Positions 1 through 64,000 of a stretch of DNA of 64,000 bases are shown here, piece after piece. The notes beneath the pieces were generated by a model. The model made no database searches. It saw nothing but the letters and a program-made list of their open reading frames with translations, and was not told the origin of the DNA. Numbering within the stretch: the stretch's first letter is position 1; every line of letters starts with the position of its first letter. The position numbers and the translations under genes are program-made. The stretch spans positions 10,774-74,773 of the IMG/VR virus record IMGVR_UViG_3300018080_000167. One strand, written 5' to 3'. The DNA is from a virus.

Positions 1-283
1 CTACCCAGTGTAATTTTTCATTTTTGTCTATTTTTTCCACATCGGAACCTAAAGATTTCACAGCGCATTTTAATGTTTCATATTTTGTTTTTAAGTTAAT
101 ATTTTTATTTTTTAAATCATCAATTTCATCACTGATTTCATCAAATGATTTTTCTAGTTTCGCTTGTTCGTCTTTCAATTGATTATTTTTTTTTATGCTT
201 TGATCTAATTCTGTCCAAAGTTGCCAAAGAAAAACAACTTCTGCTATAATAATAACTGCCAAAATAGATATTATCCAAGTCAT
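1..283 (-). CDS. Partial membrane-anchored coiled-coil protein (runs off the window's left edge)
   Basis: ATG at 283 overlaps upstream TGA; MTWIISILAVIIAEVVFLWQLW then a coiled-coil-like K/E/L-rich stretch. Confidence 0.6.
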   Translation of the reverse strand, partial: MTWIISILAVIIIAEVVFLWQLWTELDQSIKKNNQLKDEQAKLEKSFDEISDEIDDLKNKNINLKTKYETLKCAVKSLGSDVEKIDKNEKLHWV

Positions 284-495
284 TTTGCGTTCCTTTCTAA
301 AATTTTAATTATTTTTGCATAATTTTCTCTTATGTGTGGAAATTTACATTCTGAACAATCTTTCACCCCATTTTTTAATATTTTATAATTACCAGGACAA
401 TCTAAATGGTAAAGTGGGCAAAAACAAAATAAACAATTAATTTCTTCCATGTTGTGACATGGGTAAAAAGGACATTCTTTATATTCGAAAAACAT
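280..495 (-). CDS. Cysteine-rich small domain (zf-like) protein
   Basis: CPFYPCH..NCLFCFCPLY..C.G....KDCSECKFPH motif. Confidence 0.8.
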   Translation of the reverse strand: MFFEYKECPFYPCHNMEEINCLFCFCPLYHLDCPGNYKILKNGVKDCSECKFPHIRENYAKIIKILERNAK

Positions 496-806
496 TAAAA
501 CTTCTTATTCCCGTGTCGATATGGTCGTTGTTTATTTTTGTTGTGCTTTTTTTCTACCTCTGCAATTATGTCTATTTCTTCGTGTTCACATAGGTCAAAA
601 ATTCTAATAATCGCATCTGCAAGTTCTTCGCCAAGCCAACCATCTTCACCATCCACTTTGTGCTCTCTACATCCCTCAAGCGCTTCTGAAATCTCTGAAT
701 GTACAAGACAAAGCAATTCTGGAATAGAGCGTTCTTTATCCCACCATCCGTGTTCTTTTGCAACTTGATTGATGTCTTTGGGACTTACAATTTTTACTTT
801 TGACAT
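495..806 (-). CDS. MazG-like nucleotide pyrophosphohydrolase
   Basis: HSEISEALE and EELADAIIRIFD acidic motifs; C-terminal NKQRPYRHGNK. Confidence 0.8.
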   Translation of the reverse strand: MSKVKIVSPKDINQVAKEHGWWDKERSIPELLCLVHSEISEALEGCREHKVDGEDGWLGEELADAIIRIFDLCEHEEIDIIAEVEKKHNKNKQRPYRHGNKKF

Positions 807-819
807 AATTTTTCCTTAT

Positions 820-1029
820 TTATTTTAATAGTAGTGTCCAAAAAATAACGCCCATAAACAAAAAAGATAACAAGCAGCCAACTAAAGCCTCTCCGTCTGC
901 ATCGTCTTTATCAATAAATATATCTTCTAATTCTGATATATTAAAAATGCGTGACAAAAAAAATATGGCAAGCATTATACCAGACAATGCATGTATGAAC
1001 CCAACTACAATAAGAATTGTTGTGATCAT
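820..1029 (-). CDS. Small two-TM membrane protein
   Basis: Two hydrophobic segments; coupled to the RecQ stop. Confidence 0.6.
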   Translation of the reverse strand: MITTILIVVGFIHALSGIMLAIFFLSRIFNISELEDIFIDKDDADGEALVGCLLSFLFMGVIFWTLLLK

Positions 1030-3494
1030 TTTTCTACTCCGAAATAATCTAAAATAAAATCTCTTTTGTCCTTGGCTCTTACAAATCGTTGCATTATTTC
1101 AAGTTTGTGCAGCTTTTCTTTTTTGCGACTTTCGCTTAAATCAAAATCTATTCCAAGTTTGTCAAAACTTTTCACATTATCTGACAATACCATCACGCCT
1201 CTTTTGGGTGCTTTAAAAACGCCCCTTTTTTTCAACTCTGTTAAACATGTAGATATCTGTGCCCTTTCCAGATTGTCTTTCCCTATCATTTGTCCGAATG
1301 CACTATATGTAATTTTGTTTTCTTCTCCTACTACAAGATTATTGAGCAAATGTACATAAACTCTTTTATATAATTCAATTGATGGATGGCTAATGTCAAT
1401 AAGATATTTTCTAAGGCGTATATCATTCGGATAATAAAATAGCACACATTCAGATGGCTTTCCGTCCCGCCCTGCGCGTCCCACTTCTTGGTAATACGCC
1501 TCTATAGAGCCTGGAATTGTATAATGCAAAATGTGTCGTATATTGCTCTTGTCGATGCCCATACCTATTGCAATTGTTCCCACGATACAGGAAATATCAT
1601 TATCCATAAAAAGCTCTTGTGTTTTCTGTCTGTCCTCTTTTTTCATATCTGCGTGATATGGCAACGAAAAATCATCTATATGATAATTTTTTTTAACCCT
1701 TTCATTTATTTCTTTAGACAATACTTCGCAATCTTTTCTTGAGCCACAATAAACAATCATAGGTGGGAAACAACCATTCTTTTCATATATCGAATTAAAA
1801 TAATTATAAAATGCATCTTTTTTATCAATTGCGTATCCATGATATTCACATTTAAGCGTAAGCTCTGGACGATCAAAGCCACCTATTTTTATAAATGGCT
1901 CTTTCATTTCAAGATTTTTTGTGATATCCCACACAACCCTTTCTGTGGCTGTTGCTGTTAGTGCTACAATACTTGGATCTCCTGCAAACCTCCTTATTTT
2001 TCCTATGTCACGATATTCTTTTCTGAACTCGTGCCCCCACAGACTTACGAGATGTGCTTCATCTACCGCAATAAGCGATACATTAATCTGTGATATTATA
2101 TCTTTAAAATATTCTGTGCAAAGCAATTCTGGTGATACATATACCATTTTATATTTATTATCAATAATATCTTTAACAATCTTTCTTTTTTCTTTTTGTC
2201 CAAGAGTGCTATTTAAAAATGTAGCTGGAAGGTTACGGTTTTTTAATGCCATTACTTGATCAGCCATTAGTGAGATCAGTGGAGAAATTACAAGTGTTAC
2301 GCCATCTTTAAGTAGGGCTGGCAATTGATAAAGCATAGAATTATGTGTGATTGTAAAGTCTTCTAATAAATATCTATGATCTTTATCAAGCTGAAATCCA
2401 TAATATTGTTCATTGTCAGATATTTTTTTTATAATAAATCCTGAAACTAAGGAGTTTGTTCTTTGTCGTCTTTTACAAGCTTTTTTGCGTTTTATTCTTA
2501 ATGGTATTTGAGAGCAGTCGCCAGATATATGTATCCTATTGTATAATTTATTAGGTCCGCATTTTCCATGATGTGCATGAAGTCCTAAACTTCGTGCCAA
2601 AAACAATACATTGTCAGCCATTTTGTTAGATTTACAAGAAAACTCGTATCCACTATGTCCTAAATACCCATCTGTGTCTAATAATCCAGCTAATAATTCT
2701 AATCTATCATATTTGTTTCTATAAAGATATTGTTTTGGAATAAATTTATCGGCACACGCAATTGGTAATAATCCCAATTCTCTCAGGGCTGTTTTCAAAG
2801 GATTTTTCTGTGGTCCACGTTTTTTATTAGAAAATCTATATGCATTACAGCCACAACTATTTTGATATATGACACATTTAATATCAAAAATATCAGCCAA
2901 TTCTTGACATGCATCCTGTATCTCTACATCATTTTTTGTTACCGAAACACTATTGTCGTGTGCTAACGACCCATCTCCTAATATCATTCCAAGATAATAT
3001 GGTGGAATTTTATATTGTTTTTCTATTTGTCCAAATTTATCAACTCCTGTTCTTATTAATTTATAAATATGTTTTTTATATTTACTCCACGTCAAATATT
3101 CTTTGATGGATACATCTATAATTGGCTTGTTGTCATATCCTTTTCCTTCGTTGGTTTTTATTAGACTGATCTTATGGTGCGGAGTAGCGCCAAATGCTTT
3201 TCCTTTATGCGGAATTATGTTGTATATTACATCTCTTCCACGAGCAAGGGACAAGACAACTCTAGGCGTGTTGTCTGGACCCATAAGCTTGTCGCCAACT
3301 ATTATATTTTCCACATTTTTTATAGAGCCATCATACATTATAACTTTTGTTCCAGCCGGATGGCATTTTCCCCCACCTGTCGGCATTACTGCGAGCGTAT
3401 CTCTGTTTTCCATAATGTTTTTAATTGTTTCTTCTTGTCCTGGACGGAAAGAGTCGAAACCAAAATGTTTTTTCAATGCTTTTTTTAAGTCCAT
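1026..3494 (-). CDS. recQ: RecQ-family DNA helicase containing an intein
   Basis: FGFDSFRPGQ, MPTGGGK|S, VISPLISLM, VDEAH..S.WGHEFR, LTATAT, YYQEVGRAGRDG. Confidence 0.95.
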   Translation of the reverse strand: MDLKKALKKHFGFDSFRPGQEETIKNIMENRDTLAVMPTGGGKCHPAGTKVIMYDGSIKNVENIIVGDKLMGPDNTPRVVLSLARGRDVIYNIIPHKGKAFGATPHHKISLIKTNEGKGYDNKPIIDVSIKEYLTWSKYKKHIYKLIRTGVDKFGQIEKQYKIPPYYLGMILGDGSLAHDNSVSVTKNDVEIQDACQELADIFDIKCVIYQNSCGCNAYRFSNKKRGPQKNPLKTALRELGLLPIACADKFIPKQYLYRNKYDRLELLAGLLDTDGYLGHSGYEFSCKSNKMADNVLFLARSLGLHAHHGKCGPNKLYNRIHISGDCSQIPLRIKRKKACKRRQRTNSLVSGFIIKKISDNEQYYGFQLDKDHRYLLEDFTITHNSMLYQLPALLKDGVTLVISPLISLMADQVMALKNRNLPATFLNSTLGQKEKRKIVKDIIDNKYKMVYVSPELLCTEYFKDIISQINVSLIAVDEAHLVSLWGHEFRKEYRDIGKIRRFAGDPSIVALTATATERVVWDITKNLEMKEPFIKIGGFDRPELTLKCEYHGYAIDKKDAFYNYFNSIYEKNGCFPPMIVYCGSRKDCEVLSKEINERVKKNYHIDDFSLPYHADMKKEDRQKTQELFMDNDISCIVGTIAIGMGIDKSNIRHILHYTIPGSIEAYYQEVGRAGRDGKPSECVLFYYPNDIRLRKYLIDISHPSIELYKRVYVHLLNNLVVGEENKITYSAFGQMIGKDNLERAQISTCLTELKKRGVFKAPKRGVMVLSDNVKSFDKLGIDFDLSESRKKEKLHKLEIMQRFVRAKDKRDFILDYFGVEK
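2340..3365 (-). mobile_element. Intein (342 aa) with LAGLIDADG homing endonuclease in the RecQ Walker A motif
   Basis: Starts CHPAGTKVIMYDG after GGGK and ends FTITHN before Ser; LGMILGDGS and LAGLLDTDG motifs; removal restores GGGKSMLYQLPAL. Confidence 0.93.
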
Positions 3495-3496
3495 TA

Positions 3497-4105
3497 TTAA
3501 ATATCCAAATCAATTTTTGGCTGGTACTCTAAAAGTTCTTTAGTAAAAATATTTGGGCATTCTTTGTTGAGAATTTTATAAATTTCTTTTGCTACATTAC
3601 GAATCTCAAGTTGGGCGTGTTTGCCAAGGCGCAGCCTAAGGAATGAATACCAAGCTTGCAGGTTGCCAGTAACATTCATACTTGTTTTGTGTGCGTTACT
3701 TAGAATCATTCTTGAATCTTCATTTTTATATTTAAGATTTAATTTTCTATACCACGCAATAATTTTTTGTTGACATTCTGCAAAAAACGATTGATCCTCG
3801 ATATCAAATACGGATGGCATAATAAAGTTGATAGAATCTTCTTTATTGTAGCGCTGAGAACGAACCAAATATCGAAGGTGTGCATGTCGAGTCATTTGTG
3901 CCAAAAAAGCCCTGCTTACATCAGATATATGAAATGTTGCATATGCAAAAGACAATGCACTTAAGTGTCCTCGTTTAATAATATTCGGAAGAAATTGTTT
4001 ATGAGAGTCTTCTGTCATTTTATTAAGTGAGTCGTAACATTCTCTTGTATATATTTCAATTTTAGTTTCTGCATATTGCGTAATGTCTGCCAGCTCTACT
4101 TTCAT
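3497..4105 (-). CDS. thyX: FAD-dependent thymidylate synthase
   Basis: GHLS, SRAFLAQMTRH-x7-SQRY, LRLGKHAQLEIR. Confidence 0.9.
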   Translation of the reverse strand: MKVELADITQYAETKIEIYTRECYDSLNKMTEDSHKQFLPNIIKRGHLSALSFAYATFHISDVSRAFLAQMTRHAHLRYLVRSQRYNKEDSINFIMPSVFDIEDQSFFAECQQKIIAWYRKLNLKYKNEDSRMILSNAHKTSMNVTGNLQAWYSFLRLRLGKHAQLEIRNVAKEIYKILNKECPNIFTKELLEYQPKIDLDI

Positions 4106-4503
4106 CGAAAACTCCTTATCTGTTTTTTAAAGTCGAAAATTTCTATACCAACAACATCTGCATCGTCGTAAAGAATTGTAAACTTATCATAAGGCTGTGC
4201 AATACAGATATTTCTAAATTTACGTTTTATTTTTAGTGTGTCGGTATTATCTGAATATTCAATTGTCATTCCATCTATTTCATATTTTTCCTCTATTATT
4301 TGCCAAAAATTAAATATTTTTACACCTACAAAACTACAGCTAAATAGATCATGATATAAAATACATTGTCCATCATTTGTTACATCTCCATAGTATGCTC
4401 CATAGTTTATATGAGGAAAAAATATCATCATGGTATCTATTAAACTAATCTCTCTTATGTCTAATATTTGTGTGTTTAAATCCATCATTAATCCTTCAGT
4501 CAA
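4102..4503 (-). CDS. Hypothetical protein, possible tandem DUF2283-like domains
   Basis: MTIEYSDNTDTLKI...ILYDDADVVGIEIFDF resembles DUF2283; N-half ends similarly (FVGVKIFNF). Confidence 0.45.
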   Translation of the reverse strand: MTEGLMMDLNTQILDIREISLIDTMMIFFPHINYGAYYGDVTNDGQCILYHDLFSCSFVGVKIFNFWQIIEEKYEIDGMTIEYSDNTDTLKIKRKFRNICIAQPYDKFTILYDDADVVGIEIFDFKKQIRSFR

Positions 4504-4506
4504 TTT

Positions 4507-4746
4507 TTATTGTGACACAACATAATTAAAATATAAAGAACAATTTCTATCATCAACAAATGTAAAGACATACTTTCTTTCGCCTGAACAATATTTTATA
4601 CAACTCTTAAATATCCATTTATATTCATTAACCTCTTCAGGAAACTGAATTATTTCTGCATCTCTTACTAAACAATTTCCATTATGATTATATACTGACA
4701 CAACATCACCTTTTTCAAGTTTTAATTTATCTTTTACAAAACTCAT
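4507..4746 (-). CDS. Hypothetical protein
   Basis: ORF with AGGAG RBS, in operon. Confidence 0.6.
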   Translation of the reverse strand: MSFVKDKLKLEKGDVVSVYNHNGNCLVRDAEIIQFPEEVNEYKWIFKSCIKYCSGERKYVFTFVDDRNCSLYFNYVVSQ

Positions 4747-4816
4747 AAGATACTCCTTTTGTTCAAAAAATTGATTTGTTTATTTTCACATTTAAAAAGT
4801 AGATATTTTAATATTT

Positions 4817-5281
4817 TTAATACCATCTTGTAATTTGCATAATAAATTTATAATCAATTTGCTTTCTTTTTACTGGTCCAATTTCTGGACTGTCAAGAGC
4901 CACCTCTCTGTTGTCTCCGAGTACAAAAAATTCATCTTTCCCAAGTTCCATCATAACTTTATCTGGATTTTTAACTGTTGTAGATATATATTTTTCATTC
5001 ATTCGTAAAATTTGTCCATTTGTGTCAAGTATTGTTACTGTGTGTCTATTTACAAATACTGTTTCGCCTGGAAGTCCAACTATGCGTTTAACTAGATATT
5101 TATTTTTATACCTAAAACCAATAATATCTCCCCTATTTACATTATTTGTTGATAGACATAAACACATATCTCCATCTCCAAGTGTGGGGTTCATCGATGT
5201 CCCTACAACGTGAATAATTTTAAAATTCCAAGCAAAAATAATACATAAAATTAATATAATAAATAAAATTTTAAGTCTCAT
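4817..5281 (-). CDS. lepB: Signal peptidase I (S26)
   Basis: N-terminal TM, GTSMNPTL (Ser), LVKRIVGLPGE (Lys), FVLGDNR...DS. Confidence 0.92.
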   Translation of the reverse strand: MRLKILFIILILCIIFAWNFKIIHVVGTSMNPTLGDGDMCLCLSTNNVNRGDIIGFRYKNKYLVKRIVGLPGETVFVNRHTVTILDTNGQILRMNEKYISTTVKNPDKVMMELGKDEFFVLGDNREVALDSPEIGPVKRKQIDYKFIMQITRWY

Positions 5282-5750
5282 CTTTTAGTCCTTCATAATA
5301 TTTTTTTGCCTTAATTAAATCAATATTGTTGCTCCTTGCTTCAATCCACGGCTGCTCTTGCGTCACCAATGATTTTAGCCATTCGGAATCTCTATGTCCA
5401 TAATATTTTATAATAGCATCTATGCTTTCTTTTTGTGATATATTTAATTTTTTTAAACACCCTTTTTTTAATATAGTAGAGTATTGATATGCACCATCCC
5501 ACCCTATAATGTATTCAAATGTTGGAAAATTTACACCATATTCTGTAGCAATTGGTTGATCTGGAAACAATATTTCATCTTCCCATACAAAATGCCAAAC
5601 TTTCGCATAAAATAACAATATTATTAATTTATAAAAATCAATATGTTTATTTTTAATTCTTTTGTGTTTTAAAATATATTTTGCAATATCATGTATTGTC
5701 AACGAACAACTTTCTTTTTCTTTACTCTTGAAAATTTTTGGAAAGAACAT
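5271..5750 (-). CDS. Panacea (DUF4065/GepA/SocA) domain antitoxin-like protein
   Basis: DIAKYIL..KLIILLFYA..LFPD.PIA..YG.., IIKYYG....WL..L..QEQPW.EAR. Confidence 0.75.
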   Translation of the reverse strand: MFFPKIFKSKEKESCSLTIHDIAKYILKHKRIKNKHIDFYKLIILLFYAKVWHFVWEDEILFPDQPIATEYGVNFPTFEYIIGWDGAYQYSTILKKGCLKKLNISQKESIDAIIKYYGHRDSEWLKSLVTQEQPWIEARSNNIDLIKAKKYYEGLKDET

Positions 5751-5759
5751 ATTTTCTCC

Positions 5760-6128
5760 TTAAACTAAATGCAAATCTCCATCGGGATGCATTTTTTTAA
5801 ATTTTCTTATTGTGTCTTCTGTGCCACCAGTCCTATCTTCTGCAACACATGCTATAATTACATTTGATACACGAGCGATATCCGAATTGCGTATCAGTCC
5901 AGCCTTTCTTCCATGTTCGTCCCAATTAGGATAAAAAATAATAATTGGAATACCAGATTTTTTCGCAATTCTTTCTGCAAATCTATCACCACCCTTTGGA
6001 CAACCACCACTACAAATGTAGTCACCTTTATTATATATAGAATAAAATCTGTCGTGTACTGCAAAATAGTCATCTTCGTTGTTGCGCCGTCTACTGCCTA
6101 TAATGCCAATCACTTTTCTTTTCGACAC
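5760..6128 (-). CDS. SLOG-family (DUF2493/YspA-like) protein
   Basis: IIGSR, SGGCPKGGD, NWDEHGRKAGLIRN, GGTEDTI. Confidence 0.8.
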   Translation of the reverse strand: MSKRKVIGIIGSRRRNNEDDYFAVHDRFYSIYNKGDYICSGGCPKGGDRFAERIAKKSGIPIIIFYPNWDEHGRKAGLIRNSDIARVSNVIIACVAEDRTGGTEDTIRKFKKMHPDGDLHLV

Positions 6129-6316
6129 GACACTCTCCTAAATATATAATCAAATGAAAAATACCAAATTGTTTTAGAAATTTCTATACATAGTCCTACA
6201 AAGCCTATCTTTACAACATCATCAAAAAATAATGATAAAATTGTAGCTGACAACATAAACGATAAGGTCCTATATATAAGAGCTTTTTTAATTAATAATT
6301 TAATTTCTTTGCGCAT
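6110..6316 (-). CDS. Small membrane protein (DUF2061-like)
   Basis: KALIYRTLS..two TM..EISKTIWYFSFDYIF. Confidence 0.5.
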   Translation of the reverse strand: MRKEIKLLIKKALIYRTLSFMLSATILSLFFDDVVKIGFVGLCIEISKTIWYFSFDYIFRRVSCRKEK

Positions 6317-6780
6317 TTATCACAAAGGGCTCGTATCCATCCACCGTCCCGGAGCCGTCCTTTCTTTCCACAGATTTCACATATTTCTGCAGATTTTTCT
6401 TCTGCCTTATCTATAATATCATACATATTATCTGTACTATACGTTACATATATGCTAAGGGTGCCCCATTTTTCTTTGACTTGTATCGCTCTAAATAGCG
6501 GGCGTTCATACTTTGGCAGTTTCTTGATTTCTTTTTCAAGCTTTATAGATGTCTTTTTGAGCAACTTGAGCCAACCATCCCCGATTTCAAAGCCGAAATA
6601 CATAAGAGTGTCTCTCGGACCTCTTTTTTCTAATACATCTCTGTAAAGATTAGGACACATCTTTACTATTTTTTTTCGCATCCTAAGACTTTTCCACACA
6701 AGATATTTGTTATATGGCTTTGATAAAAAATTAATTATCTTTTTTCCTATATTCATTATTAATCCAATCTGTGTTTCCAC
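6292..6780 (-). CDS. Conserved phage protein with C-terminal zinc ribbon (start may be ~6756)
   Basis: FEIGDGW, QVKEKWGTL.IY, CEICG.KG..GWIRALCDKC. Confidence 0.7.
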   Translation of the reverse strand: METQIGLIMNIGKKIINFLSKPYNKYLVWKSLRMRKKIVKMCPNLYRDVLEKRGPRDTLMYFGFEIGDGWLKLLKKTSIKLEKEIKKLPKYERPLFRAIQVKEKWGTLSIYVTYSTDNMYDIIDKAEEKSAEICEICGKKGRLRDGGWIRALCDKCAKKLNY

Positions 6781-7654
6781 GAAATTTAATATTCATATCC
6801 TCGATATTATTTAAAAAATTGGCTGCTTCGTCCAACCCTTTATTTCTGAAGCAATATGCCAAATTAGCAATGTCTTTTACCAGACAGGAGCCAGAATACC
6901 CTAGACAACCATCTGGGCCTGGAACTTGCGAGTGACTCATGCCTATTCTTTTGTCTTCTCCAACACCCCTTCTGACAATGTTGTAATTAACGTTATGTTG
7001 TTTACACAAGGCATAAATCATATTTGAAAAATTAATTTTTGTTGCAAGAAAACTATTCGATGCCAATTTAATCATTTCTGCTTCTGTCGTATTACAAATA
7101 ACTGCTATGCAATCGCTTTCTTGTATAGAGTCAATTACATAGAAGGCTTTTGTGTCTGACTCTTTCCATTCACTAATCAAACTATTGGTGCCAAATACAA
7201 TTCTATCTGGATTTTTAAGATCAGAAAGTGGAGTAGCCTCCGTTAAGAACTCAGGCGCGAACATGATATTAAGATTCGCAAAAGTATCATTGAGCGTTTT
7301 CGTATAGCCGACAGGGACGGTAGACTTAATAATAACCGCTTGATCTTTATTTTTTGTGAGTTTAGAAATATTGTATATTGTTTCATATACAAGCGAAACA
7401 TCACATTGAAAACAATGTCCTTCTGTGCTATAACCAGTAGGTGGAGTTGGAACGCACACTAAAATAACATCGCAATTTGCTACCTCTTCCAACGGTTTTA
7501 CTGCCGGTAGTGCCCACGATTCTGGCCAATTTAAAAAATATTTTTTATTTGTGTCATATACTTTTACGTTGAAGCCCAAATCCATTAGTGCTTTTGCGTG
7601 TGTACTACCGACAAAACCTGCCCCCACAGTTCCTACGTTCTTTACATTAATCAT
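6731..7654 (-). CDS. ugd: UDP-glucose/GDP-mannose dehydrogenase family protein
   Basis: GAGFVG Rossmann, CVPTP, IKSTVPVG, PEFL.E, EAEMIKLASNSFLATKI, GYSGSCLVKD. Confidence 0.9.
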   Translation of the reverse strand: MINVKNVGTVGAGFVGSTHAKALMDLGFNVKVYDTNKKYFLNWPESWALPAVKPLEEVANCDVILVCVPTPPTGYSTEGHCFQCDVSLVYETIYNISKLTKNKDQAVIIKSTVPVGYTKTLNDTFANLNIMFAPEFLTEATPLSDLKNPDRIVFGTNSLISEWKESDTKAFYVIDSIQESDCIAVICNTTEAEMIKLASNSFLATKINFSNMIYALCKQHNVNYNIVRRGVGEDKRIGMSHSQVPGPDGCLGYSGSCLVKDIANLAYCFRNKGLDEAANFLNNIEDMNIKFRGNTDWINNEYRKKDN

Positions 7655-8337
7655 TAATATTCCTCCAAATTAAAAAAGTTATTATTCTTTTTCACCAATA
7701 TTCTCATATCAAAATATAAATTTTTAATCTTCTCTTCTTTAAGACGATACAAAAATTTACACCAATTAATTTTATCTGTGTCAAATATGTCTGCTATTTT
7801 TAAAAAATCAGAACGATTCATAACAAAGGCATATACACCGTCTATACCGCTCAAACTCTCTATTTTTTCCAATACGCTGTCCCAAGTAGCGAAGTATTTA
7901 TTTTCGTCTATTTGCCAGTGTATCGGGCGAATAACCGTGCCATTTTCTACGTTCCTCATTGTTTGTATAAACTTAGGTGATATTACAATATTCGGATTTA
8001 GCCATAATACCTTCTTTACATTAACATACTCCTTTATAATTCTTGCAATATTTTTGTATATATTATTACAATTTAATATATTTACATTGCGGAATACACT
8101 TTTATTTTCATCAATAAAATTTAGTTCTTTATCTGTAATTTTGCCTATTACACATATCTCTATATTTTTTGGGCTTTCGAGCTGCCTGTTAAGAACAAAG
8201 TGTATTAAATTATATGCATTTTCTATAGAATTATTATTTGGAATAACAATTATCATCTTTTCTTTATTTGGAGAGCTGTTCACTTCAGTTCTCTTTGCTC
8301 TTTTAATGTCTCTTATTTCTTTTCGCGTTAAAAACAT
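7654..8337 (-). CDS. Hypothetical protein, possible degenerate GT-A glycosyltransferase
   Basis: IIVIP.NN, VLWLNPNIVISP, FVMNRSDFLKI pattern; adjacent to ugd; DxD not intact. Confidence 0.4.
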   Translation of the reverse strand: MFLTRKEIRDIKRAKRTEVNSSPNKEKMIIVIPNNNSIENAYNLIHFVLNRQLESPKNIEICVIGKITDKELNFIDENKSVFRNVNILNCNNIYKNIARIIKEYVNVKKVLWLNPNIVISPKFIQTMRNVENGTVIRPIHWQIDENKYFATWDSVLEKIESLSGIDGVYAFVMNRSDFLKIADIFDTDKINWCKFLYRLKEEKIKNLYFDMRILVKKNNNFFNLEEY

Positions 8338-8669
8338 TAGTTTAATCCTATACGGAAATCACCGAAATCTATATCTTTGAATGGATTTTCTTCTCCACCC
8401 TGTCCAAACTTAATAGTTACACCGCCCTCTTCTATTTCTTCGAACGTTAGTTGCTCTGTAAGACGATTAAAAATATCTATTGTCTTTTCGACATGAGAGT
8501 TTGCAGCCTCGGCAATCATTTCTTCTGTAAATATGCCATCAATATCGCTAAACTCTATTTCTTTTTTAAGAAGTCCAAAAATTATATCTGGATTATTTGT
8601 TACAGCACTTAAAACACCTATAAAACCATAAAAGTGACTGTTTGGCAATTCCAATGTTTTTTTATTCAC
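8337..8669 (-). CDS. Hypothetical acidic protein
   Basis: ORF in operon. Confidence 0.6.
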   Translation of the reverse strand: MNKKTLELPNSHFYGFIGVLSAVTNNPDIIFGLLKKEIEFSDIDGIFTEEMIAEAANSHVEKTIDIFNRLTEQLTFEEIEEGGVTIKFGQGGEENPFKDIDFGDFRIGLN

Positions 8670-8677
8670 GTTGCCCC

Positions 8678-9034
8678 CTATTTGTTAAGCCTTGTGTATT
8701 TTTCCCACTTTGTTTGATTTTTGCGCCGCCATTCTTTCATATGCTTTGTACCTTTCCTGCGTTCTTTTAGCACCTCTTCTTTCAAATCTTTATTCTTTTT
8801 TACTTTATCTCTTTTTTTTTCAAAATTATTTATTTCCTCATCGCTGCCCTCCATTGTGTTCGCTCTTTTGATGTCTTTCCCTGGCCAGCTACCTCTTAAT
8901 ATAAAATTTGTGCTAAATTCTCTAGACATCTTTTCGCCACATTCGCACTTAACTACGCTTGGTGGCCCCTCTTGAATCGGTGCGACAATCTGTTTTTCAT
9001 TACCGCATTTTTCGCAAAAGAAATCGTAATGCAT
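8678..9034 (-). CDS. FmdB-family zinc-ribbon protein
   Basis: YDFFCEKCG....CECG..MSREFS..F.L.G..W. Confidence 0.75.
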   Translation of the reverse strand: MHYDFFCEKCGNEKQIVAPIQEGPPSVVKCECGEKMSREFSTNFILRGSWPGKDIKRANTMEGSDEEINNFEKKRDKVKKNKDLKEEVLKERRKGTKHMKEWRRKNQTKWEKYTRLNK

Positions 9035-9036
9035 TT

Positions 9037-9864
9037 TTATTTTACTCCAAAAAATTTAGTTTTTCCGCCAAGCCGCCACGCAAGCTTGACTCCATCTAAA
9101 GAATACCCATTGTTTTTGAATATTACCATTCGTAATCCTGCTTGAATAAGCATTCTAGCACACACAACGCAGGGGGGGGCGTTTATATAAGCAATACCGT
9201 CTTCTAAATCGTTCTTCGATGCTTTTGCTATCATATTCCACTCTGCGTGCATACAAAGTCCTCGTTCAAAGGTAGTGCCAGAAACAACACCTTGTCTTTC
9301 GCACACACAATCAAGCCTTGTACCTATTGGATGTCCATTTCTACCACTATATTTTATATCTCCATCCTTTACTAAAACGCATCCCATTTGTGCTCTCTTG
9401 CATTTTGATAATTGTCCAGCATTATTAGCTGCATCAATAAAATGCCTTACTTGATAATGATCATAAATTATTTTTTTCATCTTAAAATTTTGAATATTGT
9501 GCATATAAAAAAAATGAGCAAAAACATCCATAGGAATAATAACAGACATTTGATGCCCTTTTTCAATTTTTCCCGCGCAAGAAATTTCTCTTTTCAACAT
9601 AGCAGCAAGCTGCATAGAAAACTGTGTAACATATGTGCTTTGGGTCAAAGATAAAATTACTTGATCATTAAAGACAGTACACGAGAAACATTCAAGAACA
9701 GCCTTCATTACATTATTAAGCTGATCTCCATAAGAAATATTGGCAATATAATCTACCCCAGTAGTTTCTAATGTTTTCTTAAGAATTTTTTTTGTTGTAT
9801 CACTTTTTATTTGTGAAAAGTCTAATTTTTTGCACAAATATTTTATAAAGTAATATGGAAACAT
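9037..9864 (-). CDS. dCMP deaminase with N-terminal extension
   Basis: S.CKRAQMGCVLVKD, CMHAEWN, PCVVCARMLIQAG. Confidence 0.85.
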   Translation of the reverse strand: MFPYYFIKYLCKKLDFSQIKSDTTKKILKKTLETTGVDYIANISYGDQLNNVMKAVLECFSCTVFNDQVILSLTQSTYVTQFSMQLAAMLKREISCAGKIEKGHQMSVIIPMDVFAHFFYMHNIQNFKMKKIIYDHYQVRHFIDAANNAGQLSKCKRAQMGCVLVKDGDIKYSGRNGHPIGTRLDCVCERQGVVSGTTFERGLCMHAEWNMIAKASKNDLEDGIAYINAPPCVVCARMLIQAGLRMVIFKNNGYSLDGVKLAWRLGGKTKFFGVK

Positions 9865-10814
9865 TATTCGCTTCCTAACTTTTTGTAAACAAAACTTTTA
9901 AGAAAATAATTTTTTGTATCTGACTTTTCTCCAGCATTAAGTTTATCAATTTCATCTGTCATAATACTCATTTGTGTATCTGCCATATCTGCAGCGTGAA
10001 TAATAATTGCTTCTGGAATTGCTGGAGACACACATGACCCCCAACCCTTATCAACAGAACCATGATGTGACAGAATACAATGCTTCAAAAGCATAATCTC
10101 TTCATCTGTAATTTTAATATCACATTCTTTACACAAATTGGAAATAATTTCAGAACCCATTGCAATATGGTCCATAAGAGATCCAGCCTTCGTGTATTCA
10201 ATAGTAAATTTATTAAAAATATAGCTTTTAATTTTTCCTATGTCATGTAAAAGAGAAGCAGTAACAACCAAGTCTTTGTCTATAATGGTAGAATAATTCT
10301 TTGTTAGTCCTATTGCATTATATGTAACATTAATTGTGTGCTTTATAAGTCCATTCCTATATGCTTCATGAACCTTCGACGCTGCTGGTGCCTGAAAGAT
10401 TTCTTTCCCATACTTTTTAAATGCACATACCAAAAGTTTTTTATAGTTCTTATTGTTAATATCAGCTATCAAATGATTGACTTCTTCTTTATATGCAGCT
10501 ATCTCTTCGTCTGGAAGATGTGGCATCAATTCATCCATTATTTCTTCCGATGGCTCCACCTTTTTATATCCAGAGACATGAAGAGATTTACTGCCATTAT
10601 AAAGCTTCACCTGACCTTTCACTTCTAAAACATCATTCTGTTCAATTTTACATTTTGATAATGAGCTGTCCCACAAAAAACACGAACAACTCTGTCCATT
10701 CTTACACAAAGTAAATTGTACAAAACTTTTATTTCTCTTAGTTTTTCTTTCTGATACGCTCTCTATAAAACCAGTAACGGTAGCAACAGAGCCGCCATTG
10801 TAAATTGATATCAT
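9864..10814 (-). CDS. YhaM/Cbf1-like OB-fold + HD 3'-5' exonuclease
   Basis: N-terminal OB fold, PAASKVHEAY..GL..HT, LHDIGK, ILSHHG, PEA.IIH.AD. Confidence 0.88.
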   Translation of the reverse strand: MISIYNGGSVATVTGFIESVSERKTKRNKSFVQFTLCKNGQSCSCFLWDSSLSKCKIEQNDVLEVKGQVKLYNGSKSLHVSGYKKVEPSEEIMDELMPHLPDEEIAAYKEEVNHLIADINNKNYKKLLVCAFKKYGKEIFQAPAASKVHEAYRNGLIKHTINVTYNAIGLTKNYSTIIDKDLVVTASLLHDIGKIKSYIFNKFTIEYTKAGSLMDHIAMGSEIISNLCKECDIKITDEEIMLLKHCILSHHGSVDKGWGSCVSPAIPEAIIIHAADMADTQMSIMTDEIDKLNAGEKSDTKNYFLKSFVYKKLGSE

Positions 10815-11932
10815 AAAACCTCCGACAAAATACTGCTTTTGTTTTTAATTTCATTAATATTTTTTGTAGAATAAACATCTCTATATTTATTAATGACACG
10901 AATTTGAACCAATTTGTTTAAAAGATTACGCAACTTTGTGTCTGTCAATAAGTATCCGTTTGCCTCTGCATTTTCAACAATATCACAAAAGGAAGCAGCG
11001 CCACCATTGTCTTCGAGGAATTGATATACACCAACTTCAATAGAAGACAACTGCAATGCCCGAATAGGATTGCAATGTACTGTATCTGCAACCATATCTT
11101 TGACTACCTGCTTCAACTCTTCATTGTTCATTATATTTTCGCAATGAAAAAATCTTTTTGTGAACAATAAAATATCAATAACTTCAGATGCTTGTCTATA
11201 AAGTGCTTTATTAGGATCAAGAGATTCCTTCTTCTTCTCGATAAAAAGCTCTCTGCCAAAAGTGCGCTCTTCTTTATTCAAATTATAGGCACAGCGCGTA
11301 CTAAGGCGTTCGGCTATTTCTATCCAATCTTCGCGTGTAAGGCTGCATCCATACTTTTCTTGATCTGTATTAAAAATATCTTCTTCTTTATGCTGTTGCG
11401 GTTTGATATTAACAAGAGTAAATCTTTCCAGCATTGCCATCAGGTGAGGCAAATTCTTTTTTGACAACGGCAGTCCATTTGTTGCGCCAAGCAGAATGCC
11501 AGAAAATGGAGTAGGTTCAACCGATTTGCTTTTTAAGCGCGATATTGTTCCAGACGCGACTTGCTTCATAATGTGTATATGTTGCGTACTACCACAATCA
11601 AGTTCGTCCATTACAATAATACCTTCATTATTATTTACAAATAATTCAAATAGTCCAACACCAGTAGAAATACCTGAAGGAATCCATTTGCCAATTGTTT
11701 TTCCACTATCATTTTTAGCATCAAGCTCAAGCCCCTTAAAGATTGCCTTTAGCGTACTAGTTTTTCCGCCACCAGCCGTCCCAACTGCAAGACAACCCTT
11801 AAAGCCGTCCTTAAAACTTTGCCCTATGCGGTTTTCAATACCAATGTTTTTTTCTATTTTGGCACGGATAGCCTTCAAAATACTAAATGCAAAAGTAAAG
11901 TTTCCTATTTGTTTAATTTTATTTAACATCAT
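10811..11932 (-). CDS. AAA+ ATPase with C-terminal winged helix (MCM/initiator-like)
   Basis: GTAGGGKT Walker A, IIVMDELD Walker B, LGATN, MLERF arginine finger. Confidence 0.7.
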   Translation of the reverse strand: MMLNKIKQIGNFTFAFSILKAIRAKIEKNIGIENRIGQSFKDGFKGCLAVGTAGGGKTSTLKAIFKGLELDAKNDSGKTIGKWIPSGISTGVGLFELFVNNNEGIIVMDELDCGSTQHIHIMKQVASGTISRLKSKSVEPTPFSGILLGATNGLPLSKKNLPHLMAMLERFTLVNIKPQQHKEEDIFNTDQEKYGCSLTREDWIEIAERLSTRCAYNLNKEERTFGRELFIEKKKESLDPNKALYRQASEVIDILLFTKRFFHCENIMNNEELKQVVKDMVADTVHCNPIRALQLSSIEVGVYQFLEDNGGAASFCDIVENAEANGYLLTDTKLRNLLNKLVQIRVINKYRDVYSTKNINEIKNKSSILSEVL

Positions 11933-12104
11933 TACCCCATATTTCTACAACAGTTGGTCTATATCCAAATGCATTGTAGTGTCTTTTTATTTTATAATTG
12001 CCCTCCCTTAAACCTTGCCTTATTTCTTGTAGCCACTGTCCAAAAGCATCATTTCTTTTATAATTGAGTAGTGTTTCTGCCGTTACCATTGTCAGCATTC
12101 TCAA
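11919..12104 (-). CDS. Hypothetical protein
   Basis: Overlapping start/stop coupling. Confidence 0.55.
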   Translation of the reverse strand: MRMLTMVTAETLLNYKRNDAFGQWLQEIRQGLREGNYKIKRHYNAFGYRPTVVEIWGNDVK

Positions 12105-12580
12105 AAGTCAAGGTCCTCTATATTAATATCGTCTTCATCGTCGCTGTCTTCATCGCTGCTGTCAAAATCAAATAGTGAATCAACCTCAGCATCATTGTCA
12201 AGCTCTAACTCTTTTATTACATCATCAAAAGTTGTATCGTCAACATCACAGTCACAGCCTTCTTCTTCATCTTCGCTTTCATCTGCCACATCCATTTCGA
12301 CTTCATCGTCATCGCTCTCTACAACATCTGTGTCATTAGGGACAGCGTTTTCTGCCGCTTCTTCGTCATTATTAGTATAAACAGGATGGTTTCCCATATT
12401 GTCCATGTCGTGCTCATTAATGACAGCCTTTTTCTTTCCACGCGACTCTTTACAACCACTTGCCTTATTCTCATTATAAAAATCAATGCAACCTTGGCAA
12501 GTTTTCGCCCTTTTTGTCAGTCGCAAGCCTTTGTACGTCGGATGTTCTTTACAAGACATAATGCTCTCCTTACTGGACAC
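12101..12580 (-). CDS. CxxHP-YKG zinc-motif protein with very acidic tail
   Basis: CKEHPTYKGLR...CQGC followed by a D/E-rich C-terminus. Confidence 0.65.
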   Translation of the reverse strand: MSSKESIMSCKEHPTYKGLRLTKRAKTCQGCIDFYNENKASGCKESRGKKKAVINEHDMDNMGNHPVYTNNDEEAAENAVPNDTDVVESDDDEVEMDVADESEDEEEGCDCDVDDTTFDDVIKELELDNDAEVDSLFDFDSSDEDSDDEDDINIEDLDF

Positions 12581-13250
12581 TATAGTCCGATGGATTAATT
12601 TTTGTTAATTCTGTATACTTTTTCCAAAAGGTCTTTTGTGGCATTCCACAGCCTTTAAGTTTTCCTTTCTTATCAATTTCACCATAAACATATGTAGATA
12701 AACATTCTCTCGCCAATTGCCTAAATAACATTTCATCTATACCTAAATTATCGCATTGTTTTTTTGCCCAAATCCAAGCTTTTAATTCGTGGAAAAGTGT
12801 AAAGTGTTCATATTTTAATTTTGTAGTGGCATCAACCCAAGCATGTCCACACTCATGCAGTGTAAGAACAAATGTTGAATTCTTATCAAGATCACCAGAA
12901 TAAAAAAGAATTATTTGTGGTCCGCTTAGTTCATATCCCTCATATTGTGGTAGATAAAGCCCTATCTCATCTTTGTTCATTTCGTCAAGAGACAATGCAA
13001 CAGGTGGCTTGTCTTCTATACAAAAATATGTCCACTTAATATTTTTAAAAAATTCTAATATAGAAAGCCCCTTAGAGCATTGAAAATTATTAAAATATTT
13101 TTTTGTTTTATAAATTATTATTGAAAAAACTTTATCTAATTTAATTCTTTCTGCAATAGCATATCTTAAGGCTTCATCGCTTGAATCAAAATGTTTGCCA
13201 AGCTCTTTCTGTTTCCATTCCTTATAAAAAATATGCACTTTATATTTCAC
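12570..13250 (-). CDS. HExxH metallopeptidase-like protein (ImmA/IrrE-like)
   Basis: LHECGHA ... HELKAWIWA. Confidence 0.5.
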   Translation of the reverse strand: MKYKVHIFYKEWKQKELGKHFDSSDEALRYAIAERIKLDKVFSIIIYKTKKYFNNFQCSKGLSILEFFKNIKWTYFCIEDKPPVALSLDEMNKDEIGLYLPQYEGYELSGPQIILFYSGDLDKNSTFVLTLHECGHAWVDATTKLKYEHFTLFHELKAWIWAKKQCDNLGIDEMLFRQLARECLSTYVYGEIDKKGKLKGCGMPQKTFWKKYTELTKINPSDYSVQ

Positions 13251-13299
13251 CTATGCGATACTCCATATCGTGTATTTAGATAGAAAATAAATAGCTTTT

Positions 13300-13336
13300 C
13301 TATATATAATATCTACTAAATAGAAAATTTTTCCAA
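13300..13336 (-). promoter_or_regulatory. Class B phage promoter
   Basis: TTGGAA-N13-AGTAGATATTATATATAG; one of six copies. Confidence 0.7.
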
Positions 13337-13346
13337 TTATTTTATA

Positions 13347-13565
13347 TTAATTTTCTGTTTCTGCACCAACGCCATCTATTGTTTCGCCTTCAAAGTTTAC
13401 TTTACAGCGATATCCAGCTCTACATTCATCAAAGTTTGGACCATCACATGGGCAAATTCCTTCTTCGAGAAGACAGCCACATTCCTCATATGGATTGTAA
13501 AGTCCATCATAATCGTTGTCGATTAAAAAACTTTCAATAATTTCAATTATCCTTGGATTGACCAT
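13347..13565 (-). CDS. Cys-rich acidic hypothetical protein
   Basis: YDGLYN..ECGC....CPC..C.AGY. Confidence 0.6.
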   Translation of the reverse strand: MVNPRIIEIIESFLIDNDYDGLYNPYEECGCLLEEGICPCDGPNFDECRAGYRCKVNFEGETIDGVGAETEN

Positions 13566-13593
13566 CTTGATTTTCCTTAGTTATTAAAAAATT

Positions 13594-13613
13594 AGGGGGG
13601 CAAAAGCCCCCCC
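13594..13613 (-). terminator. Rho-independent terminator
   Basis: GGGGGGC-AAAA-GCCCCCC hairpin after the DUF932 gene. Confidence 0.7.
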
Positions 13614-13619
13614 AATAAA

Positions 13620-14597
13620 TTATGCCGCTACCAATTTACCTTCTGCTGCTGCAAGGCTCATTTTTTCTGCGCGAATAGACATTTTGTCAAGACTGCCGTC
13701 AAAAAGCATATTTTCTACTCGTCTTGCTGTTTTTTGCTCGCTTGTAAGATTTTTCCCTTTAATGCCACGATGATATTGGATGTATTCTATGCTAGCGTTA
13801 AATAACCCATATGCTGTCCCACGCACGCCAGGAACGTCCATTCCGCGCCCATTTTGGATCAGCTTATGAAGAAGCAAACGATTATCTTTAGCGCGACGGA
13901 TCGTGCCTTCTTGCTTAGAATCAGGCAAAGGAATAAACTTATCAACAAAAACATTTGCTGTCTTAACATCGATATTTGCACCTGAAAGATATTTCATTTC
14001 TTCTTCAAAAAGATCAAAATACTTATTGGCAGAACCAAAAATTGTGTACGCCTCATCAAGGCGCTGTTTGTAATTAAGTGTATGGCGCAACCTTACGGCG
14101 CGATTAGCACGCTGTGCCTTGGCTATTGTTGCTCTAAGCATATTCTGACACCAAATGCGAGTGGGGGTAAACGCAACGCCTATTCCAGATGACCCATCGT
14201 GTGAATTATAAAAAATTGCATATTTTTCAATTGGGTCGCCATTTACTGGTTCAAATGTTCCGTTTCCATCATTGATAACTGCCTGAAGCCAAACACGCTC
14301 TCCATTCCCAAAATATCCAGCATTTTCAACCTTTAAGTTTCCGTCTTTAACGAGTGGATCAAGAACACCGAGGGCTTCGGCGTTTTGAATGACATGGTAG
14401 CGGTTTCCAACAACACCGAGCTGCGTTCCGTCATCCTTTACATTGACAAACGCATCTTTTACCTGTTCACGATTACCCAGGATTTCAGCATACATAGGAA
14501 TTTTACTTACTTTGAAATGAATCCCTGCATTTTCAAGCGCTTCTTGTGCACTACTTACATTTTCTACTTTCCTTCCTACTGTTTCAAAAAGCTCCAT
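13620..14597 (-). CDS. DUF932 / TIGR03299 phage-plasmid-like protein
   Basis: LGVVGNRY..IQN.EA, NSHDGS, TPTRIWCQN, RHT, RGTAYGLFNA. Confidence 0.88.
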   Translation of the reverse strand: MELFETVGRKVENVSSAQEALENAGIHFKVSKIPMYAEILGNREQVKDAFVNVKDDGTQLGVVGNRYHVIQNAEALGVLDPLVKDGNLKVENAGYFGNGERVWLQAVINDGNGTFEPVNGDPIEKYAIFYNSHDGSSGIGVAFTPTRIWCQNMLRATIAKAQRANRAVRLRHTLNYKQRLDEAYTIFGSANKYFDLFEEEMKYLSGANIDVKTANVFVDKFIPLPDSKQEGTIRRAKDNRLLLHKLIQNGRGMDVPGVRGTAYGLFNASIEYIQYHRGIKGKNLTSEQKTARRVENMLFDGSLDKMSIRAEKMSLAAAEGKLVAA

Positions 14598-14625
14598 TTT
14601 TTTACTCCTTGTAAATTTGTTATCC

Positions 14626-14665
14626 TCTCATACACTGCACATTGGATTGAAATTTTTGATTATTT
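14626..14665 (-). promoter_or_regulatory. Class A phage promoter
   Basis: TTTCAATCCAATGTGCAGTGTATGAG; one of 13 copies. Confidence 0.7.
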
Positions 14666-14823
14666 TTTTAAATTTTTATTTCCATATCCCAACCGCAGTG
14701 ACAAGATACAACAATATTATTTTTGTTATAATAAATGTTTTCTACATCGATTATTCTGCAACATTCTGGACAATAAAGTGGTATTTCTGGATAATTTTCA
14801 ATTTTTTGACCCACAATAAACTC

Positions 14824-15126
14824 CTATATGTCAACATTAAAAATTTCTACATCGAAAAGCCTCAATAATTCATTGCTAATTCTTAAGTCTTCTTCATTAG
14901 CAAAAACACTTTCATCTTTCACTGTCTTGTGCCTTATAAATGCTGTAGAAATAATTTTATATGGCGTAATGCTTGCACCAACTTCTCCAGAAAAATAAAC
15001 AAATGACATGCTTTCCCCGTCTTGTGCTACAATTTCACAACGGAACATTTCGCCATATCCACTTTGTCCGATATAGCTCACATTTGTTTTTATATTATTT
15101 TTTTCAATAAAAGTTTGAATATCCAT
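14824..15126 (-). CDS. Hypothetical protein, paralogue of 29762..30139
   Basis: MDIQTFIEKNNI vs MDIKEFIKKHNI; TAATG coupling gives the start at 15126. Confidence 0.6.
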   Translation of the reverse strand: MDIQTFIEKNNIKTNVSYIGQSGYGEMFRCEIVAQDGESMSFVYFSGEVGASITPYKIISTAFIRHKTVKDESVFANEEDLRISNELLRLFDVEIFNVDI

Positions 15127-15281
15127 TAGTGCCCCTTCCAAAAATATCCATTGATGCCGAATTTAGCAACGAGAAAATCTGCCGCTCGTTCAAAATAACC
15201 GCCCTCGATGAGATTGCCTATTGCAATGATCAAAAGCATAGCTACCACAACTGCCAAAATCCATTTCAAAAGTCCAAACAT
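15126..15281 (-). CDS. Small membrane protein (51 aa)
   Basis: AGGAG RBS; MFGLLKWILAVVVAMLLIIAIG. Confidence 0.55.
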   Translation of the reverse strand: MFGLLKWILAVVVAMLLIIAIGNLIEGGYFERAADFLVAKFGINGYFWKGH

Positions 15282-15308
15282 TTTTATTTCTCCTTATTAA
15301 ATTGTTAC

Positions 15309-15384
15309 TGGTACGCCAAGAAGGATTCGAACCTTCGACAATCAGATTAGAAATCTGATACTCTATCCTCTGAGCTACTGGCGT
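15309..15384 (-). tRNA. tRNA-Arg (anticodon UCU)
   Basis: ACGCCAG acceptor, TAGCTCAG D-arm, TCAGA-TTTCTAA-TCTGA anticodon arm, GGTTCGAATCC, encoded CCA. Confidence 0.93.
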
Positions 15385-15396
15385 AAAAATGATTAT

Positions 15397-15474
15397 TGGT
15401 GGGGCCGAACGGATTTGAACCGCTAACCTATCGTTTATAAGACGATTGCGCTTACCAGATTGTGCCACGACCCC
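15397..15474 (-). tRNA. tRNA-Ile (anticodon UAU)
   Basis: GGGGTCG/CGGCCCC acceptor, ATCGT-CTTATAA-ACGAT anticodon arm, GGTTCAAATCC, ACCA end. Confidence 0.9.
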
Positions 15475-15574
15475 ATTTTTGTTATCGTACTTCCCATCCT
15501 TTAAAATTAACTATATAAGATACATTGGCTTGTGTTGTGTTATATAACTTTGCCAATTAACAAATTCGCCAGAC

Positions 15575-15751
15575 TTATTGCATTTCGCGCTCTGCCCTAA
15601 TATCTTTCTTGATCTCTTCAATATCATATAGAATTTTATTAACAACCGGATTTTTGCTTATATGATCTTCTAATTGTTCGTATTGGAAAAGAAGTTCATT
15701 GAAAAGATCAGTTTCATATGCAGTCATATGCTCTTTAAGTTGCATTGCCAT
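15575..15751 (-). CDS. Hypothetical protein
   Basis: AGGAG RBS before MAMQLKEH. Confidence 0.55.
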   Translation of the reverse strand: MAMQLKEHMTAYETDLFNELLFQYEQLEDHISKNPVVNKILYDIEEIKKDIRAEREMQ

Positions 15752-15917
15752 ATCTCCTTTTATTAAAAATAATAAATAGTTGGTTACCACACACATTACA
15801 CTTTGGTCTATTTACCCCAGGTACAATTTCTACATTATCTACCTCTTTGTTTAGCTCACTACATAGGATGTTTACGCAGCCTATTTTATAATTTTTGCTA
15901 TTAATTTTCATAAGCCA

Positions 15918-16109
15918 TCATCCTATAACAATGTCAGCATCAACTTCACAAACATTAAGAATACGCCTAGTAGTAGTTTTTTTATCACGATAATTGCTAA
16001 GTTTTAATGTAGCATCAACTAGGTTTTCAGACACAACGTAACAAGATTCTACAATTCCATCACTTGATATAGCTTCAATTTTATATAGTCTTTGTCTTTT
16101 TTTCATCAT
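15918..16109 (-). CDS. Hypothetical protein
   Basis: ORF in operon. Confidence 0.5.
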   Translation of the reverse strand: MMKKRQRLYKIEAISSDGIVESCYVVSENLVDATLKLSNYRDKKTTTRRILNVCEVDADIVIG

Positions 16110-16126
16110 GCATTCCCTTCATCATT

Positions 16127-16411
16127 TCATCTTGCACCAAATCTGTCTTGTGCCTTACAAATTGTTTTTCTCAATTCATTACAAAGGTCTGAAAATAATA
16201 TGTCTTTTTCGTCAAAATCTTCTTCAAACTTTCTAATTTCTTTTCGCAAATTTTCAATTGTTTTATTTAAATCTGTTACAAGCTCCTCGCTTTCTTCCAG
16301 TTCAATTTTAAGCCCTCTGTTTATTAATTCGTATTCATTTATTCTTTTTGTTAATTTTTTGATTGATTCTTCAAGACAATTAATTTTTAATTTTAATTTT
16401 TTACCAAACAT
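16127..16411 (-). CDS. Coiled-coil hypothetical protein
   Basis: Heptad K/E/L pattern. Confidence 0.55.
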   Translation of the reverse strand: MFGKKLKLKINCLEESIKKLTKRINEYELINRGLKIELEESEELVTDLNKTIENLRKEIRKFEEDFDEKDILFSDLCNELRKTICKAQDRFGAR

Positions 16412-16653
16412 TATACACTTCTCCTAACAAGTTTCAAAATTTTGGCTTTCAACTTTAGAGTCTTGTCCTTTGTAACAATGTCGCTTGTGTGAAAAAGATT
16501 ATTTTGCAACATTGCAAGTTTAAGCTGCGCAATGCTTACGGCAGCGTCCATCTTTGTTGTTGATATCATCATTTCTCCTTCATATTCTTTAATAAATGTT
16601 TTTACTTTTTGTAATTCAATTTCAGCTTGTTTAGCCAATTGTTTAAATGTCAT
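16411..16653 (-). CDS. Hypothetical protein
   Basis: Coupled ORF. Confidence 0.55.
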   Translation of the reverse strand: MTFKQLAKQAEIELQKVKTFIKEYEGEMMISTTKMDAAVSIAQLKLAMLQNNLFHTSDIVTKDKTLKLKAKILKLVRRSV

Positions 16654-17176
16654 TTTTTATTTGCCTACGTATGTTTCCTTTTGCCCTCTGTACTTTTAAA
16701 TATGCTGTAGATTTACTTTTGTTTATTTTTTTAGCAATTTCTCCATATTTGTATCCCAATAGTCTGAACAACATTGTATTATCGCTGTCATGTTTTGCAA
16801 GAAGCTCTCTAACATATATTTCTTCAGCTATATTGTCGTGCTGTGAAGGCATTGGAACATTAGCCGAATGTAATGTTTTGCTACAATCTGGTATTTCATC
16901 CTTGTATTTCTTCCAGTATTGATAATTCGGAAACTTTAAATAATGCCCCTGGGTGCATAACATTTGTTTAATTGAACCAATTGCCCTTTTCATCATTGTT
17001 ACTATTATTTGTTTGTCTTCAAGTTCAATATTTTTCTTTCTCAAACTTTCATATGTTTCTATGGCTGCGAGGCGCTGCTCTTGCAAACAATCTTGATCAT
17101 TGAAGCGCTCACATTCATATAGGTTTGTATGGAAAAATCTATCAAGCTGTTCTAAATAGTGTTCAATTGGTTTCAT
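16643..17176 (-). CDS. Sigma-factor-like protein (region-4 HTH)
   Basis: DCLQEQRLAAIE (region 2-like); GYKYGEIAKKINKSKSTAYLKVQRAK; AGGAGG RBS before MKPIEH. Confidence 0.6.
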   Translation of the reverse strand: MKPIEHYLEQLDRFFHTNLYECERFNDQDCLQEQRLAAIETYESLRKKNIELEDKQIIVTMMKRAIGSIKQMLCTQGHYLKFPNYQYWKKYKDEIPDCSKTLHSANVPMPSQHDNIAEEIYVRELLAKHDSDNTMLFRLLGYKYGEIAKKINKSKSTAYLKVQRAKGNIRRQIKNDI

Positions 17177-17296
17177 GCTCGCCTCCTTAGCCACTCCTTG
17201 AATTTCGGGTTTACATCGTCTTGTGAGTTGAGCCATTCCAAAACTTCTTTAGCCTTCAATTCACCACTCTTTACTTTTTGCCGCAATGATCCAGCT

Positions 17297-17638
17297 TCAA
17301 TCTTTTCCATCGTTTTCTCCTTTATTGGAAATGCGTACCTTTTGTAACAATTTCGTAATAAGTTTAATCCTTTTTGTTTTGTCTACAAATTTGCGTCGCC
17401 CAGGATTAAATTCACATTGTTGAATAATACATAAAAGTTCTGCCTTGTCCCACATTTCAGGATGGTTGTCGTGACGTGTATATCGTGGTACAAGTTTAAT
17501 ATCCTTTTTATTTACAGCTTTCTTAAGTTTTGCCTCTACAAAATCACTATGAACTGCAACATTTGTTGATTTGTCGTCAAATACATAAAGATTTTGATAA
17601 TGGCTAATGTATTGTTTTTCCATCATTAACTCCCGCAA
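17297..17638 (-). CDS. Hypothetical protein
   Basis: ORF in operon. Confidence 0.55.
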   Translation of the reverse strand: MRELMMEKQYISHYQNLYVFDDKSTNVAVHSDFVEAKLKKAVNKKDIKLVPRYTRHDNHPEMWDKAELLCIIQQCEFNPGRRKFVDKTKRIKLITKLLQKVRISNKGENDGKD

Positions 17639-17865
17639 TGATTAATAAGTGCCTCGCCGTATTCAATAAGATTTTTCCTATCTTGAATATATTCATCTGT
17701 AAGAAAAAGTGTCCCAGGTTTACATGCATACTTAATAGTTTCTAATGTAGCGTCAGACCACCGCTCCTTTTTTTTGTCGGATGTTGGGTTATATTGTTTC
17801 CCTCCAACTGATCCAAAAATTCTCTCAATAAAATGACGATAGTCTTCTAAATTGTTGTTATGCAT
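17626..17865 (-). CDS. Hypothetical protein
   Basis: AGGAG RBS. Confidence 0.55.
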   Translation of the reverse strand: MHNNNLEDYRHFIERIFGSVGGKQYNPTSDKKKERWSDATLETIKYACKPGTLFLTDEYIQDRKNLIEYGEALINHCGS

Positions 17866-17874
17866 TATTATCTC

Positions 17875-18189
17875 CTATTCATAATATTCTTCTTCGACTT
17901 CTTCCATAAGTGAAGAGATTGTTTCTCTAATTTTTGTGTTGTCAGTATCATCTATTTTGCTGTCGCGTTGCCAAAACAATAACAGACAATGGAAAAGTCT
18001 ATTTGTTGTATAATATTCATTATATTTCGGCAAAAAACTTTCAACTTCATCATAAAGGATTCTTAAACTTGAATTAATCTTTTTCTTTTTTTCTTCATCA
18101 TATTCTCTACAATAATAATAATCTGTTAAATGTTTAAAAAAATCTTTAAAAATATCAAACTTTTCGTTTATAATAGATAAATAATCCAT
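17875..18189 (-). CDS. Hypothetical protein
   Basis: AGGAG RBS. Confidence 0.55.
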   Translation of the reverse strand: MDYLSIINEKFDIFKDFFKHLTDYYYCREYDEEKKKKINSSLRILYDEVESFLPKYNEYYTTNRLFHCLLLFWQRDSKIDDTDNTKIRETISSLMEEVEEEYYE

Positions 18190-18191
18190 CT

Positions 18192-18416
18192 TTATCTCCT
18201 ATATGGGTTATAAAACCATTTCTTTACATCTCCATTTAATACATTGTCTATTCCATTAGATGCATTACGCAAAACTCTATCTGCTCTCTGGGCTTTTGCA
18301 ATTGCAACACCAATATGTCCATCATATATATCGTTCCAAATATCATGTAACATTTCTCTAGCATAGTTGATGTCTGCATTAGATTTGCTCAATTGACTTT
18401 TCTCTGCTTGTATCAT
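18192..18416 (-). CDS. Hypothetical protein
   Basis: ATGA coupling. Confidence 0.55.
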   Translation of the reverse strand: MIQAEKSQLSKSNADINYAREMLHDIWNDIYDGHIGVAIAKAQRADRVLRNASNGIDNVLNGDVKKWFYNPYRR

Positions 18417-18631
18417 TTCAGCCTCTTTCCATAGCGATATTTCATTCTGTTAAGAAACGAGACTGCCTCCTGCTCGGCAGAAAAACAATCATAAAAAACA
18501 GGTACTTTAAGCTCATTGAAAACATAAATTTCTTTCCCTTTGCGAATACCGTTACATACTCCTTGCTTTTCCATAACTTCATCAAATGTTTTTTGTCTAT
18601 TGATATTAAGTGTTGTCATAATGCACCTCAA
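18413..18631 (-). CDS. Hypothetical protein (likely start ~18619)
   Basis: GAGG RBS. Confidence 0.55.
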   Translation of the reverse strand: MRCIMTTLNINRQKTFDEVMEKQGVCNGIRKGKEIYVFNELKVPVFYDCFSAEQEAVSFLNRMKYRYGKRLK

Positions 18632-18660
18632 ATAATATTTTGTTTTTACTATTTAAAAAA

Positions 18661-18879
18661 TCATTCAACATTTTCATCACATTGGTCCTTATTAAAATAA
18701 ACTGAACAATAAGTGTCATAAAGGTCGTTAAAAAATGTACGAAATTTTTCTCTAAGTTGTTCCTTCTCTTCTTGTGAGTCAAGCTCATAATGGATATCTA
18801 TTCCCACAAATCCTTCTTGAATACCAACCGATGTGTCACCAGGAATGAAAACTTCCACCTTTTCAATTATCTCTGCCAT
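18661..18879 (-). CDS. Acidic hypothetical protein
   Basis: AGGAG RBS after class A promoter; MAEIIEKVEVFIPGD. Confidence 0.6.
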   Translation of the reverse strand: MAEIIEKVEVFIPGDTSVGIQEGFVGIDIHYELDSQEEKEQLREKFRTFFNDLYDTYCSVYFNKDQCDENVE

Positions 18880-18890
18880 AGTTTTGTACT

Positions 18891-18932
18891 CCTTACATCT
18901 ATTACACATAGGATTGACTTTTTTAATTAATT
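18891..18932 (-). promoter_or_regulatory. Class A phage promoter
   Basis: GTCAATCCTATGTGTAATAGATGTAAG. Confidence 0.7.
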
Positions 18933-18942
18933 TTTATTCATA

Positions 18943-19175
18943 TTATTTAAACATATTTTCCAAAGATTTATTTTTGTTTGTAAGCTCAACAATTTTCTTT
19001 TCCAGTTGATGGATTTTTTTGTCCTGTTTTGAAATAATTTCTTTGTATTCTGAAATACGTGATTTTAAAATATTATTCATATTTGTCCTAGAATGTAACA
19101 AAGTTTCAGAATCCTTCAAAGAAAGATGTAATTGATTAATAATTTGTCCGTCTGTCATAATTAAACTCTTTTCAT
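18943..19175 (-). CDS. Coiled-coil hypothetical protein (start uncertain)
   Basis: ORF downstream of the pentapeptide gene. Confidence 0.45.
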
Positions 19176-19847
19176 TTAATAGTTTTCGGCCTCTTCTCTT
19201 GTCATAAAAAAATGAATACCGTGTGTACAAGTTTTCCGTATATCCGTATCGAAGTGATCCGCATAGACCGTTTCACCCTCTTTGTACACTACACCCGTAT
19301 CATATAATCCGCACCCATTGCCCTCGATTACCTTCACGTATTCAGCCCTACATTTTCTTGAAGTGGGCACTGATATGCGGGCCGCCTCGGCCGGAATACG
19401 AATCTTTATGACACCCCCCCTTACGGCCTTGTATGCGATAAAACTGCCCTCCTCCGGGCATACCGCGTACGGTGAAAATTTGCAGCCATCAATATTCGCG
19501 CCCCACAAATCCGCGCGCCGCAAATCCGCGTCCCGCAAATTCGCGCCCTGTAAATCCGCGCGCCGCAAATCCGCGTCCCGCAAATTCGCGCCCTGTAAAT
19601 CCGCGCGCCGCAAATCCGCGCCCCACAAAGCCGCATCCCGCAAGTCCGCGCCCCACAAAGCCGCATCCCGCAAGTCCGCGCCCCGCAAATCCGCGTCCCG
19701 CAAATTCACACCCCACAAATCCGCGTTCCGCAAATCCACGTACCGCAAATCCGCGTCCCGCAAATCCGCGCGCCGCAAATCCGCGCCCTGCAAATTCGCA
19801 CCCTGCAAGTCCGCGCCCCTTTTAATTTCATAGCCTTTTACGTTCAT
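19176..19847 (-). CDS. Pentapeptide-repeat protein with C-terminal DUF5758-like domain
   Basis: ~22 A(D/N)Lxx repeats, then CPEEGSFIAYK..KCRAEYVKV..CTHGIHFFMTREEAENY. Confidence 0.9.
   Translation of the reverse strand: MNVKGYEIKRGADLQGANLQGADLRRADLRDADLRYVDLRNADLWGVNLRDADLRGADLRDAALWGADLRDAALWGADLRRADLQGANLRDADLRRADLQGANLRDADLRRADLWGANIDGCKFSPYAVCPEEGSFIAYKAVRGGVIKIRIPAEAARISVPTSRKCRAEYVKVIEGNGCGLYDTGVVYKEGETVYADHFDTDIRKTCTHGIHFFMTREEAENY
19490..19818 (-). repeat. 15-bp degenerate tandem repeat encoding the pentapeptides
   Basis: Recurring cgcaaatccgcg units; 45-bp and 30-bp exact duplications. Confidence 0.85.
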
Positions 19848-20059
19848 TTTATTATCCTTGTATTTTTTGTTTCAACTTTTTTTGTTTTATTTTGATTTTT
19901 ATGTACCAAGCCGGTATGTATCAAATCACAAATGGCTGTAAAAACATTGTCGTCGATTTTTTCAGCGTGTTCTTTTATTTCGTCTATCATGTCTTGCCCA
20001 AGTGTCCACTTAACCTCATTGTTATTATAAACTAAGATAATTTCCATATTGTCTTCCAT
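19844..20059 (-). CDS. Hypothetical protein
   Basis: AGGAG RBS after class A promoter. Confidence 0.6.
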   Translation of the reverse strand: MEDNMEIILVYNNNEVKWTLGQDMIDEIKEHAEKIDDNVFTAICDLIHTGLVHKNQNKTKKVETKNTRIIK

Positions 20060-20069
20060 TTTTTTTCTC

Positions 20070-20110
20070 CTTACATCTATTGCACATAGGATTGATTTTT
20101 TAAATTAATT
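20070..20110 (-). promoter_or_regulatory. Class A phage promoter
   Basis: ATCAATCCTATGTGCAATAGATGTAAG. Confidence 0.7.
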
Positions 20111-20113
20111 TTT

Positions 20114-20341
20114 TTAAATATTTTCTATTTCTTTTAGAATTTCTTTTACTATTGCCAAAGAATTTTCGTAGTCACGCTCTTTAAATTCCATAGCTCCAGA
20201 GCCAAAAAAGAGGTCCCACAAAAAATCAGCTTCTTTTTTGTCTTGTGGGCGTATTGCTTGCAATCTATAAAGTCCAATTTTTGCAAGATGATTTTTAATT
20301 TTAGTTTTAATAAAGTTATATTCTTTTTTTGAAAGACCCAT
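20114..20341 (-). CDS. Hypothetical protein (paralogue 3 of tandem trio)
   Basis: EYNFIKTKIK...LWDL. Confidence 0.6.
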   Translation of the reverse strand: MGLSKKEYNFIKTKIKNHLAKIGLYRLQAIRPQDKKEADFLWDLFFGSGAMEFKERDYENSLAIVKEILKEIENI

Positions 20342-20358
20342 TTTTTCTACTCCCAACT

Positions 20359-20676
20359 TTATAAAAGATCATATTCTACTCCATCCGATTTAATAATGTC
20401 TTTAATTGCATAAACAACAACCATTGTAATATGTGCGTGTAAAGCCTTCGGTTTAACATTATCAATAATAAAATCGACTATATCACAATCATGATAAAGT
20501 TTCCAAACAAGTGCATGCCAAGAAAAATTGCATCGTGCATATAATTTTTTATGCATCTCTTTTAATTGTTCACCATCGTATTTTTCTCTAATCTTGCTTT
20601 TTACAAATTCATAATTTTCTCTTGTCATTTCTGTGCTTTTGTCAAGTAGTGTATAGTATTTTGTAAAATTTTTCAT
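20359..20676 (-). CDS. Hypothetical protein (paralogue 2 of tandem trio)
   Basis: ENYEFVKSKIREKYDGEQL...SW..LVW. Confidence 0.65.
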   Translation of the reverse strand: MKNFTKYYTLLDKSTEMTRENYEFVKSKIREKYDGEQLKEMHKKLYARCNFSWHALVWKLYHDCDIVDFIIDNVKPKALHAHITMVVVYAIKDIIKSDGVEYDLL

Positions 20677-20966
20677 TTTTTGCTCTCTTTTGTAATAGCT
20701 TTATTTACTTCAGATTCGTCAATAATATCGCTTATTACCTTACCAACAGCAATTTGCACCTCTGTAGCATTTAAATAATTGTATAAATTACCCAAAACAA
20801 AGTACACAAGATCAATAGAAGTACAAAGAATATCCCACACGAACGATTCCCACGAAAGCCCCATACTACGCGCCAAGTGCCGCCTGTTAAGCTCAAGTTG
20901 TGCGCCGTTATAATTTTCTTTGATCTTATTTTTAATAAATTCGTAATGTTCTGTAGATATTTTCAT
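20673..20966 (-). CDS. Hypothetical protein (paralogue 1 of tandem trio)
   Basis: EHYEFIKNKIKENYNGAQL...SW..FVWD. Confidence 0.65.
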   Translation of the reverse strand: MKISTEHYEFIKNKIKENYNGAQLELNRRHLARSMGLSWESFVWDILCTSIDLVYFVLGNLYNYLNATEVQIAVGKVISDIIDESEVNKAITKESKK

Positions 20967-21700
20967 TAGTTTATCTTTCTTAATTTTAATAAACTTACAA
21001 TTCTCACCTTCTTTTTAATTCTAACACATCTATGTTGAGAAGTATTCCTGTTGCCATTTCCTCTATTTCTCCAAGCTCTTCGATTTCAGGATATTTTTCA
21101 GATAAACTAGATGTAATTTCTTTTATTTTTGTTGCTCTGCTCTCTATACATTTAATTATTGTCATTAATGTTCTCCTTTATTCAAATATTAAGCCATTTT
21201 GCCACATGAATTTCAATGGTTGATTTTGCCATTTCTGGATATTTGTTAAAAAAATTAAAATATGCTTCTCTTGCCTCTTCTCCTGCTTTGACTTCTGCTT
21301 CAATAAGCTCTAATGCTTCTTCACAGGCATTGTCGATATAATCAATATTCATTATGTTCTCCCCGTTTAATTCCTATTTAATATAGATATTATATCCGTC
21401 TATTTCAAACATTGTACGATGTTCACAACACATATATCCAGATTTGACAATACGATTTTCTTCTGGAGATATTACAGTCGTAAATTTAATATCATTGTCA
21501 TAGTTTTCGTGTTCGCAGTCTCTACACTCACAACATTGGGTTTTATTCATAATGTTTTTCTCCTAAAATAAAAAAAGCCCACGCCAAAAGAGGTGTTCTA
21601 ACGTGGACTATAAGGGAATATTTTTTAAATAAATTTATCTAAATAGGTTGAATCTGACAAGTCAAATCATCTATTTAGGTTCCAGCTTTATTGAATTTCC

Positions 21701-21742
21701 TTCTCACATACTACACGCCGGATTGAAAAAATGAGATTAAAA
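21701..21742 (-). promoter_or_regulatory. Class A phage promoter (heads three short ORFs at ~21000-21550)
   Basis: TTTTAATCTCATTTTTTCAATCCGGCGTGTAGTATGTGAG. Confidence 0.7.
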
Positions 21743-21850
21743 AATATTTTTTGTATTATAATTGTTGTAAGACAATCTATTGTTATCTAATATTAAAAAT
21801 TAAAAGAAATGACTGTTTGGAACCATTATTTGCGCTTGATACAATAAATG

Positions 21851-22033
21851 TTACATTTGACGCAATTGTTTTATCTTTTGTAACATCTCATGTTGCTTTG
21901 TCCGCAATTGGAGCAGGTCGAGGCATTCTGTGAAGTGTGCATTTTTGTCGAGCTGTTTGAGTTGTTCGTGACTAAGTTGTTGTGCAATTTCAACGAATGC
22001 TTCTACAATCTGTGAGCGCGGCTGTAACTTCAT
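21851..22033 (-). CDS. Hypothetical protein
   Basis: AGGAGG RBS. Confidence 0.55.
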   Translation of the reverse strand: MKLQPRSQIVEAFVEIAQQLSHEQLKQLDKNAHFTECLDLLQLRTKQHEMLQKIKQLRQM

Positions 22034-22547
22034 AATTTCCTCCTAAATGGTATTTTAATAAGAAAAAAAGCACTTTTTGTTTTTTAATAATACTACAAAT
22101 AAAAAGAAGAATAAGAGAGAAAGGAGTAGAAAGGGGAAGGGAGTTAGGAAAAGGTTGGTGGGTTGGGTGTTTCCTATTGTGAGATGCGCCAAAAAAATGA
22201 TAATTCTCTAACGATTTTTCCGTTTTGCTTCCGCCATTAACGTTGCCGCCCCTGCTATTACTCTTAGTAATTGCTGTTTTTAGCCAAAAAATTAACTTTT
22301 TTTTAAAAGGAGCCATTATTATTTTTATTCTCCCGACTTTTAATAATATTATTATAACGAATATTATCTAACGTATTATTGCCAAAAAAATCCTTTTTTA
22401 CATTAATAACTTCACTAATAATAGCATTTTTACTGCTTTTTTTATGTCGCCATTATTATCTAAGGTATTACGGGTGTGCCCTTATTATACAAATCGATAC
22501 AAATCGTTGTTTTTGAGCCAAAAATGGCACTTTCATTTAACACTTCT

Positions 22548-22698
22548 AACCGTCATATGACACTTTCCAACCGTCATATGACACTTTCTGAACCGTCGTG
22601 TGACATTTTCCAACCGTCATATGACACTTTCTGAACCGTCGTGTGACACTTTCCAACCGTCATATGACACTTTCTGAACCGTCGTATGACGACTTCTC
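22548..22698. repeat. Iteron-like tandem array, 7 units of 21/22 bp (43-bp higher-order period)
   Basis: AACCGTCRTRTGACACTTTC(C/TG) at 22548, 22569, 22591, 22612, 22634, 22655, 22677. Confidence 0.9.
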
Positions 22699-22703
22699 AA
22701 TTA

Positions 22704-23015
22704 TTATGTGAACGGAATAACATCGTCATCACAACCATTTATACAAGTATCAATATCATCGATTTTTTCTTTTAATATTTTATATTGTTTTTCTACATCG
22801 TCTAATCTGATATTAGCCGCATTCAGCGCTTGCAATACCTCTTCTTGGAATTTATTAAAATCATTGGCTTTAATATAATTGCCAGTATGAGTTACATTAT
22901 TAACAGTATTATTTTTTCTATAATAATATTTTCTATGATTATCACAACAAAATTTTTGTTGTTTTCCAAACAAAGGTTTTCCGCAATATTCACATTTTTT
23001 AGTATATTCTACCAT
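22704..23015 (-). CDS. Zinc-finger plus coiled-coil protein
   Basis: CEYCGK...KFCCDNHRK. Confidence 0.6.
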   Translation of the reverse strand: MVEYTKKCEYCGKPLFGKQQKFCCDNHRKYYYRKNNTVNNVTHTGNYIKANDFNKFQEEVLQALNAANIRLDDVEKQYKILKEKIDDIDTCINGCDDDVIPFT

Positions 23016-23165
23016 ATATTACCTCGATATTAAAAATTATCTTTTTTTAATGGTTTCCAACAAATCGCTGTTTTAATTTCTTCAAGCTCCTTTTTAATTT
23101 CTATATTTTCCTTTTCAAGTGCTGAAATTTTTGCCAACAGCATTTCAATTATTTCTTCAAACATT

Positions 23166-23393
23166 TTATTTTTCTTCTTCCAGACTATCGAGCCTTTCTT
23201 CGACATCACAGATGCTATTTTCAAGCTCTGCGAGCCCTTCACTTAGCTCAAGTATTGCGGGTGATTGTTCAAGAGTGTCAAGTCGATCATCCAGCCGAAT
23301 TGCAAAAGATTTAATAATTTCGAGCTTTTCTTCCAGCCTATCTATTTTTTCTTGCATTTCCTGTATCTCGACAACCATTTTGTATTCCATCAT
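23166..23393 (-). CDS. Acidic coiled-coil protein
   Basis: Heptad pattern. Confidence 0.55.
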   Translation of the reverse strand: MMEYKMVVEIQEMQEKIDRLEEKLEIIKSFAIRLDDRLDTLEQSPAILELSEGLAELENSICDVEERLDSLEEEK

Positions 23394-23575
23394 TATTCCT
23401 TTTCGTTAAGTTGCCTTTTAAGCTCTGCAATTTCTTGCTCAAGTTTATATACTTTTGATTTTGTATCGTTCATAATATTTATTATTGCCAACCATATTTG
23501 TGAAAAACTATCTGTAATTGCATTGCCTACTTCATAATCTTTATTAGCTCTTGGTACAGTTACTTTATTAAACAT
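23393..23575 (-). CDS. Small coiled-coil protein
   Basis: TAATG coupling. Confidence 0.5.
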   Translation of the reverse strand: MFNKVTVPRANKDYEVGNAITDSFSQIWLAIINIMNDTKSKVYKLEQEIAELKRQLNEKE

Positions 23576-23590
23576 AATGGGTCCTTTCTG

Positions 23591-23851
23591 CTACTTTTTT
23601 GCAGCCCTAAAAAAGTCATATAATGATTCGTGTTTATCTTTATAAAAATTTTCACCATCATCAAAGAGTGGCTCAGAAGCCTCACAGCCGTCAATTAGCT
23701 CATTTTCTTTTATCGTCTCTTCCAGTACAACATCAAACCTTTTAAGCCAATAACGCGCCTCTCCTACCGTTACACCCAAACTTTTAGCCATCTCTCGGAC
23801 ATTAGAACTTGCTTCCGCCAATTCTTTAATAGTTTTTTTGTTGATATCCAT
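23591..23851 (-). CDS. HTH DNA-binding protein
   Basis: NVREMAKSLGVTVGEARYWLKRF; AGGAG RBS after class B promoter. Confidence 0.6.
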   Translation of the reverse strand: MDINKKTIKELAEASSNVREMAKSLGVTVGEARYWLKRFDVVLEETIKENELIDGCEASEPLFDDGENFYKDKHESLYDFFRAAKK

Positions 23852-23866
23852 AATAATACTCCTTTC

Positions 23867-23903
23867 TACATATAATATCTACTATATTGTAATTTTTTCC
23901 TAA
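23867..23903 (-). promoter_or_regulatory. Class B phage promoter
   Basis: TAGGAA..AGTAGATATTATATGTAG. Confidence 0.7.
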
Positions 23904-24099
23904 TGAATTTGAAATAATTTTATTTTCTCTATTGACAGAGGGGTTCCCTTTTCTCCCTTCCCATAATTTAAGTTTATGGCGGCGGCTACCCCTTCAGGGT
24001 AAGGAGGGGGGAGCTATGCCTAACCATTATTTTTAGCAAAAAAAGCCTAAATAAAAAAGGCGCTCGCCGATTATGAAAAAAGAGACATTTTTTGGAAAA

Positions 24100-24460
24100 C
24101 CTATTGCTCATCGCTTCTGTAGAGCGTCGAAAGCACGGTGGCATATTATATTTTCCTACATGTTCGGGTGCTGGTTGCAAAGGGAACCAGGGAAGCAGAG
24201 CCAGCGCGCACCGTGAGAGGCTCACTAAAATCGATGGTCTCCCGCCACTCGTGGCGATATATGCCTCCCGCTGTTTCCAGCTACTAAGCAATATATTCTT
24301 TTCCATCGACACCTCTCTTTTTCCCTAAAGCTATTAACTTAAGGTACTTACTAATTAGGTAGCTTTCAAACCTTTGGTTTTTTTATTAAAGAGAGTAACC
24401 TGTCTGAAATCTCTCTAATTTAACAGCAAAGCGATTCGCTGTAAAGAGAACCTTTCTCTA
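24100..24460 (-). ncRNA. Candidate large structured non-coding RNA
   Basis: Nested helices, a GCTG-GAAA-CAGC tetraloop on the minus strand, elevated GC, directly downstream of a class B promoter. Confidence 0.5.
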
Positions 24461-24496
24461 TTATATAATATCTACTAAAATGCCTCTTTTATTCAA
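24461..24496 (-). promoter_or_regulatory. Class B phage promoter
   Basis: TTGAAT-N14-AGTAGATATTATATAA. Confidence 0.7.
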
Positions 24497-24796
24497 TATT
24501 TTTTAAAATTTATTTTTTTTAATGAAAATATTATAGAATTTATTATAAAATGTATTACTGCAAATATTAAAGGGGGGAGGGTTAAAGTGTAATTATAAAA
24601 GAAGTTATTAAGGATTGCCAATTTGGCAATTTCATCTCCAGTCGCTCTCGCTCTCTGAACACAAAAAGGTAATTATTATAAAAGTTATTAAAGTAAGTAT
24701 TACTGTATAACAAAAAATAAAGAAGGCGACGATTATGCCGCCCTCAATATTTTCTTGATCTTAAAAAACTATTATTATTTTGGATCAATAGAATTA

Positions 24797-25018
24797 TTAT
24801 TCTTGCTGCACCCCGTTAAAACCATTATAAATATGAACGCCCTCCTCTGTAGGTTCCCACTTCCTATAAACCTCATAGGATTGATTGCCATAGCGCACAC
24901 TAGTAAAGCGTGCTACAAGCCGCCATTCGGATGCATAATGGTAATGATCAGCTAACCAAAGCAGCATTTTTTTGTCTCTTGGCTCTGCATATTTTTCAAT
25001 TTCTTCTTTAATTTTCAT
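24797..25018 (-). CDS. Hypothetical protein
   Basis: AGGAGAG RBS. Confidence 0.6.
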   Translation of the reverse strand: MKIKEEIEKYAEPRDKKMLLWLADHYHYASEWRLVARFTSVRYGNQSYEVYRKWEPTEEGVHIYNGFNGVQQE

Positions 25019-25030
25019 AGTGTGGCTCTC

Positions 25031-25333
25031 CTAACTACAATAAAGATAAAGTTTTACACAATCTTCACCATTTTCATCTTCAAAAAGTTTAACAAGATGT
25101 CCGCTAAAAAAAGAATCTGCGTCATACCCATCAAATGGCTTCATCCAATCTGGGGGATTTGGATTATAGACGGGATTGTGAACAGCCATAAATTCGCTTA
25201 AAAAGTATTTTTCGCCGTTGTGCTCAAAGTATTGCTCCAGCTCTCCGTTTTCTTTGTCGTCTTCCCATTCTGGGATTCCGTAATTTAATTCTTTGATCCC
25301 TAAAAATTTAATATCAGGTTTATCGCACTCCAT
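25031..25333 (-). CDS. Acidic hypothetical protein
   Basis: GGAGG RBS before MECDKPD; YFEHNGEKYFLSEFM..FDGY.ADSFFSG.LVK. Confidence 0.65.
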   Translation of the reverse strand: MECDKPDIKFLGIKELNYGIPEWEDDKENGELEQYFEHNGEKYFLSEFMAVHNPVYNPNPPDWMKPFDGYDADSFFSGHLVKLFEDENGEDCVKLYLYCS

Positions 25334-25334
25334 T

Positions 25335-25511
25335 TTAATCCTCCACTTCTTCGAGTTTAAAATCGTCGCAATCAAGATAATCGTCCGCATTGTCAATATG
25401 CTCTTCATAGTCAAGCTGTTCCATCTTTGCCTTCGCTTCTTTTTCACTATCTGCTTTTACCTTGAAATATTCACGCACTGTAATTTTTTGACTAAAAATG
25501 TAAGTTTTCAT
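25335..25511 (-). CDS. Small acidic protein (58 aa)
   Basis: MKTYIFSQKITVREYFKVKADSEKEAK; GGAGG RBS. Confidence 0.55.
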   Translation of the reverse strand: MKTYIFSQKITVREYFKVKADSEKEAKAKMEQLDYEEHIDNADDYLDCDDFKLEEVED

Positions 25512-25512
25512 T

Positions 25513-25677
25513 TCATCCTCCTATAAAGTCATAAAGTTTTTCAAGTGTTTGAACAGCTCCAAAGGAATAATATTCAGCTTTCATATAACTATTATATATA
25601 AAAGTAAAATATTTGTTCCCGCCTTCATGCATAATTCTGAAATTGTAACCGTTTTGACTCCCTGTTAATGTTTCCAT
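25513..25677 (-). CDS. Small hypothetical protein (54 aa)
   Basis: AGGAGG RBS after class A promoter. Confidence 0.5.
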   Translation of the reverse strand: METLTGSQNGYNFRIMHEGGNKYFTFIYNSYMKAEYYSFGAVQTLEKLYDFIGG

Positions 25678-25688
25678 TTTTTTACCTC

Positions 25689-25730
25689 CTTACATCCTTC
25701 ACACGTAGGATTGAAAAAATAGAATGAAAA
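25689..25730 (-). promoter_or_regulatory. Class A phage promoter (leftward of divergent pair)
   Basis: TTTTCATTCTATTTTTTCAATCCTACGTGTGAAGGATGTAAG. Confidence 0.7.
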
Positions 25731-25923
25731 ATATATTTTTTTACTTATACATCTATATATAATAAACAACATCCTATGTATGGCAGTGTACATTTTTTGT
25801 ACATCGACATAAGATGTACATCATTAAAAGATACACTAATACGTTCCGTTATATCTTTACAATTAAACCTGTATTTAATATTTCCATCAATAAATTAGCT
25901 ATTAAAATTGAAAGCTGAAAAAA

Positions 25924-25964
25924 TTTTAATAAAAAAATTCAATCCGGTGTGCGGTAGATGTAAG
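25924..25964 (+). promoter_or_regulatory. Class A phage promoter (rightward of divergent pair)
   Basis: TTTTAATAAAAAAATTCAATCCGGTGTGCGGTAGATGTAAG. Confidence 0.7.
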
Positions 25965-26010
25965 CAAAAATTTAAATTTTACAAAAAACTATTATTAAAG
26001 GAGAGGCAAG

Positions 26011-26565
26011 ATGAACTACGAAAAAGAGTCTGGAAGTTTGTATGATAAAAGAGCAAGGTGGGCTTCAAGGCTCCGCAGTCTGCGCAACGAACTGAATGAT
26101 ACAGCATCAGAGCTTGGAATAGATGATTATTTTTATAATCTGTTCAACGGGGCTGGTGATGTAATCCATAGTCTTATGTGCGAATTTATTGATTCTTTGA
26201 AGGAGGATGAAATGAAAGTTGACATTGAAGACACTTTACAGAAGAATGTTGATGAGGCAATTGAAAATTTGGAAGAGCTTATTGAAGAAACATGGGAAGA
26301 CGAGGAAGAAAGAGAAGAGTTGACGGCATTTGAGATTCAACAAAAACTCGATTATGATGGTAGGATTCACGAAATTATTGATAGTGCAGTACCTATTTAT
26401 ACAAAAGAGATCAAGGATACATGGTATTTACACGAACACAAATTACTTGAGGCATACGAAAATGAAGGACTTGGGAAAAACCCCCACGAGAACGATGGGA
26501 TGGTTGCAATCTTTTGTTACATTTCACAAAAGGTTTTTGAATGGCTTTTCCAAGAGTACAATTGA
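26011..26565 (+). CDS. Acidic protein with Ocr (T7 gp0.3)-like DNA-mimic C-terminal domain
   Basis: IHEIIDSAVPIYTKEI resembles Ocr IHMAADNAVPHYYADI; internal AGGAGG-ATG start at 26212. Confidence 0.6.
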   Translation: MNYEKESGSLYDKRARWASRLRSLRNELNDTASELGIDDYFYNLFNGAGDVIHSLMCEFIDSLKEDEMKVDIEDTLQKNVDEAIENLEELIEETWEDEEEREELTAFEIQQKLDYDGRIHEIIDSAVPIYTKEIKDTWYLHEHKLLEAYENEGLGKNPHENDGMVAIFCYISQKVFEWLFQEYN

Positions 26566-26576
26566 TAGGAGGAAAA

Positions 26577-26777
26577 ATGAAAACAGCAAATAAAAAATAT
26601 CGTTATTCGCCATCTTTTTTTGATAGTATTATTGCACCACCAGACGGAATAAACGATGGAGATATTGTGACAGTTATTAATGATGCATCTTTGCCAAAGT
26701 CAAAAGGGAATTCTTTTGTGACAAAAGATGGTGGACCTGTGCGAATGGTAAACGATAATTCATTAGAAAAGGTTTAG
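26577..26777 (+). CDS. Hypothetical protein
   Basis: AGGAGG RBS; MKTANKKY. Confidence 0.55.
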   Translation: MKTANKKYRYSPSFFDSIIAPPDGINDGDIVTVINDASLPKSKGNSFVTKDGGPVRMVNDNSLEKV

Positions 26778-26786
26778 GGAGAAAAG

Positions 26787-27317
26787 ATGAGAACAAAACA
26801 ATATAATGTTTATAAATTTAACGAACTCTCAAAAGAGGCGCAAGAACAAGCAATATATAATCTCCAAGATATCAATGTAGCGCATAATTGGTGGAGCTAT
26901 ATCTACGGAATGTTTCAACAGTGCGGAATAAAAATAAAATCTTTTGATATATATAGATACCAAATAGAAATTGAATTTATCGAAGACATTGAGGATGTTT
27001 TTAGTAAACTTATTAAAGACTTTGCCCTTTATCCTGCGGAACATATTGCGTCACGATATCAACTTATGATTGAACGTAAAAAACAAGAGGCATTGAATAA
27101 TGAAGGCGTTGACCCATCTGATTTCAGTGTAGAATGTGAAGAAACTTATGATGATATTTGTGATAGTTTTAAGCACAAAATAAAAAATGAAATTTTTGAC
27201 ACATTAAAAAAAGATTACGATTATTTAACAAGCGAAAAAAGCATTGTCGAAACAATCGAACTTAATGACTACGATTTTCTAGATAATGGAGAGTTAGACC
27301 CTTTTCCAACAAGCTAA
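26787..27317 (+). CDS. Acidic conserved phage early protein
   Basis: VYKFNELSKEAQE.A...YDYLTSE.SI.ETIE.NDYDF..NG. Confidence 0.7.
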   Translation: MRTKQYNVYKFNELSKEAQEQAIYNLQDINVAHNWWSYIYGMFQQCGIKIKSFDIYRYQIEIEFIEDIEDVFSKLIKDFALYPAEHIASRYQLMIERKKQEALNNEGVDPSDFSVECEETYDDICDSFKHKIKNEIFDTLKKDYDYLTSEKSIVETIELNDYDFLDNGELDPFPTS

Positions 27318-27487
27318 CCAACGGGAGCAAAATCGCTCCCAAAGTAATTAATACGTGCAGTAATAGGTTTCGGCTTTCTCTGAGGTATTGGCGCGTGTAT
27401 TAAGGGCTTTATTACTTCTGATCTTTAAAATATTATTGTAAGTATTAAAAAAGGTATTATTGTTTAAAAACCAGGAAAATTTTTAAA

Positions 27488-27530
27488 TTTTAATATTCAA
27501 TTTTTCAATCCATAGTGCAGTAGATGTCAG
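27488..27530 (+). promoter_or_regulatory. Class A phage promoter
   Basis: TTTTAATATTCAATTTTTCAATCCATAGTGCAGTAGATGTCAG. Confidence 0.75.
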
Positions 27531-27557
27531 CAAACAATCGAATAAAAGGAGAATAAA

Positions 27558-27854
27558 ATGACACTTAACGATTTTTTAAACAGTGATTATTTTCAGAATT
27601 ACGAACACGATTTTTTCAATACTAATATCTATTTTATGTATGATAACAAGACAATAGATAGAATATTTGAAGCAAGAGAAGATGGATGTGATGGTAGGAC
27701 ACACTTTGAAGTAATAGACTTGTGGAGAGATTCAATTGATTGTGCTTGGCACGATGATGTAGTTACTGAAAAAGAATATGATGATGTTGTTGCAGAGATT
27801 AACAAGTGTGAATTGTGGCATTGTGAAAACGGTTCTTTGTTTCAAACAATTTAA
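27558..27854 (+). CDS. Small acidic protein
   Basis: AGGAG RBS; D/E-rich. Confidence 0.65.
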   Translation: MTLNDFLNSDYFQNYEHDFFNTNIYFMYDNKTIDRIFEAREDGCDGRTHFEVIDLWRDSIDCAWHDDVVTEKEYDDVVAEINKCELWHCENGSLFQTI

Positions 27855-27857
27855 TAA

Positions 27858-27900
27858 TTTTAATCTTCAATTTTTCAATCCAGTGTGCAGTAGATGTGAG
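27858..27900 (+). promoter_or_regulatory. Class A phage promoter
   Basis: TTTTAATCTTCAATTTTTCAATCCAGTGTGCAGTAGATGTGAG. Confidence 0.75.
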
Positions 27901-27929
27901 GGGAAAACAATAACAATTGGGAGGTTATT

Positions 27930-28214
27930 ATGTACGATGAAAATGAATTTGAAAAAATGGAGTGTTTGTTAGATGATTGTCGTGGGATTTATATTCCGCA
28001 AGCCTTTATTGAGTGTTATAGTTATGAACAATGGGGCATTTCCGAAGAAAATGCTACAATATTACTTAAAGGTCCTGAACCTGAAAATGAGCTTTACTGG
28101 GAAACTTGGGATGAGGTAATGCGCGATGCCGAATATACTGATGAGTTCGGTAACGTTTGGAACTTGTTTCAAGATGGCGACCTTTTCGCTGTTGTTTACA
28201 AAGAGTGTGAATAA
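27930..28214 (+). CDS. Small acidic protein
   Basis: RGIYIPQAF..GPE..E.YWETWDEV...L.QDGDLFA; GGAGG RBS. Confidence 0.7.
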   Translation: MYDENEFEKMECLLDDCRGIYIPQAFIECYSYEQWGISEENATILLKGPEPENELYWETWDEVMRDAEYTDEFGNVWNLFQDGDLFAVVYKECE

Positions 28215-28233
28215 ATCCTCCTAATCTTATAAT

Positions 28234-28266
28234 AGGACCCTGGATTGTTTCTGGGGTCCTTTTTTT
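28234..28266 (+). terminator. Rho-independent terminator
   Basis: AGGACCCTGG..CTGGGGTCCT followed by T-run. Confidence 0.75.
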
Positions 28267-28450
28267 ATTAAAGGAGTTATTATGGAATATATTATTGATT
28301 TTTGTTTCACATTAAAAACAAATAAAGATTTTTCTGATATTACCACAAAAGAATTTATCAATGCAGCAAAAAAACGCCTTGATGATGTGGAAATAGCAGA
28401 TGATATTGAGGCATTTGGTATTGTTGATGTTATTAGTGAGGAGGAATAAA

Positions 28451-28633
28451 ATGTTTGAGCGAATAAAATTTTGGAAAAGCGATCGTGTTTGGTATCGCAA
28501 GTGTGATGATAGATTCATCCTTACCACTACATTTGATTATGGTAGAAACATCGGATGTTGTGCAAGAAATTATTTTATTGCAACGATGCGTAATGCAGCA
28601 AAGGGAAGAAAAGTAATCGTGAGGCGTACATGA
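28451..28633 (+). CDS. Hypothetical protein
   Basis: GAGGA RBS; MFERIKFW. Confidence 0.5.
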   Translation: MFERIKFWKSDRVWYRKCDDRFILTTTFDYGRNIGCCARNYFIATMRNAAKGRKVIVRRT

Positions 28634-28833
28634 TTATTATTATACTTACTATTGGACTTATTATCTTATTGTATTACGGAAGTAAGCTTGATGTAGAATA
28701 TCGTAATAATGTACGTATTAAGGAGGAAAAGAAAAGACAAAAAAGATTTATTGATATGCAGAGTACACATCATCAAGGTGGTGGTTCAAATCAATATATT
28801 GGCACTATTTATAATTCTTGTGATATTTTTTGA
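28630..28833 (+). CDS. Small membrane-anchored protein
   Basis: N-terminal TM; ATGA coupling. Confidence 0.55.
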   Translation: MIIIILTIGLIILLYYGSKLDVEYRNNVRIKEEKKRQKRFIDMQSTHHQGGGSNQYIGTIYNSCDIF

Positions 28834-28875
28834 TTTTAATATTCAATTTTTCAATCCAGCGTGTTATAGGTGAGA
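28834..28875 (+). promoter_or_regulatory. Class A phage promoter
   Basis: TTTTAATATTCAATTTTTCAATCCAGCGTGTTATAGGTGAG. Confidence 0.7.
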
Positions 28876-28904
28876 GGAAACAAAATTTTTATTAGGAGGT
28901 AAAA

Positions 28905-29102
28905 ATGCTTTTTCCATTTGCTGAATACGAGAAACGCGCTAAGAAAATGACAATCGCTGAACTGTTCTATGCCAAAAGAGATGCCTATCGTGCAGCACAA
29001 TCTTTGAAGGGCGCAGATGTTCGAGGCAAGGATGAGAACTGGTATATGGATGAGTGTCATACCTATGGCGATGAAATAAGGCGGCGTCAAAAAAACGTAT
29101 AA
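28905..29102 (+). CDS. Hypothetical protein
   Basis: AGGAGG RBS; ELFYAKRDA..A...WYMDECHTY.DEIRRR. Confidence 0.65.
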   Translation: MLFPFAEYEKRAKKMTIAELFYAKRDAYRAAQSLKGADVRGKDENWYMDECHTYGDEIRRRQKNV

Positions 29103-29359
29103 TATAATTCACACAAAGGAGGAAACCTTATGTATTATATTATTGACTTTATTATGACGTTGCACGAAAAAATGGTTGAAAGAAAATTTCAAAAGAAGAA
29201 AGATAAAATTCGCAAAAAATGCAGAAAAAATCAGGTTACAAAGTCACGTTTCAAAGATAGTTCTATTGTTTAAGAAATTAAAAACTTTAACTTGGTGGGG
29301 ATGGTGCGTTACCATCCCCTTTTTTTATTATTGAAGTTATTAAAGTAAAAAAAATAAAA

Positions 29360-29400
29360 TTTTAATATTCAATTTTTCAATCCAACGAGTAGTAAATGAG
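29360..29400 (+). promoter_or_regulatory. Class A phage promoter
   Basis: TTTTAATATTCAATTTTTCAATCCAACGAGTAGTAAATGAG. Confidence 0.7.
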
Positions 29401-29430
29401 AGGGAAACAAAGATTATTAGGAGGTTGAAA

Positions 29431-29670
29431 ATGTTAAAGATTCACGCAAGTACAGCAAACACTATTCAGGCCTGGATTGATGATAATCTGGTGCTTTTCA
29501 GTTACAACACTCCTGTTGCGATTAGCACACCAACGGGATTTGTAAAGACTTCCAAAAAATGGTCCGTTACGACATCGAAACATATCAATAAGTTCTTGAA
29601 CGGACATCACGCAGAGGAGGTGAGTCAGGAAGAAATCGAAAAAATTGTGACAAAAAATACTGTTCTTTAA
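29431..29670 (+). CDS. Conserved small phage protein
   Basis: LFSYNTPVA...KKWSVTTSKHINKFL. Confidence 0.7.
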   Translation: MLKIHASTANTIQAWIDDNLVLFSYNTPVAISTPTGFVKTSKKWSVTTSKHINKFLNGHHAEEVSQEEIEKIVTKNTVL

Positions 29671-29761
29671 TCTTAATTTCGTTTGTGAATACGGTTGTAC
29701 TGTATTCTTTTTTTGCATAAGCCCCATCGTTTGGTGGGGCATTTTTATTTTTGGAGGATTT

Positions 29762-30139
29762 ATGGATATTAAAGAATTTATTAAGAAACACAATATTACA
29801 ATTGAAAGCAAAAAAACATATCAGAATCTTAATATGTCATCTTTCACAGATGCTGATCACTGGAAATGCACATTGAAGATGGATGATGCCGAACATAATT
29901 TTTTCTTTTCTAAAGGATATGGACACAAGGGGAAGGAACCTACTGCTGATGAGGTTATCGAGTGTTTCGTTTCAGATTTAAGCTTTGACGATTTGTCATT
30001 TGATGAATTTTGCGATGAGCTTGGACTTGATGCGTACAGAGAAAACAGAAGAACATATAATGCAGTTCAAAAACAAAATTATCACATTAAAATTCTTTTT
30101 GAAGATTGTTTTGATGAATTACTAAGTCTTGAATTTTAA
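29762..30139 (+). CDS. Acidic hypothetical protein
   Basis: HWKCTL..FFSKGYGH..EPTADEVI.C..SD...FDEFCDELG. Confidence 0.7.
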   Translation: MDIKEFIKKHNITIESKKTYQNLNMSSFTDADHWKCTLKMDDAEHNFFFSKGYGHKGKEPTADEVIECFVSDLSFDDLSFDEFCDELGLDAYRENRRTYNAVQKQNYHIKILFEDCFDELLSLEF

Positions 30140-30145
30140 AAATTT

Positions 30146-30175
30146 ATGCCTTGCCTAATGGTAGGGCATTTTTTT
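30146..30175 (+). terminator. Rho-independent terminator
   Basis: ATGCCTTGCC..GGTAGGGCAT followed by T-run. Confidence 0.7.
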
Positions 30176-30289
30176 ATGTCCATAAAACATTATTATTGTA
30201 GATATTAGTGCAACGTATTAGTGTAAAGCCACTAAGAAAAAATAGGTAGGTTTTCTATCGTATGATGCAAAAAAATTACATTTTTTTAA

Positions 30290-30328
30290 TTGAATGTATT
30301 AGTGCGATTAGTAGATATTAAATGTAGG
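30290..30328 (+). promoter_or_regulatory. Class B phage promoter
   Basis: TTGAAT-N14-AGTAGATATTAAATGTAG. Confidence 0.7.
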
Positions 30329-30335
30329 TGATATT

Positions 30336-30842
30336 ATGAAAAGAAAAGAGCATAAAATTATTGACTGCATTGAATGCAAACATTGTTGCAAGTGTAATAC
30401 TTGGAAACCGCTTGATGCATTTTATAAACGCAAACGTAATTTGGATGGGTTGAAGGTTCAGTGTAAAGATTGTGAGGAAGAATACCAAAAAGAGCTTCGG
30501 AAAACAGACGAATGGAAAGAATACCAAAGAGAATACAAACAGACAGAAAAATACAAAAAATACAAAAGAGAATATCAAATAGAATATCAAAGAGAATATA
30601 TATCAAGAGAAGATGTTAAAGAAAAAAAGAATGTTAGAACAAAAACAAGCCGTTTATTAAAGAAATTATTACCACAATGGAAACGTAAATATATACTATG
30701 TGAGATATGCGGCAAGGTTCCCTATGAGGAATTTCATCACTTTGTGTATAGTGCAGATAAGCTGTTGTGCGGACTTTTTGTGTGCGGGGCGTGTCATACG
30801 AGTTACATAATAAATCTTCTGATCAAGCCCCATAGGGCTTAA
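30336..30842 (+). CDS. HNH-like zinc-finger endonuclease
   Basis: CCKC..WKPL..FY....DGL..QCKDC; CEICG....FHH.....VCGACH. Confidence 0.6.
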   Translation: MKRKEHKIIDCIECKHCCKCNTWKPLDAFYKRKRNLDGLKVQCKDCEEEYQKELRKTDEWKEYQREYKQTEKYKKYKREYQIEYQREYISREDVKEKKNVRTKTSRLLKKLLPQWKRKYILCEICGKVPYEEFHHFVYSADKLLCGLFVCGACHTSYIINLLIKPHRA

Positions 30843-31177
30843 AAATAAACCACTTTTTCAATCATATCTAATAAGCAAAATCAACTTTTATATCTTATGC
30901 TGTTCGCTCCCTAATAACAATAATGCGTTTACTAAAGAAGATATTATTGTATCACCATAGGGTAATATATTAAAGCAGTTATTAAAAAAGGTATTATTGC
31001 GACATCTGGATTGACATCCTGGGACAGATCCGCTCTCATCACTTAATGGTGTATGTATTATCGTTTATATTATTGCGCTTTCTGATTTATTAAGGAACGT
31101 ATTAGTGCAAGGCGGGAGGGGTATTAAAGAAGGTATTACTGTATTATAAAGATTAAAAAAATATCAGAAAACATCTC

Positions 31178-31193
31178 TGGCACAAAATTTGCA
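31178..31193 (+). promoter_or_regulatory. sigma54 (-24/-12)-like site
   Basis: TGGCAC-AAAAT-TTGCA. Confidence 0.45.
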
Positions 31194-31336
31194 AAACATC
31201 ATATAGGTGACCCATTTTTACCTACGTAATAAATACATACTTTGCAGATTAAAATTAAGAAATGTTGTAGCTTGGCATAGAAAATGCATCTAAGGATGGT
31301 AAGATTAAAATAATGTAATATAATAGACCAAAAAAA

Positions 31337-31357
31337 TAGGCGGGTTAGACCCGCCTA
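31337..31357. terminator. Bidirectional terminator hairpin
   Basis: TAGGCGGG-TTAGA-CCCGCCTA between convergent blocks. Confidence 0.7.
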
Positions 31358-31360
31358 ATA

Positions 31361-31534
31361 TTAAACTTCCGCAACCTGAACAGCTTGGATAAAGTTCTCA
31401 TTTGAACGCATTGTTTTCTTTGCCTTTGTTATTGCCTCCCCTGCATAGTTTGCTTGTACGTATGCTTTATTACAAAAGGTACATTCTGGACATACTTTGT
31501 AAGAAGAAATGAATTCAACAAAATATTCTTTCAT
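31361..31534 (-). CDS. Small hypothetical protein
   Basis: AGGAGG RBS before MKEYFVEF. Confidence 0.55.
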   Translation of the reverse strand: MKEYFVEFISSYKVCPECTFCNKAYVQANYAGEAITKAKKTMRSNENFIQAVQVAEV

Positions 31535-31869
31535 TTTGCCTCCTAGTGTGTTAAAGAGTACCATACGCCGAAACCGCCACGAGGATAAATGCAGCGATTT
31601 TTTATTGCACACTTGATTTCAATTCCGTAATAATTTACTTTTCTTTTGAAAATCATTTTTTTAATTATCTTTAACATTATATCCCCTTAAGAATAAAACC
31701 CCCTCTCTTTTTTTTACCTATGCTTCCAAAAGGTCCATAGGATCAAAGTAATTGAAACCGTAAAGAGTGAATCTTTTGTCACGATACCCCTCATTGATTA
31801 GTGCTTCCGCATATTTCAAGAGACTTTCTTTTTCCATTTTTCCTCCTATTAAAAAAGGGTTTACTTCAT

Positions 31870-31911
31870 TCTCATTCACAGCACATCGGATTGAAAAAAT
31901 AGAGATTAAAA
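31870..31911 (-). promoter_or_regulatory. Class A phage promoter
   Basis: TTTTAATCTCTATTTTTTCAATCCGATGTGCTGTGAATGAG. Confidence 0.7.
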
Positions 31912-31929
31912 TCCCCTCTCTAAAAAGAT

Positions 31930-32232
31930 TTAATCTTCGTGTTTTTCTCTGTTTTTTTCATAACATCTTTTTGCGACCTCTTTAAAGATGTTGTTTCCAT
32001 TATCTTCCGCGCGATAATCTGTGATGTGCGTGATAAGACTATTTGTGCTTTCTTCGTCAAGACATTCGCTTTGAAGCCGACCGCGACCGGCTACCCTGAT
32101 TCTACGCTCTTTTGTGCCGCTTGCCTTGCGTGAATTGTAAATTGACCAACAAGTTGGACAATTGCCTCTCGGCTTCCTTAATCCTTTATAACGAGGATGG
32201 TTAGGACATGTTACTTGAAATAACGCTTTCAT
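31930..32232 (-). CDS. CxxHP-YKG zinc-motif protein
   Basis: CPNHPRYKGLRKPRGNCPTCW; AGGAGG RBS. Confidence 0.65.
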   Translation of the reverse strand: MKALFQVTCPNHPRYKGLRKPRGNCPTCWSIYNSRKASGTKERRIRVAGRGRLQSECLDEESTNSLITHITDYRAEDNGNNIFKEVAKRCYEKNREKHED

Positions 32233-32269
32233 AACGCCTCCTATTAAAAAATGTTTTATTGTTTGTAGC

Positions 32270-32313
32270 TCTCACATTGACTGCACATGGGATTGAAAAA
32301 ATCCGATGAAAAA
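32270..32313 (-). promoter_or_regulatory. Class A phage promoter
   Basis: TTTTCATCGGATTTTTTCAATCCCATGTGCAGTCAATGTGAG. Confidence 0.7.
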
Positions 32314-32435
32314 TCTAAAAAATTTTTTGTCTAAGATTTTGACAGGTAAATTTTACATAGGTAGAAATTACATAGGTAAAAAATCCATACTATAGAATTA
32401 TTACCTATGGTATTATTGCCTTGTTGTTGTTCACC

Positions 32436-32477
32436 TACCATTGAAAGCACATCGGATTGAAAAAATAAAGATTAAAA
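32436..32477 (-). promoter_or_regulatory. Class A phage promoter
   Basis: TTTTAATCTTTATTTTTTCAATCCGATGTGCTTTCAATGGTAG. Confidence 0.65.
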
Positions 32478-32735
32478 TAAAAAAATACAATAATAAAAAA
32501 TGATGTGCTTGTTATATATAATAGTATTATATAAAGATTAAAATAAAAAAATATAAGATATACGATTGTAAAAAATACTATGTAAAAAATGGAACATAGT
32601 AAAAAAACCATACCGAAAAATACATAGTATATTTTTTTATCCTTGTTTTTTGCGAAAAAAGAATGATTTTTTGTTTGGAACAGAACTTGCTATATATATA
32701 ATATGACAACAACAAATAAAAAAAATAAAAAAAGG

Positions 32736-32763
32736 TTGCGCAAATAAAAAAGCATCGTATACT
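32736..32763 (+). promoter_or_regulatory. Host sigma70-type promoter with A-tract UP element
   Basis: TTGCGC-16-TATACT. Confidence 0.6.
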
Positions 32764-32798
32764 TGAAATAGAGAGGAAAACAAAAAAAGGAGGTCGTT

Positions 32799-32930
32799 AT
32801 GGAAAAGGCATTGAAAGAGATCAGTATTGTAAAAAATAATGGGAAAGTAAGAGAAATAAATGGAAAAATGTATCCTGTTTGTGCATGGGACACTAAGTAT
32901 AGTAATCGTAAAAACTTAGAAAAAAAATAA
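32799..32930 (+). CDS. 43-aa basic peptide
   Basis: AAGGAGGT RBS after sigma70 promoter. Confidence 0.5.
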   Translation: MEKALKEISIVKNNGKVREINGKMYPVCAWDTKYSNRKNLEKK

Positions 32931-32937
32931 AAAATGG

Positions 32938-32965
32938 TTGCACAAACGGAAAAGGATGTTATAAT
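32938..32965 (+). promoter_or_regulatory. Host sigma70-type promoter with extended -10
   Basis: TTGCAC-16-TATAAT with TGn extension; A-tract upstream. Confidence 0.7.
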
Positions 32966-32998
32966 AGAATAGAGAGGAAAACAAATAAGGAGGTAATA

Positions 32999-33091
32999 AT
33001 GAATAGTGAAACAACAAAACGTATTGTTTATCTTGTCGTAAAAGGCATTGTATTGGGTCTTATTGTTAGTGCTATTATCGTTTTTGCATAG
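32999..33091 (+). CDS. 30-aa membrane peptide
   Basis: AAGGAGGT RBS; MNSETTKRIVYLVVKGIVLGLIVSAIIVFA. Confidence 0.5.
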   Translation: MNSETTKRIVYLVVKGIVLGLIVSAIIVFA

Positions 33092-33150
33092 TATTCAATT
33101 TATAGACCCGGTTTTTTGCCGGGTCTTTTTTTCTTTTTTCAGGAGGTCGT

Positions 33151-33636
33151 ATGATTCATTCAAATAATGTAGAATTTTCAGAACTTAATAATGGTTTTGA
33201 GATTAGATCTTTTTCGGATGGTAGAATCCCATCTGGATTCTTTTTTTATGATAACAAGAGGATCGCCGATGCATGTCGGGATGTGATACGTCAAGCCGAT
33301 TTTTTCGGCTTAGATGAAACCGATGTATATATCGGATGGATGTTTTTTGTTGAAGGTATAAAACACGATGATATTGCATTTTTAAGTGATTATACTATTG
33401 GTCAAGTAAAAGGTAGAATACAAAAAATCACAAAAAAAGCAAAAAGATTGTTAGGTTATGGAACATCTTTTGCATCTAAAAAAGGTTTTTATGACAAGGT
33501 GAAAAAAGCAAATGAAAAGATACGAAAAATGAAAAGTGTTTCATTTAAAAGTATTACAGAAAAGAAAAAATATGATTTTTTTAATCATAACATTGTACTG
33601 CATACGATGAAAAAGAGAATAGAAAAAATGAAATAA
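33151..33636 (+). CDS. Protein with sigma region-4-like HTH
   Basis: FFVEGIKHDDIAFLSDYTIGQVKGRIQKITKK; AGGAGG RBS; terminator at 33654-33679. Confidence 0.5.
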   Translation: MIHSNNVEFSELNNGFEIRSFSDGRIPSGFFFYDNKRIADACRDVIRQADFFGLDETDVYIGWMFFVEGIKHDDIAFLSDYTIGQVKGRIQKITKKAKRLLGYGTSFASKKGFYDKVKKANEKIRKMKSVSFKSITEKKKYDFFNHNIVLHTMKKRIEKMK

Positions 33637-33799
33637 AAAAAAATATATTTTTCAAGGTCGGATAAAACCGACCTTTTTTTGTGCTGAAATAATTATTAAA
33701 ATAAAAAAATATTATTCAATTGGCATAGAATTTTCCACAAAGAGTATATGTAAGGTAGCGGGTAGGGTTCTTGGAATCAAAGGTACTTTATGAAAAACA

Positions 33800-34045
33800 G
33801 GAAAATCGGCGGGGGGTGCCCAAAACAATTGTCCAGCCCCTTTTTTCATTAGGTGGGTAGTTTATATGGGCGGGGGAGGGTTTCTTTTTGATTTTTATTG
33901 AAAAATTATTTTTTTTGGGTTGAGCATTAAATTTTTTCGGGGGGGCTTGTTGAGCATTAATTTTCTGAAGAGTTGGGGGACACGTTGAAAGGATTGGGTA
34001 CTCCAAAATAATTGGGGGACACCCCAAAATAATTGGGAGACATTA
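33800..34045. other. G-run and short-direct-repeat non-coding region, possible genome end or packaging site
   Basis: G5-G8 runs; GTTGAGCATTAA x2, CCAAAATAATTGGG x2, TTGGGGGACAC x2. Confidence 0.35.
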
Positions 34046-34061
34046 TTAAATTTAAAAAATA

Positions 34062-34100
34062 TTGGAAACATTCTCTGATTAGTAGATATTGTAATATAGA
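34062..34100 (+). promoter_or_regulatory. Class B phage promoter
   Basis: TTGGAA-N13-AGTAGATATTGTAATATAG. Confidence 0.7.
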
Positions 34101-34138
34101 GGTGGGACAGTTACTTTTACCCTTAGGAGAAAATTATT

Positions 34139-34519
34139 ATGAAAGATAAGGTACTTGAGGCAATAAATGGAAATATTAAGAAATGGAAAAATATTAAACG
34201 AGGGAAAGGGGCAGATGAGGGAATAGATTGCCCTCTTTGCCAACTATTCTTTACAAATGATTGTAGGGGTTGTCCTATTTATGAACAAGGTGGTTTTCCC
34301 TACTGTGTCGCTACCCCCTGGGCTAAATGGTCTGATCATCAGCGAATTTATCACGACAGAATGGCAGGTGAAGGAGTAGGACCACTTAAGATATTGTGTA
34401 GTAAATGTAGGAGTTTGGCTGCTGAAGAGATAAAGTTTCTTAAAGGGGTTCGCAAACGATATATTAAAAATAAAAAAGATTATGAACAGATATTGCGGCT
34501 TATGACAGACACTTATTAA
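34139..34519 (+). CDS. Cys-rich hypothetical protein
   Basis: IKKW..I....CPLC....C.GCP......C. Confidence 0.65.
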   Translation: MKDKVLEAINGNIKKWKNIKRGKGADEGIDCPLCQLFFTNDCRGCPIYEQGGFPYCVATPWAKWSDHQRIYHDRMAGEGVGPLKILCSKCRSLAAEEIKFLKGVRKRYIKNKKDYEQILRLMTDTY

Positions 34520-34540
34520 TAATTTTGAAAGGAACCCATT

Positions 34541-34768
34541 ATGACAATCACACCGATTAAATGGATGCGAGTAAAGAGAAATATTCTTTTTGTATCGTCT
34601 ATTCCGGCGCTTGATGCTGAGAAAAGATGTTATGGCTTGACAGAGTTGATAAATCCGAAACAGGCGCTCTTTAATGATCGCATTGAAGTGTTGGGCAACA
34701 ATGGCAATTATATCTTCGACTTTGAGAACGAGGTGGATACCTTCTGCGAGCTTTTAAATTTCTTTTGA
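34541..34768 (+). CDS. Hypothetical protein
   Basis: ORF in operon. Confidence 0.5.
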   Translation: MTITPIKWMRVKRNILFVSSIPALDAEKRCYGLTELINPKQALFNDRIEVLGNNGNYIFDFENEVDTFCELLNFF

Positions 34769-34807
34769 TCGTCGCTATGCGACAAAAACAAGGAGAAAAA
34801 AAAAGAA

Positions 34808-35046
34808 TGAAAGCAGTATGTAAAAAATGCAAGTATTGTAGATTCGAGCAGACAATTTGGGGTTTTAATAGCTATTATAAATGTCTTGTTGAGCCAACAG
34901 ATATTACTATTGATTTTGTAACAGGAAATGTGATATCTTGTTATAGAAGGTGCTCTGATGTAAACTCAGATGGTCATTGTAAACATTTTAAATATAAGGG
35001 GTGGATAAAACTACTTTTTGACCACCTTTTCAGAGTGGGGTTTTGA
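34808..35046 (+). CDS. Cys-rich hypothetical protein (start approximate)
   Basis: CKKCKYC..C....C...N.DG.C..F. Confidence 0.55.
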
Positions 35047-35267
35047 ATATGAATGTAAATTTAATTGGAAATATACCGGCAAAAGAAAATGACTGTGTGA
35101 CGGACGACAATCTTGCAGTTGCATTGTGTACCTATTTTGAATCGCTTCCAGAATGTCCAGAGGATGATATCAATACAGAAGTTGGTAGGTCTCAGTGGGC
35201 AATGGATAAAACAGATAATCTTTTGAAAAGAATAATAGAGGTGGTTTCTAATGAAAAAACCGATTGA
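35043..35267 (+). CDS. Hypothetical protein
   Basis: Coupled ORF. Confidence 0.5.
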   Translation: MNMNVNLIGNIPAKENDCVTDDNLAVALCTYFESLPECPEDDINTEVGRSQWAMDKTDNLLKRIIEVVSNEKTD

Positions 35268-35691
35268 AATTACTACACACCAGATAAGAAATATTGTTAA
35301 AGAACAGAAAAGACTCTCAGAAATGATTCAGGATTACGCATATTCAATTGACAACGCGCTTGACGAACGCCCAGACATCCAAGGGATGATAAAACATACC
35401 GACCTTTTTCCTTGGTACTGGATAAGTTATGGCGAAAAGTGTTATGCCTTTGAGGTTGTAGAGGCATTCCCAGCCAATGAAAATGATAGGTACCCAAAGC
35501 CTGGGACACAATTATATTATAATGACGAATGCAAGGTACAAGATGAAGATGGCGTTGAAATGATGGTTAATAAAAGTATTACTACTATAGAAGAGCAGTG
35601 TGGAGATGTCGTCTGTAAGTTTATCGCAGAGGCGCACACCTATCTATTAGGGAAAGAAATTTCAAAGCTTATTAAGGGTAAAAAATTATGA
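35251..35691 (+). CDS. Hypothetical protein
   Basis: GAGG RBS. Confidence 0.6.
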   Translation: MKKPIEITTHQIRNIVKEQKRLSEMIQDYAYSIDNALDERPDIQGMIKHTDLFPWYWISYGEKCYAFEVVEAFPANENDRYPKPGTQLYYNDECKVQDEDGVEMMVNKSITTIEEQCGDVVCKFIAEAHTYLLGKEISKLIKGKKL

Positions 35692-35882
35692 AAAAACTGA
35701 TAAGAGTAGATAAGAAGAAAAACGATGGTTTTGTATATGACTATGATCAGATAGTAGAACTTACAGGTAAAACTAGGGAATATATTGGTGGTGAAGCTTT
35801 ATTTATGACAAACGTTCAAGCGGTAATTTTAGCAATGCAAGAATGTGGCTATGTTGAAGTAATTAACGAGGGGGGAGAATGA
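35688..35882 (+). CDS. Hypothetical protein
   Basis: ATGA coupling. Confidence 0.5.
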   Translation: MKKLIRVDKKKNDGFVYDYDQIVELTGKTREYIGGEALFMTNVQAVILAMQECGYVEVINEGGE

Positions 35883-36175
35883 GTAAAGCGCAAAACAAAT
35901 ATCGGCGCAGCAAAAGGGGTAAATTTAATGAGCGGCTCAATAAAAGGCTCAGACAGTGGCGTAGAGTATATGGTTATAAAACAGAAATTGATTTTGAAGA
36001 ATTTATTAAGAAATATTCAGATTGTGGGGAATGCGAATATTGTGGCGAAAAGGGTGTAAAGCTCCTTTTTCATCTTGGAAGCCATGTTGCTAAAAAGATT
36101 GATAACACAATTAGAATTGAAGACATAGATTTTATTTGTCAAAAATGTCTTTATAATGAAATAAGGAGATATTAA
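35879..36175 (+). CDS. HNH-like zinc-binding protein
   Basis: CEYCG....FH....ICQKC. Confidence 0.5.
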   Translation: MSKAQNKYRRSKRGKFNERLNKRLRQWRRVYGYKTEIDFEEFIKKYSDCGECEYCGEKGVKLLFHLGSHVAKKIDNTIRIEDIDFICQKCLYNEIRRY

Positions 36176-36176
36176 T

Positions 36177-36611
36177 TTGAATGTAACAGTATATACAGAC
36201 GGTTCATCAAACTCTATTAGGCTGTGTGGCAACAGAAGGGGTGGCTGGGCAGCAGTATTCGTAGAAGACGACAATCCAGACAAAAAGGCTATGCATATTT
36301 GCGGCGGCGAGGAAGATACTACGAACAACAGAATGGAAATGACGGCAGCGCTTGAAGCTTTAAAGTTTGCTGATCTTTATGACAATATGACAATTTATTC
36401 TGATTCGCAATATGTTGTAAAGGGGTTTAACTCTTGGATACACGGATGGTTGAAAAATAATTTTAAAGATGGTACTATAAAAAATCAGGATCTTTGGGGA
36501 AAGTTTATACCATATCTTGCAATGGATAACATTACTATTAAATGGATCAAGGGACATAGTAAGAATAGGTGGAATGATGAGGCGGATAAACTTGCTCGCC
36601 GCGCAAGGTAG
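36177..36611 (+). CDS. rnhA: Ribonuclease HI
   Basis: VYTDGS, GGWAAV, TTNNRMEMTA, SDSQYV, KNQDLW, WIKGH, NDEADKLA. Confidence 0.95.
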   Translation: MNVTVYTDGSSNSIRLCGNRRGGWAAVFVEDDNPDKKAMHICGGEEDTTNNRMEMTAALEALKFADLYDNMTIYSDSQYVVKGFNSWIHGWLKNNFKDGTIKNQDLWGKFIPYLAMDNITIKWIKGHSKNRWNDEADKLARRAR

Positions 36612-36629
36612 TTTTTAAAGGAGAAAACG

Positions 36630-36998
36630 ATGAAAGAAGAAATTTTGAAAAGAATCGACATTTTAGCAGAAAGGCTTGAGGTTACGGGGCGACAACTCTT
36701 TGGAATTGTTACAGAGGGTATATTGTATTCGAATATTGTTTATATGGTTATTTATGGTGTTGTTTTGGTTGCCCTTTTGTCTGTTTTTCGTAAATCAGCA
36801 AAAAATGTTATTGGACTTAGTAAATTATCAAAGGAAGAATGGCAAACAGAAGACGGTAAAATAGCTTTAGGAATTATTGGTTTTGCTACGCTTTGTGCGA
36901 CACTTCTTATTGTTTCCACACTTTTAATCAGTAGTATCGCAAAATGTATTGCTCCCGAATACGCCGCTGTACATGAAATTTTAGAGGTTCTTCGATGA
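36630..36998 (+). CDS. Membrane protein
   Basis: Two TM segments; C-terminal APEYAA. Confidence 0.6.
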   Translation: MKEEILKRIDILAERLEVTGRQLFGIVTEGILYSNIVYMVIYGVVLVALLSVFRKSAKNVIGLSKLSKEEWQTEDGKIALGIIGFATLCATLLIVSTLLISSIAKCIAPEYAAVHEILEVLR

Positions 36999-37699
36999 AT
37001 ATAGCTTACAATGGAGATGCTATTAAACTTGCAAAGAAAACCGAAAACGAAATTGTTGATTTAATCCTTACAGACATTCCGTATAATATTTCAAGGAAAA
37101 ATCAGCTACACACAATGGGCAGGACAGGCTTTGATTTTCAATGGGATAAAAATCAATTTCTTGTTGATTCTCTCTATTATATTTTGCCATTACTTAAAAA
37201 GGGCGGCTCTTTTATAACCTTTTCTTCTTTTGCTCAGTGTGGTGAACTTGATAAACTTATGGCAGAATGTGGAATGTTAAGAAAAGATAAGTTGATATTT
37301 GTAAAAAAGAACCCTATGCCTCGCAACATTAATAGGCGGTACGTTGCAGATGTTGAGGTTATTAATTGGTTTGTTAAGAAAGGCAAAAAGTGGACATTTA
37401 ATAAACCGCCAGAAACCCCTTATTTGCGCTCTATTCTTGAGCATCCAGTAGCTACACATAACTCAAAGTATCACCCGACAAGCAAGCCAATTGGACTTCT
37501 TAAACAGCTCATTGAGGTTCATAGCAATAAAAAGGATTTGATTTTCGATCCATTTGGCGGCAGTATGACAACTGCAGTTGCAGCCTATGAGCTTAATAGA
37601 TCCTTTTTGATATGCGAAAAGAATCAGGGTAATTTTTTGAAGGGAAAAGAGTTTCTTAAAAAGCATAGGGTTAAATTTACAGACGGAGGTAGCAGATGA
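36995..37699 (+). CDS. DNA methyltransferase (beta class, N6A/N4C)
   Basis: LILTDIPY, HPTSKP, DPFGGSMTT. Confidence 0.9.
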   Translation: MNIAYNGDAIKLAKKTENEIVDLILTDIPYNISRKNQLHTMGRTGFDFQWDKNQFLVDSLYYILPLLKKGGSFITFSSFAQCGELDKLMAECGMLRKDKLIFVKKNPMPRNINRRYVADVEVINWFVKKGKKWTFNKPPETPYLRSILEHPVATHNSKYHPTSKPIGLLKQLIEVHSNKKDLIFDPFGGSMTTAVAAYELNRSFLICEKNQGNFLKGKEFLKKHRVKFTDGGSR

Positions 37700-38067
37700 T
37701 AGCGTTGGCAGGACTATCAATTTTTCTTGTTGTTTTTTTTGTTGCATTCTATGTTGTTCTTACGCAGCGATATAGTGAAAGGATGCAAGTTGAGCAATTA
37801 AAATCAGCCCTTGGGCTTAAAACAAAGGAATTTAATAAAGAAAGAGCGGATAATGACAAAATTATGAATGACATTTTAGCAAGAAAGGAAAGAGAAAATA
37901 ATGCAGCAATATATGAGCTTGTTAAAAAACATGAGGCGGAAAAAGAAAAGCTTAAAATGATGGCTAAGTCGTATAAAGAATTATATAGCTCATTGGCGAC
38001 AATAATGGAGAATAATAAATTTGTTGCCGAAGATCAGTGGGACCCAGAAAAGGAGCCGCCGCCATAG
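37696..38067 (+). CDS. Membrane-anchored coiled-coil protein
   Basis: N-terminal TM. Confidence 0.6.
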   Translation: MIALAGLSIFLVVFFVAFYVVLTQRYSERMQVEQLKSALGLKTKEFNKERADNDKIMNDILARKERENNAAIYELVKKHEAEKEKLKMMAKSYKELYSSLATIMENNKFVAEDQWDPEKEPPP

Positions 38068-38112
38068 TGTAATGGCATCACGGCAGGTTTTCGACTTATA
38101 GTGGCGGTTCCA
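38058..38112 (+). pseudogene. Internally deleted tRNA remnant (55 nt)
   Basis: GCCGCCA/TGGCGGT acceptor plus TCCA, D-arm GTGTAATGGCATCAC, single TTCGA arm; about 21 nt missing. Confidence 0.5.
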
Positions 38113-38136
38113 CTATTTTTAAAAGGAAAAGGTGTT

Positions 38137-38397
38137 ATGATACGCAAATGCGAAGGCTGCGGGAAAGAAATTAAGATTTTGGCTAACTTTCCTGATCTTG
38201 ACAGCAAACATTTTTATTGTCCTAAATGCTTTGATAAAACTTTTGAAGAGAAAACAACCCATTGTGAAAAATGTGGCAGACAAGTTCCAAGGCGTTGTCA
38301 AAATTGTTTCCTTGAGGTTCATAATCAATCTTGGCTTTTGTGTGGAGCATGTCAAATAGAGGCTGAACGGATGATTGATAGGTGGATCAACGAATGA
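38137..38397 (+). CDS. Multi-CxxC zinc-finger protein
   Basis: Four CxxC pairs; resembles 38669..38914. Confidence 0.6.
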   Translation: MIRKCEGCGKEIKILANFPDLDSKHFYCPKCFDKTFEEKTTHCEKCGRQVPRRCQNCFLEVHNQSWLLCGACQIEAERMIDRWINE

Positions 38398-38672
38398 AGT
38401 TACTTTTTTGTACAAACTGCTATGATATTATAAGTCTTAAATCAGAGGAAAGAAGGTGTCAATGTGGAACAACAGGAGGAAAGTACCTTGATGATTTAAT
38501 GGCAGAATATTGGGGTGACAATGCTGTACCTCTTGGAATTTCTAATCCTTCTTTTGTGGCGGCATTGACTGCTGGGCAGCCAGTTGGAGATAAGGGGCTC
38601 AATTTTGAAGCATTTATAATGCCGAAGGATTGTGAAACTTTTAAAAAAATTAACAAAAGGGGAGAAAAATGA
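38394..38672 (+). CDS. Cys-containing hypothetical protein
   Basis: MKLLFCTNC.DI......C.CG..GG.Y. Confidence 0.6.
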   Translation: MKLLFCTNCYDIISLKSEERRCQCGTTGGKYLDDLMAEYWGDNAVPLGISNPSFVAALTAGQPVGDKGLNFEAFIMPKDCETFKKINKRGEK

Positions 38673-38914
38673 ATGGAGTGCGTTGCGAAGACTGCGGAAA
38701 AGAGGTAATGTTCTCTGAACAATTGTCATATAGGGTAACTGATGGAAAAAATGTGTGTGTTGATTGTTCGCACAAGAAAGCTCCTTGTGAAAAATGCGGG
38801 ATAAGAGATAATGTTACACTTGTTGAAATTGGATACAATTATTTTTTATTGTGTGAGCAATGTAGGGGTACTGTGTCTCATGTTGTAGCGGAGTGGTTAT
38901 ATGGCGACAAATAA
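38669..38914 (+). CDS. Multi-CxxC zinc-finger protein
   Basis: Four CxxC pairs. Confidence 0.6.
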   Translation: MNGVRCEDCGKEVMFSEQLSYRVTDGKNVCVDCSHKKAPCEKCGIRDNVTLVEIGYNYFLLCEQCRGTVSHVVAEWLYGDK

Positions 38915-39269
38915 GCGAAATAAAAAATTGTTGTTTACTATCGGAAAAAAAGATTTTGATATTTCATATTTTTCAGGATCAGGCGCAGGAGGTCAGCATA
39001 GAAATAAACACAAAAATTGCGTAAGGCTTAAACACAAGGATTCTGGCGCTATTGCAACTGGGCAATCACATAAGAGTAAAAAGCAGAATCTTAAAGAGGC
39101 TCTTCATAATATTGTTAAAGTTGGGAAGTTTAAAATGTGGCACAGTCAAAAGGTGCGCGAGGCATTGGACGGAATAACGCTTGAAGAAAGGGTTAATAAA
39201 ATGATGGAGCCTAAAAATTTGAAGATTGAAGGCAGAAATAAAGAAGGCAAGTGGGAGGAAATTGAATGA
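38901..39269 (+). CDS. GGQ peptidyl-tRNA hydrolase / release-factor-like protein (ArfB/PrfH-like)
   Basis: SGSGAGGQHRNK..NCVRLKH..SG......SKKQN..EA. Confidence 0.85.
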   Translation: MATNKRNKKLLFTIGKKDFDISYFSGSGAGGQHRNKHKNCVRLKHKDSGAIATGQSHKSKKQNLKEALHNIVKVGKFKMWHSQKVREALDGITLEERVNKMMEPKNLKIEGRNKEGKWEEIE

Positions 39270-40414
39270 AATTTTATACAGAAGAAAATAAAGTTATCAA
39301 GTCTTGGTGTAACAATCCAGAAGATGGTACAATTGATCAGGCTCGTAATTTAGCGAATCTCCCATTTTTATTTAAGCACGTCGCTTTAATGCCCGACGGA
39401 CATCAGGGGTACGGGATGCCAATAGGTGGCGTAATTGCTTGCAACTCAGTAGTGATTCCTAATGCTGTTGGAGTTGATATTGGCTGCGGAATGGCAGTAG
39501 TGAAGACGACATTAACAGAAATCACCATCTCTGAATTAAAAACAATTATGTCTGGAATAAGAAAGAGGATTCCAGTTGGTTTTTCTCATCACAAAAGGAT
39601 GCAAGACTTTAGCTTGATGCCAGAACTTACAGATGAGAAGATAGTAAGTGAGCAATATCTATCAGCAAGTAGGCAACTGGGCACTTTGGGTGGCGGCAAT
39701 CATTTTATTGAGATACAAAAGGGGAGTGATGGACATATTTGGATTATGATACATTCGGGCTCTAGAAATTTGGGGTATAAAGTTGCGAAATATTATAATG
39801 AAATAGCCAAGGAAGCAAACAAAAAGTGGTACACACAGGTTGATCCAAAAAATGATTTGGCTTTTCTTCCTATAGATATGGATGACTGCCAAAATTATCT
39901 TAAGGAAATGGAATATTGCCTCAAGTTTGCTAAAGCTAATCGTGCATTGATGATAGAAAATATTAAGTGTGCGTTTGGAGAAGTTTTTGCAGAAATTTCT
40001 TTTGATAACTTTATTGATATTCATCACAATTATGTTGCGATAGAAAATCATTTTGGAAAAAACGTCTGGATACATAGAAAGGGTGCGACATCTGCTAAGG
40101 AAGGACAGACAGGAATCATTCCTGGCTCACAAGGCACTAGTTCATATATAGTAAGAGGAAAGGGCAATCCAGATTCTTTCAAGTCTTGTTCACATGGAGC
40201 AGGAAGGAAGATGGGGCGCAAAGAGGCACGAAAATCTTTAAATTTAGAAGATGAACAAAAAAAATTGGATGGTGTTATACATTCTGTCAGAAGCGAAAAA
40301 GATTTAGATGAAGCTTGTGGGGCGTATAAAAATATAAATATTGTAATGGAAGAACAGAAGGATTTAGTAGATATTGTTATAAGGATGGAGCCGTTGGCTG
40401 TTATAAAGGGATAA
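39266..40414 (+). CDS. rtcB: RNA ligase RtcB
   Basis: MPDGHQGYGMPIG, VGVDIGCG, LGTLGGGNHFIE, HSGSR, HRKGAT, SHGAGR, DEACGAYK. Confidence 0.95.
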   Translation: MKFYTEENKVIKSWCNNPEDGTIDQARNLANLPFLFKHVALMPDGHQGYGMPIGGVIACNSVVIPNAVGVDIGCGMAVVKTTLTEITISELKTIMSGIRKRIPVGFSHHKRMQDFSLMPELTDEKIVSEQYLSASRQLGTLGGGNHFIEIQKGSDGHIWIMIHSGSRNLGYKVAKYYNEIAKEANKKWYTQVDPKNDLAFLPIDMDDCQNYLKEMEYCLKFAKANRALMIENIKCAFGEVFAEISFDNFIDIHHNYVAIENHFGKNVWIHRKGATSAKEGQTGIIPGSQGTSSYIVRGKGNPDSFKSCSHGAGRKMGRKEARKSLNLEDEQKKLDGVIHSVRSEKDLDEACGAYKNINIVMEEQKDLVDIVIRMEPLAVIKG

Positions 40415-40675
40415 AATATATTTAAGAAATAAAAAATTTTATTATTGCTACAACACAACATCCGACATGGCCAGAGGCGCTTGTCGTTGTTGCGATTATA
40501 ATTTCTTCTGCGTATGTTATTGTTAAGTTGAACAAATGATATTTAATAATTGCGATATGACAGATGACGGCATATATTGATATGAACGCCATTTAAGAAC
40601 ATCTAAGGTGAGTGGTTTTCTTAAAGTTAGATATACGCCAAGAGAGCCAATACCAAAAAAGGTGAGGACTGACAG

Positions 40676-40894
40676 ATGGGAAGCGAATTAGAAAAAATTA
40701 AAATTTTTAAACCTGGAGAAATACTTGAGGGTTGCTTATTAGAAGACTATTTTGTAAAACATGATGACTATCCATATCTTTCTACGTTTGGTGATACGGC
40801 GGAGGAAGCCCTCAAGGAATTTATTATAGTTTTTGTAGAACTCTTTGAATGGGAATTAGAAGAAAAAGAGTGTAATGATCAACAAAATTTATAA
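40676..40894 (+). CDS. HicB-like antitoxin domain protein
   Basis: YFVKHDDYPYLSTFGDTAEEALKE. Confidence 0.6.
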   Translation: MGSELEKIKIFKPGEILEGCLLEDYFVKHDDYPYLSTFGDTAEEALKEFIIVFVELFEWELEEKECNDQQNL

Positions 40895-41627
40895 TGAAAA
40901 ATGCGAAGAAACAATTGCGCGGATGGAAAACAACTTTTTGGATCTTGTTGTTACATCTCCACCGTATAACGTAGATTTAGGAAAAAACAAATATAATAAA
41001 AATTCATACGATTTATATTGTGACAACAAAAATCATAAAGATTATATAGAATGGCTTGGAAACATTTTTTTGTCTTTGCGTCCAAAATTGAAGGACGGCG
41101 GGCGCATCGTTATTAATGTGGGCGACTCAAAGAATGGCGCGATTCCTACTTCTTCTGATCTTATACAATATTTGTCTAATATGCATTATATTCCAATGGC
41201 ACATATTATTTGGGATAAAGGGCAAACTTCCAATAGGTCGGCTTGGGGCAGCTATTTATCGCCATCGTGCCCATCGTTTCCAACCCCCTTTGAACACATT
41301 TTAATATTTGCTAATAAAAATAAAAAATTACAATGGAAAGGTGAAACAGATTTAACAAAAGAAGAATTTGTTGCGTGGGCTACAGCATTGTGGAAATTTA
41401 AACCAGAGATAAAAGCTAAAAAAATTGGACACCCAGCCCCTTTTCCTTTGGAGTTGCCAAAGAGATGTATAAAGATGTTCTCGTGGGTAAATTCTGTTGT
41501 ATATGATCCATTTATGGGAGCAGGAACTACTGCTATTGCGTGTAAAATGCTTAACAGAAAATATATAGGATCAGAGATTAGTGAAAAATACTGCAAAACT
41601 GCAGCGGAAAGGTTAAAAAATGTATAA
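40875..41627 (+). CDS. DNA methyltransferase (beta class, SPPY)
   Basis: VVTSPPYN, HPAPFP.ELP, DPFMGAGTT. Confidence 0.92.
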   Translation: MINKIYNEKCEETIARMENNFLDLVVTSPPYNVDLGKNKYNKNSYDLYCDNKNHKDYIEWLGNIFLSLRPKLKDGGRIVINVGDSKNGAIPTSSDLIQYLSNMHYIPMAHIIWDKGQTSNRSAWGSYLSPSCPSFPTPFEHILIFANKNKKLQWKGETDLTKEEFVAWATALWKFKPEIKAKKIGHPAPFPLELPKRCIKMFSWVNSVVYDPFMGAGTTAIACKMLNRKYIGSEISEKYCKTAAERLKNV

Positions 41628-41793
41628 ATATATTTCATTTACCAATACTGAAGACTCTCTTATTAGTAAGAGAATCAATAAATTGCGCGAAGAAGGCTGG
41701 TGGATAATTTCTCATTCTTCTTCTATTGAGCCAGATAACGAGGTTGTTTCTTTTGTGTTTGAAAGGGTTTTTCAGCCAGACAAGGAGGGCTAA
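41620..41793 (+). CDS. Small hypothetical protein (57 aa)
   Basis: MYKYISF..INKLREEGWWIIS..VFER; fills the operon gap. Confidence 0.45.
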   Translation: MYKYISFTNTEDSLISKRINKLREEGWWIISHSSSIEPDNEVVSFVFERVFQPDKEG

Positions 41794-41794
41794 A

Positions 41795-42229
41795 ATGCGT
41801 AATATAATAGTATTTGACCTAGAGGGTACGCTTGGGCTTATGTCTAGTGAGAGAATCAAGTTTCTCAACGATAGAGACTGGGACAATTTTTATAAACTTT
41901 GTGATACAGATATGCCGAATCAACCCATCATTGATATTTACAAGGCATTTTGGCTATCAGGTAGAAATCTTAAAATTGTGACTGGCAGAAGCGATATTGT
42001 TAGAGATAAAACATTAAGATGGCTTGATAAGCACGGCATTTATATTAAAAGCGAAAATCTACATATGCGTCCACATGGAGATCATAGGTGTGATACTGAG
42101 TTAAAAAAAGAAATGGTCGCAGCATTTATTAATGATATATATATGGTTTTCGAAGATAGGGCGGCAGTTGTAAAGATGTGGCGAGATATGGGAATAACAT
42201 GTCTGCAGGTTTCTGAAGGAAATTTTTGA
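41795..42229 (+). CDS. HAD-family polynucleotide 3'-phosphatase (T4 PNK C-terminal domain-like)
   Basis: VFDLEGTL, VTGRSD..R..T..WL, LHMRP.GD.R.D..LK, FEDR..VV.MWR.MG..CLQV. Confidence 0.85.
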   Translation: MRNIIVFDLEGTLGLMSSERIKFLNDRDWDNFYKLCDTDMPNQPIIDIYKAFWLSGRNLKIVTGRSDIVRDKTLRWLDKHGIYIKSENLHMRPHGDHRCDTELKKEMVAAFINDIYMVFEDRAAVVKMWRDMGITCLQVSEGNF

Positions 42230-42234
42230 TATGG

Positions 42235-42271
42235 TTGAACAAAATCGCAAATTAGTAGATATTATATATAG
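42235..42271 (+). promoter_or_regulatory. Class B phage promoter
   Basis: TTGAAC-N13-AGTAGATATTATATATAG. Confidence 0.7.
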
Positions 42272-42283
42272 GAGAACATCACT

Positions 42284-42823
42284 ATGCTTTTAAAACTCTT
42301 GGACAATATATGGCTTTTTTTACGGTTTATTGATTTTCGTGTCATAGAGTCTGCAGATGATATTCCTTTCGATGTGCGATATTTTTTAAAACGTATTGTA
42401 ATGACACTTAGCTATATTAAGCCTATTTTTTTATGTGATGGTGACTATGCTGTTACAAATGGACTCTTTGCAATAATGGCACATAAATTTCGCAGAGTAG
42501 AGAAAGAAATGCGCCATTTGGTAAACTCTGGAAAATATAAAAGAGAAATCAATTGGGCTATTGACAGACTTGAAGAATTGGCGAACAATAAATTTGAAAA
42601 TGACTTTCACAATGCCCACGAAAACAAATGGGGTGAACGAGAAGTTCATCTTGATGGACAAAACTTTGATGTTTATGGAGCAAAAGCCAAGACGGAAGAA
42701 GAGAAAGAGCAGGAAAGAAAAGAATTTGTGGCTGCATACAAAGAGGCTGCAGAAAAAAGAGCAAAAACAATGCGGGATGTGATGTTGTTTATTGGAGAAA
42801 ACGCAGATCATTGGTGGGACTAA
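42284..42823 (+). CDS. Conserved phage hypothetical protein
   Basis: AGGAG RBS; C-terminal HWWD. Confidence 0.65.
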   Translation: MLLKLLDNIWLFLRFIDFRVIESADDIPFDVRYFLKRIVMTLSYIKPIFLCDGDYAVTNGLFAIMAHKFRRVEKEMRHLVNSGKYKREINWAIDRLEELANNKFENDFHNAHENKWGEREVHLDGQNFDVYGAKAKTEEEKEQERKEFVAAYKEAAEKRAKTMRDVMLFIGENADHWWD

Positions 42824-42831
42824 TAAAAACT

Positions 42832-43152
42832 ATGAAAGCTAAAACGTGCGAAGAATTAAGAAATTTGCTTTATAATGCAGCAGAAGAGTTGGCTGAAAGG
42901 GTAGCTCCACTGTATAAGGTGCTTAATTGGGAGTGGGGCATTTTCAGGAGAGGCAGGGGGCAAAACATTCCTACAGAAAAGGATATTTGTGTCTGTCTTA
43001 TCAGATTGATAAATTCATTAATAGATGAAAATATTTGTGGATATACAGAAACAGGCGGACTCTTTGTTAGAATTGAGGAAGATGAAAGCAATTGGTTTGT
43101 TGGTACAGTTGGATTTTTAGTTACAAAGGAACGTTATGTCAAAGACGAGTAA
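42832..43152 (+). CDS. Hypothetical protein
   Basis: LNWEW...IPT....TGGL. Confidence 0.55.
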   Translation: MKAKTCEELRNLLYNAAEELAERVAPLYKVLNWEWGIFRRGRGQNIPTEKDICVCLIRLINSLIDENICGYTETGGLFVRIEEDESNWFVGTVGFLVTKERYVKDE

Positions 43153-43321
43153 AAATTTTGTTAAAGTTGTTGGTGTGGAATTCGATAATGAACACGATAA
43201 AATGATTAGGGTCGAGTGTCCATATTGCAATCTTATACATAAGCATAGCGGTTATGGACTAAGACAAAGTTCGTGCTACCCTGGTGGATTTTATTATATT
43301 ATTAAGGATGCGAATGATTAA
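43136..43321 (+). CDS. Small zinc-binding protein
   Basis: CPYC..IHKH...C. Confidence 0.5.
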   Translation: MSKTSKNFVKVVGVEFDNEHDKMIRVECPYCNLIHKHSGYGLRQSSCYPGGFYYIIKDAND

Positions 43322-43502
43322 TTTAGACCCTACAAAGTTAAACCAGCTTGCAGACATTATCTTTTGTGTTGGAGCAATAGTTGGTATTATATTATTTATA
43401 ATTCTTTTAATTAATGTGATTTCTATTAAAAAAGAATTAATTCATTTAAAAAATAAGATGGAATATCAAAATATTATTACTTCTAAGATTTATAAATTAT
43501 AA
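43314..43502 (+). CDS. Small membrane protein
   Basis: One TM segment. Confidence 0.5.
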   Translation: MINLDPTKLNQLADIIFCVGAIVGIILFIILLINVISIKKELIHLKNKMEYQNIITSKIYKL

Positions 43503-43550
43503 TATGAAGAAAATTTGATTTTAACTCACAAAGCACAAGGAGAAGAATAA

Positions 43551-44546
43551 ATGGTTAAATCTGCAGTGATAACTGGTGTAAACGGACAAGATGGGGCGTG
43601 GTTGGCTAGGCATCTAGTTGATATTGGCTATCAAGTTGTTGGTGTCGTTAGGCGAGGCGCTACCGACAAGCTGTGGCGACTACGATATCTTGATCTTTTG
43701 AATAATAAGATGTTTAGTTTGGCTAGTGGAGATGTTACAGATTATGCGTCTATGGAAAGCATTTTAAAATGTCGTCCAGATGAAGTATATAATCTCGCGG
43801 CGCAGTCGCATGTCGGGGAAAGTTTCAAGGCACCAATTGCTACGGCTCAGACAAATTATATTGGTGTTGCAAACCTTCTTGAAGTTATTGCTCAAAATAC
43901 TCCAGATACCAAGTTCTATCAAGCATCTACTTCTGAGCAGATGGGTAGGGGGCAATGGAAAGAAGATGTCTTAATGAACGAAAACACATCATTTCATCCA
44001 AGAAGCCCATATGGCGTGGCGAAAGTTGCAGCCCATTATCTTACTCAAAATTATAGGGAGGCTTACAACATCTTTGGTTGTTGTGGAATTCTTTTCAATC
44101 ACGGTAGCGAATTGCGTCAGGACACATTTGTAACAGCTAAAATTTGTAAGGGTGCTGCGTTGATAGCGATAGGTGAAGCAGATAAGCTTGAGCTTGGCAA
44201 TTTGGACGCAAAGAGGGATTGGGGGTATGCGCCAGACTATGTTCGCGCTATGAACCTTATTCTTCAGCAGGAAAAGGCGGAAGACTTTGTTATTGCTACC
44301 GGACAAACTCGTAGCGTAAGAGAGTTTTGCGATGTAGCATTTGGTATGTTTGATTTGGATTATAAAAAATATGTTGTTCAGTCAGATGAATTTTATAGAC
44401 CTGCAGATGTTGGCTGCCTCATAGGTGATAGTAGTAAAGCTAAAGAAAAACTTGAATGGGAGCCAGAAACCTCCTTTGAAGAGATGGTTGCTAATATGTG
44501 CGAATTTTGGATGGATATGATTCAAAAGGGTGATAAATATGTATGA
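43551..44546 (+). CDS. gmd: GDP-mannose 4,6-dehydratase
   Basis: ITGVNGQDG, YNLAAQSHV, YQASTSE, PRSPYGVAK, GILFNH, LGNLDAKRDWG. Confidence 0.95.
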   Translation: MVKSAVITGVNGQDGAWLARHLVDIGYQVVGVVRRGATDKLWRLRYLDLLNNKMFSLASGDVTDYASMESILKCRPDEVYNLAAQSHVGESFKAPIATAQTNYIGVANLLEVIAQNTPDTKFYQASTSEQMGRGQWKEDVLMNENTSFHPRSPYGVAKVAAHYLTQNYREAYNIFGCCGILFNHGSELRQDTFVTAKICKGAALIAIGEADKLELGNLDAKRDWGYAPDYVRAMNLILQQEKAEDFVIATGQTRSVREFCDVAFGMFDLDYKKYVVQSDEFYRPADVGCLIGDSSKAKEKLEWEPETSFEEMVANMCEFWMDMIQKGDKYV

Positions 44547-44724
44547 AACTGTTACACTGCCTATTAATTTAAAAATTAAATATAAAGTTATCGAAGATAA
44601 AGATGGTGTGTCGATTGATATTCGTTATGATGAAAAGGATATCGATGCATCTATAAGCGATGCTTTTACAAAGGCATTGAAACTTGCTGTTGATACTTCG
44701 GAAACACCGAAAGAGGAAAAATAA
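44539..44724 (+). CDS. Hypothetical protein
   Basis: Coupled ORF. Confidence 0.5.
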   Translation: MYETVTLPINLKIKYKVIEDKDGVSIDIRYDEKDIDASISDAFTKALKLAVDTSETPKEEK

Positions 44725-45077
44725 TGTTTAAAGAAGAACTTGCAGACTTACTTAAAAAATATCGAATAATGTATGATAGCAAAATTCCTGACTACGATGA
44801 TCTTGCTCAGTATTTAACTGGCTGCCTTTATAAGTATAGGATTAAAGGGGGTGACCAATGGACAGATATAAAAGATGAGATGCCAGAGGAAGGAATGACT
44901 GTAATTGGATACGATGAGCTTTATTGCGACATTGGTGAGGCTGAGTTCTGTTCTTGTTTAAATGCTCTAATATTTGTTGGTAGCCGAGGAGATGATTGTA
45001 ACATTACGCATTGGATGCCTTTTCCGACACCACCAAAGAAGTTAGAAAGGATAACGAAAAATGAGAGAAACAGCTAA
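44724..45077 (+). CDS. DUF551-domain protein
   Basis: WTDIKDEMPE...ITHWMPFPTPP. Confidence 0.75.
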   Translation: MFKEELADLLKKYRIMYDSKIPDYDDLAQYLTGCLYKYRIKGGDQWTDIKDEMPEEGMTVIGYDELYCDIGEAEFCSCLNALIFVGSRGDDCNITHWMPFPTPPKKLERITKNERNS

Positions 45078-45357
45078 AGAGGGCATTTTAAAATTTGATA
45101 TCTCAGATATAGATGGAGAGTTGGCGTTTAAAAGGGCTGTGAAAGTAGATGACTATTGTGCGGCACTTTTAGACGTTGCAAATGAAGTTTTCAGACCACA
45201 CAGAAAACACGGTTATTCCAGTAAAAAACTTCAAGATATTATTAATATCTCATATGATGATGATAAGAATCTTGTTTTGGATATGATTTCTCTCTTGGAA
45301 GACATGTTTTATGAAATAATGGAAGAAAATGATATAAATTTAGACAAGCTTTATTGA
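45061..45357 (+). CDS. Conserved phage hypothetical protein
   Basis: LKFD..D....FKRAVK......L.D....FR...KHG. Confidence 0.65.
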   Translation: MRETAKEGILKFDISDIDGELAFKRAVKVDDYCAALLDVANEVFRPHRKHGYSSKKLQDIINISYDDDKNLVLDMISLLEDMFYEIMEENDINLDKLY

Positions 45358-45368
45358 TAGGAGTGTTG

Positions 45369-46175
45369 ATGGACATAGTGGCGAATGGAATTATTGGAAA
45401 ATGAAAACGTATTATTATTGATGATGAGGACTATGAAATAGTAAAAAATTTTAGATGGACATTAAAAAAAAGTTCGAATACGTTTTATGCTAAGTCATTT
45501 AATGGTGAGCACACAATACTTATGCATCGTCTTATATTGGGATTAAAATTTGGAGATAAGAGAGAAGTTGATCATATCAATAGAGATGGTATTGACAATA
45601 GGAAATGTAATTTAAGAATAGTTAATAGAAATCAACAAAATCAAAATAGACGTGCTGTTAGAAATAGATGTAGCAAATATAGAGGTGTTTGTTTTGCAAA
45701 ATGTGACTGTTGTAAATCTTTTAGGGCTGCGTTTAAAAAAGATGGTAAAACATTATGTGAAGTTATTTTTGCGACAGAAAAAATGGCTGCGTTATATTAT
45801 GATTTAATTGCATATAAACATAATTCAAAATATAATTATTTAAACTTTAAAGATATAAAATATTATGAAATTAAAAACATTATAAGCGATGAGATTAAAA
45901 AACAGGCGGAAAGAAGCGAGATCATAAGAAAAAACAAAGGTAAGGGTAATGAAAATAATATTGGGAAAAAGCTTGTAAGTTATACTAAATACACAGGTGT
46001 TGGATATCGTAAAGAAAGAAAAAAGCCCTGGTATGCATTTTGTTACATAGATGGCAAAAGGAAGAAACACATAGGGTCATATGCAACAGAGGCAGAGGCA
46101 GCTATGGCGTTTGATGAATATGTAATAAATAATAAAGTAGAGAAATATTTGCAACATTTGAATTGTGGGAGGTAA
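45369..46175 (+). CDS. HNH-AP2 homing endonuclease with in-frame TGA at codon 12 (intact ORF from 45522)
   Basis: IIDDEDY..W, MHRLIL, VDHINRDGIDNRKCNLR, two AP2-like repeats (SKYRGV, KYTGV..HIGSY.TE.EAA.AFD). Confidence 0.8.
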
Positions 46176-46176
46176 T

Positions 46177-48816
46177 GTGAAATTTACAGAAAACGGAATG
46201 AGGCTACTGAGGCGAAGGTATTTGAGAAAAGACAATAATGGAAATGTTGTTGAAACACCAGAAGAGCTTTTGGACAGGGTGAGCAAATGTCTTTCGCATT
46301 CAGAAATTTTTTATGGCGGTAAAACTAAAAGAAAAAAATGGTATAATATTATTAAAAATTCTTTGAACAATATGGAAATAATGCCATCAACCCCCATTCT
46401 TTTTAATGCTAGAGATCCTGAAATAGAAAAACCAGGGGTACTGTATGCTTGTTTTTTTGTTCCAATGTCTGATTCTATTCAGGGTATTTATTCGTGCCTA
46501 CACCTTTGTTCTTCTATTTTTAGCGCGGGTGGCGGCATAGGGACAGATGTGTCGTGTTTGCGTGAAAATGGGGCTGATATAGGTAATGGTAGGGGCGTTA
46601 GTACAGGACCAATATCATTTTTGAAAGTATTTGATGCTTCGTCTGATGCGATTTTACATGGGGGGGTCAGAAGGGCTGCCGCACTTGCATCGATGGATGT
46701 TTCACATCCAGACATAGAGCATTTTTTGCGTGTTAAAGGGGAAAACTTACAAGAAATTAATAGACTTTTGGCAATTGTTAATTCTTCTAAAGATGGCATA
46801 TTGAAAAAATATATTCAAGCTGAAATTTCTAAGTTGCAGCAACTTAGTCATTTTAATCTTTCTGTTAAGATCACAGATAAGTTTATGGATGCTGTAAGAA
46901 ATAATAAAGATTGGGAATTAATTTCTCCACATACGGGAAGCGTTGTTAAAACAATTTCTGCCGCGAAATTATTTAACGACATTTGTAGGTGTGCACATAA
47001 TTCTGCAGAACCTGGGGTTATTTTTATAGATGAAATTAATAGGCATAACCCAATGCCAAACATTGGACCAATTAATGGAACCAATGCTTGTTCTGAGGTT
47101 CCGCTTCATGATTATAATGCATGTAATTTGATATCTGTTAATTTAAATAAGTGCTTAGCTAACGAGGAGTTTTCTTTTGATGAACTGAAAAGAATCAGTA
47201 GGATAGCGCTTCGTTGCGGAGAAAATGTAATAGATGTTTCTTCATATCTTGATGAAAAGATAGAGAATATTGTTAAAAATAGTCGTGGGATTGGCGTTGG
47301 CGTTACTGGTTTTGCAGACGTTCTTGTAAGGCTTGGAATACCTTACGATAGCAAAAGAGCTAGAGATTTTGTTCGTAAAATAACAAAGGTATTAACAGAC
47401 TCATGTCGTGAAGAGTCAAAAGAGCTTGCAAAAGAAAGAGGTGTTTTTAATAATTATAAAGGATCTCTAATGGAAAAAAAGGGATTTGTTGTTAGAAATG
47501 CATTTGTCAGCGCTCTGCAGCCTACAGGATCTACTGCGATACTCGCTGGGGCATCTCAGTCAATAGAGCCATACTTTTCATTGTTTTACACTAGAAATAC
47601 TCACGAAGGCGATGTGTATGTTGAGCTTAATGAAATTTTTATTGATAAACTTAAAAAAATGAATATTGATACAGAATGTGTTGTTAATGAGCTAAAGAAA
47701 GGTAAGCAGCTTTGTGATATTGATATTATCCCAGATGAAATAAAAAGAGTTTTTGTTACATCTCATTTAATTTCAGCAGAGGGACATGTCAGAATGCAAG
47801 CTGCGGCTCAAGAAAATATAGATTTAAGCATTTCTAAAACTGTTAATTTACCATCTAATGCAACAGTAAACGATGTAAAAAATGTTTATCTGTTAGCAGA
47901 AAAACTCGGTTGTAAGGGGTGTACTGTATATAGGGATGGCTCAAGAGAGGGTGTTTTGCATTCTGTAGTCGAGAAAGAAGAGAGCGATGGTAATGAAGAG
48001 TTGCGAGACTTTTTGTATAATAAATTTGTCAAAGAGGGGCTTACGGCTAAAGAGATAGCCGACATTCTTGATGTTTCTGAATCACAAGTTTTTTCAAAGC
48101 TTAAAAGGTTTTGTATTAAGAAAAGTGATAAAAACACTACAATTTCTGCCAAAAAAATAAAACTTACTCAATCACTAAAGGAAATTATAATAGCGAATCT
48201 TCTTGTTGGTAATTCTAAAATAAACACTGTTGAGAGTCAGTCGTCTTATAGACAAGTAAGTGATCACTGTGTTTATACTAAGAATATTCGCAAAAAATTC
48301 TTGGACAACGGCATAAACTGTTCTGAGATTATGACAATTGTGACAGATAAAATATATTATTATTTTGACACTGTATTCAATAGTAATATTTATAATTTAC
48401 CAGCAGATAATGATGTGGTAGATAAGTTAAGCAGCGACGAGATTGATACGTTATTGACAAGAACTTTTGTTAGACACCTTTTTCTTGTTGGCGGAGTTCG
48501 TACAGGAAGAGGTGGAATTAAGTTTTGTTCTAAACACGGAAACTATAATAACTTAAAGAAAATTATGCAGCTTGTTGAGAAGGAGCTCGGTGTAGAATTC
48601 AGCTATAAGCAAAAGGAAAACAACAATGGAATTGTTTATATTCCTAAGAGGTGTGCGGAAGACTTTTATAATTTTATAGAGTCTGGAGAGCAAATCAATA
48701 AGATTAATTCAATACAAAGCAAGGCTACTTGTCCAGAATGTGGTGGTATGCTTAATTTTTGTGAAGGCTGTAAGACATGCGCCTCCTGCGGCTGGTCTGC
48801 TTGTAGTATTGGCTGA
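46177..48816 (+). CDS. nrdJ: Class II (adenosylcobalamin) ribonucleotide reductase with inserted HTH + degenerate LAGLIDADG domain
   Basis: RRYL, PSTPILFNA, YACF, GGGIG, GGVRRAA, EPG..FID, TNACSE, QPTGS, SISKTVN, KGCTVYRDGSR, C-terminal CPECG..CASCGWSAC; GGAGG RBS before GTG at 46177. Confidence 0.93.
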   Translation: MKFTENGMRLLRRRYLRKDNNGNVVETPEELLDRVSKCLSHSEIFYGGKTKRKKWYNIIKNSLNNMEIMPSTPILFNARDPEIEKPGVLYACFFVPMSDSIQGIYSCLHLCSSIFSAGGGIGTDVSCLRENGADIGNGRGVSTGPISFLKVFDASSDAILHGGVRRAAALASMDVSHPDIEHFLRVKGENLQEINRLLAIVNSSKDGILKKYIQAEISKLQQLSHFNLSVKITDKFMDAVRNNKDWELISPHTGSVVKTISAAKLFNDICRCAHNSAEPGVIFIDEINRHNPMPNIGPINGTNACSEVPLHDYNACNLISVNLNKCLANEEFSFDELKRISRIALRCGENVIDVSSYLDEKIENIVKNSRGIGVGVTGFADVLVRLGIPYDSKRARDFVRKITKVLTDSCREESKELAKERGVFNNYKGSLMEKKGFVVRNAFVSALQPTGSTAILAGASQSIEPYFSLFYTRNTHEGDVYVELNEIFIDKLKKMNIDTECVVNELKKGKQLCDIDIIPDEIKRVFVTSHLISAEGHVRMQAAAQENIDLSISKTVNLPSNATVNDVKNVYLLAEKLGCKGCTVYRDGSREGVLHSVVEKEESDGNEELRDFLYNKFVKEGLTAKEIADILDVSESQVFSKLKRFCIKKSDKNTTISAKKIKLTQSLKEIIIANLLVGNSKINTVESQSSYRQVSDHCVYTKNIRKKFLDNGINCSEIMTIVTDKIYYYFDTVFNSNIYNLPADNDVVDKLSSDEIDTLLTRTFVRHLFLVGGVRTGRGGIKFCSKHGNYNNLKKIMQLVEKELGVEFSYKQKENNNGIVYIPKRCAEDFYNFIESGEQINKINSIQSKATCPECGGMLNFCEGCKTCASCGWSACSIG

Positions 48817-48825
48817 TAATGCAAA

Positions 48826-48840
48826 TAAACGTATAATACA
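48826..48840 (+). promoter_or_regulatory. Class C (late) phage promoter
   Basis: AAACGTATAATA; recurs before structural genes. Confidence 0.65.
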
Positions 48841-48893
48841 ATAGGTGCTATGTTATTTATCATAATATAAGCACTATAAAGAGAGGAGAAAAT

Positions 48894-49067
48894 ATGTCTG
48901 ATTTAGAACATTATGAAAAATTAAACGCAAAAGGTTTAACGCCAAAGGTGCGTGCAATCAATCCTAAGGCGGTTTCTGCTAGCGGACTTGGTGAATTTAG
49001 GCGCGATATTTCTGATGAAGAAATAAATCGTATTATTGAGGAAAATAGAATTGGACGCCTTGATTAA
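48894..49067 (+). CDS. Small hypothetical protein (57 aa)
   Basis: GAGGAG RBS; TAATG coupling to the sigma gene. Confidence 0.55.
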   Translation: MSDLEHYEKLNAKGLTPKVRAINPKAVSASGLGEFRRDISDEEINRIIEENRIGRLD

Positions 49068-49702
49068 TGCAAAAATACAATAAAGCAAAAATAGAAAAAT
49101 TGGCAGATAGTGGCGAGTTAAAATATGAAGATGTAAGTGACATAGTAGAGTATTTAATTAATGCCAAGTCAAATAAAATTTATCAGACTATAGGGATATA
49201 TGATAGAGATGATATAGCGCAAGAATTACGCATTAAATGTTTGAAAGTATTAAAGCGTTATTCATCTGACAAGGGAGACATTGAGAATTTTCTTGGCGTT
49301 TGTATTGACAATGCTCTTATTGATCTTGTTAGAAAACACACACTCAGGAAAAGCAACGTGTGTTTTTATTGTTTGTGTTATTCTAAAGGGGAATGCAAAT
49401 ATTATGACAACATAAAAGATTGTAAAAAATATAGTGATTTTCTTGCAAAGAAAAAGGAAAAGGAATCAATATCCTTGTTGCGTGGCAATTCGTCATTTGA
49501 ATGGCGTAAGATAATAGATCAAGAAGATTCTTTTTCGCACGACTACGATATAGACGAACAAATTAAGATTGTACGCGATAATTTGAACGAGAGAAGCAAA
49601 AAGCTTTTTGATCTTATTATTGCAGGAAAAAGTATAAAGGAAGAAGAAAAGGTTATCTTATTTCAGGAGGTTAGGTATGTTGTTCGGAGATATGTGTGTT
49701 AA
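49067..49702 (+). CDS. Phage sigma70-family factor (probable late sigma)
   Basis: YDRDDIAQEL.IK....LKRY...KG....FL...IDNALIDLVRK (region 2); Cys insert. Confidence 0.75.
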   Translation: MQKYNKAKIEKLADSGELKYEDVSDIVEYLINAKSNKIYQTIGIYDRDDIAQELRIKCLKVLKRYSSDKGDIENFLGVCIDNALIDLVRKHTLRKSNVCFYCLCYSKGECKYYDNIKDCKKYSDFLAKKKEKESISLLRGNSSFEWRKIIDQEDSFSHDYDIDEQIKIVRDNLNERSKKLFDLIIAGKSIKEEEKVILFQEVRYVVRRYVC

Positions 49703-50165
49703 TACATTTATTTGTTTGTCATGCGGTGAATCAATCGATGCTAACAATGTTGTTTACGAAAAGGTTGGTGATATCAAGGTACCTAAGGCTATCAAAGATA
49801 ATGGAAAACTTTTCAAGATGATAGTTTGTCCGCATTGTATGTCTCCATACTTGGGATTTGTTCCATCAAAGTCGCATGACTCAATTCCTTTGTCATCAAC
49901 GCCATCTATATCTACTGTTGATAACAATAATGGTGAGCAAAAGAAAGATGATTTCGCTAATTTTGCATATGGAAAAGATGGGAAAAAGAAAAGTGGGAAA
50001 ACAAAAAATAAAGAGCAAAATAATGCTAAACCAGCACTAAGGAAAACTACAGAGTCTGTAAAGTGTATAGCTTGTGGGAAAGATATTGAAGTCGCAAGTG
50101 GGCACGGCGGTACTTTCGGGACTAAATGTGACGAATGTTTGAAAAAACTGCTTGGTGGAAAATGA
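49692..50165 (+). CDS. Zinc-ribbon protein (start approximate)
   Basis: CLSCG, CPHC, CIACG, CDEC. Confidence 0.6.
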   Translation: MCVNTFICLSCGESIDANNVVYEKVGDIKVPKAIKDNGKLFKMIVCPHCMSPYLGFVPSKSHDSIPLSSTPSISTVDNNNGEQKKDDFANFAYGKDGKKKSGKTKNKEQNNAKPALRKTTESVKCIACGKDIEVASGHGGTFGTKCDECLKKLLGGK

Positions 50166-51031
50166 AAAAAGATATTGAATATAAAATAAAAAGATACCTT
50201 TATGAGAATTATCAAGATAAGACAGACTCTCAGATGGCAGAAGAACTTGAGGTTGCAAGAAGCACTGTTGTAAGGTGGCGCAACACATTAGGTTTACAAA
50301 AAAGAAAAAAACAAAAGGGTGAAGAAACAGATATTTTAGAAAAATTTGAGGAAACATCTTCTGTAGACGTAAAGTCAATGACACAAAAACAGAAGAGAGA
50401 ATATTTTTTAAAAAAATTGCGGAATAATCCTAGATACCAAATTACTAAGGGGCTTCTTACAGCAGAAGAGTTGAATTTTTATGAAGCTAAATACATAGAA
50501 TATTCTACAAGTCCAGAAATAGAAACATTAACAGCGTATGAAGAAGACGATCTACATGAACTTACAATGACGCAAATCTCTAAAATGCGTATACAAAGAA
50601 TGGAATATGATGAGGTTGCTAATGGTGATCCTGTTCCAGATGTATCTCGCAATACTAAGGATAAAGATGAGACTATATTAAAACTTAAAAAAAGTCTTGA
50701 TCTTGAAAGATCTCAAAGACTAAGACGACAAGAAGATAGCGCTACAAATTTTATTAATCTTGTTAAAGAATTTAATAATGCAAAAATAAGAAATGTTGTT
50801 GGTAGAGAAGCTAATGCATTTAACGCATATGGAGATGAGTGCTTAAATAAAATGATAGAAGATGGCAATGCTTATGGTATTGAAGAAATAGATGTATCTA
50901 AATATTATGATGGAGGAAAGAATGGAGGAAGAAAAAAAGAAGAAGAATATAAAGAAAAAAAGGAAAAAGCAGAAAAGAAAAACTCCGAGGAAATTGAAAA
51001 AGATATGGGGGAAAAAGAGGCGCAAGAATAG
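50162..51031 (+). CDS. HTH protein, possible terminase small subunit
   Basis: TDSQMAEELEVARSTVVRWR; position two genes upstream of TerL. Confidence 0.5.
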   Translation: MKKDIEYKIKRYLYENYQDKTDSQMAEELEVARSTVVRWRNTLGLQKRKKQKGEETDILEKFEETSSVDVKSMTQKQKREYFLKKLRNNPRYQITKGLLTAEELNFYEAKYIEYSTSPEIETLTAYEEDDLHELTMTQISKMRIQRMEYDEVANGDPVPDVSRNTKDKDETILKLKKSLDLERSQRLRRQEDSATNFINLVKEFNNAKIRNVVGREANAFNAYGDECLNKMIEDGNAYGIEEIDVSKYYDGGKNGGRKKEEEYKEKKEKAEKKNSEEIEKDMGEKEAQE

Positions 51032-51542
51032 TCAGATTGATAACATTAAAAAATCTAAGAAAAAAATAAAGATTATTTTACCTACAATTATTGTTGACAC
51101 TAGGGAAAAATCGCCACATAAATATAAAAAAACAAAAGATAATAATGGTTACAAAATACAAAAGCTAGATGTTGGTGATTATTCACTCGAAGGATTTGAA
51201 GATTATGTTATTGTTGAGCGGAAGAATGGAATAGACGAGCTTGTCAATTGCTTTGGCAATGAGCGTGGAAGATTTATGAGAGAACTTGACAATCTTGCGG
51301 ATGTCCCATATAGGTATATTGTTGTGGAAGAAAGCCTTGGGAGAGTGTTTGGAAAACGTAGATTTTCTAGAATGGCTCCAAAATGTTTTTTATCTAACGT
51401 TTTCTCTGTTATTGTTAAACGTGAAATTCCTGTTTTCTTTTGTAAGGATAGGTCTGAGGCTCATGCACATATTTATTGGCTGCTATATAAGGCATATAGT
51501 GTCTATATGGCAGAACAAGCAGAGATTAACAAAGATGTATAA
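50922..51542 (+). CDS. ERCC4-domain nuclease
   Basis: IVDTREK, LDVGDYS, VERKN..DEL, RF.REL..L, IVVEE. Confidence 0.85.
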   Translation: MEEEKKKKNIKKKRKKQKRKTPRKLKKIWGKKRRKNSQIDNIKKSKKKIKIILPTIIVDTREKSPHKYKKTKDNNGYKIQKLDVGDYSLEGFEDYVIVERKNGIDELVNCFGNERGRFMRELDNLADVPYRYIVVEESLGRVFGKRRFSRMAPKCFLSNVFSVIVKREIPVFFCKDRSEAHAHIYWLLYKAYSVYMAEQAEINKDV

Positions 51543-51583
51543 CGTTAGAGTATATTGTAAAAACAAGGCTTTAGGAGAATAAT

Positions 51584-53365
51584 ATGCCAATTATCACTCC
51601 AGATTTGTACTGGGCTCCTTCTTTAGATATAATGGATTTTGCAGATCCCCTTAAAGCTGGTGTGTCGATACAAAGTGACGACCCTATGGCAGAGATTGTT
51701 GCAATGTCTTTTCATAGCATTGGATGGTTTTCAAAATATATACTTGGCACAGAGCTTTGTGATTATCAAATTTGTTTTCAGAAGCTTATGTGGAGTAAAA
51801 AATATCCTTTGCTTATAGCCTCTCGTGGTGCGGCAAAAACATTTTCATTGGCATTATATTCTATTTCTAGAGGGCTTTTGTTACAGGGCAGTAAAATTAT
51901 AATTGTTTCTGCATCTTTTAGACAGGCTAAGCGTGTTTTTGAGGAAATAGAGGCAATTTATAGGCGGGCTCCATTGCTGAGAGCTGCTGCAGGTTCAGCA
52001 CCAAAAAGATCTGTTGATCATTGTTTGTTTAGGATAGGCGACAGTGTTATTAAGGCACTCCCCCTTGGTGATGGTAGCAAGATTCGTGGTGAGCGTGCTT
52101 CTACTGTTCTAGTCGATGAGGTAGATTCTGTTGATCAAGAAGTTTTTAATGTTGTTGTTAGGGGTTTTGGAGCTACACAATTAGATCCAATATCTAAGCT
52201 TAAAGAATCATATAGAAACATTAATAGTTCAAAGCAGCCTAATGTTGGGAACCAAATTATTATTAGTGGAACTGCCGGATTTCAAGATGGTAATTTTCAT
52301 CAGATGTATAGACAATATTTAAAAATTATAAATTGTCAGGCTCAAGATTATGGATATAATCTTGCAGATGAGTTGGGTGAGAATTATGGCGATACATTTA
52401 TTGATTATCGTAACTATGGACTTATGATATTGCCATGGCAAAAAATACCAGAGGGTATTCTTGATCGCGACTTGATTTCTAATGCTAAAATTACAATGTC
52501 TTCGATGTTATTTAATATGGAATATAATTGTATATTTGCAGATGTTTCTCGTGGATTTTTCTCTCATAAAGCCATAGATGGTGCTACAGCGAAGGGAATG
52601 GATGGCTTTACAGTTCAAGTAAAAGGCAAAGAAGATAGAGAATATGTTATGGGTGTTGACCCAGCTAGGACTGGAGATGCATTTGCCATTGTCGTCTTGG
52701 AAATTGGTAAGCCTCACAAGGTTGTTTATATAAAAACACTTTTGGATACTAAATTTTCTGAAAGTGTAAAGGTTATAAGGCGTATATTAGCAAAATTTAA
52801 TGTGATTAGAATAGCTATGGATGCTGGTGGCGGTGGACTTACAGTCGAGGAAATGCTTGAGAATCCAGAATATTTTGTAAATGATCAAAAGCCAATCTTT
52901 GATATTGAAACAGAAAAGAAAACAAGGGATGGTGAATATATATTAAATGTTGTTAATTTTACGTCAAAGTGGATTGAGGAAGCTAATTTCTTGCTACAAA
53001 AGAATATAGAAGACTGCAGCATAATGTTTCCAAGTCGTGTGGTAAAAAGTGAAGCATATAAAGATGATAAAACTTCTGAGTTGATAGATGATACATATGA
53101 AGAAGTGAATGAGTGCAAAAGGGAAATGTATCAGATATCTGTAACGCAAACTAAAAATGGCAATAGACATTTTGATATAGACCCAACACTTGAGGCAAAA
53201 AAGAAAAAGGTGAAGCCAAGAAAAGATAGATATTCTGCATTATTGTTGGCAAATTATTTTGCAAATGAAATCATTGAAGAAAAAGCTGGGAGAAAAACTT
53301 CTAAAGACAGAATATTACAGCAATGGGATGATTTTAATGGCGGATGGGTAGACCAAATAGAATAA
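51584..53365 (+). CDS. terL: Terminase large subunit
   Basis: SRGAAKT Walker A, IRGERA.TVLVDE Walker B, FNMEYNC.F, GVDPA..GD nuclease, KDRYSA. Confidence 0.9.
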   Translation: MPIITPDLYWAPSLDIMDFADPLKAGVSIQSDDPMAEIVAMSFHSIGWFSKYILGTELCDYQICFQKLMWSKKYPLLIASRGAAKTFSLALYSISRGLLLQGSKIIIVSASFRQAKRVFEEIEAIYRRAPLLRAAAGSAPKRSVDHCLFRIGDSVIKALPLGDGSKIRGERASTVLVDEVDSVDQEVFNVVVRGFGATQLDPISKLKESYRNINSSKQPNVGNQIIISGTAGFQDGNFHQMYRQYLKIINCQAQDYGYNLADELGENYGDTFIDYRNYGLMILPWQKIPEGILDRDLISNAKITMSSMLFNMEYNCIFADVSRGFFSHKAIDGATAKGMDGFTVQVKGKEDREYVMGVDPARTGDAFAIVVLEIGKPHKVVYIKTLLDTKFSESVKVIRRILAKFNVIRIAMDAGGGGLTVEEMLENPEYFVNDQKPIFDIETEKKTRDGEYILNVVNFTSKWIEEANFLLQKNIEDCSIMFPSRVVKSEAYKDDKTSELIDDTYEEVNECKREMYQISVTQTKNGNRHFDIDPTLEAKKKKVKPRKDRYSALLLANYFANEIIEEKAGRKTSKDRILQQWDDFNGGWVDQIE

Positions 53366-53377
53366 ACGTATAATAAT
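53363..53377 (+). promoter_or_regulatory. Class C (late) phage promoter
   Basis: AAACGTATAATA. Confidence 0.65.
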
Positions 53378-53391
53378 ATAGAAATTATCTA

Positions 53392-55371
53392 ATGGAGAAA
53401 CCTATGTCTGAAAATAAATATAATAAAGATAAATCAATAGCAACATGGAACGATCTTGTTACTGATGAGTTTAATGAGAACGAAATCTGTGTAAACGACT
53501 ATTATAATGATGCTACCTATAGAACATTTGCTGGCAATCGAATAGATCTTACGTCACATAGGTCAGCCTTTTCCAATAGAAATGGCAATAATACCATTAT
53601 AGAAAAAATTTCGCAATGCAGAAAAGCCTATGAAAATATTGGTCTAATAGGAAATGTTGTTGATATTATGACAGATTTTGCACTTGAGGGTTTTCAGATA
53701 ACACATGAGATAGAGTCTGCAGAAAGGCTTTTTAATAGGTGGGCAGAAAAGGTTGATTTGTATTCTGCAGTGGAGGAAATATTGCGAGGCATATTCAGAG
53801 ATGGAAATGTTCCCATTGTTACATATAATGCCAAAATAAAAGATGAAGACATTAGTAATTTAAAAAATGTTGTTAATAAAGCTGCTGGTAGCGTATTAAT
53901 GGATAGTACAGTAAATGTTGGAGAAATACCTTATAAATTTTCGATTCTTGATGTAATGTCAATGCAAGAAGTTGGCGCTGACCTTTTTGGTAATAATCAA
54001 TATAGATATATGTTTGATCAAACTATTATAAAAAATACTTTAAATTCTGATAATAAAGAAACAAAAGAGTTGTTAGAAACTCTAAGAGAAGGGCTGTCTA
54101 CAAAAGATTGGGAAAATTTTAAAAAAAGTGGGGCATATCCATTAGATTCTTATAATCTTGAAATATTGTATTATAAAAAAGACTCTTTTGATTCTTGGGC
54201 AAATCCGATGTTGTGGCGTATTGTTGATGATCTTAAGTTTAAAAAGACATTGCGTAATATGGATATTTCTGTTGCTGAATCTATTACAAATACCATTAGT
54301 ATATTTAAACTTGGCAATGCATCTGAGGGGATGATACCATCTGCTACTCGTCTTCAAAAGTTTGCTTCATTATTAAAGAATCCTTCAAAATCTAAGCAAA
54401 TAGTGTGGGATGATTTAGTTACTGTTGAAAGCGACGACAAAGAAGTTGGGAAAGTTTTGGGAGAAGCAAAATATAAACAAGTTAATAATGATATTCTTGC
54501 TGGACTTGGCATTTCTGAGGTTTTAATAGGCGGAGATGGGGGGAATTATTCAAATTCATTTTTGAGCTGTAGAACACTCCTTGAGCGACTTGAAACAGGA
54601 AGAAACAAAGTTTTGCGATGGGTTAGGAAGCAATTGGCTGCAGCCGCCGTAGGAGTTGGTATTAAACGTATGCCAATTGTAAAGTTTGCTAATATGTCGC
54701 TTAGAGATGAAACGGCAGAAAAGAAGATGCTTCTTGAGTTACTTGATAGAAATATTATTTCTTACAAAACACTGCTTGAACGTTTTGGCGAAGATTTTAA
54801 TGTTGAAGTTAAAAGAATGCGTAGAGAAGACACGCTTCGCAAGAAGTTTGCTGAAAAATATCCTCACACATTAAGAAAGGTGGGCAAATTTGGACCACAA
54901 ATACAACAGAGCCCTATAGAATATCCGAATAGTGGAGAAGATGACAATAAGAATGGTGGCTTTCCAACCGCGCAAGGCCCCCAAGGAGACAAGGGGGGTA
55001 GACCTGGAGATGATGGCGGCAAACAAGATGTTGTCCGCGATACGAATCCGAAAGGTATGTCGTGGAGAGAGTTGTTACCATACGCTATTAAAGCCTATGA
55101 AAAAATAGAAAAAATTTCTAAAAATGAAGATGTTGCATTTAAAATGTTCAAAAGTTTGAGTGTTGAAAAAATTATAAATTTTGACATAAACACAGCTATA
55201 GATATGCTTTACACAGAAGCGCCAGCCAAGCTTGATAGGTGTGTTGATGAAGTATATGCTAAACTTGTAAAAAAATATAAAGACAAGACAGGAAATGCTC
55301 CAGGCAAGAAAAAAAAGAAAGAGCTAAAAAGTTCGGCTTGGGCAATTTGCAAAGAGCGTATGGATGAGTAA
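53392..55371 (+). CDS. Portal protein
   Basis: Follows TerL; GNVVDIMTDF, FRDGNV, YKK..FD.WA.P, ILAGLGIS..LIGG..GNYS. Confidence 0.8.
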   Translation: MEKPMSENKYNKDKSIATWNDLVTDEFNENEICVNDYYNDATYRTFAGNRIDLTSHRSAFSNRNGNNTIIEKISQCRKAYENIGLIGNVVDIMTDFALEGFQITHEIESAERLFNRWAEKVDLYSAVEEILRGIFRDGNVPIVTYNAKIKDEDISNLKNVVNKAAGSVLMDSTVNVGEIPYKFSILDVMSMQEVGADLFGNNQYRYMFDQTIIKNTLNSDNKETKELLETLREGLSTKDWENFKKSGAYPLDSYNLEILYYKKDSFDSWANPMLWRIVDDLKFKKTLRNMDISVAESITNTISIFKLGNASEGMIPSATRLQKFASLLKNPSKSKQIVWDDLVTVESDDKEVGKVLGEAKYKQVNNDILAGLGISEVLIGGDGGNYSNSFLSCRTLLERLETGRNKVLRWVRKQLAAAAVGVGIKRMPIVKFANMSLRDETAEKKMLLELLDRNIISYKTLLERFGEDFNVEVKRMRREDTLRKKFAEKYPHTLRKVGKFGPQIQQSPIEYPNSGEDDNKNGGFPTAQGPQGDKGGRPGDDGGKQDVVRDTNPKGMSWRELLPYAIKAYEKIEKISKNEDVAFKMFKSLSVEKIINFDINTAIDMLYTEAPAKLDRCVDEVYAKLVKKYKDKTGNAPGKKKKKELKSSAWAICKERMDE

Positions 55372-55377
55372 TTACAA

Positions 55378-55392
55378 TAACCGTATAATATA
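55378..55392 (+). promoter_or_regulatory. Class C (late) phage promoter
   Basis: AACCGTATAATA. Confidence 0.65.
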
Positions 55393-55408
55393 ATGAGGTA
55401 ATTTTTAT

Positions 55409-55720
55409 ATGGAGAATTTTATTACATTAATTTTTAGCGAGTATGGCGCAATAGCTGCTACAGCGTTGGTTTTTATAAGTTTATGTTGGTTTCTTTTGAA
55501 GCATATATTAGATGATCATAAAGAAGATAGGGGAAAGTGGCTTGAAATAGTTAATAAGCAAAATTGTATTATTGGTAATCATATTGATCATTTAACAAAA
55601 TCAACGAATAGCTTAACCATAAACCTAAAGAGGCACGATGACAGAACGGCAATGTTATCTAAGCAGATTGTTGATGCTATCAATAGTCAAACAGAAATTA
55701 TGAAAGCATGGAGGAAATAA
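55409..55720 (+). CDS. Membrane protein, possible holin (BhlA/UviB-like)
   Basis: N-terminal TM plus coiled coil. Confidence 0.45.
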   Translation: MENFITLIFSEYGAIAATALVFISLCWFLLKHILDDHKEDRGKWLEIVNKQNCIIGNHIDHLTKSTNSLTINLKRHDDRTAMLSKQIVDAINSQTEIMKAWRK

Positions 55721-55721
55721 A

Positions 55722-56003
55722 ATGATTAGTAAGTATATCAAAGAGCGTATTGATGCTGATGCAGAAAAAACACAAGAAAATGAAAATAAAAAAACTGAAG
55801 CGCAAGTAAAAGAACAAACAAAATTGTATTCTGTTGAGCAAATAGAGTTAAGGCTTGAGAATAATGAACAAGAAGGATGGGCTTGGATTACTGTTCATAG
55901 GGCTCATGAAACTAATGATATGTATGTTATTGTTGATGGTATGCACACAAAGGAGCAGTGGGCTGATATTGCGAATGCCATTAGGAAGCTAAGCAATGAA
56001 TAA
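55722..56003 (+). CDS. Hypothetical protein
   Basis: GGAGG RBS. Confidence 0.55.
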   Translation: MISKYIKERIDADAEKTQENENKKTEAQVKEQTKLYSVEQIELRLENNEQEGWAWITVHRAHETNDMYVIVDGMHTKEQWADIANAIRKLSNE

Positions 56004-57639
56004 TAAATATCATAAAACGCGATTAGTTGCAAAAGCGCGTATTTGCGACATTGATGATAAGGCAAAAGCTGCTATAGCTGAAGATGTTAAAAATAACGTT
56101 GCGAGTAGCAACGATGATATATATGTTGGTGCGCAACAAGACTTGATAGTTGTTGAGTCTGTTCTTGTATCAACAGGGATAAATAAGAATGATGATGTCT
56201 TTTTGCCACAAGAACTTGCATCTGTGCATGGAACTGGACGACACAAGCCAGTTAATCTAGAACACAATGATGAACAGATAGTTGGGCATATGATTGAATC
56301 ATTCCCTACTGATAAAGAAGGAAATAGGATAGGTAATGACGTTATAGATGATCCGGAGAAAATACCCGCATCTTTTGATTTGACTAATAGGGCAGTTGTT
56401 TATGCATATGTATTTCCACAATTAGCACACGATATTAGGGAGAAGGCATCAAGCAACGAACTTTTTGTGTCAGTCGAGGTATGGTATAAAGGCTACGATT
56501 ATCTCGTTGGTGACTCTATTGTTAGGCGCAATGAGAGCACAGCCATGGTGTTTGATCCGGTGTTACGTATTAATGGTGGTACTGGATTTGTAGATGGGGC
56601 AAAAGTCGGTAGAGCATTAAGGGGAATGCTTATAGCTGGCGTTGGTCTTGTCAAGAATCCTGCCAATGAGGAAAGCGTCATTAAGTCTGTATCACATGAA
56701 CCTGAAGAAAAAAATAAGGAGGTTAATGCATCTGATTTAATTGATGAATTCCGAATGGGTTATTTTAATTCCGAGGAGGTTGACATGGGAAAATCTAAAG
56801 CTGGGAAAGAAGAAGAAAAGAAAACTACCAGCACGACCGCACAATCTGAGGAAACCACAGAAGATCTTGACAAGCAAGAGGAGGGCGTCACTGGAAAAGC
56901 TGAAAATTCTGATACCTCTACGGATTCTATTGAATCTAAAGAGACTGAAGAAGAGACGGTTGAATCCAAAGAGGAAGACGTAGAAGACACAGACAAAAAC
57001 AGTGCTACAGCCAAAGAAAGTGACATTGAGGGTCAAGAAAATGCTGAAACATCTGAAGAGGGTGAATCTGAAAACGAAGAAGATCCTGAGAAATCAGAAT
57101 CGGCAGAAGATGGCGAAACAGATAGTGTTGAAGAGTCGGAAGATTCTTCGAAAGATGAAATTTCTAAACTTAAAAGTGAAATTAACGAACTTAAAAAGTC
57201 AATTGAAAGCAAAAACAAAGAATTTGAAGAAGTTGTTGCTGATCTTAAAGAGATGAGGGCGAATAAAATACGTGAAGAGCGTATAGTTGAAGCTACCGAA
57301 AAGTTGATGGTTGAAAAAGCAAATGCTGAAAAGCTTGTTGATAAAACTATTGATATGGATGCTGAAAACTTCACTTCTTATCTTAACGATCTTTTTGAAA
57401 TGTTTGGTAATAAAACAACGGCTTCTACAGAGACAAATTCTGAAGACAGCGAAGAGGAAAAACAAGAGGATGACACTGAGATTGATAAAGTTATAGATAA
57501 GGCTGTTGAGAATGCTGAAAAAGATGACAAAGATAAGGTTGATTTCAAAAATAGCGTAGATAAAGACGACTTAGTGGCTAAATTTCAAAAAGCCGTAAGT
57601 AAATTTGCGCCTAACAAACAAGAAGACAAGGAGGAATAA
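55996..57639 (+). CDS. Prohead protease / scaffold fusion
   Basis: NKNDDVF, KPVNLEH..IVGH, VSVEV, GVGLVKNPAN; acidic coiled-coil C-half with internal GAGGAGG-ATG start. Confidence 0.75.
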   Translation: MNNKYHKTRLVAKARICDIDDKAKAAIAEDVKNNVASSNDDIYVGAQQDLIVVESVLVSTGINKNDDVFLPQELASVHGTGRHKPVNLEHNDEQIVGHMIESFPTDKEGNRIGNDVIDDPEKIPASFDLTNRAVVYAYVFPQLAHDIREKASSNELFVSVEVWYKGYDYLVGDSIVRRNESTAMVFDPVLRINGGTGFVDGAKVGRALRGMLIAGVGLVKNPANEESVIKSVSHEPEEKNKEVNASDLIDEFRMGYFNSEEVDMGKSKAGKEEEKKTTSTTAQSEETTEDLDKQEEGVTGKAENSDTSTDSIESKETEEETVESKEEDVEDTDKNSATAKESDIEGQENAETSEEGESENEEDPEKSESAEDGETDSVEESEDSSKDEISKLKSEINELKKSIESKNKEFEEVVADLKEMRANKIREERIVEATEKLMVEKANAEKLVDKTIDMDAENFTSYLNDLFEMFGNKTTASTETNSEDSEEEKQEDDTEIDKVIDKAVENAEKDDKDKVDFKNSVDKDDLVAKFQKAVSKFAPNKQEDKEE

Positions 57640-57640
57640 T

Positions 57641-58090
57641 ATGGCACTTAAAGGTGAAAGACAGATTTTTGCTGAAACCGCAAAGTATCGCCTTGATGAA
57701 ATCAAGGAAAGGGGCTATTTTCTTATGCTTGATAGCTCTAATGAAGGATACGCCAAGGTAGCTGACACAAATATCTCTGCTACAGCTAATATGCTTGGCT
57801 GTTTGCTGCATGATATGATTGCAGACAATAGTGATTCTTGTCCTGCTAACCATCAAAAGGCATTTGAAGTATGGAAAGGTGGCAAGGTTCCTATTCTTGA
57901 GGCTGGTCGTATTAAGACCGATGTAACTCACGGCACAATCGCCGTTGATGATAAAGCGTATGTCAATCAGAGCGGTGTTCTTGTTAATGCTGCATCTGGT
58001 GATGGATATGTGTATAAAGAGGTCGGAGTTTTCGAAAGCACTGCAGACTCTGACGGTTATGTTGATGTGCGATTCGATTGTAGAAAGTAG
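57641..58090 (+). CDS. Head decoration / capsid cement protein
   Basis: MALKGER..G.LL.D..GGKV..L..G...TD..DSDGYV; directly before the MCP gene. Confidence 0.65.
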   Translation: MALKGERQIFAETAKYRLDEIKERGYFLMLDSSNEGYAKVADTNISATANMLGCLLHDMIADNSDSCPANHQKAFEVWKGGKVPILEAGRIKTDVTHGTIAVDDKAYVNQSGVLVNAASGDGYVYKEVGVFESTADSDGYVDVRFDCRK

Positions 58091-58103
58091 AAGGGGGTAA
58101 TAA

Positions 58104-59111
58104 ATGAAAATTTTGAATAAAAAAGCATTCCAGATGGATGACGAACACAAAGAACTCCTTCGCCAGACTGCTTCGAACGATCCTGAGGTACAGGCGAAGT
58201 ATCGACAAGCACTTGCTCAAACATTGGATGGTGCTTTTAAGTCTGCAGTTCTTGAGGAAGACACTCTTGAAGGTATTTTTGATAGGGTTATGGTTCCAGT
58301 TGGTGGAGACACAAGGTTTCCTATTCATTTTCTTGAACCAGGAGACGAAGAAGATCATGTAGCTTTTGTTATGCCTAAAGAGGGCGCGATGCCTTTGCGC
58401 ATGATCGAAGGCGATGAGATTTATGTTTCGACGTATGTTCTCGGTAATACTATTAATTGGCCTATCCGTTATGCTCGCGATGCGCGCTGGGATGTTGTTG
58501 CCGATGCAATGGATGTTTTTTACTATGGTTTTACACGCAAAATGAATGACGACGGATGGAAGACAATTATTACTTCTGCTGTAGAAAATGGTGCTGTTAC
58601 TGATAGCGATGCGGCAGATGGAACTCTTACGAAAAAGCTTTTCACTAATCTTCAGATTGGTATAAAGCGACTCACTGGTGGACGTAGGAGTAAGGTAACA
58701 GATGTTTATCTTTCTCCAGAGGCACTCGCTGACATTCGTAATTGGGGACCAACAGTAGTTGATGAAGCCACTCGTCGTCAAATTTTCCAGGGCGAACAAT
58801 CTCTTCCTGCTATTTTTGGTGTAAATCTTCATGAACATCTTGAACTTGGTGAAGGCCAGCGACTCCAGACATACATTGAGTCTTCAGATGGTCCTGATAA
58901 GAGCTCTTGGTTTACGAGCGACAAAGAATTTTGTATTGCTCTTGACTTAAGTTCAAAGCCCAACTATCCTTTCAAGATGCCTATCCGCGAAGAGCTTGGT
59001 GTATTTGATGACCAAACGATGCATAAGACAGCGCGCATGGGGGTGTATGGTTGGATGGAGCTTGGATTTGCAGTTCTTGATCAAAGATACGGTATGATAG
59101 GTACATTTTAA
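58104..59111 (+). CDS. Major capsid protein
   Basis: 335 aa; IRYARDARWDVV, YLSPEALADIRNW, GVYGWMELGFAVLD; followed by strong terminator. Confidence 0.85.
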   Translation: MKILNKKAFQMDDEHKELLRQTASNDPEVQAKYRQALAQTLDGAFKSAVLEEDTLEGIFDRVMVPVGGDTRFPIHFLEPGDEEDHVAFVMPKEGAMPLRMIEGDEIYVSTYVLGNTINWPIRYARDARWDVVADAMDVFYYGFTRKMNDDGWKTIITSAVENGAVTDSDAADGTLTKKLFTNLQIGIKRLTGGRRSKVTDVYLSPEALADIRNWGPTVVDEATRRQIFQGEQSLPAIFGVNLHEHLELGEGQRLQTYIESSDGPDKSSWFTSDKEFCIALDLSSKPNYPFKMPIREELGVFDDQTMHKTARMGVYGWMELGFAVLDQRYGMIGTF

Positions 59112-59155
59112 GATTCATAAGCTGTTATTAATACAGCATTTATAAGTTAATTTTT

Positions 59156-59190
59156 TGAGAGGGGTTTTAAAACCCCTCTCATTTTTTTTT
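59156..59190 (+). terminator. Rho-independent terminator
   Basis: TGAGAGGGGTTTT/AAAACCCCTCTCA followed by T-run. Confidence 0.85.
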
Positions 59191-59288
59191 CTCTCTGTTT
59201 ATGATTCGAAAAGTGGTAGGAGTTAGGTTAATGAATATAAAATGTAGCAATAAAAAACTGCCAACATAGTTAGGAAAAGAAAATTTTG

Positions 59289-59305
59289 AAACCGTATAAT
59301 TATAT
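59289..59305 (+). promoter_or_regulatory. Class C (late) phage promoter
   Basis: AACCGTATAATTATA. Confidence 0.65.
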
Positions 59306-59362
59306 AGAGTAAGTTTATTATTGCATATCTTTTTTTTTATTTTTTCACATTGGAGGTTTAAA

Positions 59363-59830
59363 ATGGCAAATTATTACAAATATGGTGGAACTGGACGCGG
59401 TATTGCTCTTGATTCTGATGGGAAACTTTTACTCAATGCCGATCCATCTGCAAATGGTAATGCATTTGAATATGGAACTACCGGAAGAAAAATTAAAGTA
59501 GATTCAGACGGTAAGCTTTTAGTAGACATTGAGGGCGTTAGTACAGACGGGGAGCTGGAAACTGCATCTGGACTCTTGGACACAAGGATTTCGACACTCG
59601 AAAGTAATAAGTATACAGCAGTCCTTGCGTCTGGTGACTGGGCGGCATCTGGCACACTTTATTCTCAGACAGTAAACCATGCGCTCAACGATCAGCTTGT
59701 TGCGGTACAATTTTATGATCCGACCACATATGAAAACAAGACTGTTGATCATTATGTGTTACAAGATGCTAATAATGTAGAGGTGCTTGCTTCTGGTACA
59801 GATGCCCTTGGTATTATAATTATTAGATAA
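59363..59830 (+). CDS. Short virion fibre/decoration-like protein
   Basis: 2x YG.TGR...DSDGKLL; C-terminus shared with the next gene. Confidence 0.65.
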   Translation: MANYYKYGGTGRGIALDSDGKLLLNADPSANGNAFEYGTTGRKIKVDSDGKLLVDIEGVSTDGELETASGLLDTRISTLESNKYTAVLASGDWAASGTLYSQTVNHALNDQLVAVQFYDPTTYENKTVDHYVLQDANNVEVLASGTDALGIIIIR

Positions 59831-59851
59831 TTGTTTTAGAAAGGATTTATT

Positions 59852-61507
59852 ATGGGAAACATTTTTGATTATGGGCCAACTGGAAGAGGATACACAGTAG
59901 ACTCTGAAGGAAGGCTGGAAATGAATGCAAATGCGTCTGCTAGTGGGTACCCGCTTGCATATGGGGCGACTGGCAGAGTTTTGGCCGTAGATGGCAATGG
60001 TAAGATTTTGGCAAATATTACAGACGACTATAGGGACACACTTATCAATGCTGTAGACGAGACTTTTGCAAGTGGCGCTCCGTATGCTGAGATGAAAGGG
60101 GCAATTGTCCCATTTAAGGGCAACGTTTATGCTGCAGCAGCCTCTCCTTATGGTGGAGCAAGTGATGATAAAGTGTATAAGTTGTCATTAGACTCAAGTG
60201 GTGTGTGGAAGCCATCTCTTGTTTTTCAAGCTGGTTCTGGCGGTTGTGTTCCAGGTTTGGCGGCAGTTGGCGAACGGCTTTATGCTTGTGGTGGACAATT
60301 GAGTCCATCTGGTATTGTTTGGTACACAGAGGATGGTGAAAATTGGGATGTTTTGGGACATATGCCACATGAGCCAGGGGCGAATCAGCAGCCAAGAACA
60401 CTATTAGATATGTGCGAATTTAATGGTGAGCTTGTTGTTTCTACAGCGAACAACGTATATGTTGGTCCGCAGCCTGTATATAGATGGAACGAAACAGATG
60501 AAGAGTTTCAAGTATTAACTTATGCTTATACGCACGCCGGACTTTGGGGTTGGACATGGCTGTGTGAAGCTGCTGATGGAAAATTGTTTATTGCCGCTGA
60601 CAAATGTCAGACTATAAGTATTTATGATGGGGCTATTGTTAAAACGAAAAATTTGCCAGCTCAGGCTGGTTCACAGGCTATAGAATATAATGGCAACATA
60701 TATTTGATTGCAGATAAAATTTACAGAATTTCAGATGTTGATGGTATAGAATACAATGTAGATTTTGAGCTTGATAGTAGTTTTAAGTTTGGGTCTTATG
60801 CACAATATGCAAAACCTGCCTTAGTACATAATGGAAAACTTTGGGTGTCAGCGCAAGGTATGCTTTTCTGCAAAGACAACGATGAGTGGCTAACTGTCAA
60901 TACAGCATTAAGCGGAGAGCTTGGGTATTGTAGGCGAATGTATGAAAAAGATGGCAAGATTTATGCATTTTATAAAGCTGGCTATTTAGAATTTGAAGAT
61001 AATTTGCTTTCTCCAGGAGTTCCACAGCACAATAGTTCAATCGTTCAGCACAATGATTATATTCCACAAATCCTCGATTATCTTGGTGTAAGAAGTCAGT
61101 ATCAATCAGAGAATTATTATACTAAGCAAGAAAGCTATAATATAGACGCGAACAATAAGTCTTATATGATTAATAGTAAACTTAAACGTTCTCCTGAATT
61201 TAGTGATTCTGGTGTCCTTTCTTCTGATGATACTATTCGTTCTGCAATACAAAAGTTGGATGGACACGTTTCTTCTGGTGTTGGCAAATATAATACAGTG
61301 CTTGCTTCTGGGGATTGGGTTGCCTCTGGTGTACTTTATTCGCAGACTGTGACTCACAATCTTGGCGATCGTTTTGTAACTGTCCAATATTATGATCCGA
61401 CATCATATGTTAGTGTAGATGTTGACCATCATGTATTGACAGATGCTAACAATGTAGAAGTTCTTGCTTCTGGCACAGATGCTCTTGGTGTTATTGTAAC
61501 TAGGTAG
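59852..61507 (+). CDS. Long paralogue with inserted beta-propeller-like domain (putative receptor-binding fibre)
   Basis: Same N- and C-terminal domains as 59363..59830; central FKGNVYA/FNGELVV/YNGNIYL/HNGKLWV blades. Confidence 0.65.
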   Translation: MGNIFDYGPTGRGYTVDSEGRLEMNANASASGYPLAYGATGRVLAVDGNGKILANITDDYRDTLINAVDETFASGAPYAEMKGAIVPFKGNVYAAAASPYGGASDDKVYKLSLDSSGVWKPSLVFQAGSGGCVPGLAAVGERLYACGGQLSPSGIVWYTEDGENWDVLGHMPHEPGANQQPRTLLDMCEFNGELVVSTANNVYVGPQPVYRWNETDEEFQVLTYAYTHAGLWGWTWLCEAADGKLFIAADKCQTISIYDGAIVKTKNLPAQAGSQAIEYNGNIYLIADKIYRISDVDGIEYNVDFELDSSFKFGSYAQYAKPALVHNGKLWVSAQGMLFCKDNDEWLTVNTALSGELGYCRRMYEKDGKIYAFYKAGYLEFEDNLLSPGVPQHNSSIVQHNDYIPQILDYLGVRSQYQSENYYTKQESYNIDANNKSYMINSKLKRSPEFSDSGVLSSDDTIRSAIQKLDGHVSSGVGKYNTVLASGDWVASGVLYSQTVTHNLGDRFVTVQYYDPTSYVSVDVDHHVLTDANNVEVLASGTDALGVIVTR

Positions 61508-61542
61508 TAGTATTAAATAATAGGCATTTTTAAGGCTTTATT

Positions 61543-61570
61543 ATGGGGCAGATAATTCTGCCCCATTTTT
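61543..61570 (+). terminator. Rho-independent terminator
   Basis: ATGGGGCAG..CTGCCCCAT followed by T-run. Confidence 0.8.
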
Positions 61571-61577
61571 ATACAAT

Positions 61578-61596
61578 AAGTCGTATAATTATATAG
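61578..61596 (+). promoter_or_regulatory. Class C (late) phage promoter
   Basis: AGTCGTATAATTATA. Confidence 0.6.
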
Positions 61597-61685
61597 AAAG
61601 AGTGCTGTTTATTTTATAATATGTTCAAATTATGTTGTATTATTAAACATTTTGTATATTAATTATTTTATTTTAGGAGGTTGTA

Positions 61686-62057
61686 ATGCAATTAAATTAT
61701 GAAAGTGCTAATGCTTCTTGTAGTGGTTTTATTTCTAATCTTAATGGTGGAGCTATTTCTTTTCATGACAGCGGTGATTCTGAGATTATAAATTGTGCAA
61801 TGAATACGCCCGCTTTTGATAATCCTGTCAGTGGTGTTTCTGCAATGTCTACATCTAGCACCGTACAAGATGTCTCTACTGGGTCTGGTGTTATTGATCA
61901 TGCACATTTTTTACAAGCAGACGATAGCATTTATTCTCAAATGACGTGTGCAACTAGCGGTGCAGAATTTAATTTTAGCACATTAGAATTTGACGAAGGT
62001 GAGACGCTTGTCATTGATAGTTTGTCTGTTGGATGGACTGCAACTACATTGACATAA
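61686..62057 (+). CDS. Virion structural protein
   Basis: PAFD.PVSG..A....QD....SG..DHA.F; AGGAGG RBS. Confidence 0.6.
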   Translation: MQLNYESANASCSGFISNLNGGAISFHDSGDSEIINCAMNTPAFDNPVSGVSAMSTSSTVQDVSTGSGVIDHAHFLQADDSIYSQMTCATSGAEFNFSTLEFDEGETLVIDSLSVGWTATTLT

Positions 62058-62273
62058 AAATTTATTTAAAGATCAACAAACTTTTTTATTTAAAAAGCGC
62101 AATTTATTTTTAATGGAAGGTTGATTATGATAAAAAATATTAAGCCAAAAATTTGTGCGACAATCTTTGTGAAAGATAAAAAGACAGGCTTAATCAAGTG
62201 CGATATTGGAAATAAAACAAAACTATTAACAATAGATGAGGCCAGAAAAATAATGGCTAAAAGGATATAAGTT

Positions 62274-62546
62274 ATGGCGCAAAAATTGGTGTCTTTATCG
62301 AGTCGTACTGATTTAGAAGAAGAAGAGAAGAATAAGACGCGCTATGTGGTTGCACACAACGGGCGCGACATTTATCATGCGGTAGAACTTTTTCCTGATC
62401 TTCAAGTTGCGACAGGACAGAAATATCTTGAAGTATTTGATACGAAAGAAGATGCATATTCTGTTTTTAATGAAAAAATAATGTTTGCTACCGACATTAA
62501 AGAAGCAGAAGAAGCTGAAATAGAGTTAAATAACACTAAAAAATAA
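62274..62546 (+). CDS. Hypothetical protein
   Basis: ATGQ.YLEVFDT.E; precedes the BspA gene. Confidence 0.55.
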   Translation: MAQKLVSLSSRTDLEEEEKNKTRYVVAHNGRDIYHAVELFPDLQVATGQKYLEVFDTKEDAYSVFNEKIMFATDIKEAEEAEIELNNTKK

Positions 62547-62586
62547 TTGTAATTATATTATAATTATTATTTAAAGAGGATAACAG

Positions 62587-64000
62587 ATGGCAAATTTTAT
62601 ATCTAAATGGAAAGTTATTCCTGGCGATTTGTCTATTTCTTTACCTCTTGTAAATGGTGGAACATATAATTTTGTTGTTAATTATGGAGACGCAAGTGGT
62701 GACTATACTGTTACATCATATAATGATGTTGACGCTACACATGAATATGCTGCTTCTGGTGAGTATACTGTTACAGTAAGCGGAACTATTGAAGGCTGGT
62801 CCTTTAATGATGGTGGAGATAAAGATAAGATAGTTGAAATAAGTCAATGGGGTGATCTTAGTTTTGGATCTACAGATGGTCAATTTTATGGCTGTGGCAA
62901 CTTAGATATAACAGCAACTGATGCCCCTGATTTGTCTAATACAACTAGTTTACGTTATTGTTTTCGTGATTGCTCTTCGCTTACTTCTTTAGATGTAAGC
63001 AGTTGGGACACATCAAGTGTAACAACTTTAAGTCGTTGTTTTAATGGTTGTTCTTCACTTACTTCTTTAGATGTAAGTGCTTGGGACGTATCAAGTGTAA
63101 CAATTTTATATTCTTGTTTTCATGGTTGTTCTTCGCTTACTTCTTTAGATGTAAGCGGTTGGGATACGTCAAGTGCAACAAATTTAAGAAATTGTTTTTA
63201 TGATTGTTCTTCACTTACTTCTTTAGATGTAAGCAGTTGGGATACATCAGGTGTAGAAAGTTTACAAGAATGTTTTTATAATTGTTCTTCGCTTACTTCT
63301 TTAGATGTAAGTTCTTGGGATGTATCAAGTGTAACAACCCCATATGCTTGTTTTCGTGATTGCTCTTCACTTACTTCTTTAGATGTAAGCAGTTGGGACA
63401 CATCAAGTTTAACAAGTTTACGTTATTGTTTTGAAGATTGTTCTTCACTCTCAGGATTAGAAATTCATAATTGGGATGTATCTAGTGTAACAACAGCAAC
63501 AAACTTTCTTAATGGAGCAAATAGCGCCCTTACAACATATGAATACGATCAAATATTAATTAATTGGTCAGAGCAATCTTTAAATAATAATGTTTCAATC
63601 CACTTCGGAGATGCACAATATGATTTAGGAGAACCTGAAAGTGCACATAATGTTTTAACAGATACATACGAGTGGACGATAGTAGACGGTGGAGATACAG
63701 GAAGTTATTTTTATGTTGTTGATGCGGAAATTGTCGCAGATAGTCCATTTATAGAATCTATATTAAATAGAGGTACAGATAGACATATAGATGCTGAAAT
63801 TACAGTAGACAATCCATTTATAGAGTCTGTACTTAGAAGAAGTGTGTCCAGACATATAGATGCTGAAATTACAGTAGACAATCCATTTATGGAATCCACA
63901 TTGAGTAGAAGTAAACATCTCGATGCTGAAATTACAGTAGACAATCCATTTATGGAATCCACATTGAGTAGAAGTAAACATCTCGATGCTGAAATTACAG
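62587..64000 (+). CDS. Partial PKD + BspA/DUF285 leucine-rich-repeat protein (open to the window end; absent from ORF track)
   Basis: GAGGA RBS; NFVVNYGD..THEYAASGEYTV, EISQWG..FYGC.NL...DAPDLS, 26-aa LRRs, YDQILINWS, then 21-23 aa repeats. Confidence 0.85.
   Translation, partial: MANFISKWKVIPGDLSISLPLVNGGTYNFVVNYGDASGDYTVTSYNDVDATHEYAASGEYTVTVSGTIEGWSFNDGGDKDKIVEISQWGDLSFGSTDGQFYGCGNLDITATDAPDLSNTTSLRYCFRDCSSLTSLDVSSWDTSSVTTLSRCFNGCSSLTSLDVSAWDVSSVTILYSCFHGCSSLTSLDVSGWDTSSATNLRNCFYDCSSLTSLDVSSWDTSGVESLQECFYNCSSLTSLDVSSWDVSSVTTPYACFRDCSSLTSLDVSSWDTSSLTSLRYCFEDCSSLSGLEIHNWDVSSVTTATNFLNGANSALTTYEYDQILINWSEQSLNNNVSIHFGDAQYDLGEPESAHNVLTDTYEWTIVDGGDTGSYFYVVDAEIVADSPFIESILNRGTDRHIDAEITVDNPFIESVLRRSVSRHIDAEITVDNPFMESTLSRSKHLDAEITVDNPFMESTLSRSKHLDAEIT
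62941..63490 (+). repeat. 78-bp LRR-coding tandem repeat, about 7 units
   Basis: Recurring tcttc(a/g)cttacttctttagatgtaag..tggga..catcaagt. Confidence 0.85.
63721..64000 (+). repeat. 63/69-bp tandem repeat (DAEITVDNPF.ES.L.R...H.)
   Basis: gatgctgaaattacagtagacaatccattt recurring; last two units essentially identical. Confidence 0.85.

Follow-up and report, generated by a model that had tools for sequence, protein, structure and literature searches.

The window analysed here, 64,000 nt of the IMG/VR virus record IMGVR_UViG_3300018080_000167 (positions 10,774 to 74,773), appears to come from a large lytic phage whose Gram-positive-type host has a low GC content and uses Shine-Dalgarno sequences, and this phage appears to run a four-step transcription relay, a reading to which we give a probability of roughly 0.55. 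The sequence strongly suggests a wiring in which each of two sigma-like factors and one region-4-like regulator would switch on the next gene set, with the genes sorted into putative immediate-early, early, middle and late sets. An initial annotation had recognized four distinct promoter-like grammars, each ahead of a coherent gene set, and motif placement and gene sets agree with this. It had also proposed a cascade; a regulator gene does lie one tier upstream of each set, while the assignment of proteins to classes draws on gene position alone and is kept provisional. A complete, testable wiring diagram, with four grammars and three candidate specificity factors, can thus be drawn for an uncultured phage lineage from sequence alone. 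The record is ~41% complete by CheckV and 59% of the genome is unseen, so that unseen factors are possible, and other sigma factors, activators or a phage RNA polymerase may be encoded there.

Genes were called with a heuristic caller made for this analysis, and three classes of site (A, B and C) were scored with position weight matrices (PWMs), with 30 Markov shuffles as the null for class A. Shuffled sequence gave no match to class A, B or C sites. The 13 class A, six class B and five class C sites of the initial annotation are all intergenic and oriented toward the next gene, and the same holds for every site in the sets as defined here, in a record of which 10.4% is intergenic. The top non-AT words in an unbiased 9-mer count of intergenic DNA were the class A and class B cores. 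Furthermore, the gene sets separate cleanly by class, with small ORFans behind class A, nucleotide and DNA metabolism behind class B and virion genes behind class C. Strong terminators stand just upstream of several class A and C sites, therefore a promoter must exist there, and downstream of those terminators the class A or C motif is the only conserved element present. We regard the three motifs as putative promoters, with predicted start positions and timing.

Step 1 would be carried out by the host sigma-A holoenzyme firing two tandem canonical promoters at 32.7-33.0 kb, the only cluster of host-type promoters found. Both of the sigma70-type promoters claimed at 32736 and 32938 were located, as was the hairpin before gene 33151. 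The first (P1; 32736-32763, + strand) consists of TTGCGC at 32736-41, 16 nt and TATACT at 32758-63, and stands ahead of a 43-aa ORF (32799-32930). The second (P2; 32938-32965, +), in a near-duplicate of the P1 unit, has TTGCAC at 32938-43 and TGn-TATAAT at 32957-65, and is followed by an ORF for a 30-aa hydrophobic peptide (32999-33091, +) that is conserved in the metagenomic contig L022 (5447-5539). An intrinsic terminator with a 9-bp stem and a run of seven Ts (33104-33126, +) begins 12 nt past the stop codon of this peptide and separates it from gene 33151. The products of step 1 would be the two tiny ORFs and, via terminator read-through, gp33151. In L022, a consensus TTGACA/TGn promoter is followed by the conserved 30-aa peptide and a gp33151 homologue.

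In step 2, 13 class A promoters would turn on the small genes of the early region together with two tRNAs and gene 16643, a candidate sigma gene. All 13 copies described earlier were recovered at their positions; they head small ORFan operons, the two tRNAs and gene 16643. On the minus strand lie the cores at 14624-14654 (heading 13620-14597, 325 aa), 18891-18921 (heading the operon through gene 16643 and two tRNAs), 20069-20099, 21700-21730 (followed by a ~130-nt leader ending in a terminator at 21609-21576), 25688-25718, 31868-31898 and the tandem copies 32270-32300 and 32434-32464. On the plus strand lie those at 25935-25965, 27501-27531, 27871-27901 (the best PWM score, 48.8 bits), 28847-28877 and 29373-29403, the last ~50 nt after a terminator at 29297-29319. 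Leave-one-out PWM scores were 24.8-47.2 bits; above that threshold, no further class A match was found in the genome and none in the 30 Markov shuffles. The class A block is ~45 bp long, and no TTGACA/TATAAT pair at any 16-18 nt spacing was found in the 13 sites. Transcription probably starts at the G of a conserved ATG. Six class-A-like sites (TAATCC, 3 nt, GyK, 9 nt, purine-rich start) were found in L022. The AGTAGAT-type core said to be common to classes A and B did not hold up well, because only two of the 13 class A sites have the exact word and L022 lacks it in both classes; where present, it probably sits in different registers relative to the start site in the two classes.

It is very unlikely, in our estimate, that the class A block acts mainly as something other than a promoter, such as a conserved 5' leader, an RNA-processing or translation element, or a recombination hotspot that marks where cassettes meet in a plastic early region; weak promoters that escaped recognition would then lie close by. 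Three features would fit such an element: with an upstream start, half of the block would be part of the transcript; the copies sit at boundaries of small-gene cassettes; and in six of them the ATG is directly followed by a stop codon. However, copies follow strong terminators at a distance of 50 nt or less and no other conserved element is present there, the strand is fixed and the distance to the start codon is 15-51 nt in 11 of 13 copies, and the upstream AT-rich block is conserved in L022, which argues for promoters.

The best candidate for directing RNA polymerase to class A is gp33151 (161 aa; 33151-33636, +), either as an activator or as a substitute for sigma region 4. In its predicted model (core pLDDT 83-90), a conserved N-terminal hairpin is followed by a sigma-region-4-like four-helix HTH at about residues 35-100 and a long C-terminal helix. 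The model matched region 4 of SigF, Sigma-28, SigR, SigH and SigE with Z scores of 6.7-7.0 (alignments of 56-65 residues, rmsd 1.9-3.5), and matched KorA, a repressor, and UPF0122 at Z 7.5-7.7, on par with sigma region 4; all of these fold matches are middling, with Z below 8. One homologue matched Sigma70_r4_2 (E 1.5e-4), and in the Atlas gp33151 has r4-only clusters as neighbours (0.96). No HMM match to region 2 was obtained for gp33151, and its model has no helical region-2-like domain. The modelled region 4-like HTH is thus present at the fold level only and region 2 is lacking, so gp33151 is not a canonical sigma factor; it more closely resembles sigma-r4-only phage activators or KorA-type HTH proteins. 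Consequently, of the three genes originally called sigma-like, 49067 belongs to the sigma-70 family and 16643 probably does, while 33151 encodes an HTH protein without region 2.

The Ltr superfamily of phage late activators includes the LtrA class of Sigma70_r4-only proteins, and in temperate phages the genes for Ltr proteins adjoin terS, their products activating a single late promoter (PMC3753634). Like LtrA, gp33151 is small, has a sigma-region-4-like HTH as its only recognisable part, and is a proposed activator of a specific set of phage promoters. Unlike the Ltr proteins, it would be immediate-early, its gene neighbours an early region that contains 13 target-like sites, and it carries additional conserved parts at both termini; at the sequence level, no match to Ltr families was obtained. 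Its location, 18 kb from the terminase gene and beside the early region, led us to reject it as an LtrA-class late activator. As in sigma appropriation by T4 MotA/AsiA, an early phage DNA-binding protein could replace -35 recognition at a non-canonical promoter class, but MotA-dependent promoters retain a sigma-70-type -10 hexamer, which is missing from class A, and no AsiA or MotA homologue was found. It is conceivable, though rather doubtful, that the gp33151 family represents a new kind of minimal specificity factor, immediate-early and region-4-only, that retargets host RNA polymerase to a ~45-bp promoter with neither classical hexamer, either alone or with a host sigma-A whose region 4 is displaced; the whole early programme would then hang on a single tiny gene, transcribed by the host enzyme, with a leader peptide and a terminator as its gate.

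A different reader of class A, which we consider quite unlikely, would be a single-subunit or non-canonical RNA polymerase, phage-encoded or virion-delivered, with its gene in the unseen genome and gp33151 as an ordinary HTH regulator, possibly a repressor. Class A sites are conserved without a break over about 27-45 bp and show no pair of hexamers; at its end the block has an AT-rich stretch, then a G as start and a purine-rich initial sequence, reminiscent of T7/SP6-type promoters. The size of the unseen portion and the equally good fold match of gp33151 to KorA-type repressors also count in favour of such a polymerase. Against it, the 75 kb yielded no beta-prime-like gene, and in two phages canonical host promoters are followed by no substantial gene other than a member of the gp33151 family. 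A search for a T7-type polymerase gave no match here or in a complete distant relative, with the family's control also silent.

Under the proposed relay, gp16643 (177 aa, or 197 aa from an upstream ATG; 16643-17176, -), probably a divergent ECF-like protein of the sigma-70 family, would be made in step 2, as its gene belongs to the operon that the class A site at 18891-18921 heads and no strong terminator intervenes. It matched phrog_1740 (sigma factor; E 3.6e-7, residues 24-191), positions 29-164 of 165 of TIGR02937 across regions 2-4 (16.7 bits) and r4_2 (22.3 bits, E 1e-4; cut-off 25.7); these HMM matches are below curated cut-offs yet mutually consistent. Its Atlas neighbours are ECF sigmas, and no homologue of gp16643 was detectable anywhere. 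With a probable region 4, gp16643 is the best candidate reader in step 3 of eight or nine class B promoters, whose output would be nucleotide-metabolism, repair and replication operons.

All six class B copies listed originally are real, shuffles gave 0, and the sites head nucleotide-metabolism, repair and replication operons, in keeping with the metabolic and replication operons first named. The site at 13298-13339 (-) heads a leftward operon with helicase, ThyA and dCMP deaminase; 23864-23905 (-) and 24457-24498 (-) follow, the latter ahead of ~530 nt without a credible ORF. The site at 30288-30329 (+) heads the endonuclease gene 30336-30842, that at 34059-34100 (+) the operon from 34139 to RtcB (RNase H, methyltransferase, RF1-like, RtcB), and that at 42232-42273 (+) the operon from 42284 to the ribonucleotide reductase (RNR) gene, which ends at 48816. 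Two further sites lie left of the window (G000 450-491 and 10618-10659), and two class-B-like sites were found in L022. A class B core only (40362-40385, +; 21.5 bits) lies inside the 3' end of RtcB and is possibly an internal promoter for 40676 onward. The class B layout is TTGrAA, 17-18 nt, GATATT, then ATATATAG; its -10 word, GATATT, is also the late -10 word of SPO1.

Step 4 would depend on gp49067 (211 aa; 49067-49702, +), made first by read-through of the last class B operon, after which its gene comes with no terminator between, and then from its own class C promoter. This protein has a region 2 domain of the sigma-70 family (Sigma70_r2, PF04542; 25.7 bits, cut-off 24), and its linker contains four Cys that are invariant; the protein also matched TIGR02937 (E 2e-7, below that model's cut-off). 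With its predicted model, every top Foldseek match was a sigma factor, at weak E-values of 0.02-0.1. C-terminal residues 162-210 form three confidently predicted helices; no r4 match was obtained there, and the TIGR02937 alignment ends at 138 of 165. For the -35-less class C (AAnCGTATAAT), which would serve packaging and capsid genes, gp49067 is the best candidate reader. Core RNA polymerase binding and promoter-specific initiation are putative for gp33151, gp16643 and gp49067 alike.

The five class C copies are where they had been reported, ahead of structural genes: they head gene 49067, terminase, portal and capsid. They lie, all on the plus strand, at 48825-48846 (9 nt past the end of the RNR gene, with a 57-aa ORF and gene 49067 following), 53362-53383 (between terminase and portal), 55377-55398 (after the portal gene), 59288-59309 (after the major capsid gene and its terminator) and 61577-61598 (directly after a terminator). 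They share the longer motif AAnCGTATAAT-n-ATATAG. The class C word CGTATAAT occurs seven times, against 2.1 expected; its copy at 37080 is intragenic and that at 29096 is in a plausible promoter context, a possible sixth site (29091-29112, +) that precedes a 47-aa ORF of the early region and scores below the PWM threshold.

T4 late transcription uses gp55 with gp33 and the clamp at TATAAATA. Class C resembles it in having an extended -10 word only, without a -35, and a small divergent phage sigma as its probable reader, but gp49067 resembles two-domain proteins of the ECF/SigH kind and has a linker rich in Cys, and the class C word is of CGTA type. In the cascade of Bacillus phage SPO1, host sigma-A serves early genes, gp28 middle genes and gp33/gp34 late genes (PMC13401047). 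The present phage is likewise a large lytic phage of a Gram-positive-type host with many closely spaced promoters ahead of small host-takeover-type genes, and each regulator is encoded in the preceding temporal class: 33151, 16643 and 49067 all lie in the class before their presumed target class. Unlike in SPO1, the bulk of the early genes lies behind 13 class A sites, which are not of sigma-A type and would be preceded by an additional, immediate-early tier; the relay would begin with a region-4-only protein rather than a full sigma, and the promoter words differ; no sequence relation of the phage factors to those of SPO1 was detectable. If the assignments hold, an early programme would be run by something other than the host primary sigma, a region-4-only protein would stand at the top of a cascade, and three orthogonal promoter/factor pairs would be available for Gram-positive synthetic biology. 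If they fail, the motifs still offer a reliable guide to operons and timing in the annotation of this phage group.

Host sigma-A holoenzyme could itself read class B and/or C, perhaps with phage-made modifiers such as a region-4 blocker favouring -35-less promoters, leaving other or narrower targets to the phage sigma-like proteins; we judge this unlikely. It is suggested by the host-like geometry of class B, with TTG at 17-18 nt from GATATT in 7/8 sites, and by a perfect TATAAT in all five class C sites, one of which also has TTGGCT at 17 nt; in Thermus phage P23-45, -35-less late promoters are reportedly served by a modified host holoenzyme. However, the G at -12 and the 24-nt block, invariant in 8/8 class B sites, far exceed the needs of sigma-A. 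Moreover, a CGTA-type motif occurs at the same late-gene junctions in four distant relatives (L023/L024, L025 and L026), where the CGTA core is conserved but the TAnnnT hexamer is not (TATAAA, TATTAA, TATCTA, TAGTAA), and a conserved sigma gene heads the late region in every relative. These relatives keep the late order of RNR, sigma, terminase, portal and capsid; in L027, no CGTA motif was identified although the late gene order is shared. Relatives in which motif and factor drifted together are available. The terminase is only 24% identical to that of Bacillus phages of another group, and the complete distant relative (168.6 kb) carries two sigma-70-family genes.

The promoter-like sites in the window, namely two host-type (sigma70-type) promoters at 32736 and 32938 and three repeated motifs, classes A, B and C (predicted early, middle and late, respectively), are all intergenic and oriented toward the next gene, with intergenic DNA making up 10.4% of the record. 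When 9-mers in intergenic DNA were counted without bias, the cores of classes A and B came out on top, followed by an iteron word and a TATTA-box word, and no further major class was found. Several class A and class C copies are located directly downstream of strong terminators, indicating that a promoter must exist there. The motifs are very probably promoters of temporal classes, a conclusion much more secure than the relay of factors proposed below, and a non-promoter role for the class A block is highly improbable. A generic sigma-70 consensus scan found 122 sites against 90 expected, with chance matches dominating in AT-rich DNA. In the host-type, class B and class C promoters, (A/T)ATAG and a purine-rich stretch follow 5-7 nt past the -10 word, and this stretch is likely the transcription start.

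All 13 class A copies reported in the initial annotation were recovered (cores at 14644, 18911, 20089, 21720, 25708, 25939, 27505, 27875, 28851, 29377, 31888, 32290 and 32454), with the consensus TTTTAAT-N5/6-TTTTTCAATCC-N3-GTG-N7-ATG-nGAGG. The block contains about 44 bits of information, the copies have leave-one-out scores of 24.8-47.2 bits, and no additional site above the leave-one-out threshold was detected in the record (0 in 30 shuffles). The genes behind class A sites are small ORFans on both strands between 13.6 and 32.3 kb, together with tRNA-Arg(TCT), tRNA-Ile(TAT) and gene 16643. Three copies have a ribosome-binding site that starts 3 nt past the conserved ATG, which leaves no room for a transcription start downstream of this ATG; TAGATG was rejected as the -10 hexamer because no leader would remain in these copies. 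Sigma-54, ECF and sporulation-sigma promoters were each ruled out by spacing and sequence. The invariant T-G of this ATG (T then A/G in the relative L022, a metagenomic contig) agrees with initiation at a purine (+1) preceded by a pyrimidine (-1), the predicted start being the G, and in this register TCAATCC would lie at about -21 to -15, GTG at about -11 to -9 and TTTTAAT at about -38 to -32. The AGTAGAT core previously proposed to join classes A and B is weak: it is exact in 2/13 class A copies and missing from L022, so its sharing is probably coincidental, and with a T-G start it would occupy differing registers in the two classes. In roughly half of the copies (14629, 20074, 18896, 25693, 25960, 27896 and 32275), the conserved ATG runs into a stop codon at once (ATG-TAA/ATG-TGA) or within three codons; with no ribosome site upstream of it, this is probably a by-product of the motif. 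Downstream of the class A promoter at 21700-21730 (-), roughly 130 nt of leader (21576-21705, -) run into a strong terminator with a 14-bp stem before the next gene begins, and this leader is a candidate for a small RNA or an attenuator.

The six class B copies (13309, 23875, 24468, 30310, 34081 and 42254) are likewise real, and the search also found two copies to the left of the window and one, limited to the core, within the 3' end of the RtcB gene. The 24 nt surrounding AGTAGATATT-ATATATAG hardly vary between copies, and TTG(G/A)A(A/T/C) is present 17-18 nt upstream of GATATT in 7/8 copies. Class B heads genes encoding thymidylate synthase, dCMP deaminase, an intein-containing helicase (1026-3494; Hint and LAGLIDADG domains), an SbcC-like protein, sugar-nucleotide enzymes, DNA methyltransferases, RNase H, polynucleotide kinase, an RF1-domain protein, RtcB and class II ribonucleotide reductase (46177-48816), the last carrying, close to its C terminus, an in-frame HTH and LAGLIDADG-like insert. 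A gene for a CI-like repressor-type HTH protein (4817-5281, -) lies within a class B operon of this otherwise lytic-looking phage, and could be an additional transcription regulator of the programme. Downstream of the class B promoter at 24457-24498, a GC-richer stretch of about 530 nt without a credible ORF (23930-24460, -) is a candidate structured non-coding RNA that has no Rfam match (Rfam matched nothing beyond two tRNAs). One class B transcription unit contains, beside an AT-rich stretch, an array of some eight repeats (22317-22703, -), each 21-22 bp long with GTCATATGAC / GTCACACGAC at its centre, which resembles the iterons of a replication origin or a partition site. In addition, the long intergenic regions that separate terminators from class A or B promoters (24217-24796, 27318-27557, 29274-29430, 30140-30335, 30843-31360 and 32233-32470) are filled with repeats of GT(A/T)TTA-n-TG and GTTATTAA boxes, most of them on the same strand; the boxes are conserved in L022 (480-650, 2945-3105 and 3755-4085) and may serve as binding sites of a regulator.

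The five class C copies (48830, 53367, 55382, 59293 and 61582) all share AAnCGTATAAT-n-ATATAG with no upstream hexamer in common, and there is a plausible sixth site at 29096. Class C heads a 57-aa ORF and gene 49067, then the terminase, portal, capsid and other virion genes. Just upstream of the terminase, ORF 50892-51542 (L023 11948-12390) overlaps the preceding gene's end by about 140 nt and fills a 431-nt gap left by the heuristic caller used for gene prediction; this stretch clearly codes for protein, has a syntenic counterpart in L023, and may be either a gene that overlaps its neighbour or the product of a frameshift. Both host-type promoters, and the terminator at 33104-33126, match their first description. 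In the stretch 32999-33126, between a host-type promoter and gene 33151, lies a conserved ORF for a 30-aa hydrophobic peptide (L022 5447-5539). Its stop codon and the terminator stem are 12 nt apart, so that the stem could be masked by a ribosome terminating at this codon, which would couple read-through to translation; no clear terminator was found at the same spot in L022.

Of the three genes initially described as sigma-like, those at 49067 (+) and 16643 (-) kept this assignment with different strength, while the one at 33151 (+) did not as a canonical sigma. gp49067 is a sigma-70-family protein: its region 2 scores above the Pfam threshold, an ECF/SigH-type HMM also aligns, and the top structure matches of a model built from nine homologues, in which four linker Cys are invariant, are all sigma factors, with weak E-values. 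For gp16643, full-length sigma alignments are mutually consistent and below threshold, and no homologue was found among 5.8 billion proteins. gp33151 gave no HMM match, and Sigma70_r4_2 was matched by one of its homologues, which share 33-60% identity with it. AlphaFold prediction with four homologues gave a confident four-helix core (residues 35-100), which resembles region 4 of several sigmas with middling Z scores of 6.7-7.0, equalled by KorA and UPF0122. Lacking region 2, gp33151 is a region-4-like HTH protein rather than a canonical sigma. IMG/VR searches with gp49067 alone, or with gp33151 alone or as an alignment, gave no match, and neither gp33151 nor gp16643 matched anything in the records that underlie L023, L024 and L026.

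Relatives of the phage carry parts of this system. No close relative was found among GenBank phages by megablast and tblastn, and the terminase shares 24-29% identity with those of the Bacillus Basilisk group and a Clostridium phage; the GC content of 34% and strong AGGAGG-type ribosome sites point to a low-GC Gram-positive-type host. In L022, a consensus TTGACA-17-TGn promoter and a homologous 30-aa peptide ORF precede the gene for a gp33151 homologue (34-35% identity), six sites (AT-rich tract, TAATCC, N3, G-y-k, N9, purine-rich start) each have a small gene directly downstream, and GATAT(T/A)-ATATATAG occurs at two sites, indicating that the module and both the A and B grammars recur with drifted sequence. 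IMG/VR scans with the class A and class B cores gave single chance-level matches per contig, the AT-rich word making the second scan uninformative. gp49067 homologues (26-39% identity) occur on L023/L024, L025 and L026 in the common order of ribonucleotide reductase, small gene, sigma, terminase, portal and capsid, and the same late junctions carry CCGTATAAAT, ACCGTATTAAC, AACGTATCTAT, AGCGTATATAT, GTCGTAGTAAC and GTCGTAATAAA. L027 has a homologue in the same gene order, with no CGTA motif identified. Another gp49067 homologue is 71% identical. The late core kept across relatives is CGTA, not TAnnnT, which argues for a dedicated factor over host sigma-A. That host sigma-A reads class B and/or class C is a less likely alternative.

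The best reading of these data is a four-step relay (probability about 0.55), in which the host-type promoters would yield gp33151, which would activate class A, and gp16643 and gp49067 would then serve class B and class C, respectively. This is candidate wiring drawn from a 74,773-bp record (the window being bases 10774-74773) of about 41% completeness (CheckV), with genes truncated at both ends; a 144,462-bp contig encodes the same proteins, and a distant, complete relative of 168.6 kb has two sigma-family genes. A phage RNA polymerase encoded in the unseen part of the genome could instead read class A, but no beta-prime-like gene was found in 75 kb, and we consider this unlikely; a search for a T7-type RNA polymerase gave no match here or in the 168.6-kb relative, and its control genomes gave no signal either. 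The proposed relay follows the same logic as SPO1 and T4, for a phage known here from sequence. Different from both, it would include an additional immediate-early tier, early promoters that are not host-type and a region-4-only first factor, gp33151, reminiscent of LtrA-class activators (PMC3753634), and its promoter words are new relative to theirs.

A GC-rich cluster (33680-34050) of short direct and inverted repeats, with G/C runs flanked by AAAATAATTGGG-type words, separates the terminator of gene 33151 from the first rightward class B promoter. A similar cluster heads the syntenic region of L023 (150-330), and the element could be a packaging or replication signal.

Follow-up and report, generated by a model that had tools for sequence, protein, structure and literature searches.

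Rows of TATTA boxes phased at 12 bp in the early hub of an uncultured large phage, possible binding sites of a cooperative regulator

Why do short TATTA boxes recur at a pitch of 12 bp, mostly on one strand, in the gaps between the early genes of a phage? The boxes are located on IMG/VR record IMGVR_UViG_3300018080_000167, a 74.8-kb fragment from an uncultured, AT-rich large phage that is estimated to represent 41% of the genome. The window, a stretch of 64,000 nucleotides from this record, contains the early hub of the fragment, with small orphan genes and anti-restriction-like genes, and the hub that bears the boxes is placed between a set of iterons and a long rightward operon. The fragment encodes ribonucleotide reductase and nucleotide-modification genes, no integrase or partition genes were identified on its 74.8 kb, and the gene content resembles that of a large virulent phage. 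The phage has two or more sigma-like proteins (encoded at 49067-49702 and 16643-17176) and at least three classes of promoter-like motifs in addition to the TATTA rows. It represents a lineage without close relatives, and no relative with TATTA rows was found.

Phasing and strand bias of the boxes

We compared the distances between boxes to those in shuffled DNA. The intergenic DNA from 21.5 to 33.2 kb (4121 bp) contains 60 copies of TATTA, as compared to 19.3 ± 4.1 expected from 1000 dinucleotide-preserving shuffles, and 19 pairs of copies are separated by 12 bp, as compared to 0.08 expected (at most 2 in any shuffle). Only one pair each was found at 11 bp and at 13 bp. On the whole 74.8-kb contig, 25 TATTA pairs were identified at a distance of 12 bp, where 500 local shuffles gave 1.6 and never more than 6, along with nine pairs at 24 bp and just 0-4 pairs at each of the remaining distances between 6 and 40 bp. 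Among 5-mers, the 12-bp excess is unique to TATTA. The phasing that the earlier note had described is therefore real, with all of its coordinates correct. All rows lie inside a zone from 22.3 to 32.4 kb, beyond which a single coding TATTA pair was found in about 58 kb of coding DNA.

The strand bias of the rows is strong, with about 15-18 forward rows and 3 reverse rows, but it is not absolute. In the same intergenic DNA, TAATA is present in 31 copies that form two pairs at 12 bp. The claim that TAATA shows no such phasing is thus contradicted by three reversed rows, of which 22404/22416 and 27349/27361 are exact and 25834-25853 has one mismatch. How a row points depends little on the direction of the nearby genes, with rows A-D and K pointing forward amid minus-strand genes; the earlier description, one strand only and regardless of gene direction, was overstated.

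Architecture and positions of the rows

The repeat unit is the 8-mer TATTAnnG, and about 45 such boxes are arranged in about 18 rows of 2-4 boxes, odd numbers included. The design of a row is one strong end box with weaker boxes in phase: the 3' box is nearly always (G)TATTA[T/C/G]TG, and TATTAnTG was found at the 3' end in 13 of the 15 intergenic rows. The spacers had been described as unrelated 7-bp segments; they do vary, but the box extends to TATTAnnG and the four bases that precede the 3' box favour AAGG or AACG. Because the boxes are conserved, the spacers vary and the rows contain 2, 3 or 4 boxes at a strict spacing, the rows are not tandem duplications and, as judged from the sequence, appear to be phased, protein-binding direct repeats, as proposed previously. 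The rows and their neighbouring features are as follows.

22350..22381, plus strand: row A, three boxes (TATTATAA, TATTATCT, TATTATTG), preceded from 22314 on by three degenerate boxes in phase, and with an AT-rich stretch and the iterons to its right
22404..22423, minus strand: row R1, reversed and exact, two boxes at 22404/22416 (on the minus strand TATTAGTG, followed by TATTAATG), flanked by rows A and B
22454..22473, plus strand: row B, two boxes, 75 bp upstream of the iteron array
22548..22690, strand not assigned: seven 21/22-bp iterons of the CCGTCATATGAC type, bordering the array zone, a candidate replication origin
23591..23851, minus strand: orphan gene of 86 aa with an N-terminal helix-turn-helix, an acidic tail and weak HTH hits
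24529..24572, plus strand: row C, four boxes, just downstream of the minus-strand sigma70-like promoter
24592..24621, minus strand: putative sigma70-like promoter (TTGGCA-18-TATAAT, 11/12), the best match within 20-35 kb, with rows C and D on either side and directed towards the HTH gene
24674..24705, plus strand: row D, three boxes, the last of which is TATTACTG, upstream of the same promoter
25834..25853, minus strand: row R3, reversed, two boxes with one mismatch (TATAA then GTATTAGTG), in a divergent promoter region; GGAACGTATTAGTG is common to this row and row J3
27349..27365, minus strand: row R2, reversed and exact, two boxes at 27349/27361 (TATTACTG then TATTAATT on the minus strand), with row E 20 bp to its right
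27386..27417, plus strand: row E, three boxes (a TATTG variant, TATTAAGG, TATTACTT)
27431..27462, plus strand: row F, three boxes, with the 3' box TATTATTG 49 bp upstream of TTCAATCC of the class-X promoter-like motif of gene 27558
28266..28297, plus strand: row G, three boxes (28266/78/90), 6 bp past terminator 28234-28260, covering the ribosome-binding site and start codon of gene 28282
29138..29157, plus strand: two-box row (29138/50) at the 5' end of gene 29130-29273; the function of the row is less certain because it is coding
29326..29345, plus strand: row H, two boxes, 7 bp past terminator 29297-29319, with TATTATTG 50 bp upstream of TTCAATCC of the class-X motif 29376
29767..29786, plus strand: two-box row (29767/79), 5 nt past the ATG of gene 29762 and 27 bp past terminator 29721-29740
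30191..30223, plus strand: row I (TATTATTG, TATTAGTG, a 13-bp step from 30203 to 30216, TATTAGTG), 22 bp past terminator 30146-30169; at 30297, a lone TATTAGTG is directly adjacent to the class-M motif of the endonuclease gene
30655/67: two-box row that overlaps a gene start or is intragenic
30930..31141, plus strand: cluster J, five rows with 11 boxes in 212 bp (30930/42; 30968/80/92; 31056/68; 31088/100; 31122/34), in a 518-bp gap between convergent genes that has no credible ORF, with neither a plus-strand gene nor a plus-strand terminator downstream
32399..32418, plus strand: row K, two boxes, the last of which is TATTATTG, downstream of the minus-strand class-X motif 32461 and surrounded by minus-strand genes

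The rows 28266/78/90, 29138/50, 29767/79 and 30655/67, at gene starts or intragenic, had been omitted from the otherwise correct list of the earlier note. All four plus-strand terminators between 28 and 30.2 kb have a row 6-27 bp behind them. In minus-strand gene territory, the first boxes are TATTATA, which reads TATAAT on the minus strand, and binding to such boxes would thus occlude a -10 element.

Possible functions of the rows

Strict 12-bp spacing combined with conserved boxes and varying spacers is the signature of cooperative head-to-tail monomers. We tentatively suggest, with a probability of about 0.45, that the rows are cooperative head-to-tail binding sites of one small putative early-region regulator, which is close to the silencing of the early region that had been listed among the options previously. 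Published precedents for such an architecture are StbA/stbDR of plasmid R388, BldC, Xis/Cox and D29 Gp36, and the 12-bp repeats of TubR/tubC. Each monomer would read one 8-bp box, TATTAnnG; binding would be nucleated on the best-conserved 3' box and be extended head-to-tail across one to three weaker boxes at the fixed pitch. The sets at cassette boundaries, by promoter-like motifs and the iteron origin, would constitute one regulon that switches the 10-kb early/anti-defence hub, and the hub would most likely be shut off or insulated after the first minutes of infection. The strong 3' end box, the confinement to the hub and the closeness of the rows to terminators, class-X motifs and the sigma70-like promoter argue for this reading. 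The boxes, their phasing, strand bias, restriction to the hub and positions are observed; binding by a protein, its identity and the direction of regulation are inferred.

The putative binder is probably phage-encoded and made early. In six-frame searches of the 74.8-kb fragment, no OmpR-type (PF00486), ribbon-helix-helix (RHH_1) or Xis/HTH_17 (MerR-like) proteins were identified above the cut-off. OmpR/PhoB-type sites also have a pitch of 10-11 bp as compared to 12 bp here, and a regulator of this type may be host-encoded. Against the suggested regulator, no binder was found on the fragment, and the sole candidate, the product of 23591-23851, which is a candidate by position only, is a weak-HTH orphan. 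The placement of the rows relative to promoter-like motifs is also non-uniform, including positions upstream, downstream and over start codons and a cluster J without a neighbouring promoter, and a simple operator model leaves the orientation of 15-18 versus 3 rows unexplained.

The main rival, which we consider less likely, is that the rows form a class of rightward promoters of their own that depends on a factor. In that case (G)TATTAYTG(Y)(A), the 3' box, would be the core element, read by the host RNA polymerase with a phage sigma-like or appropriating factor, and the phased boxes upstream of it would serve for activation or recruitment. The strong strand bias is consistent with such promoters, as are the rows that open plus-strand cassettes immediately past terminators, the dissimilarity of the 3' box to the upstream boxes, the sigma-like proteins and the further promoter-like motif classes in use. 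From rows A and B, transcription would enter the AT-rich stretch and the iterons, in the manner of the middle promoters at T4 origins. However, no conserved element or -35/-10 geometry was found at a constant distance from the 3' box, and no consistent -10 element follows the TTG of this box; only boxes 2 and 4 of row C give TTAATA-17-TATAAT, on the minus strand. Three rows (28266, 29138 and 29767) extend over start codons and therefore cannot be promoters of those genes, rows A-D and K would fire antisense to minus-strand genes, and rows F, H and I lie upstream of other promoter-like motifs instead of replacing them. The five rows of cluster J, within 212 bp, have no plus-strand gene or plus-strand terminator downstream.

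It is improbable that the rows serve a whole-genome process, such as replication from the iteron origin, DNA entry or barriers to forks or transcription, with the shared orientation encoding chromosome direction and not gene direction. The orientation is largely independent of local genes, rows A, R1 and B bracket the AT-rich stretch adjoining the seven iterons, and all remaining rows are on one side of the iterons, while the rows right behind terminators could be orientation-dependent roadblocks like the L5 stoperators. We find it similarly doubtful that a nucleoprotein system of a new kind, polar and distributed at a 12-bp pitch, is loaded at the rows. It would be oriented relative to the iteron origin or to entry and could, for example, coordinate replication, entry and early transcription through barriers or tracks whose action depends on orientation. 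Three rows are reversed, the rows end at 32.4 kb whereas the genome goes on, and no link to a motor or replisome component was found on the fragment, which at an estimated 41% of the genome does not give the genome ends or the direction of entry.

The earlier note had also considered segregation, and the pitch does match that of the published tubC repeats of pBtoxis, of which there are seven of 12 bp as quoted in bioRxiv 10.1101/2022.04.29.490116. Cluster J, with 11 boxes in five blocks, is split likewise (PMC6009700), iterons are close by, and TubR forms a filament or ring on DNA in addition to repressing a promoter (PMC6009700). A centromere role for the rows is nevertheless unlikely, and we regard it as very improbable that they bind a TubR/ParR-type adaptor with a filament motor, with cluster J as the main site and the small rows as auxiliary sites. 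Neither a tubulin-like GTPase (PF00091; control positive in 13 of 14 genomes) nor a ParA Walker ATPase (PF01656) was matched on the 74.8-kb record, an estimated 41% of the genome, and the fragment has no tubR-tubZ operon beside the repeats; for a small winged-HTH TubR, only the weak HTH orphan at 23591-23851 was found. No RHH_1 protein was matched either, and with the ParM profile (PF06406) the control itself gave no match. Whereas tubC is one locus, always directly upstream of tubR and the tubR-tubZ genes (PMC6009700), no gene follows cluster J, and the boxes occur in about 18 small, dispersed sets over 10 kb among early cassettes, terminators and promoter-like motifs instead of forming a single block. 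The virulent-phage-like gene content, with no integrase or partition genes on the fragment, also argues against segregation.

Finally, it is highly unlikely that UAUUA repeats on rightward transcripts are bound by a translational repressor or an RNA-binding oligomer, as with T4 RegA or the operator of gene 32: the strand specificity and the rows at 28266, 29138 and 29767, over ribosome-binding sites or start codons right behind a hairpin, would fit, but reversed rows are present and most rows are found in the interval from a terminator to the following promoter-like motif or amid minus-strand genes, so that no plus-strand RNA is expected there.

Resemblance to known systems and significance

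Stoperators of the mycobacteriophages L5 and Bxb1 are numerous asymmetric sites in short intergenic gaps; they are strongly biased in orientation and stop transcription running through them. The rows are similarly dispersed and orientation-biased, whereas stoperators are single, unphased 13-bp sites that are oriented with transcription and serve a lysogenic repressor. The p6 protein of phi29 touches the DNA at 12-bp intervals and controls early promoters as well as origins, but it recognises bendability and not a conserved box, and no p6-like protein was detected.

StbA of plasmid R388 binds to sets of 2, 3, 5 and 10 direct repeats of 9 bp with a 2-bp spacer, including sites in several leading-region promoters that it represses (bioRxiv 10.1101/2022.04.29.490116). 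It is a small HTH protein that binds cooperatively, with at least two adjacent repeats needed, and a global repressor of anti-restriction-type genes. The rows resemble its sites in being short direct repeats of fixed pitch that occur in small sets at promoters of the first-expressed region, and cluster J accompanies the small rows as stbS, a larger split set (2 x 5), accompanies the small sets of R388; the likeness is one of architecture only. The pitch is 11 bp (9 + 2) in R388 as compared to 12 bp (8 + 4) in the rows, the repeat sequences differ, and R388 is a plasmid whereas the rows are on a phage. A centromere role of cluster J by analogy to stbS is unsupported. BldC, Xis/Cox-type proteins and D29 Gp36 are small monomeric proteins of the winged-helix type (MerR-like) that act on direct repeats in promoters, with BldC and Gp36 binding head-to-tail to variable numbers of repeats (PMC12266134). 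The phage-borne Gp36 represses early and late genes, and its sites are GC-rich repeats with N13-19 spacing, unlike the rows; stoperators are also mentioned in this source (PMC12266134).

If a protein binds to the rows, it would define the switch at the centre of the early anti-defence hub in an uncultured lineage of large phages. It would also be a natural case of DNA being read head-to-tail at a pitch of 12 bp, an unusual value for which TubR/tubC and phi29 p6 have been the main examples. The rows, some 45 boxes with an evident nucleation box, provide a bait for fishing the binder among the orphan early genes, and their strong but imperfect polarity makes the choice between gene regulation and a genome-level direction signal directly testable.

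TATTA rows phased at 12 bp

An earlier note on this DNA had described TATTA boxes at a 12-bp pitch, and all of the row coordinates listed in it proved correct when the sequence was re-read. On the whole contig (the 74.8-kb IMG/VR record), TATTA boxes form 25 pairs spaced 12 bp apart and 9 spaced 24 bp apart, as compared to 0-4 pairs at any of the remaining distances between 6 and 40, while local shuffling (n = 500) gave a mean of 1.6 and a maximum of 6 contig-wide pairs at distance 12. Among all 5-mers compared, TATTA is the sole one with such a peak. The intergenic DNA at 21.5-33.2 kb (4121 bp) contains 60 TATTA boxes versus 19.3 +/- 4.1 expected, with 19 pairs at distance 12, where 0.08 would be expected and 1000 dinucleotide-preserving shuffles yielded at most 2, and one pair each at distances 11 and 13. 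Rows occur only within the segment at 22.3-32.4 kb. Its coding DNA holds three more distance-12 pairs, a mild excess over the one pair or none at most other distances, and the coding TATTA boxes outside the row zone (n = 189) include one such pair. Chance or composition as the cause of the phasing is excluded by the local and dinucleotide shuffles, the other 5-mers and the other spacings. The TATTA rows are a genuine and unusual motif system with very strong statistical support.

The repeat unit is the 8-mer TATTAnnG followed by 4 variable bases, with 2, 3 or 4 boxes per row. The last or 3' box reads TATTA[T/C/G]TG in 13 of the 15 intergenic rows and usually has G, and AAGG or AACG, before it and C or T and then A after it. 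Typical upstream boxes are TATTAAAG, TATTAAAA or TATTATAA, and a two-box unit typically takes the form TATTAAAGnAGGTATTAYTG. The rows have the boxes in common but no longer flanks, so they did not arise as copies of a mobile cassette. The proposed restriction to one strand holds as a strong forward bias, with the exception of two exact reversed rows and a third with one mismatch.

Rows by window position
22350, 22454, 24529, 24674 and 32399, plus strand: rows A, B, C, D and K, forward, yet among leftward genes
27386, 27431, 28266, 29326 and 30191, plus strand: rows E to I
30930-31141, plus strand: dense cluster J, 11 boxes in 212 bp
22404/22416 and 27349/27361: exact reversed rows
25834-25853: reversed row with one mismatch, sharing GGAACGTATTAGTG with J3, a row of cluster J

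Gene order and other signals around the rows

The window covers bases 10774-74773 of the virus record, which is of the linear class, with an estimated completeness of 41% and a GC content of about 33%. Up to 25677 the genes are directed leftward, and from 26011 they are directed rightward, with a small leftward island at 31361-32232. The left arm encodes a helicase/primase, dCMP deaminase, thymidylate synthase, sugar-nucleotide enzymes and two tRNAs, and the right arm two DNA methylases, RtcB, ribonucleotide reductase, a sigma-like gene, terminase, portal and structural genes. Small orphan genes form a hub in the segment between the arms, at 22-33 kb, with a weak Ocr-like match, an endonuclease VII/HNH-like gene and a member of a widespread family of unknown function. 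Several other motif classes are present, and these follow gene direction on both strands.

Other features (window positions unless stated)
14651, 18918, 20096, 21727, 25715, 25938, 27504, 27874, 28850, 29376, 31895, 32297, 32461: class X, promoter-like 45-bp motif TTTTAAT..TTCAATCC-N3-GTGCAGTAGATG..GAGAGG, about 13 copies, mostly 54-58 bp before start codons, without sigma70 geometry
Contig 472, 10640 (left of the window); window 13320, 23886, 24479, 30307, 34078, 42251: class M, ATTAGTAGATATTATATAT, before replication-type and some early genes
53368, 59294, 61583: class L, GTATAATTATATAG, before structural genes
32734, 32936: two of the few sigma70-like promoters, TTGCRC-16-TATAMT
24621-24592, minus strand: sigma70-like promoter, TTGGCA-18-TATAAT, with rows on both sides
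49067-49702: sigma-like gene, Sigma70 region 2 match (25.7 bits)
16643-17176: sigma-like gene, weak region 4 match, and PHROG 1740 "sigma factor" match (5e-07)
22548-22690: seven 21/22-bp iterons, AACCGTCATATGACACTTTCC-type alternating with CGTCGTGTGAC, adjoining an AT-rich stretch; candidate replication origin
22704-23015, leftward: gene beside the iterons, recombinase-type zinc ribbon
25787-25821: palindrome TGTACAT three times (25787, 25798, 25815) in a divergent promoter region, possibly a separate operator
26787-27317: 176-aa protein of the widespread family, relatives at 30-41% identity in more than 280 metagenome loci
30336-30842: endonuclease VII/HNH-like gene (PHROG 2340, 1e-12), Cys-rich, containing an internal repeat; adjoins the densest box cluster on its left
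32354-32409: TACATAGGTA twice, 15 bp apart (32354, 32369), and inverted TACCTATG within row K
33637-34032: 396-bp gap with GC-rich runs GGCGGGGGGTGCCC and GGGCGGGGGAGGG, without ORF or Rfam match

Hidden coding or another genetic code in the array-bearing gaps was rejected in view of many TAA stops in all six frames, and no tRNA or Rfam RNAs were found in these gaps. RNA folding of 31140-31362 gave z = -2.6, but the score is largely due to the terminator hairpin, so it does not argue for an RNA gene.

Relatives of the virus and candidate binder

Known phages are distant relatives only. A megablast search against phages gave no match, and the terminase and portal have relatives at only 22-29% identity. 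One 301-kb IMG/VR record has a 51%-identical protein in common; it contains no TATTA excess, and the only phased motif at its ends is a 9-bp repeat, CCTTG, which is unrelated and lies in one end stretch. Pattern scans of IMG/VR with a three-box row and a class-X 16-mer gave single chance matches only; where IMG/VR loci had many TATTA boxes 12 bp apart, these were tandem or coding repeats of giant viruses. The 80 metagenome loci that encode relatives of the 26787-27317 protein (at most 41% identity) contain no rows. No relative with TATTA rows was found in these searches, records and loci. Identical proteins are also encoded on a 144-kb contig, and the sequencing runs listed for the stretch are one from the probable source sediment and two from salt lakes, the latter two with 17% and 6% of its sequence words; no RNA run is among those listed.

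Some 30 small early ORFs were compared to Pfam and PHROGs, which yielded nothing useful on a binder. An 86-aa HTH orphan (23591-23851), located downstream of the sigma70-like promoter flanked by rows C and D, is a candidate by position only. It has no homologues, a PDB sequence search returned nothing useful, and its ESM Atlas leads, homeodomain-like HTH proteins, were all sub-threshold.

Function of the rows

The strict spacing, conserved boxes, free spacers, odd and even box numbers and strong end box, together with published precedents, suggest that the rows may be the operator set of an early-region regulator (probability roughly 0.45), a function that we infer from anatomy and analogy. 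On this reading, one DNA-binding protein would bind as monomers, with nucleation on the 3' box followed by head-to-tail spreading along the row. In plasmid R388, the stbDR sets of 2, 3, 5 and 10 repeats lie at leading-region promoters, where cooperative binding of StbA represses them (bioRxiv 10.1101/2022.04.29.490116), BldC and D29 Gp36 bind head-to-tail on direct repeats (PMC12266134), and tubC, bound by TubR, has 12-bp repeats (PMC6009700; also as quoted in bioRxiv 10.1101/2022.04.29.490116).

It is less likely that the rows are a factor-dependent class of rightward promoters. This would account for the strand bias and for the rows that directly follow all four plus-strand terminators at 28-30.2 kb (gaps of 6, 7, 27 and 22 bp), but it leaves unexplained the rows over start codons, the antisense rows and the cluster at 30930-31141, which has no neighbouring plus-strand gene, and there is no fixed downstream element. 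Two class-X motifs have a TATTA row upstream of their TTCAATCC, at 49 bp in one case and 50 bp in the other. A plus-strand sigma70 reading was rejected, because there is no consistent -10. The first boxes in leftward-gene territory are TATTATA, which gives TATAAT on the opposite strand, and boxes 2 and 4 of row C read TTAATA-17-TATAAT on the minus strand.

Rows also surround the AT-rich stretch adjoining the iterons. A genome-level polar signal tied to the iteron origin or to DNA entry would account for the gene-independent orientation, but is weakened by the reversed rows and seems improbable. A centromere-like site, a reading suggested in the earlier note, shares the 12-bp pitch; the sites are dispersed, however, and no tubulin or ParA gene is present on the 74.8-kb fragment, estimated to be 41% complete, which makes a centromere very improbable. 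A role at the RNA level, which fits three rows but no more than those, is equally remote.

As an operator set, the rows are best classed among phased direct-repeat arrays for cooperative DNA-binding regulators. A gene set at window 3497-10814 and, left of the window, at contig 495-8153 (dCMP deaminase, thymidylate synthase-like, HD phosphohydrolase, UDP-glucose dehydrogenase, epimerases, glycosyltransferases, sulfotransferase) is suggestive of DNA or nucleotide-sugar modification. Were thymine among the modified bases, the T-rich boxes would carry the modification as well.

Follow-up and report, generated by a model that had tools for sequence, protein, structure and literature searches.

A plausible orphan non-coding transcript with a predicted three-way junction in an uncultured large phage

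Genomic setting and base composition

The window analyzed here is a stretch of 64 kb and forms part of a 74.8-kb IMG/VR virus record with an estimated completeness of 41%. The phage is uncultured and large, with a contig GC content of 34% and a likely origin in a sediment metagenome. The window carries the genes for a terminase, a portal protein, a ribonucleotide reductase, RtcB, and a sigma factor, together with two tRNAs. The stretch under study (24100-24460) is placed in the early/middle leftward region of the phage, inside a 945-bp gap without credible genes (23852-24796). On the downstream side, the gap borders on the gene 23591-23851, named for a helix-turn-helix (HTH) domain that is a weak Pfam match, and on the upstream side, it borders on the cassette of a 73-aa gene (24797-25018). 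According to a crude gene call by codon scores, the gap is the second-longest in the window. The longest gap of this call, 1,271 nt at 31880-33150 with a GC150 of up to 0.49, holds a short ORF on the minus strand (31930-32232), for which a weak match exists in G001, one of two related phages considered below.

The stretch had been described as richer in GC than its surroundings, which is borne out by the base composition. The segment 24092-24291 shows a GC content of 0.52, the second-highest of any 200-nt window in the 64 kb. The GC150 of the gap reaches 0.56, the top value among true intergenic regions, compared to 0.447 for the tRNA region and a mean intergenic GC of 0.31. A second small GC-rich patch follows at 23940-24002 and contains a tract of 19 nt (23944-23962) that reads as all purine in the minus-strand transcript and as all pyrimidine on the plus strand. 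A repeat search detects a perfect 10-nt complement between 23942-23951 and 24179-24188, which lies near chance expectation. The same search reveals no flanking direct or inverted repeats above chance, which leads to the rejection of a mobile element with terminal repeats. A micro-ORF of 6 codons (MPNHYF) on the plus strand, at 24001-24035, features a strong Shine-Dalgarno (SD) sequence, AAGGAGG, 7 nt before its ATG; it runs against the local gene direction and is probably coincidental.

The only 200-nt window with a higher GC content belongs to a pentapeptide-repeat gene at 19.5 kb. This gene (19176-19847, minus strand) encodes about 20 repeats of the A(D/N)LxG type, followed by a C-terminal domain of ∼100 aa. 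At the DNA level, the repeats correspond to 21.5 copies of a 15-nt unit with a GC content of 0.68, the maximum of the window, and the mRNA is the strongest folding outlier (z of -7.8). PHROGs of unknown function are matched by the protein. DNA mimicry is known from pentapeptide-repeat proteins, and by analogy, the product could be an early protein of the anti-restriction or anti-gyrase type.

Long, GC-enriched intergenic regions are the structured-RNA candidates of the GC-IGR pipeline, which accepts motifs only with covariation across several representatives (Brewer et al. 2021, PMC8632094). The present gap shows the length and G+C content selected in that approach (945 nt and a GC150 of 0.56 versus an intergenic mean of 0.31). 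Like the GC-IGR candidates, it is a long gene-free gap of high GC content, folds better than its shuffles, and belongs to no known family. Unlike the accepted GC-IGR motifs, it is a single sequence for which no relatives were found.

Promoters, transcription start, and terminators

The preliminary description placed a phage promoter directly upstream of the stretch, pointing into it, and this promoter belongs to a genuine repeated motif. The motif TAGTAGATATTATA occurs 10 times in the window with up to two mismatches, compared to 1.35 expected occurrences, and none of 100 shuffles reaches 10. Six good copies share the arrangement aTTGaA-N13/14-TAGTAGATATTATA-TrTAG, with the TTGAA-type box at a fixed distance. 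Five of these six are located 15 to 60 nt before the start of a gene on the same strand. The sixth, found by the motif search at 24496-24464 on the minus strand (TTGAAT at 24496-24491, a spacer of 13 nt, and TAGTAGATATTATA at 24477-24464), faces ∼590 gene-free nt up to the next copy. That next copy (23884-23871, minus strand) lies 20 nt before the HTH gene.

Judging from the motif spacing, transcription would start near 24458. With this start, the RNA would open with the hairpin 24445-24459, and a 5' hairpin is likewise found at the promoter copy at 13305. The stretch is very probably transcribed on the minus strand without being translated; its transcription and the position of the 3' end of the RNA are both inferred.

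Two sigma-70-like sites, recognized by consensus matches alone, read leftward toward the RNA on the minus strand of the AT-rich segment 24542-24621. These are TTGGCA-18-TATAAT at 24621-24592, with 11 of 12 consensus matches, and TTAATA-17-TATAAT at 24570-24542, with 10 of 12. TATTA-type boxes with a 12-bp phase are present upstream of the RNA promoter as two clusters 133 bp apart (24511-24714, DNA of 24% GC) and could serve a phage regulator as operators.

The gene at 16643-17236 (minus strand) encodes a phage sigma factor according to a weak match to PHROG 1740 (E of 3.6e-7), and this factor is a plausible reader of the TAGTAGATATTATA motif. Promoters of the SPO1 type are read by phage sigma factors, and their late -10 element is GATATT. 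The present motif resembles them in containing GATATT 18 nt after the TTGAA box, in a phage that encodes a sigma factor of its own (by the weak PHROG match). The related phages G001 and G002 do not carry the motif. A search with TAGTAGATATTATA for other phages with the same promoter system gave single chance matches among the matches listed, and no relatives of the sigma factor were found in viral contigs.

A strong intrinsic terminator at 24722-24745 (minus strand), with a 9-bp stem containing six GC pairs and a T-run, closes the upstream cassette of the 73-aa gene (-15.5 kcal/mol, z of -5.13). Downstream of the stretch, a weak hairpin at 24044-24068 on the minus strand resembles a terminator and has U6 and U7 runs (-7.9 kcal/mol, z of -0.43). 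This hairpin is not listed by the terminator scan. The stretch is followed by no convincing terminator, unlike the neighboring cassettes.

Coding potential

The only long ORF in the stretch is a frame of 108 codons with a GTG start on the minus strand (23986-24312), and it is judged spurious. An internal ATG at 24306 is preceded by GAGAGG at a distance of 5 nt, so that the frame comprises 106 or 108 codons depending on the start. Codon usage was compared to that of 23 training genes and 11 small neighboring genes. The log-odds of the frame amount to -0.30 per codon. Antisense ORFs span -0.59 to +0.05 and thus include this value, which is far below the +0.11 to +0.37 of the 34 genes. The GC content at the three codon positions is flat (0.46/0.46/0.49), compared to ∼0.45/0.32/0.27 in real genes of this phage.

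The frame shows no Pfam match and no phmmer match in 1.84 billion representative proteins. It also finds nothing in 5.8 billion clustered proteins, itself included, in contrast to the neighboring HTH gene, which finds itself. The ESM recognition value of 1108 falls below the 2300 level, and the AF2 model is poor, with a pLDDT of 54.8 and a pTM of 0.28. The claim that the stretch is non-coding is upheld by these results, and a protein-coding gene is rejected on the basis of codon usage, periodicity, and the lack of a homologue or domain match. The stretch is accordingly taken as non-coding.

A translated orphan protein from this frame is rated as very improbable, even though some features favor it. 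By a rough estimate, chance would produce a 108-codon frame in ∼400 nt in only ∼5% of cases, the SD-like GAGAGG is properly spaced, and the real HTH neighbor is also without homologues, so that the orphan state is not decisive. Besides the codon statistics and the negative searches, the location of the SD sequence and start codon argues against translation, as both lie within helix P1 of the junction described below.

Predicted fold

All helices listed in the preliminary description can be read from the sequence at their listed positions. In plus-strand coordinates, these are GAGAGG (24215-20) with CCTCTC (24312-17), TCGATGG (24231-37) with CCATCGA (24303-09), CGCCAC (24243-48) with GTGGCG (24251-56), ATATATGC (24257-64) with GCAATATAT (24288-96), CACGGTG (24134-40) with CACCGTG (24209-15), CTGGTT (24171-76) with AACCAG (24185-90), and AAAGCTA with TAGCTTT (24327-66). 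The proposed GNRA tetraloop is likewise present, as GCTG-TTTC-CAGC at 24270-81 on the plus strand corresponds to a GAAA loop on the minus strand. The three additional hairpins beyond the nested helices are found at 24388-24459.

Fold prediction for the minus strand arranges the center of the stretch as a three-way junction (24210-24325). P1 is formed by GAGAGGUGUCGAUGG with CCAUCGA...CCUCUC, P2 is capped by GCUG-GAAA-CAGC (24270-24281), and P3 consists of CGCCAC/GUGGCG (24243-24256). The junction of 116 nt folds with -40.8 kcal/mol on the minus strand, with a z score of -4.55, none of 200 shuffles as good, and a frequency of the minimum free energy structure of 0.17. On the plus strand, the same segment reaches -29.7 kcal/mol (z of -3.93). 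This difference of 11 kcal/mol arises because several G-U pairs and the GAAA loop exist only on the minus strand. The better-folding strand agrees with the promoter direction, in line with the minus-strand fold proposed earlier.

The remainder of the transcript is less conspicuous. The 423-nt transcript 24040-24462 (minus strand) reaches -124.8 kcal/mol with a z score of -2.93 and 1 of 100 shuffles as good, compared to a z score of -1.28 on the plus strand. The 5' block (24325-24459, minus strand) is composed of AU-rich hairpins at 24445-24459, 24423-24442, 24388-24419, 24367-24380, and 24327-24366, the first of which begins at about +1. The segment 24421-24444 shows a z score of -3.36, and the block as a whole shows one of -1.26. 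In the GC-rich 3' part (24100-24209, minus strand), suggested as a second domain, CUGGUU/AACCAG alone is predicted with any confidence. Folding better than shuffles is sustained for the junction and the whole transcript and not for the 201-nt core (z of -1.40), the 5' block, or the 3' part (z of -1.11). Sliding windows over 24040-24200 show residual z scores of 0 to +1, as the composition predicts.

Ensembles were computed with the partition function for three assumed transcript lengths. The pair probability is 0.96 for the GAAA hairpin, 0.77 for CGCCAC/GUGGCG, 0.73 to 0.85 for AAAGCUA/UAGCUUU, and 0.34 to 0.71 for CUGGUU/AACCAG (24171-24190). It amounts to 0 to 0.09 for CACGGUG/CACCGUG and to 0 to 0.5 for the outer junction helices (P1 and the base of P2), depending on the assumed transcript end. 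Long-range alternatives, such as the pairing of 24287-24304 with 24094-24110, compete with these outer helices. The idea of a large multi-junction RNA is thus reduced to a single three-way junction of ∼110 nt with a few local hairpins, and the CACGGTG/CACCGTG helix and a firm outer closure do not survive. According to the models, this one branched module of ∼110 nt is the sole strongly supported part of the fold and is well supported, and the junction would form in vivo.

As a control for multiple testing, the whole window was folded in 120-nt and 420-nt windows. The junction window ranks 51st among 6,390 windows of 120 nt, and about 25 distinct loci, mostly terminators, are as good as the junction or better, with z scores of -3.5 or below. 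The 420-nt window of the stretch ranks 18th among 908. The strongest composition-corrected outliers at 420 and 120 nt are located in or between structural genes, at 62960-63379 (minus strand), 61541-61660, and 59081-59220; the two short ones are probably bidirectional terminators. Another strong RNA-fold outlier, at 46860-47279 on the minus strand, lies within the ribonucleotide reductase large-subunit ORF (46165-48816, plus strand). This ORF shows weak matches to HNH-endonuclease PHROGs at residues ∼606 to 668, and this may be an inserted element of the homing-endonuclease or intein type.

Known RNA families and relatives

The stretch is an orphan and lies outside every described RNA family. 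A scan with the 4,227 models of Rfam 15 detects no family at the gathering threshold in the stretch, and the hits in the window are the two tRNAs at 15.3 kb. The models include tRNA, tmRNA, RNase P, SRP, and 6S RNAs, group I and II introns, riboswitches, and self-cleaving ribozymes, as well as the phi29 pRNA and GOLLD, ROOL, OLE, raiA, and HEARO. At an E value of up to 10, the best hit in 23850-24650 reaches 19.7 bits against a threshold of 45 (E of 0.25) and is located outside the core. ARAGORN finds no tRNA or tmRNA in the stretch and reports only a tRNA-Arg and a tRNA-Ile, at 15309-15474. Both results agree with the initial impression, gained by eye, that the RNA is not a tRNA, tmRNA, SRP, or RNase P RNA.

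Homologue searches are negative throughout. No homologue is detected by blastn of the stretch against phages and plasmids. Exact-pattern scans of viral contigs give two matches, both due to chance and in GC-rich phages, and none for the other patterns. Twelve degenerate peptide-type probes for 24019-24328 find nothing in metagenome contigs, species genomes, or viral contigs. A single-sequence covariance model of the junction reveals no relative in the window, the rest of the contig, G001, or G002. Among the sequencing runs listed, none is of RNA, one DNA run may be that of the source sample, and a salt-lake run shares 17% of words.

G001 and G002, uncultured phages of 150.9 kb and 95.9 kb with ∼54% terminase identity, are the nearest retrievable relatives. 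Both have the structural and replication genes in common with the present phage, in contrast to the early region at 14.6 to 36 kb, and the gap shows neither DNA nor tblastx similarity to them. Their GC contents are 47% and 41%. The HTH protein finds only itself in a protein search, and an identical protein is encoded by a 144-kb sibling contig. The orphan status of the stretch says little about function because the HTH gene next to it, a real gene, is also an orphan.

The RNA shows some likeness to described phage RNAs. In PhiKZ, Grad-seq detected two intergenic ncRNA candidates as transcripts, one of them of ∼100 nt (PMC8545117). Like these, the stretch is intergenic, belongs to a large phage of the lytic type, contains no ORF, and has no known function. 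Unlike these, it is predicted only, exceeds them in length, and possesses a promoter copy of its own, and there is no sequence relation. GOLLD and ROOL, and also OLE and raiA, are RNAs of large size and ornate architecture that are often found in phages or prophages, with structures determined by cryo-EM (PMC12286853). The stretch resembles them in being phage-borne, ORF-free, GC-richer, and several hundred nt long in a genome with tRNA genes. It differs in being far less helix-dense, in the distance of 9 kb to the tRNAs, in the lack of conservation, and in the absence of a meaningful Rfam score at an E value of up to 10.

Tests of possible functions

Motif counts argue against a sponge of the CsrA/RsmA or ribosome type. 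GGA occurs 6 times compared to 6.3 expected, with 2 of the 6 predicted to be unpaired, and neither SD-like nor C-rich motifs are enriched in the stretch. A leader that masks the ribosome-binding site of the HTH gene is rejected, as in the long transcript the SD sequence of this gene remains largely free of pairing. A riboswitch or attenuator is rejected on the basis of the weakness of the terminator-like site (-7.9 kcal/mol, z of -0.43), the unmasked SD sequence, and the second promoter that intervenes. The best complementarity to the rest of the 64-kb window extends over 12 to 14 nt and is AT-rich, with chance-level E values; a regulator antisense to the phage's own messages is rejected for lack of extended complementarity within this window.

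Interpretation and alternative explanations

It is plausible that the stretch yields an orphan non-coding transcript of the phage, which would be either a leader or an RNA in its own right. The reading preferred here, held tentatively and with somewhat less than even confidence, is that of an RNA cassette in which the three-way junction is the functional part and which, through read-through, serves also as a leader of the HTH operon. The phage promoter at 24496-24464 and the two host-type look-alikes upstream of it would drive leftward transcription from about 24458. The transcript would run through 420 to 590 nt that encode no protein. The RNA would open with several small hairpins in succession, one of them directly at the 5' end, followed by the compact GC-rich three-way junction of ∼110 nt with its GAAA tetraloop.

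On this reading, considered the most likely one, the junction would be a functional RNA module specific to the lineage. Its effect would come from the fold, which would offer a phage or host protein a binding site or decoy, instead of from base pairing. Since the stretch is not followed by a real terminator, some of the transcription probably runs on into the HTH operon, and the same RNA would then also form a long leader of the HTH operon message. Several results count against a functional RNA: no homologue was found that could show covariation or selection, half of the GC-rich patch (24100-24210) is unexplained by predicted helices, the outer junction helices compete with long-range alternatives, no convincing terminator follows, the plus strand also folds significantly, and the fold lies only in the upper tail of the window, at the ranks given above. 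A bolder version regards the stretch as the founding member of a new class of structured phage RNAs, with its own sigma-specific promoter in an early region of host takeover or anti-defense, acting as a protein decoy against a host defense or RNA-binding factor or as an RNase-H-resistant replication primer. This version appears improbable.

The rival that survives best is a transcribed spacer or relic, left by a lost cassette gene or by a fragment recently acquired from a GC-richer source, which would now be a passive leader of the HTH operon with an incidental fold. It is unlikely on balance, although several observations are consistent with it. Between the stretch and the next promoter and gene there is no terminator, all homologue searches leave the sequence an orphan, 24100-24210 is GC-rich without predicted structure, and the fold ranks in the top 1 to 2% and no higher. 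The related phages are GC-richer (47% and 41%), so that GC-rich donors exist in the lineage. However, no DNA or translated similarity connects the stretch to G001, G002, or any collection searched, no codon periodicity remains, and a GC patch not under selection would be expected to decay under AT mutation pressure. What further favors the RNA cassette over a relic is the junction itself, with its z score of -4.55, the GNRA loop, and minus-strand G-U pairs that agree with the promoter direction.

A replication primer is quite improbable. Here, a persistent RNA-DNA hybrid near the polypurine tract (23944-23962) would prime leftward synthesis beside AT-rich repeats, in the manner of ColE1 RNA II or the promoter-type origins of T4 and T7. 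The locus resembles these systems in combining a promoter, a folded non-coding RNA of several hundred nt, no terminator after the stretch, and AT-rich repeats, in the form of phased-repeat DNA of 24% GC just upstream. The 19-nt purine tract in the transcript could stabilize an RNA-DNA hybrid. A tandem array of 21/43-bp repeats follows downstream (22533-22695), and the cumulative GC skew has its minimum near 25.9 kb, coinciding with the switch in gene direction. As the skew switch coincides with the switch in transcription direction, it does not count as independent evidence. The RNA and the array are separated by the HTH operon, and the complement of the purine tract with the loop at 24179-24188 is at chance level. 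Unlike ColE1 RNA II, the locus shows neither an RNase H site nor an antisense RNA I counterpart.

Less probable again than the primer is the orphan protein treated above under coding potential. The most improbable reading of all is that the element works at the level of the DNA, for example by binding a protein or by extruding a structure within a regulatory or origin region, with an irrelevant RNA fold. In its favor are the significant plus-strand fold (z of -3.93), expected of any Watson-Crick symmetric structure, and the adjoining repeat-rich AT DNA. Against it, a branched three-way junction is not a typical motif of duplex DNA, and the minus-strand G-U pairs, the GAAA loop, and the promoter orientation all favor RNA.

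If the RNA cassette is real, it would add another large lytic phage that devotes a promoter to an RNA instead of a protein, with the RNA product in a region of host-takeover and counter-defense genes. RNA-based counter-defense and RNA-primed origins are poorly charted in uncultured phages. The value of the locus is that of a concrete candidate with precise coordinates, a deduced start, and a defined junction. It is represented by one sequence of a sediment metagenome and does not amount to a discovery.

Other features of the window

The tandem array at 22533-22695 is composed of 7.6 copies of a 21-nt unit with a 43-nt superunit and 91% matches. It is located just downstream of a Zn-ribbon gene (22704-23015), is a folding outlier on both strands, and looks like an iteron or centromere array.

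The RNA ligase RtcB is encoded at 39266-40414 on the plus strand (PHROG 1075, E of 1e-124), and its look-alikes are uninformative on the host. The two tRNAs on the minus strand at 15309-15474 are tRNA-Arg(TCT) and tRNA-Ile(TAT). Together with RtcB, they look like a kit for tRNA repair and supply, typical of phages facing anticodon nucleases.
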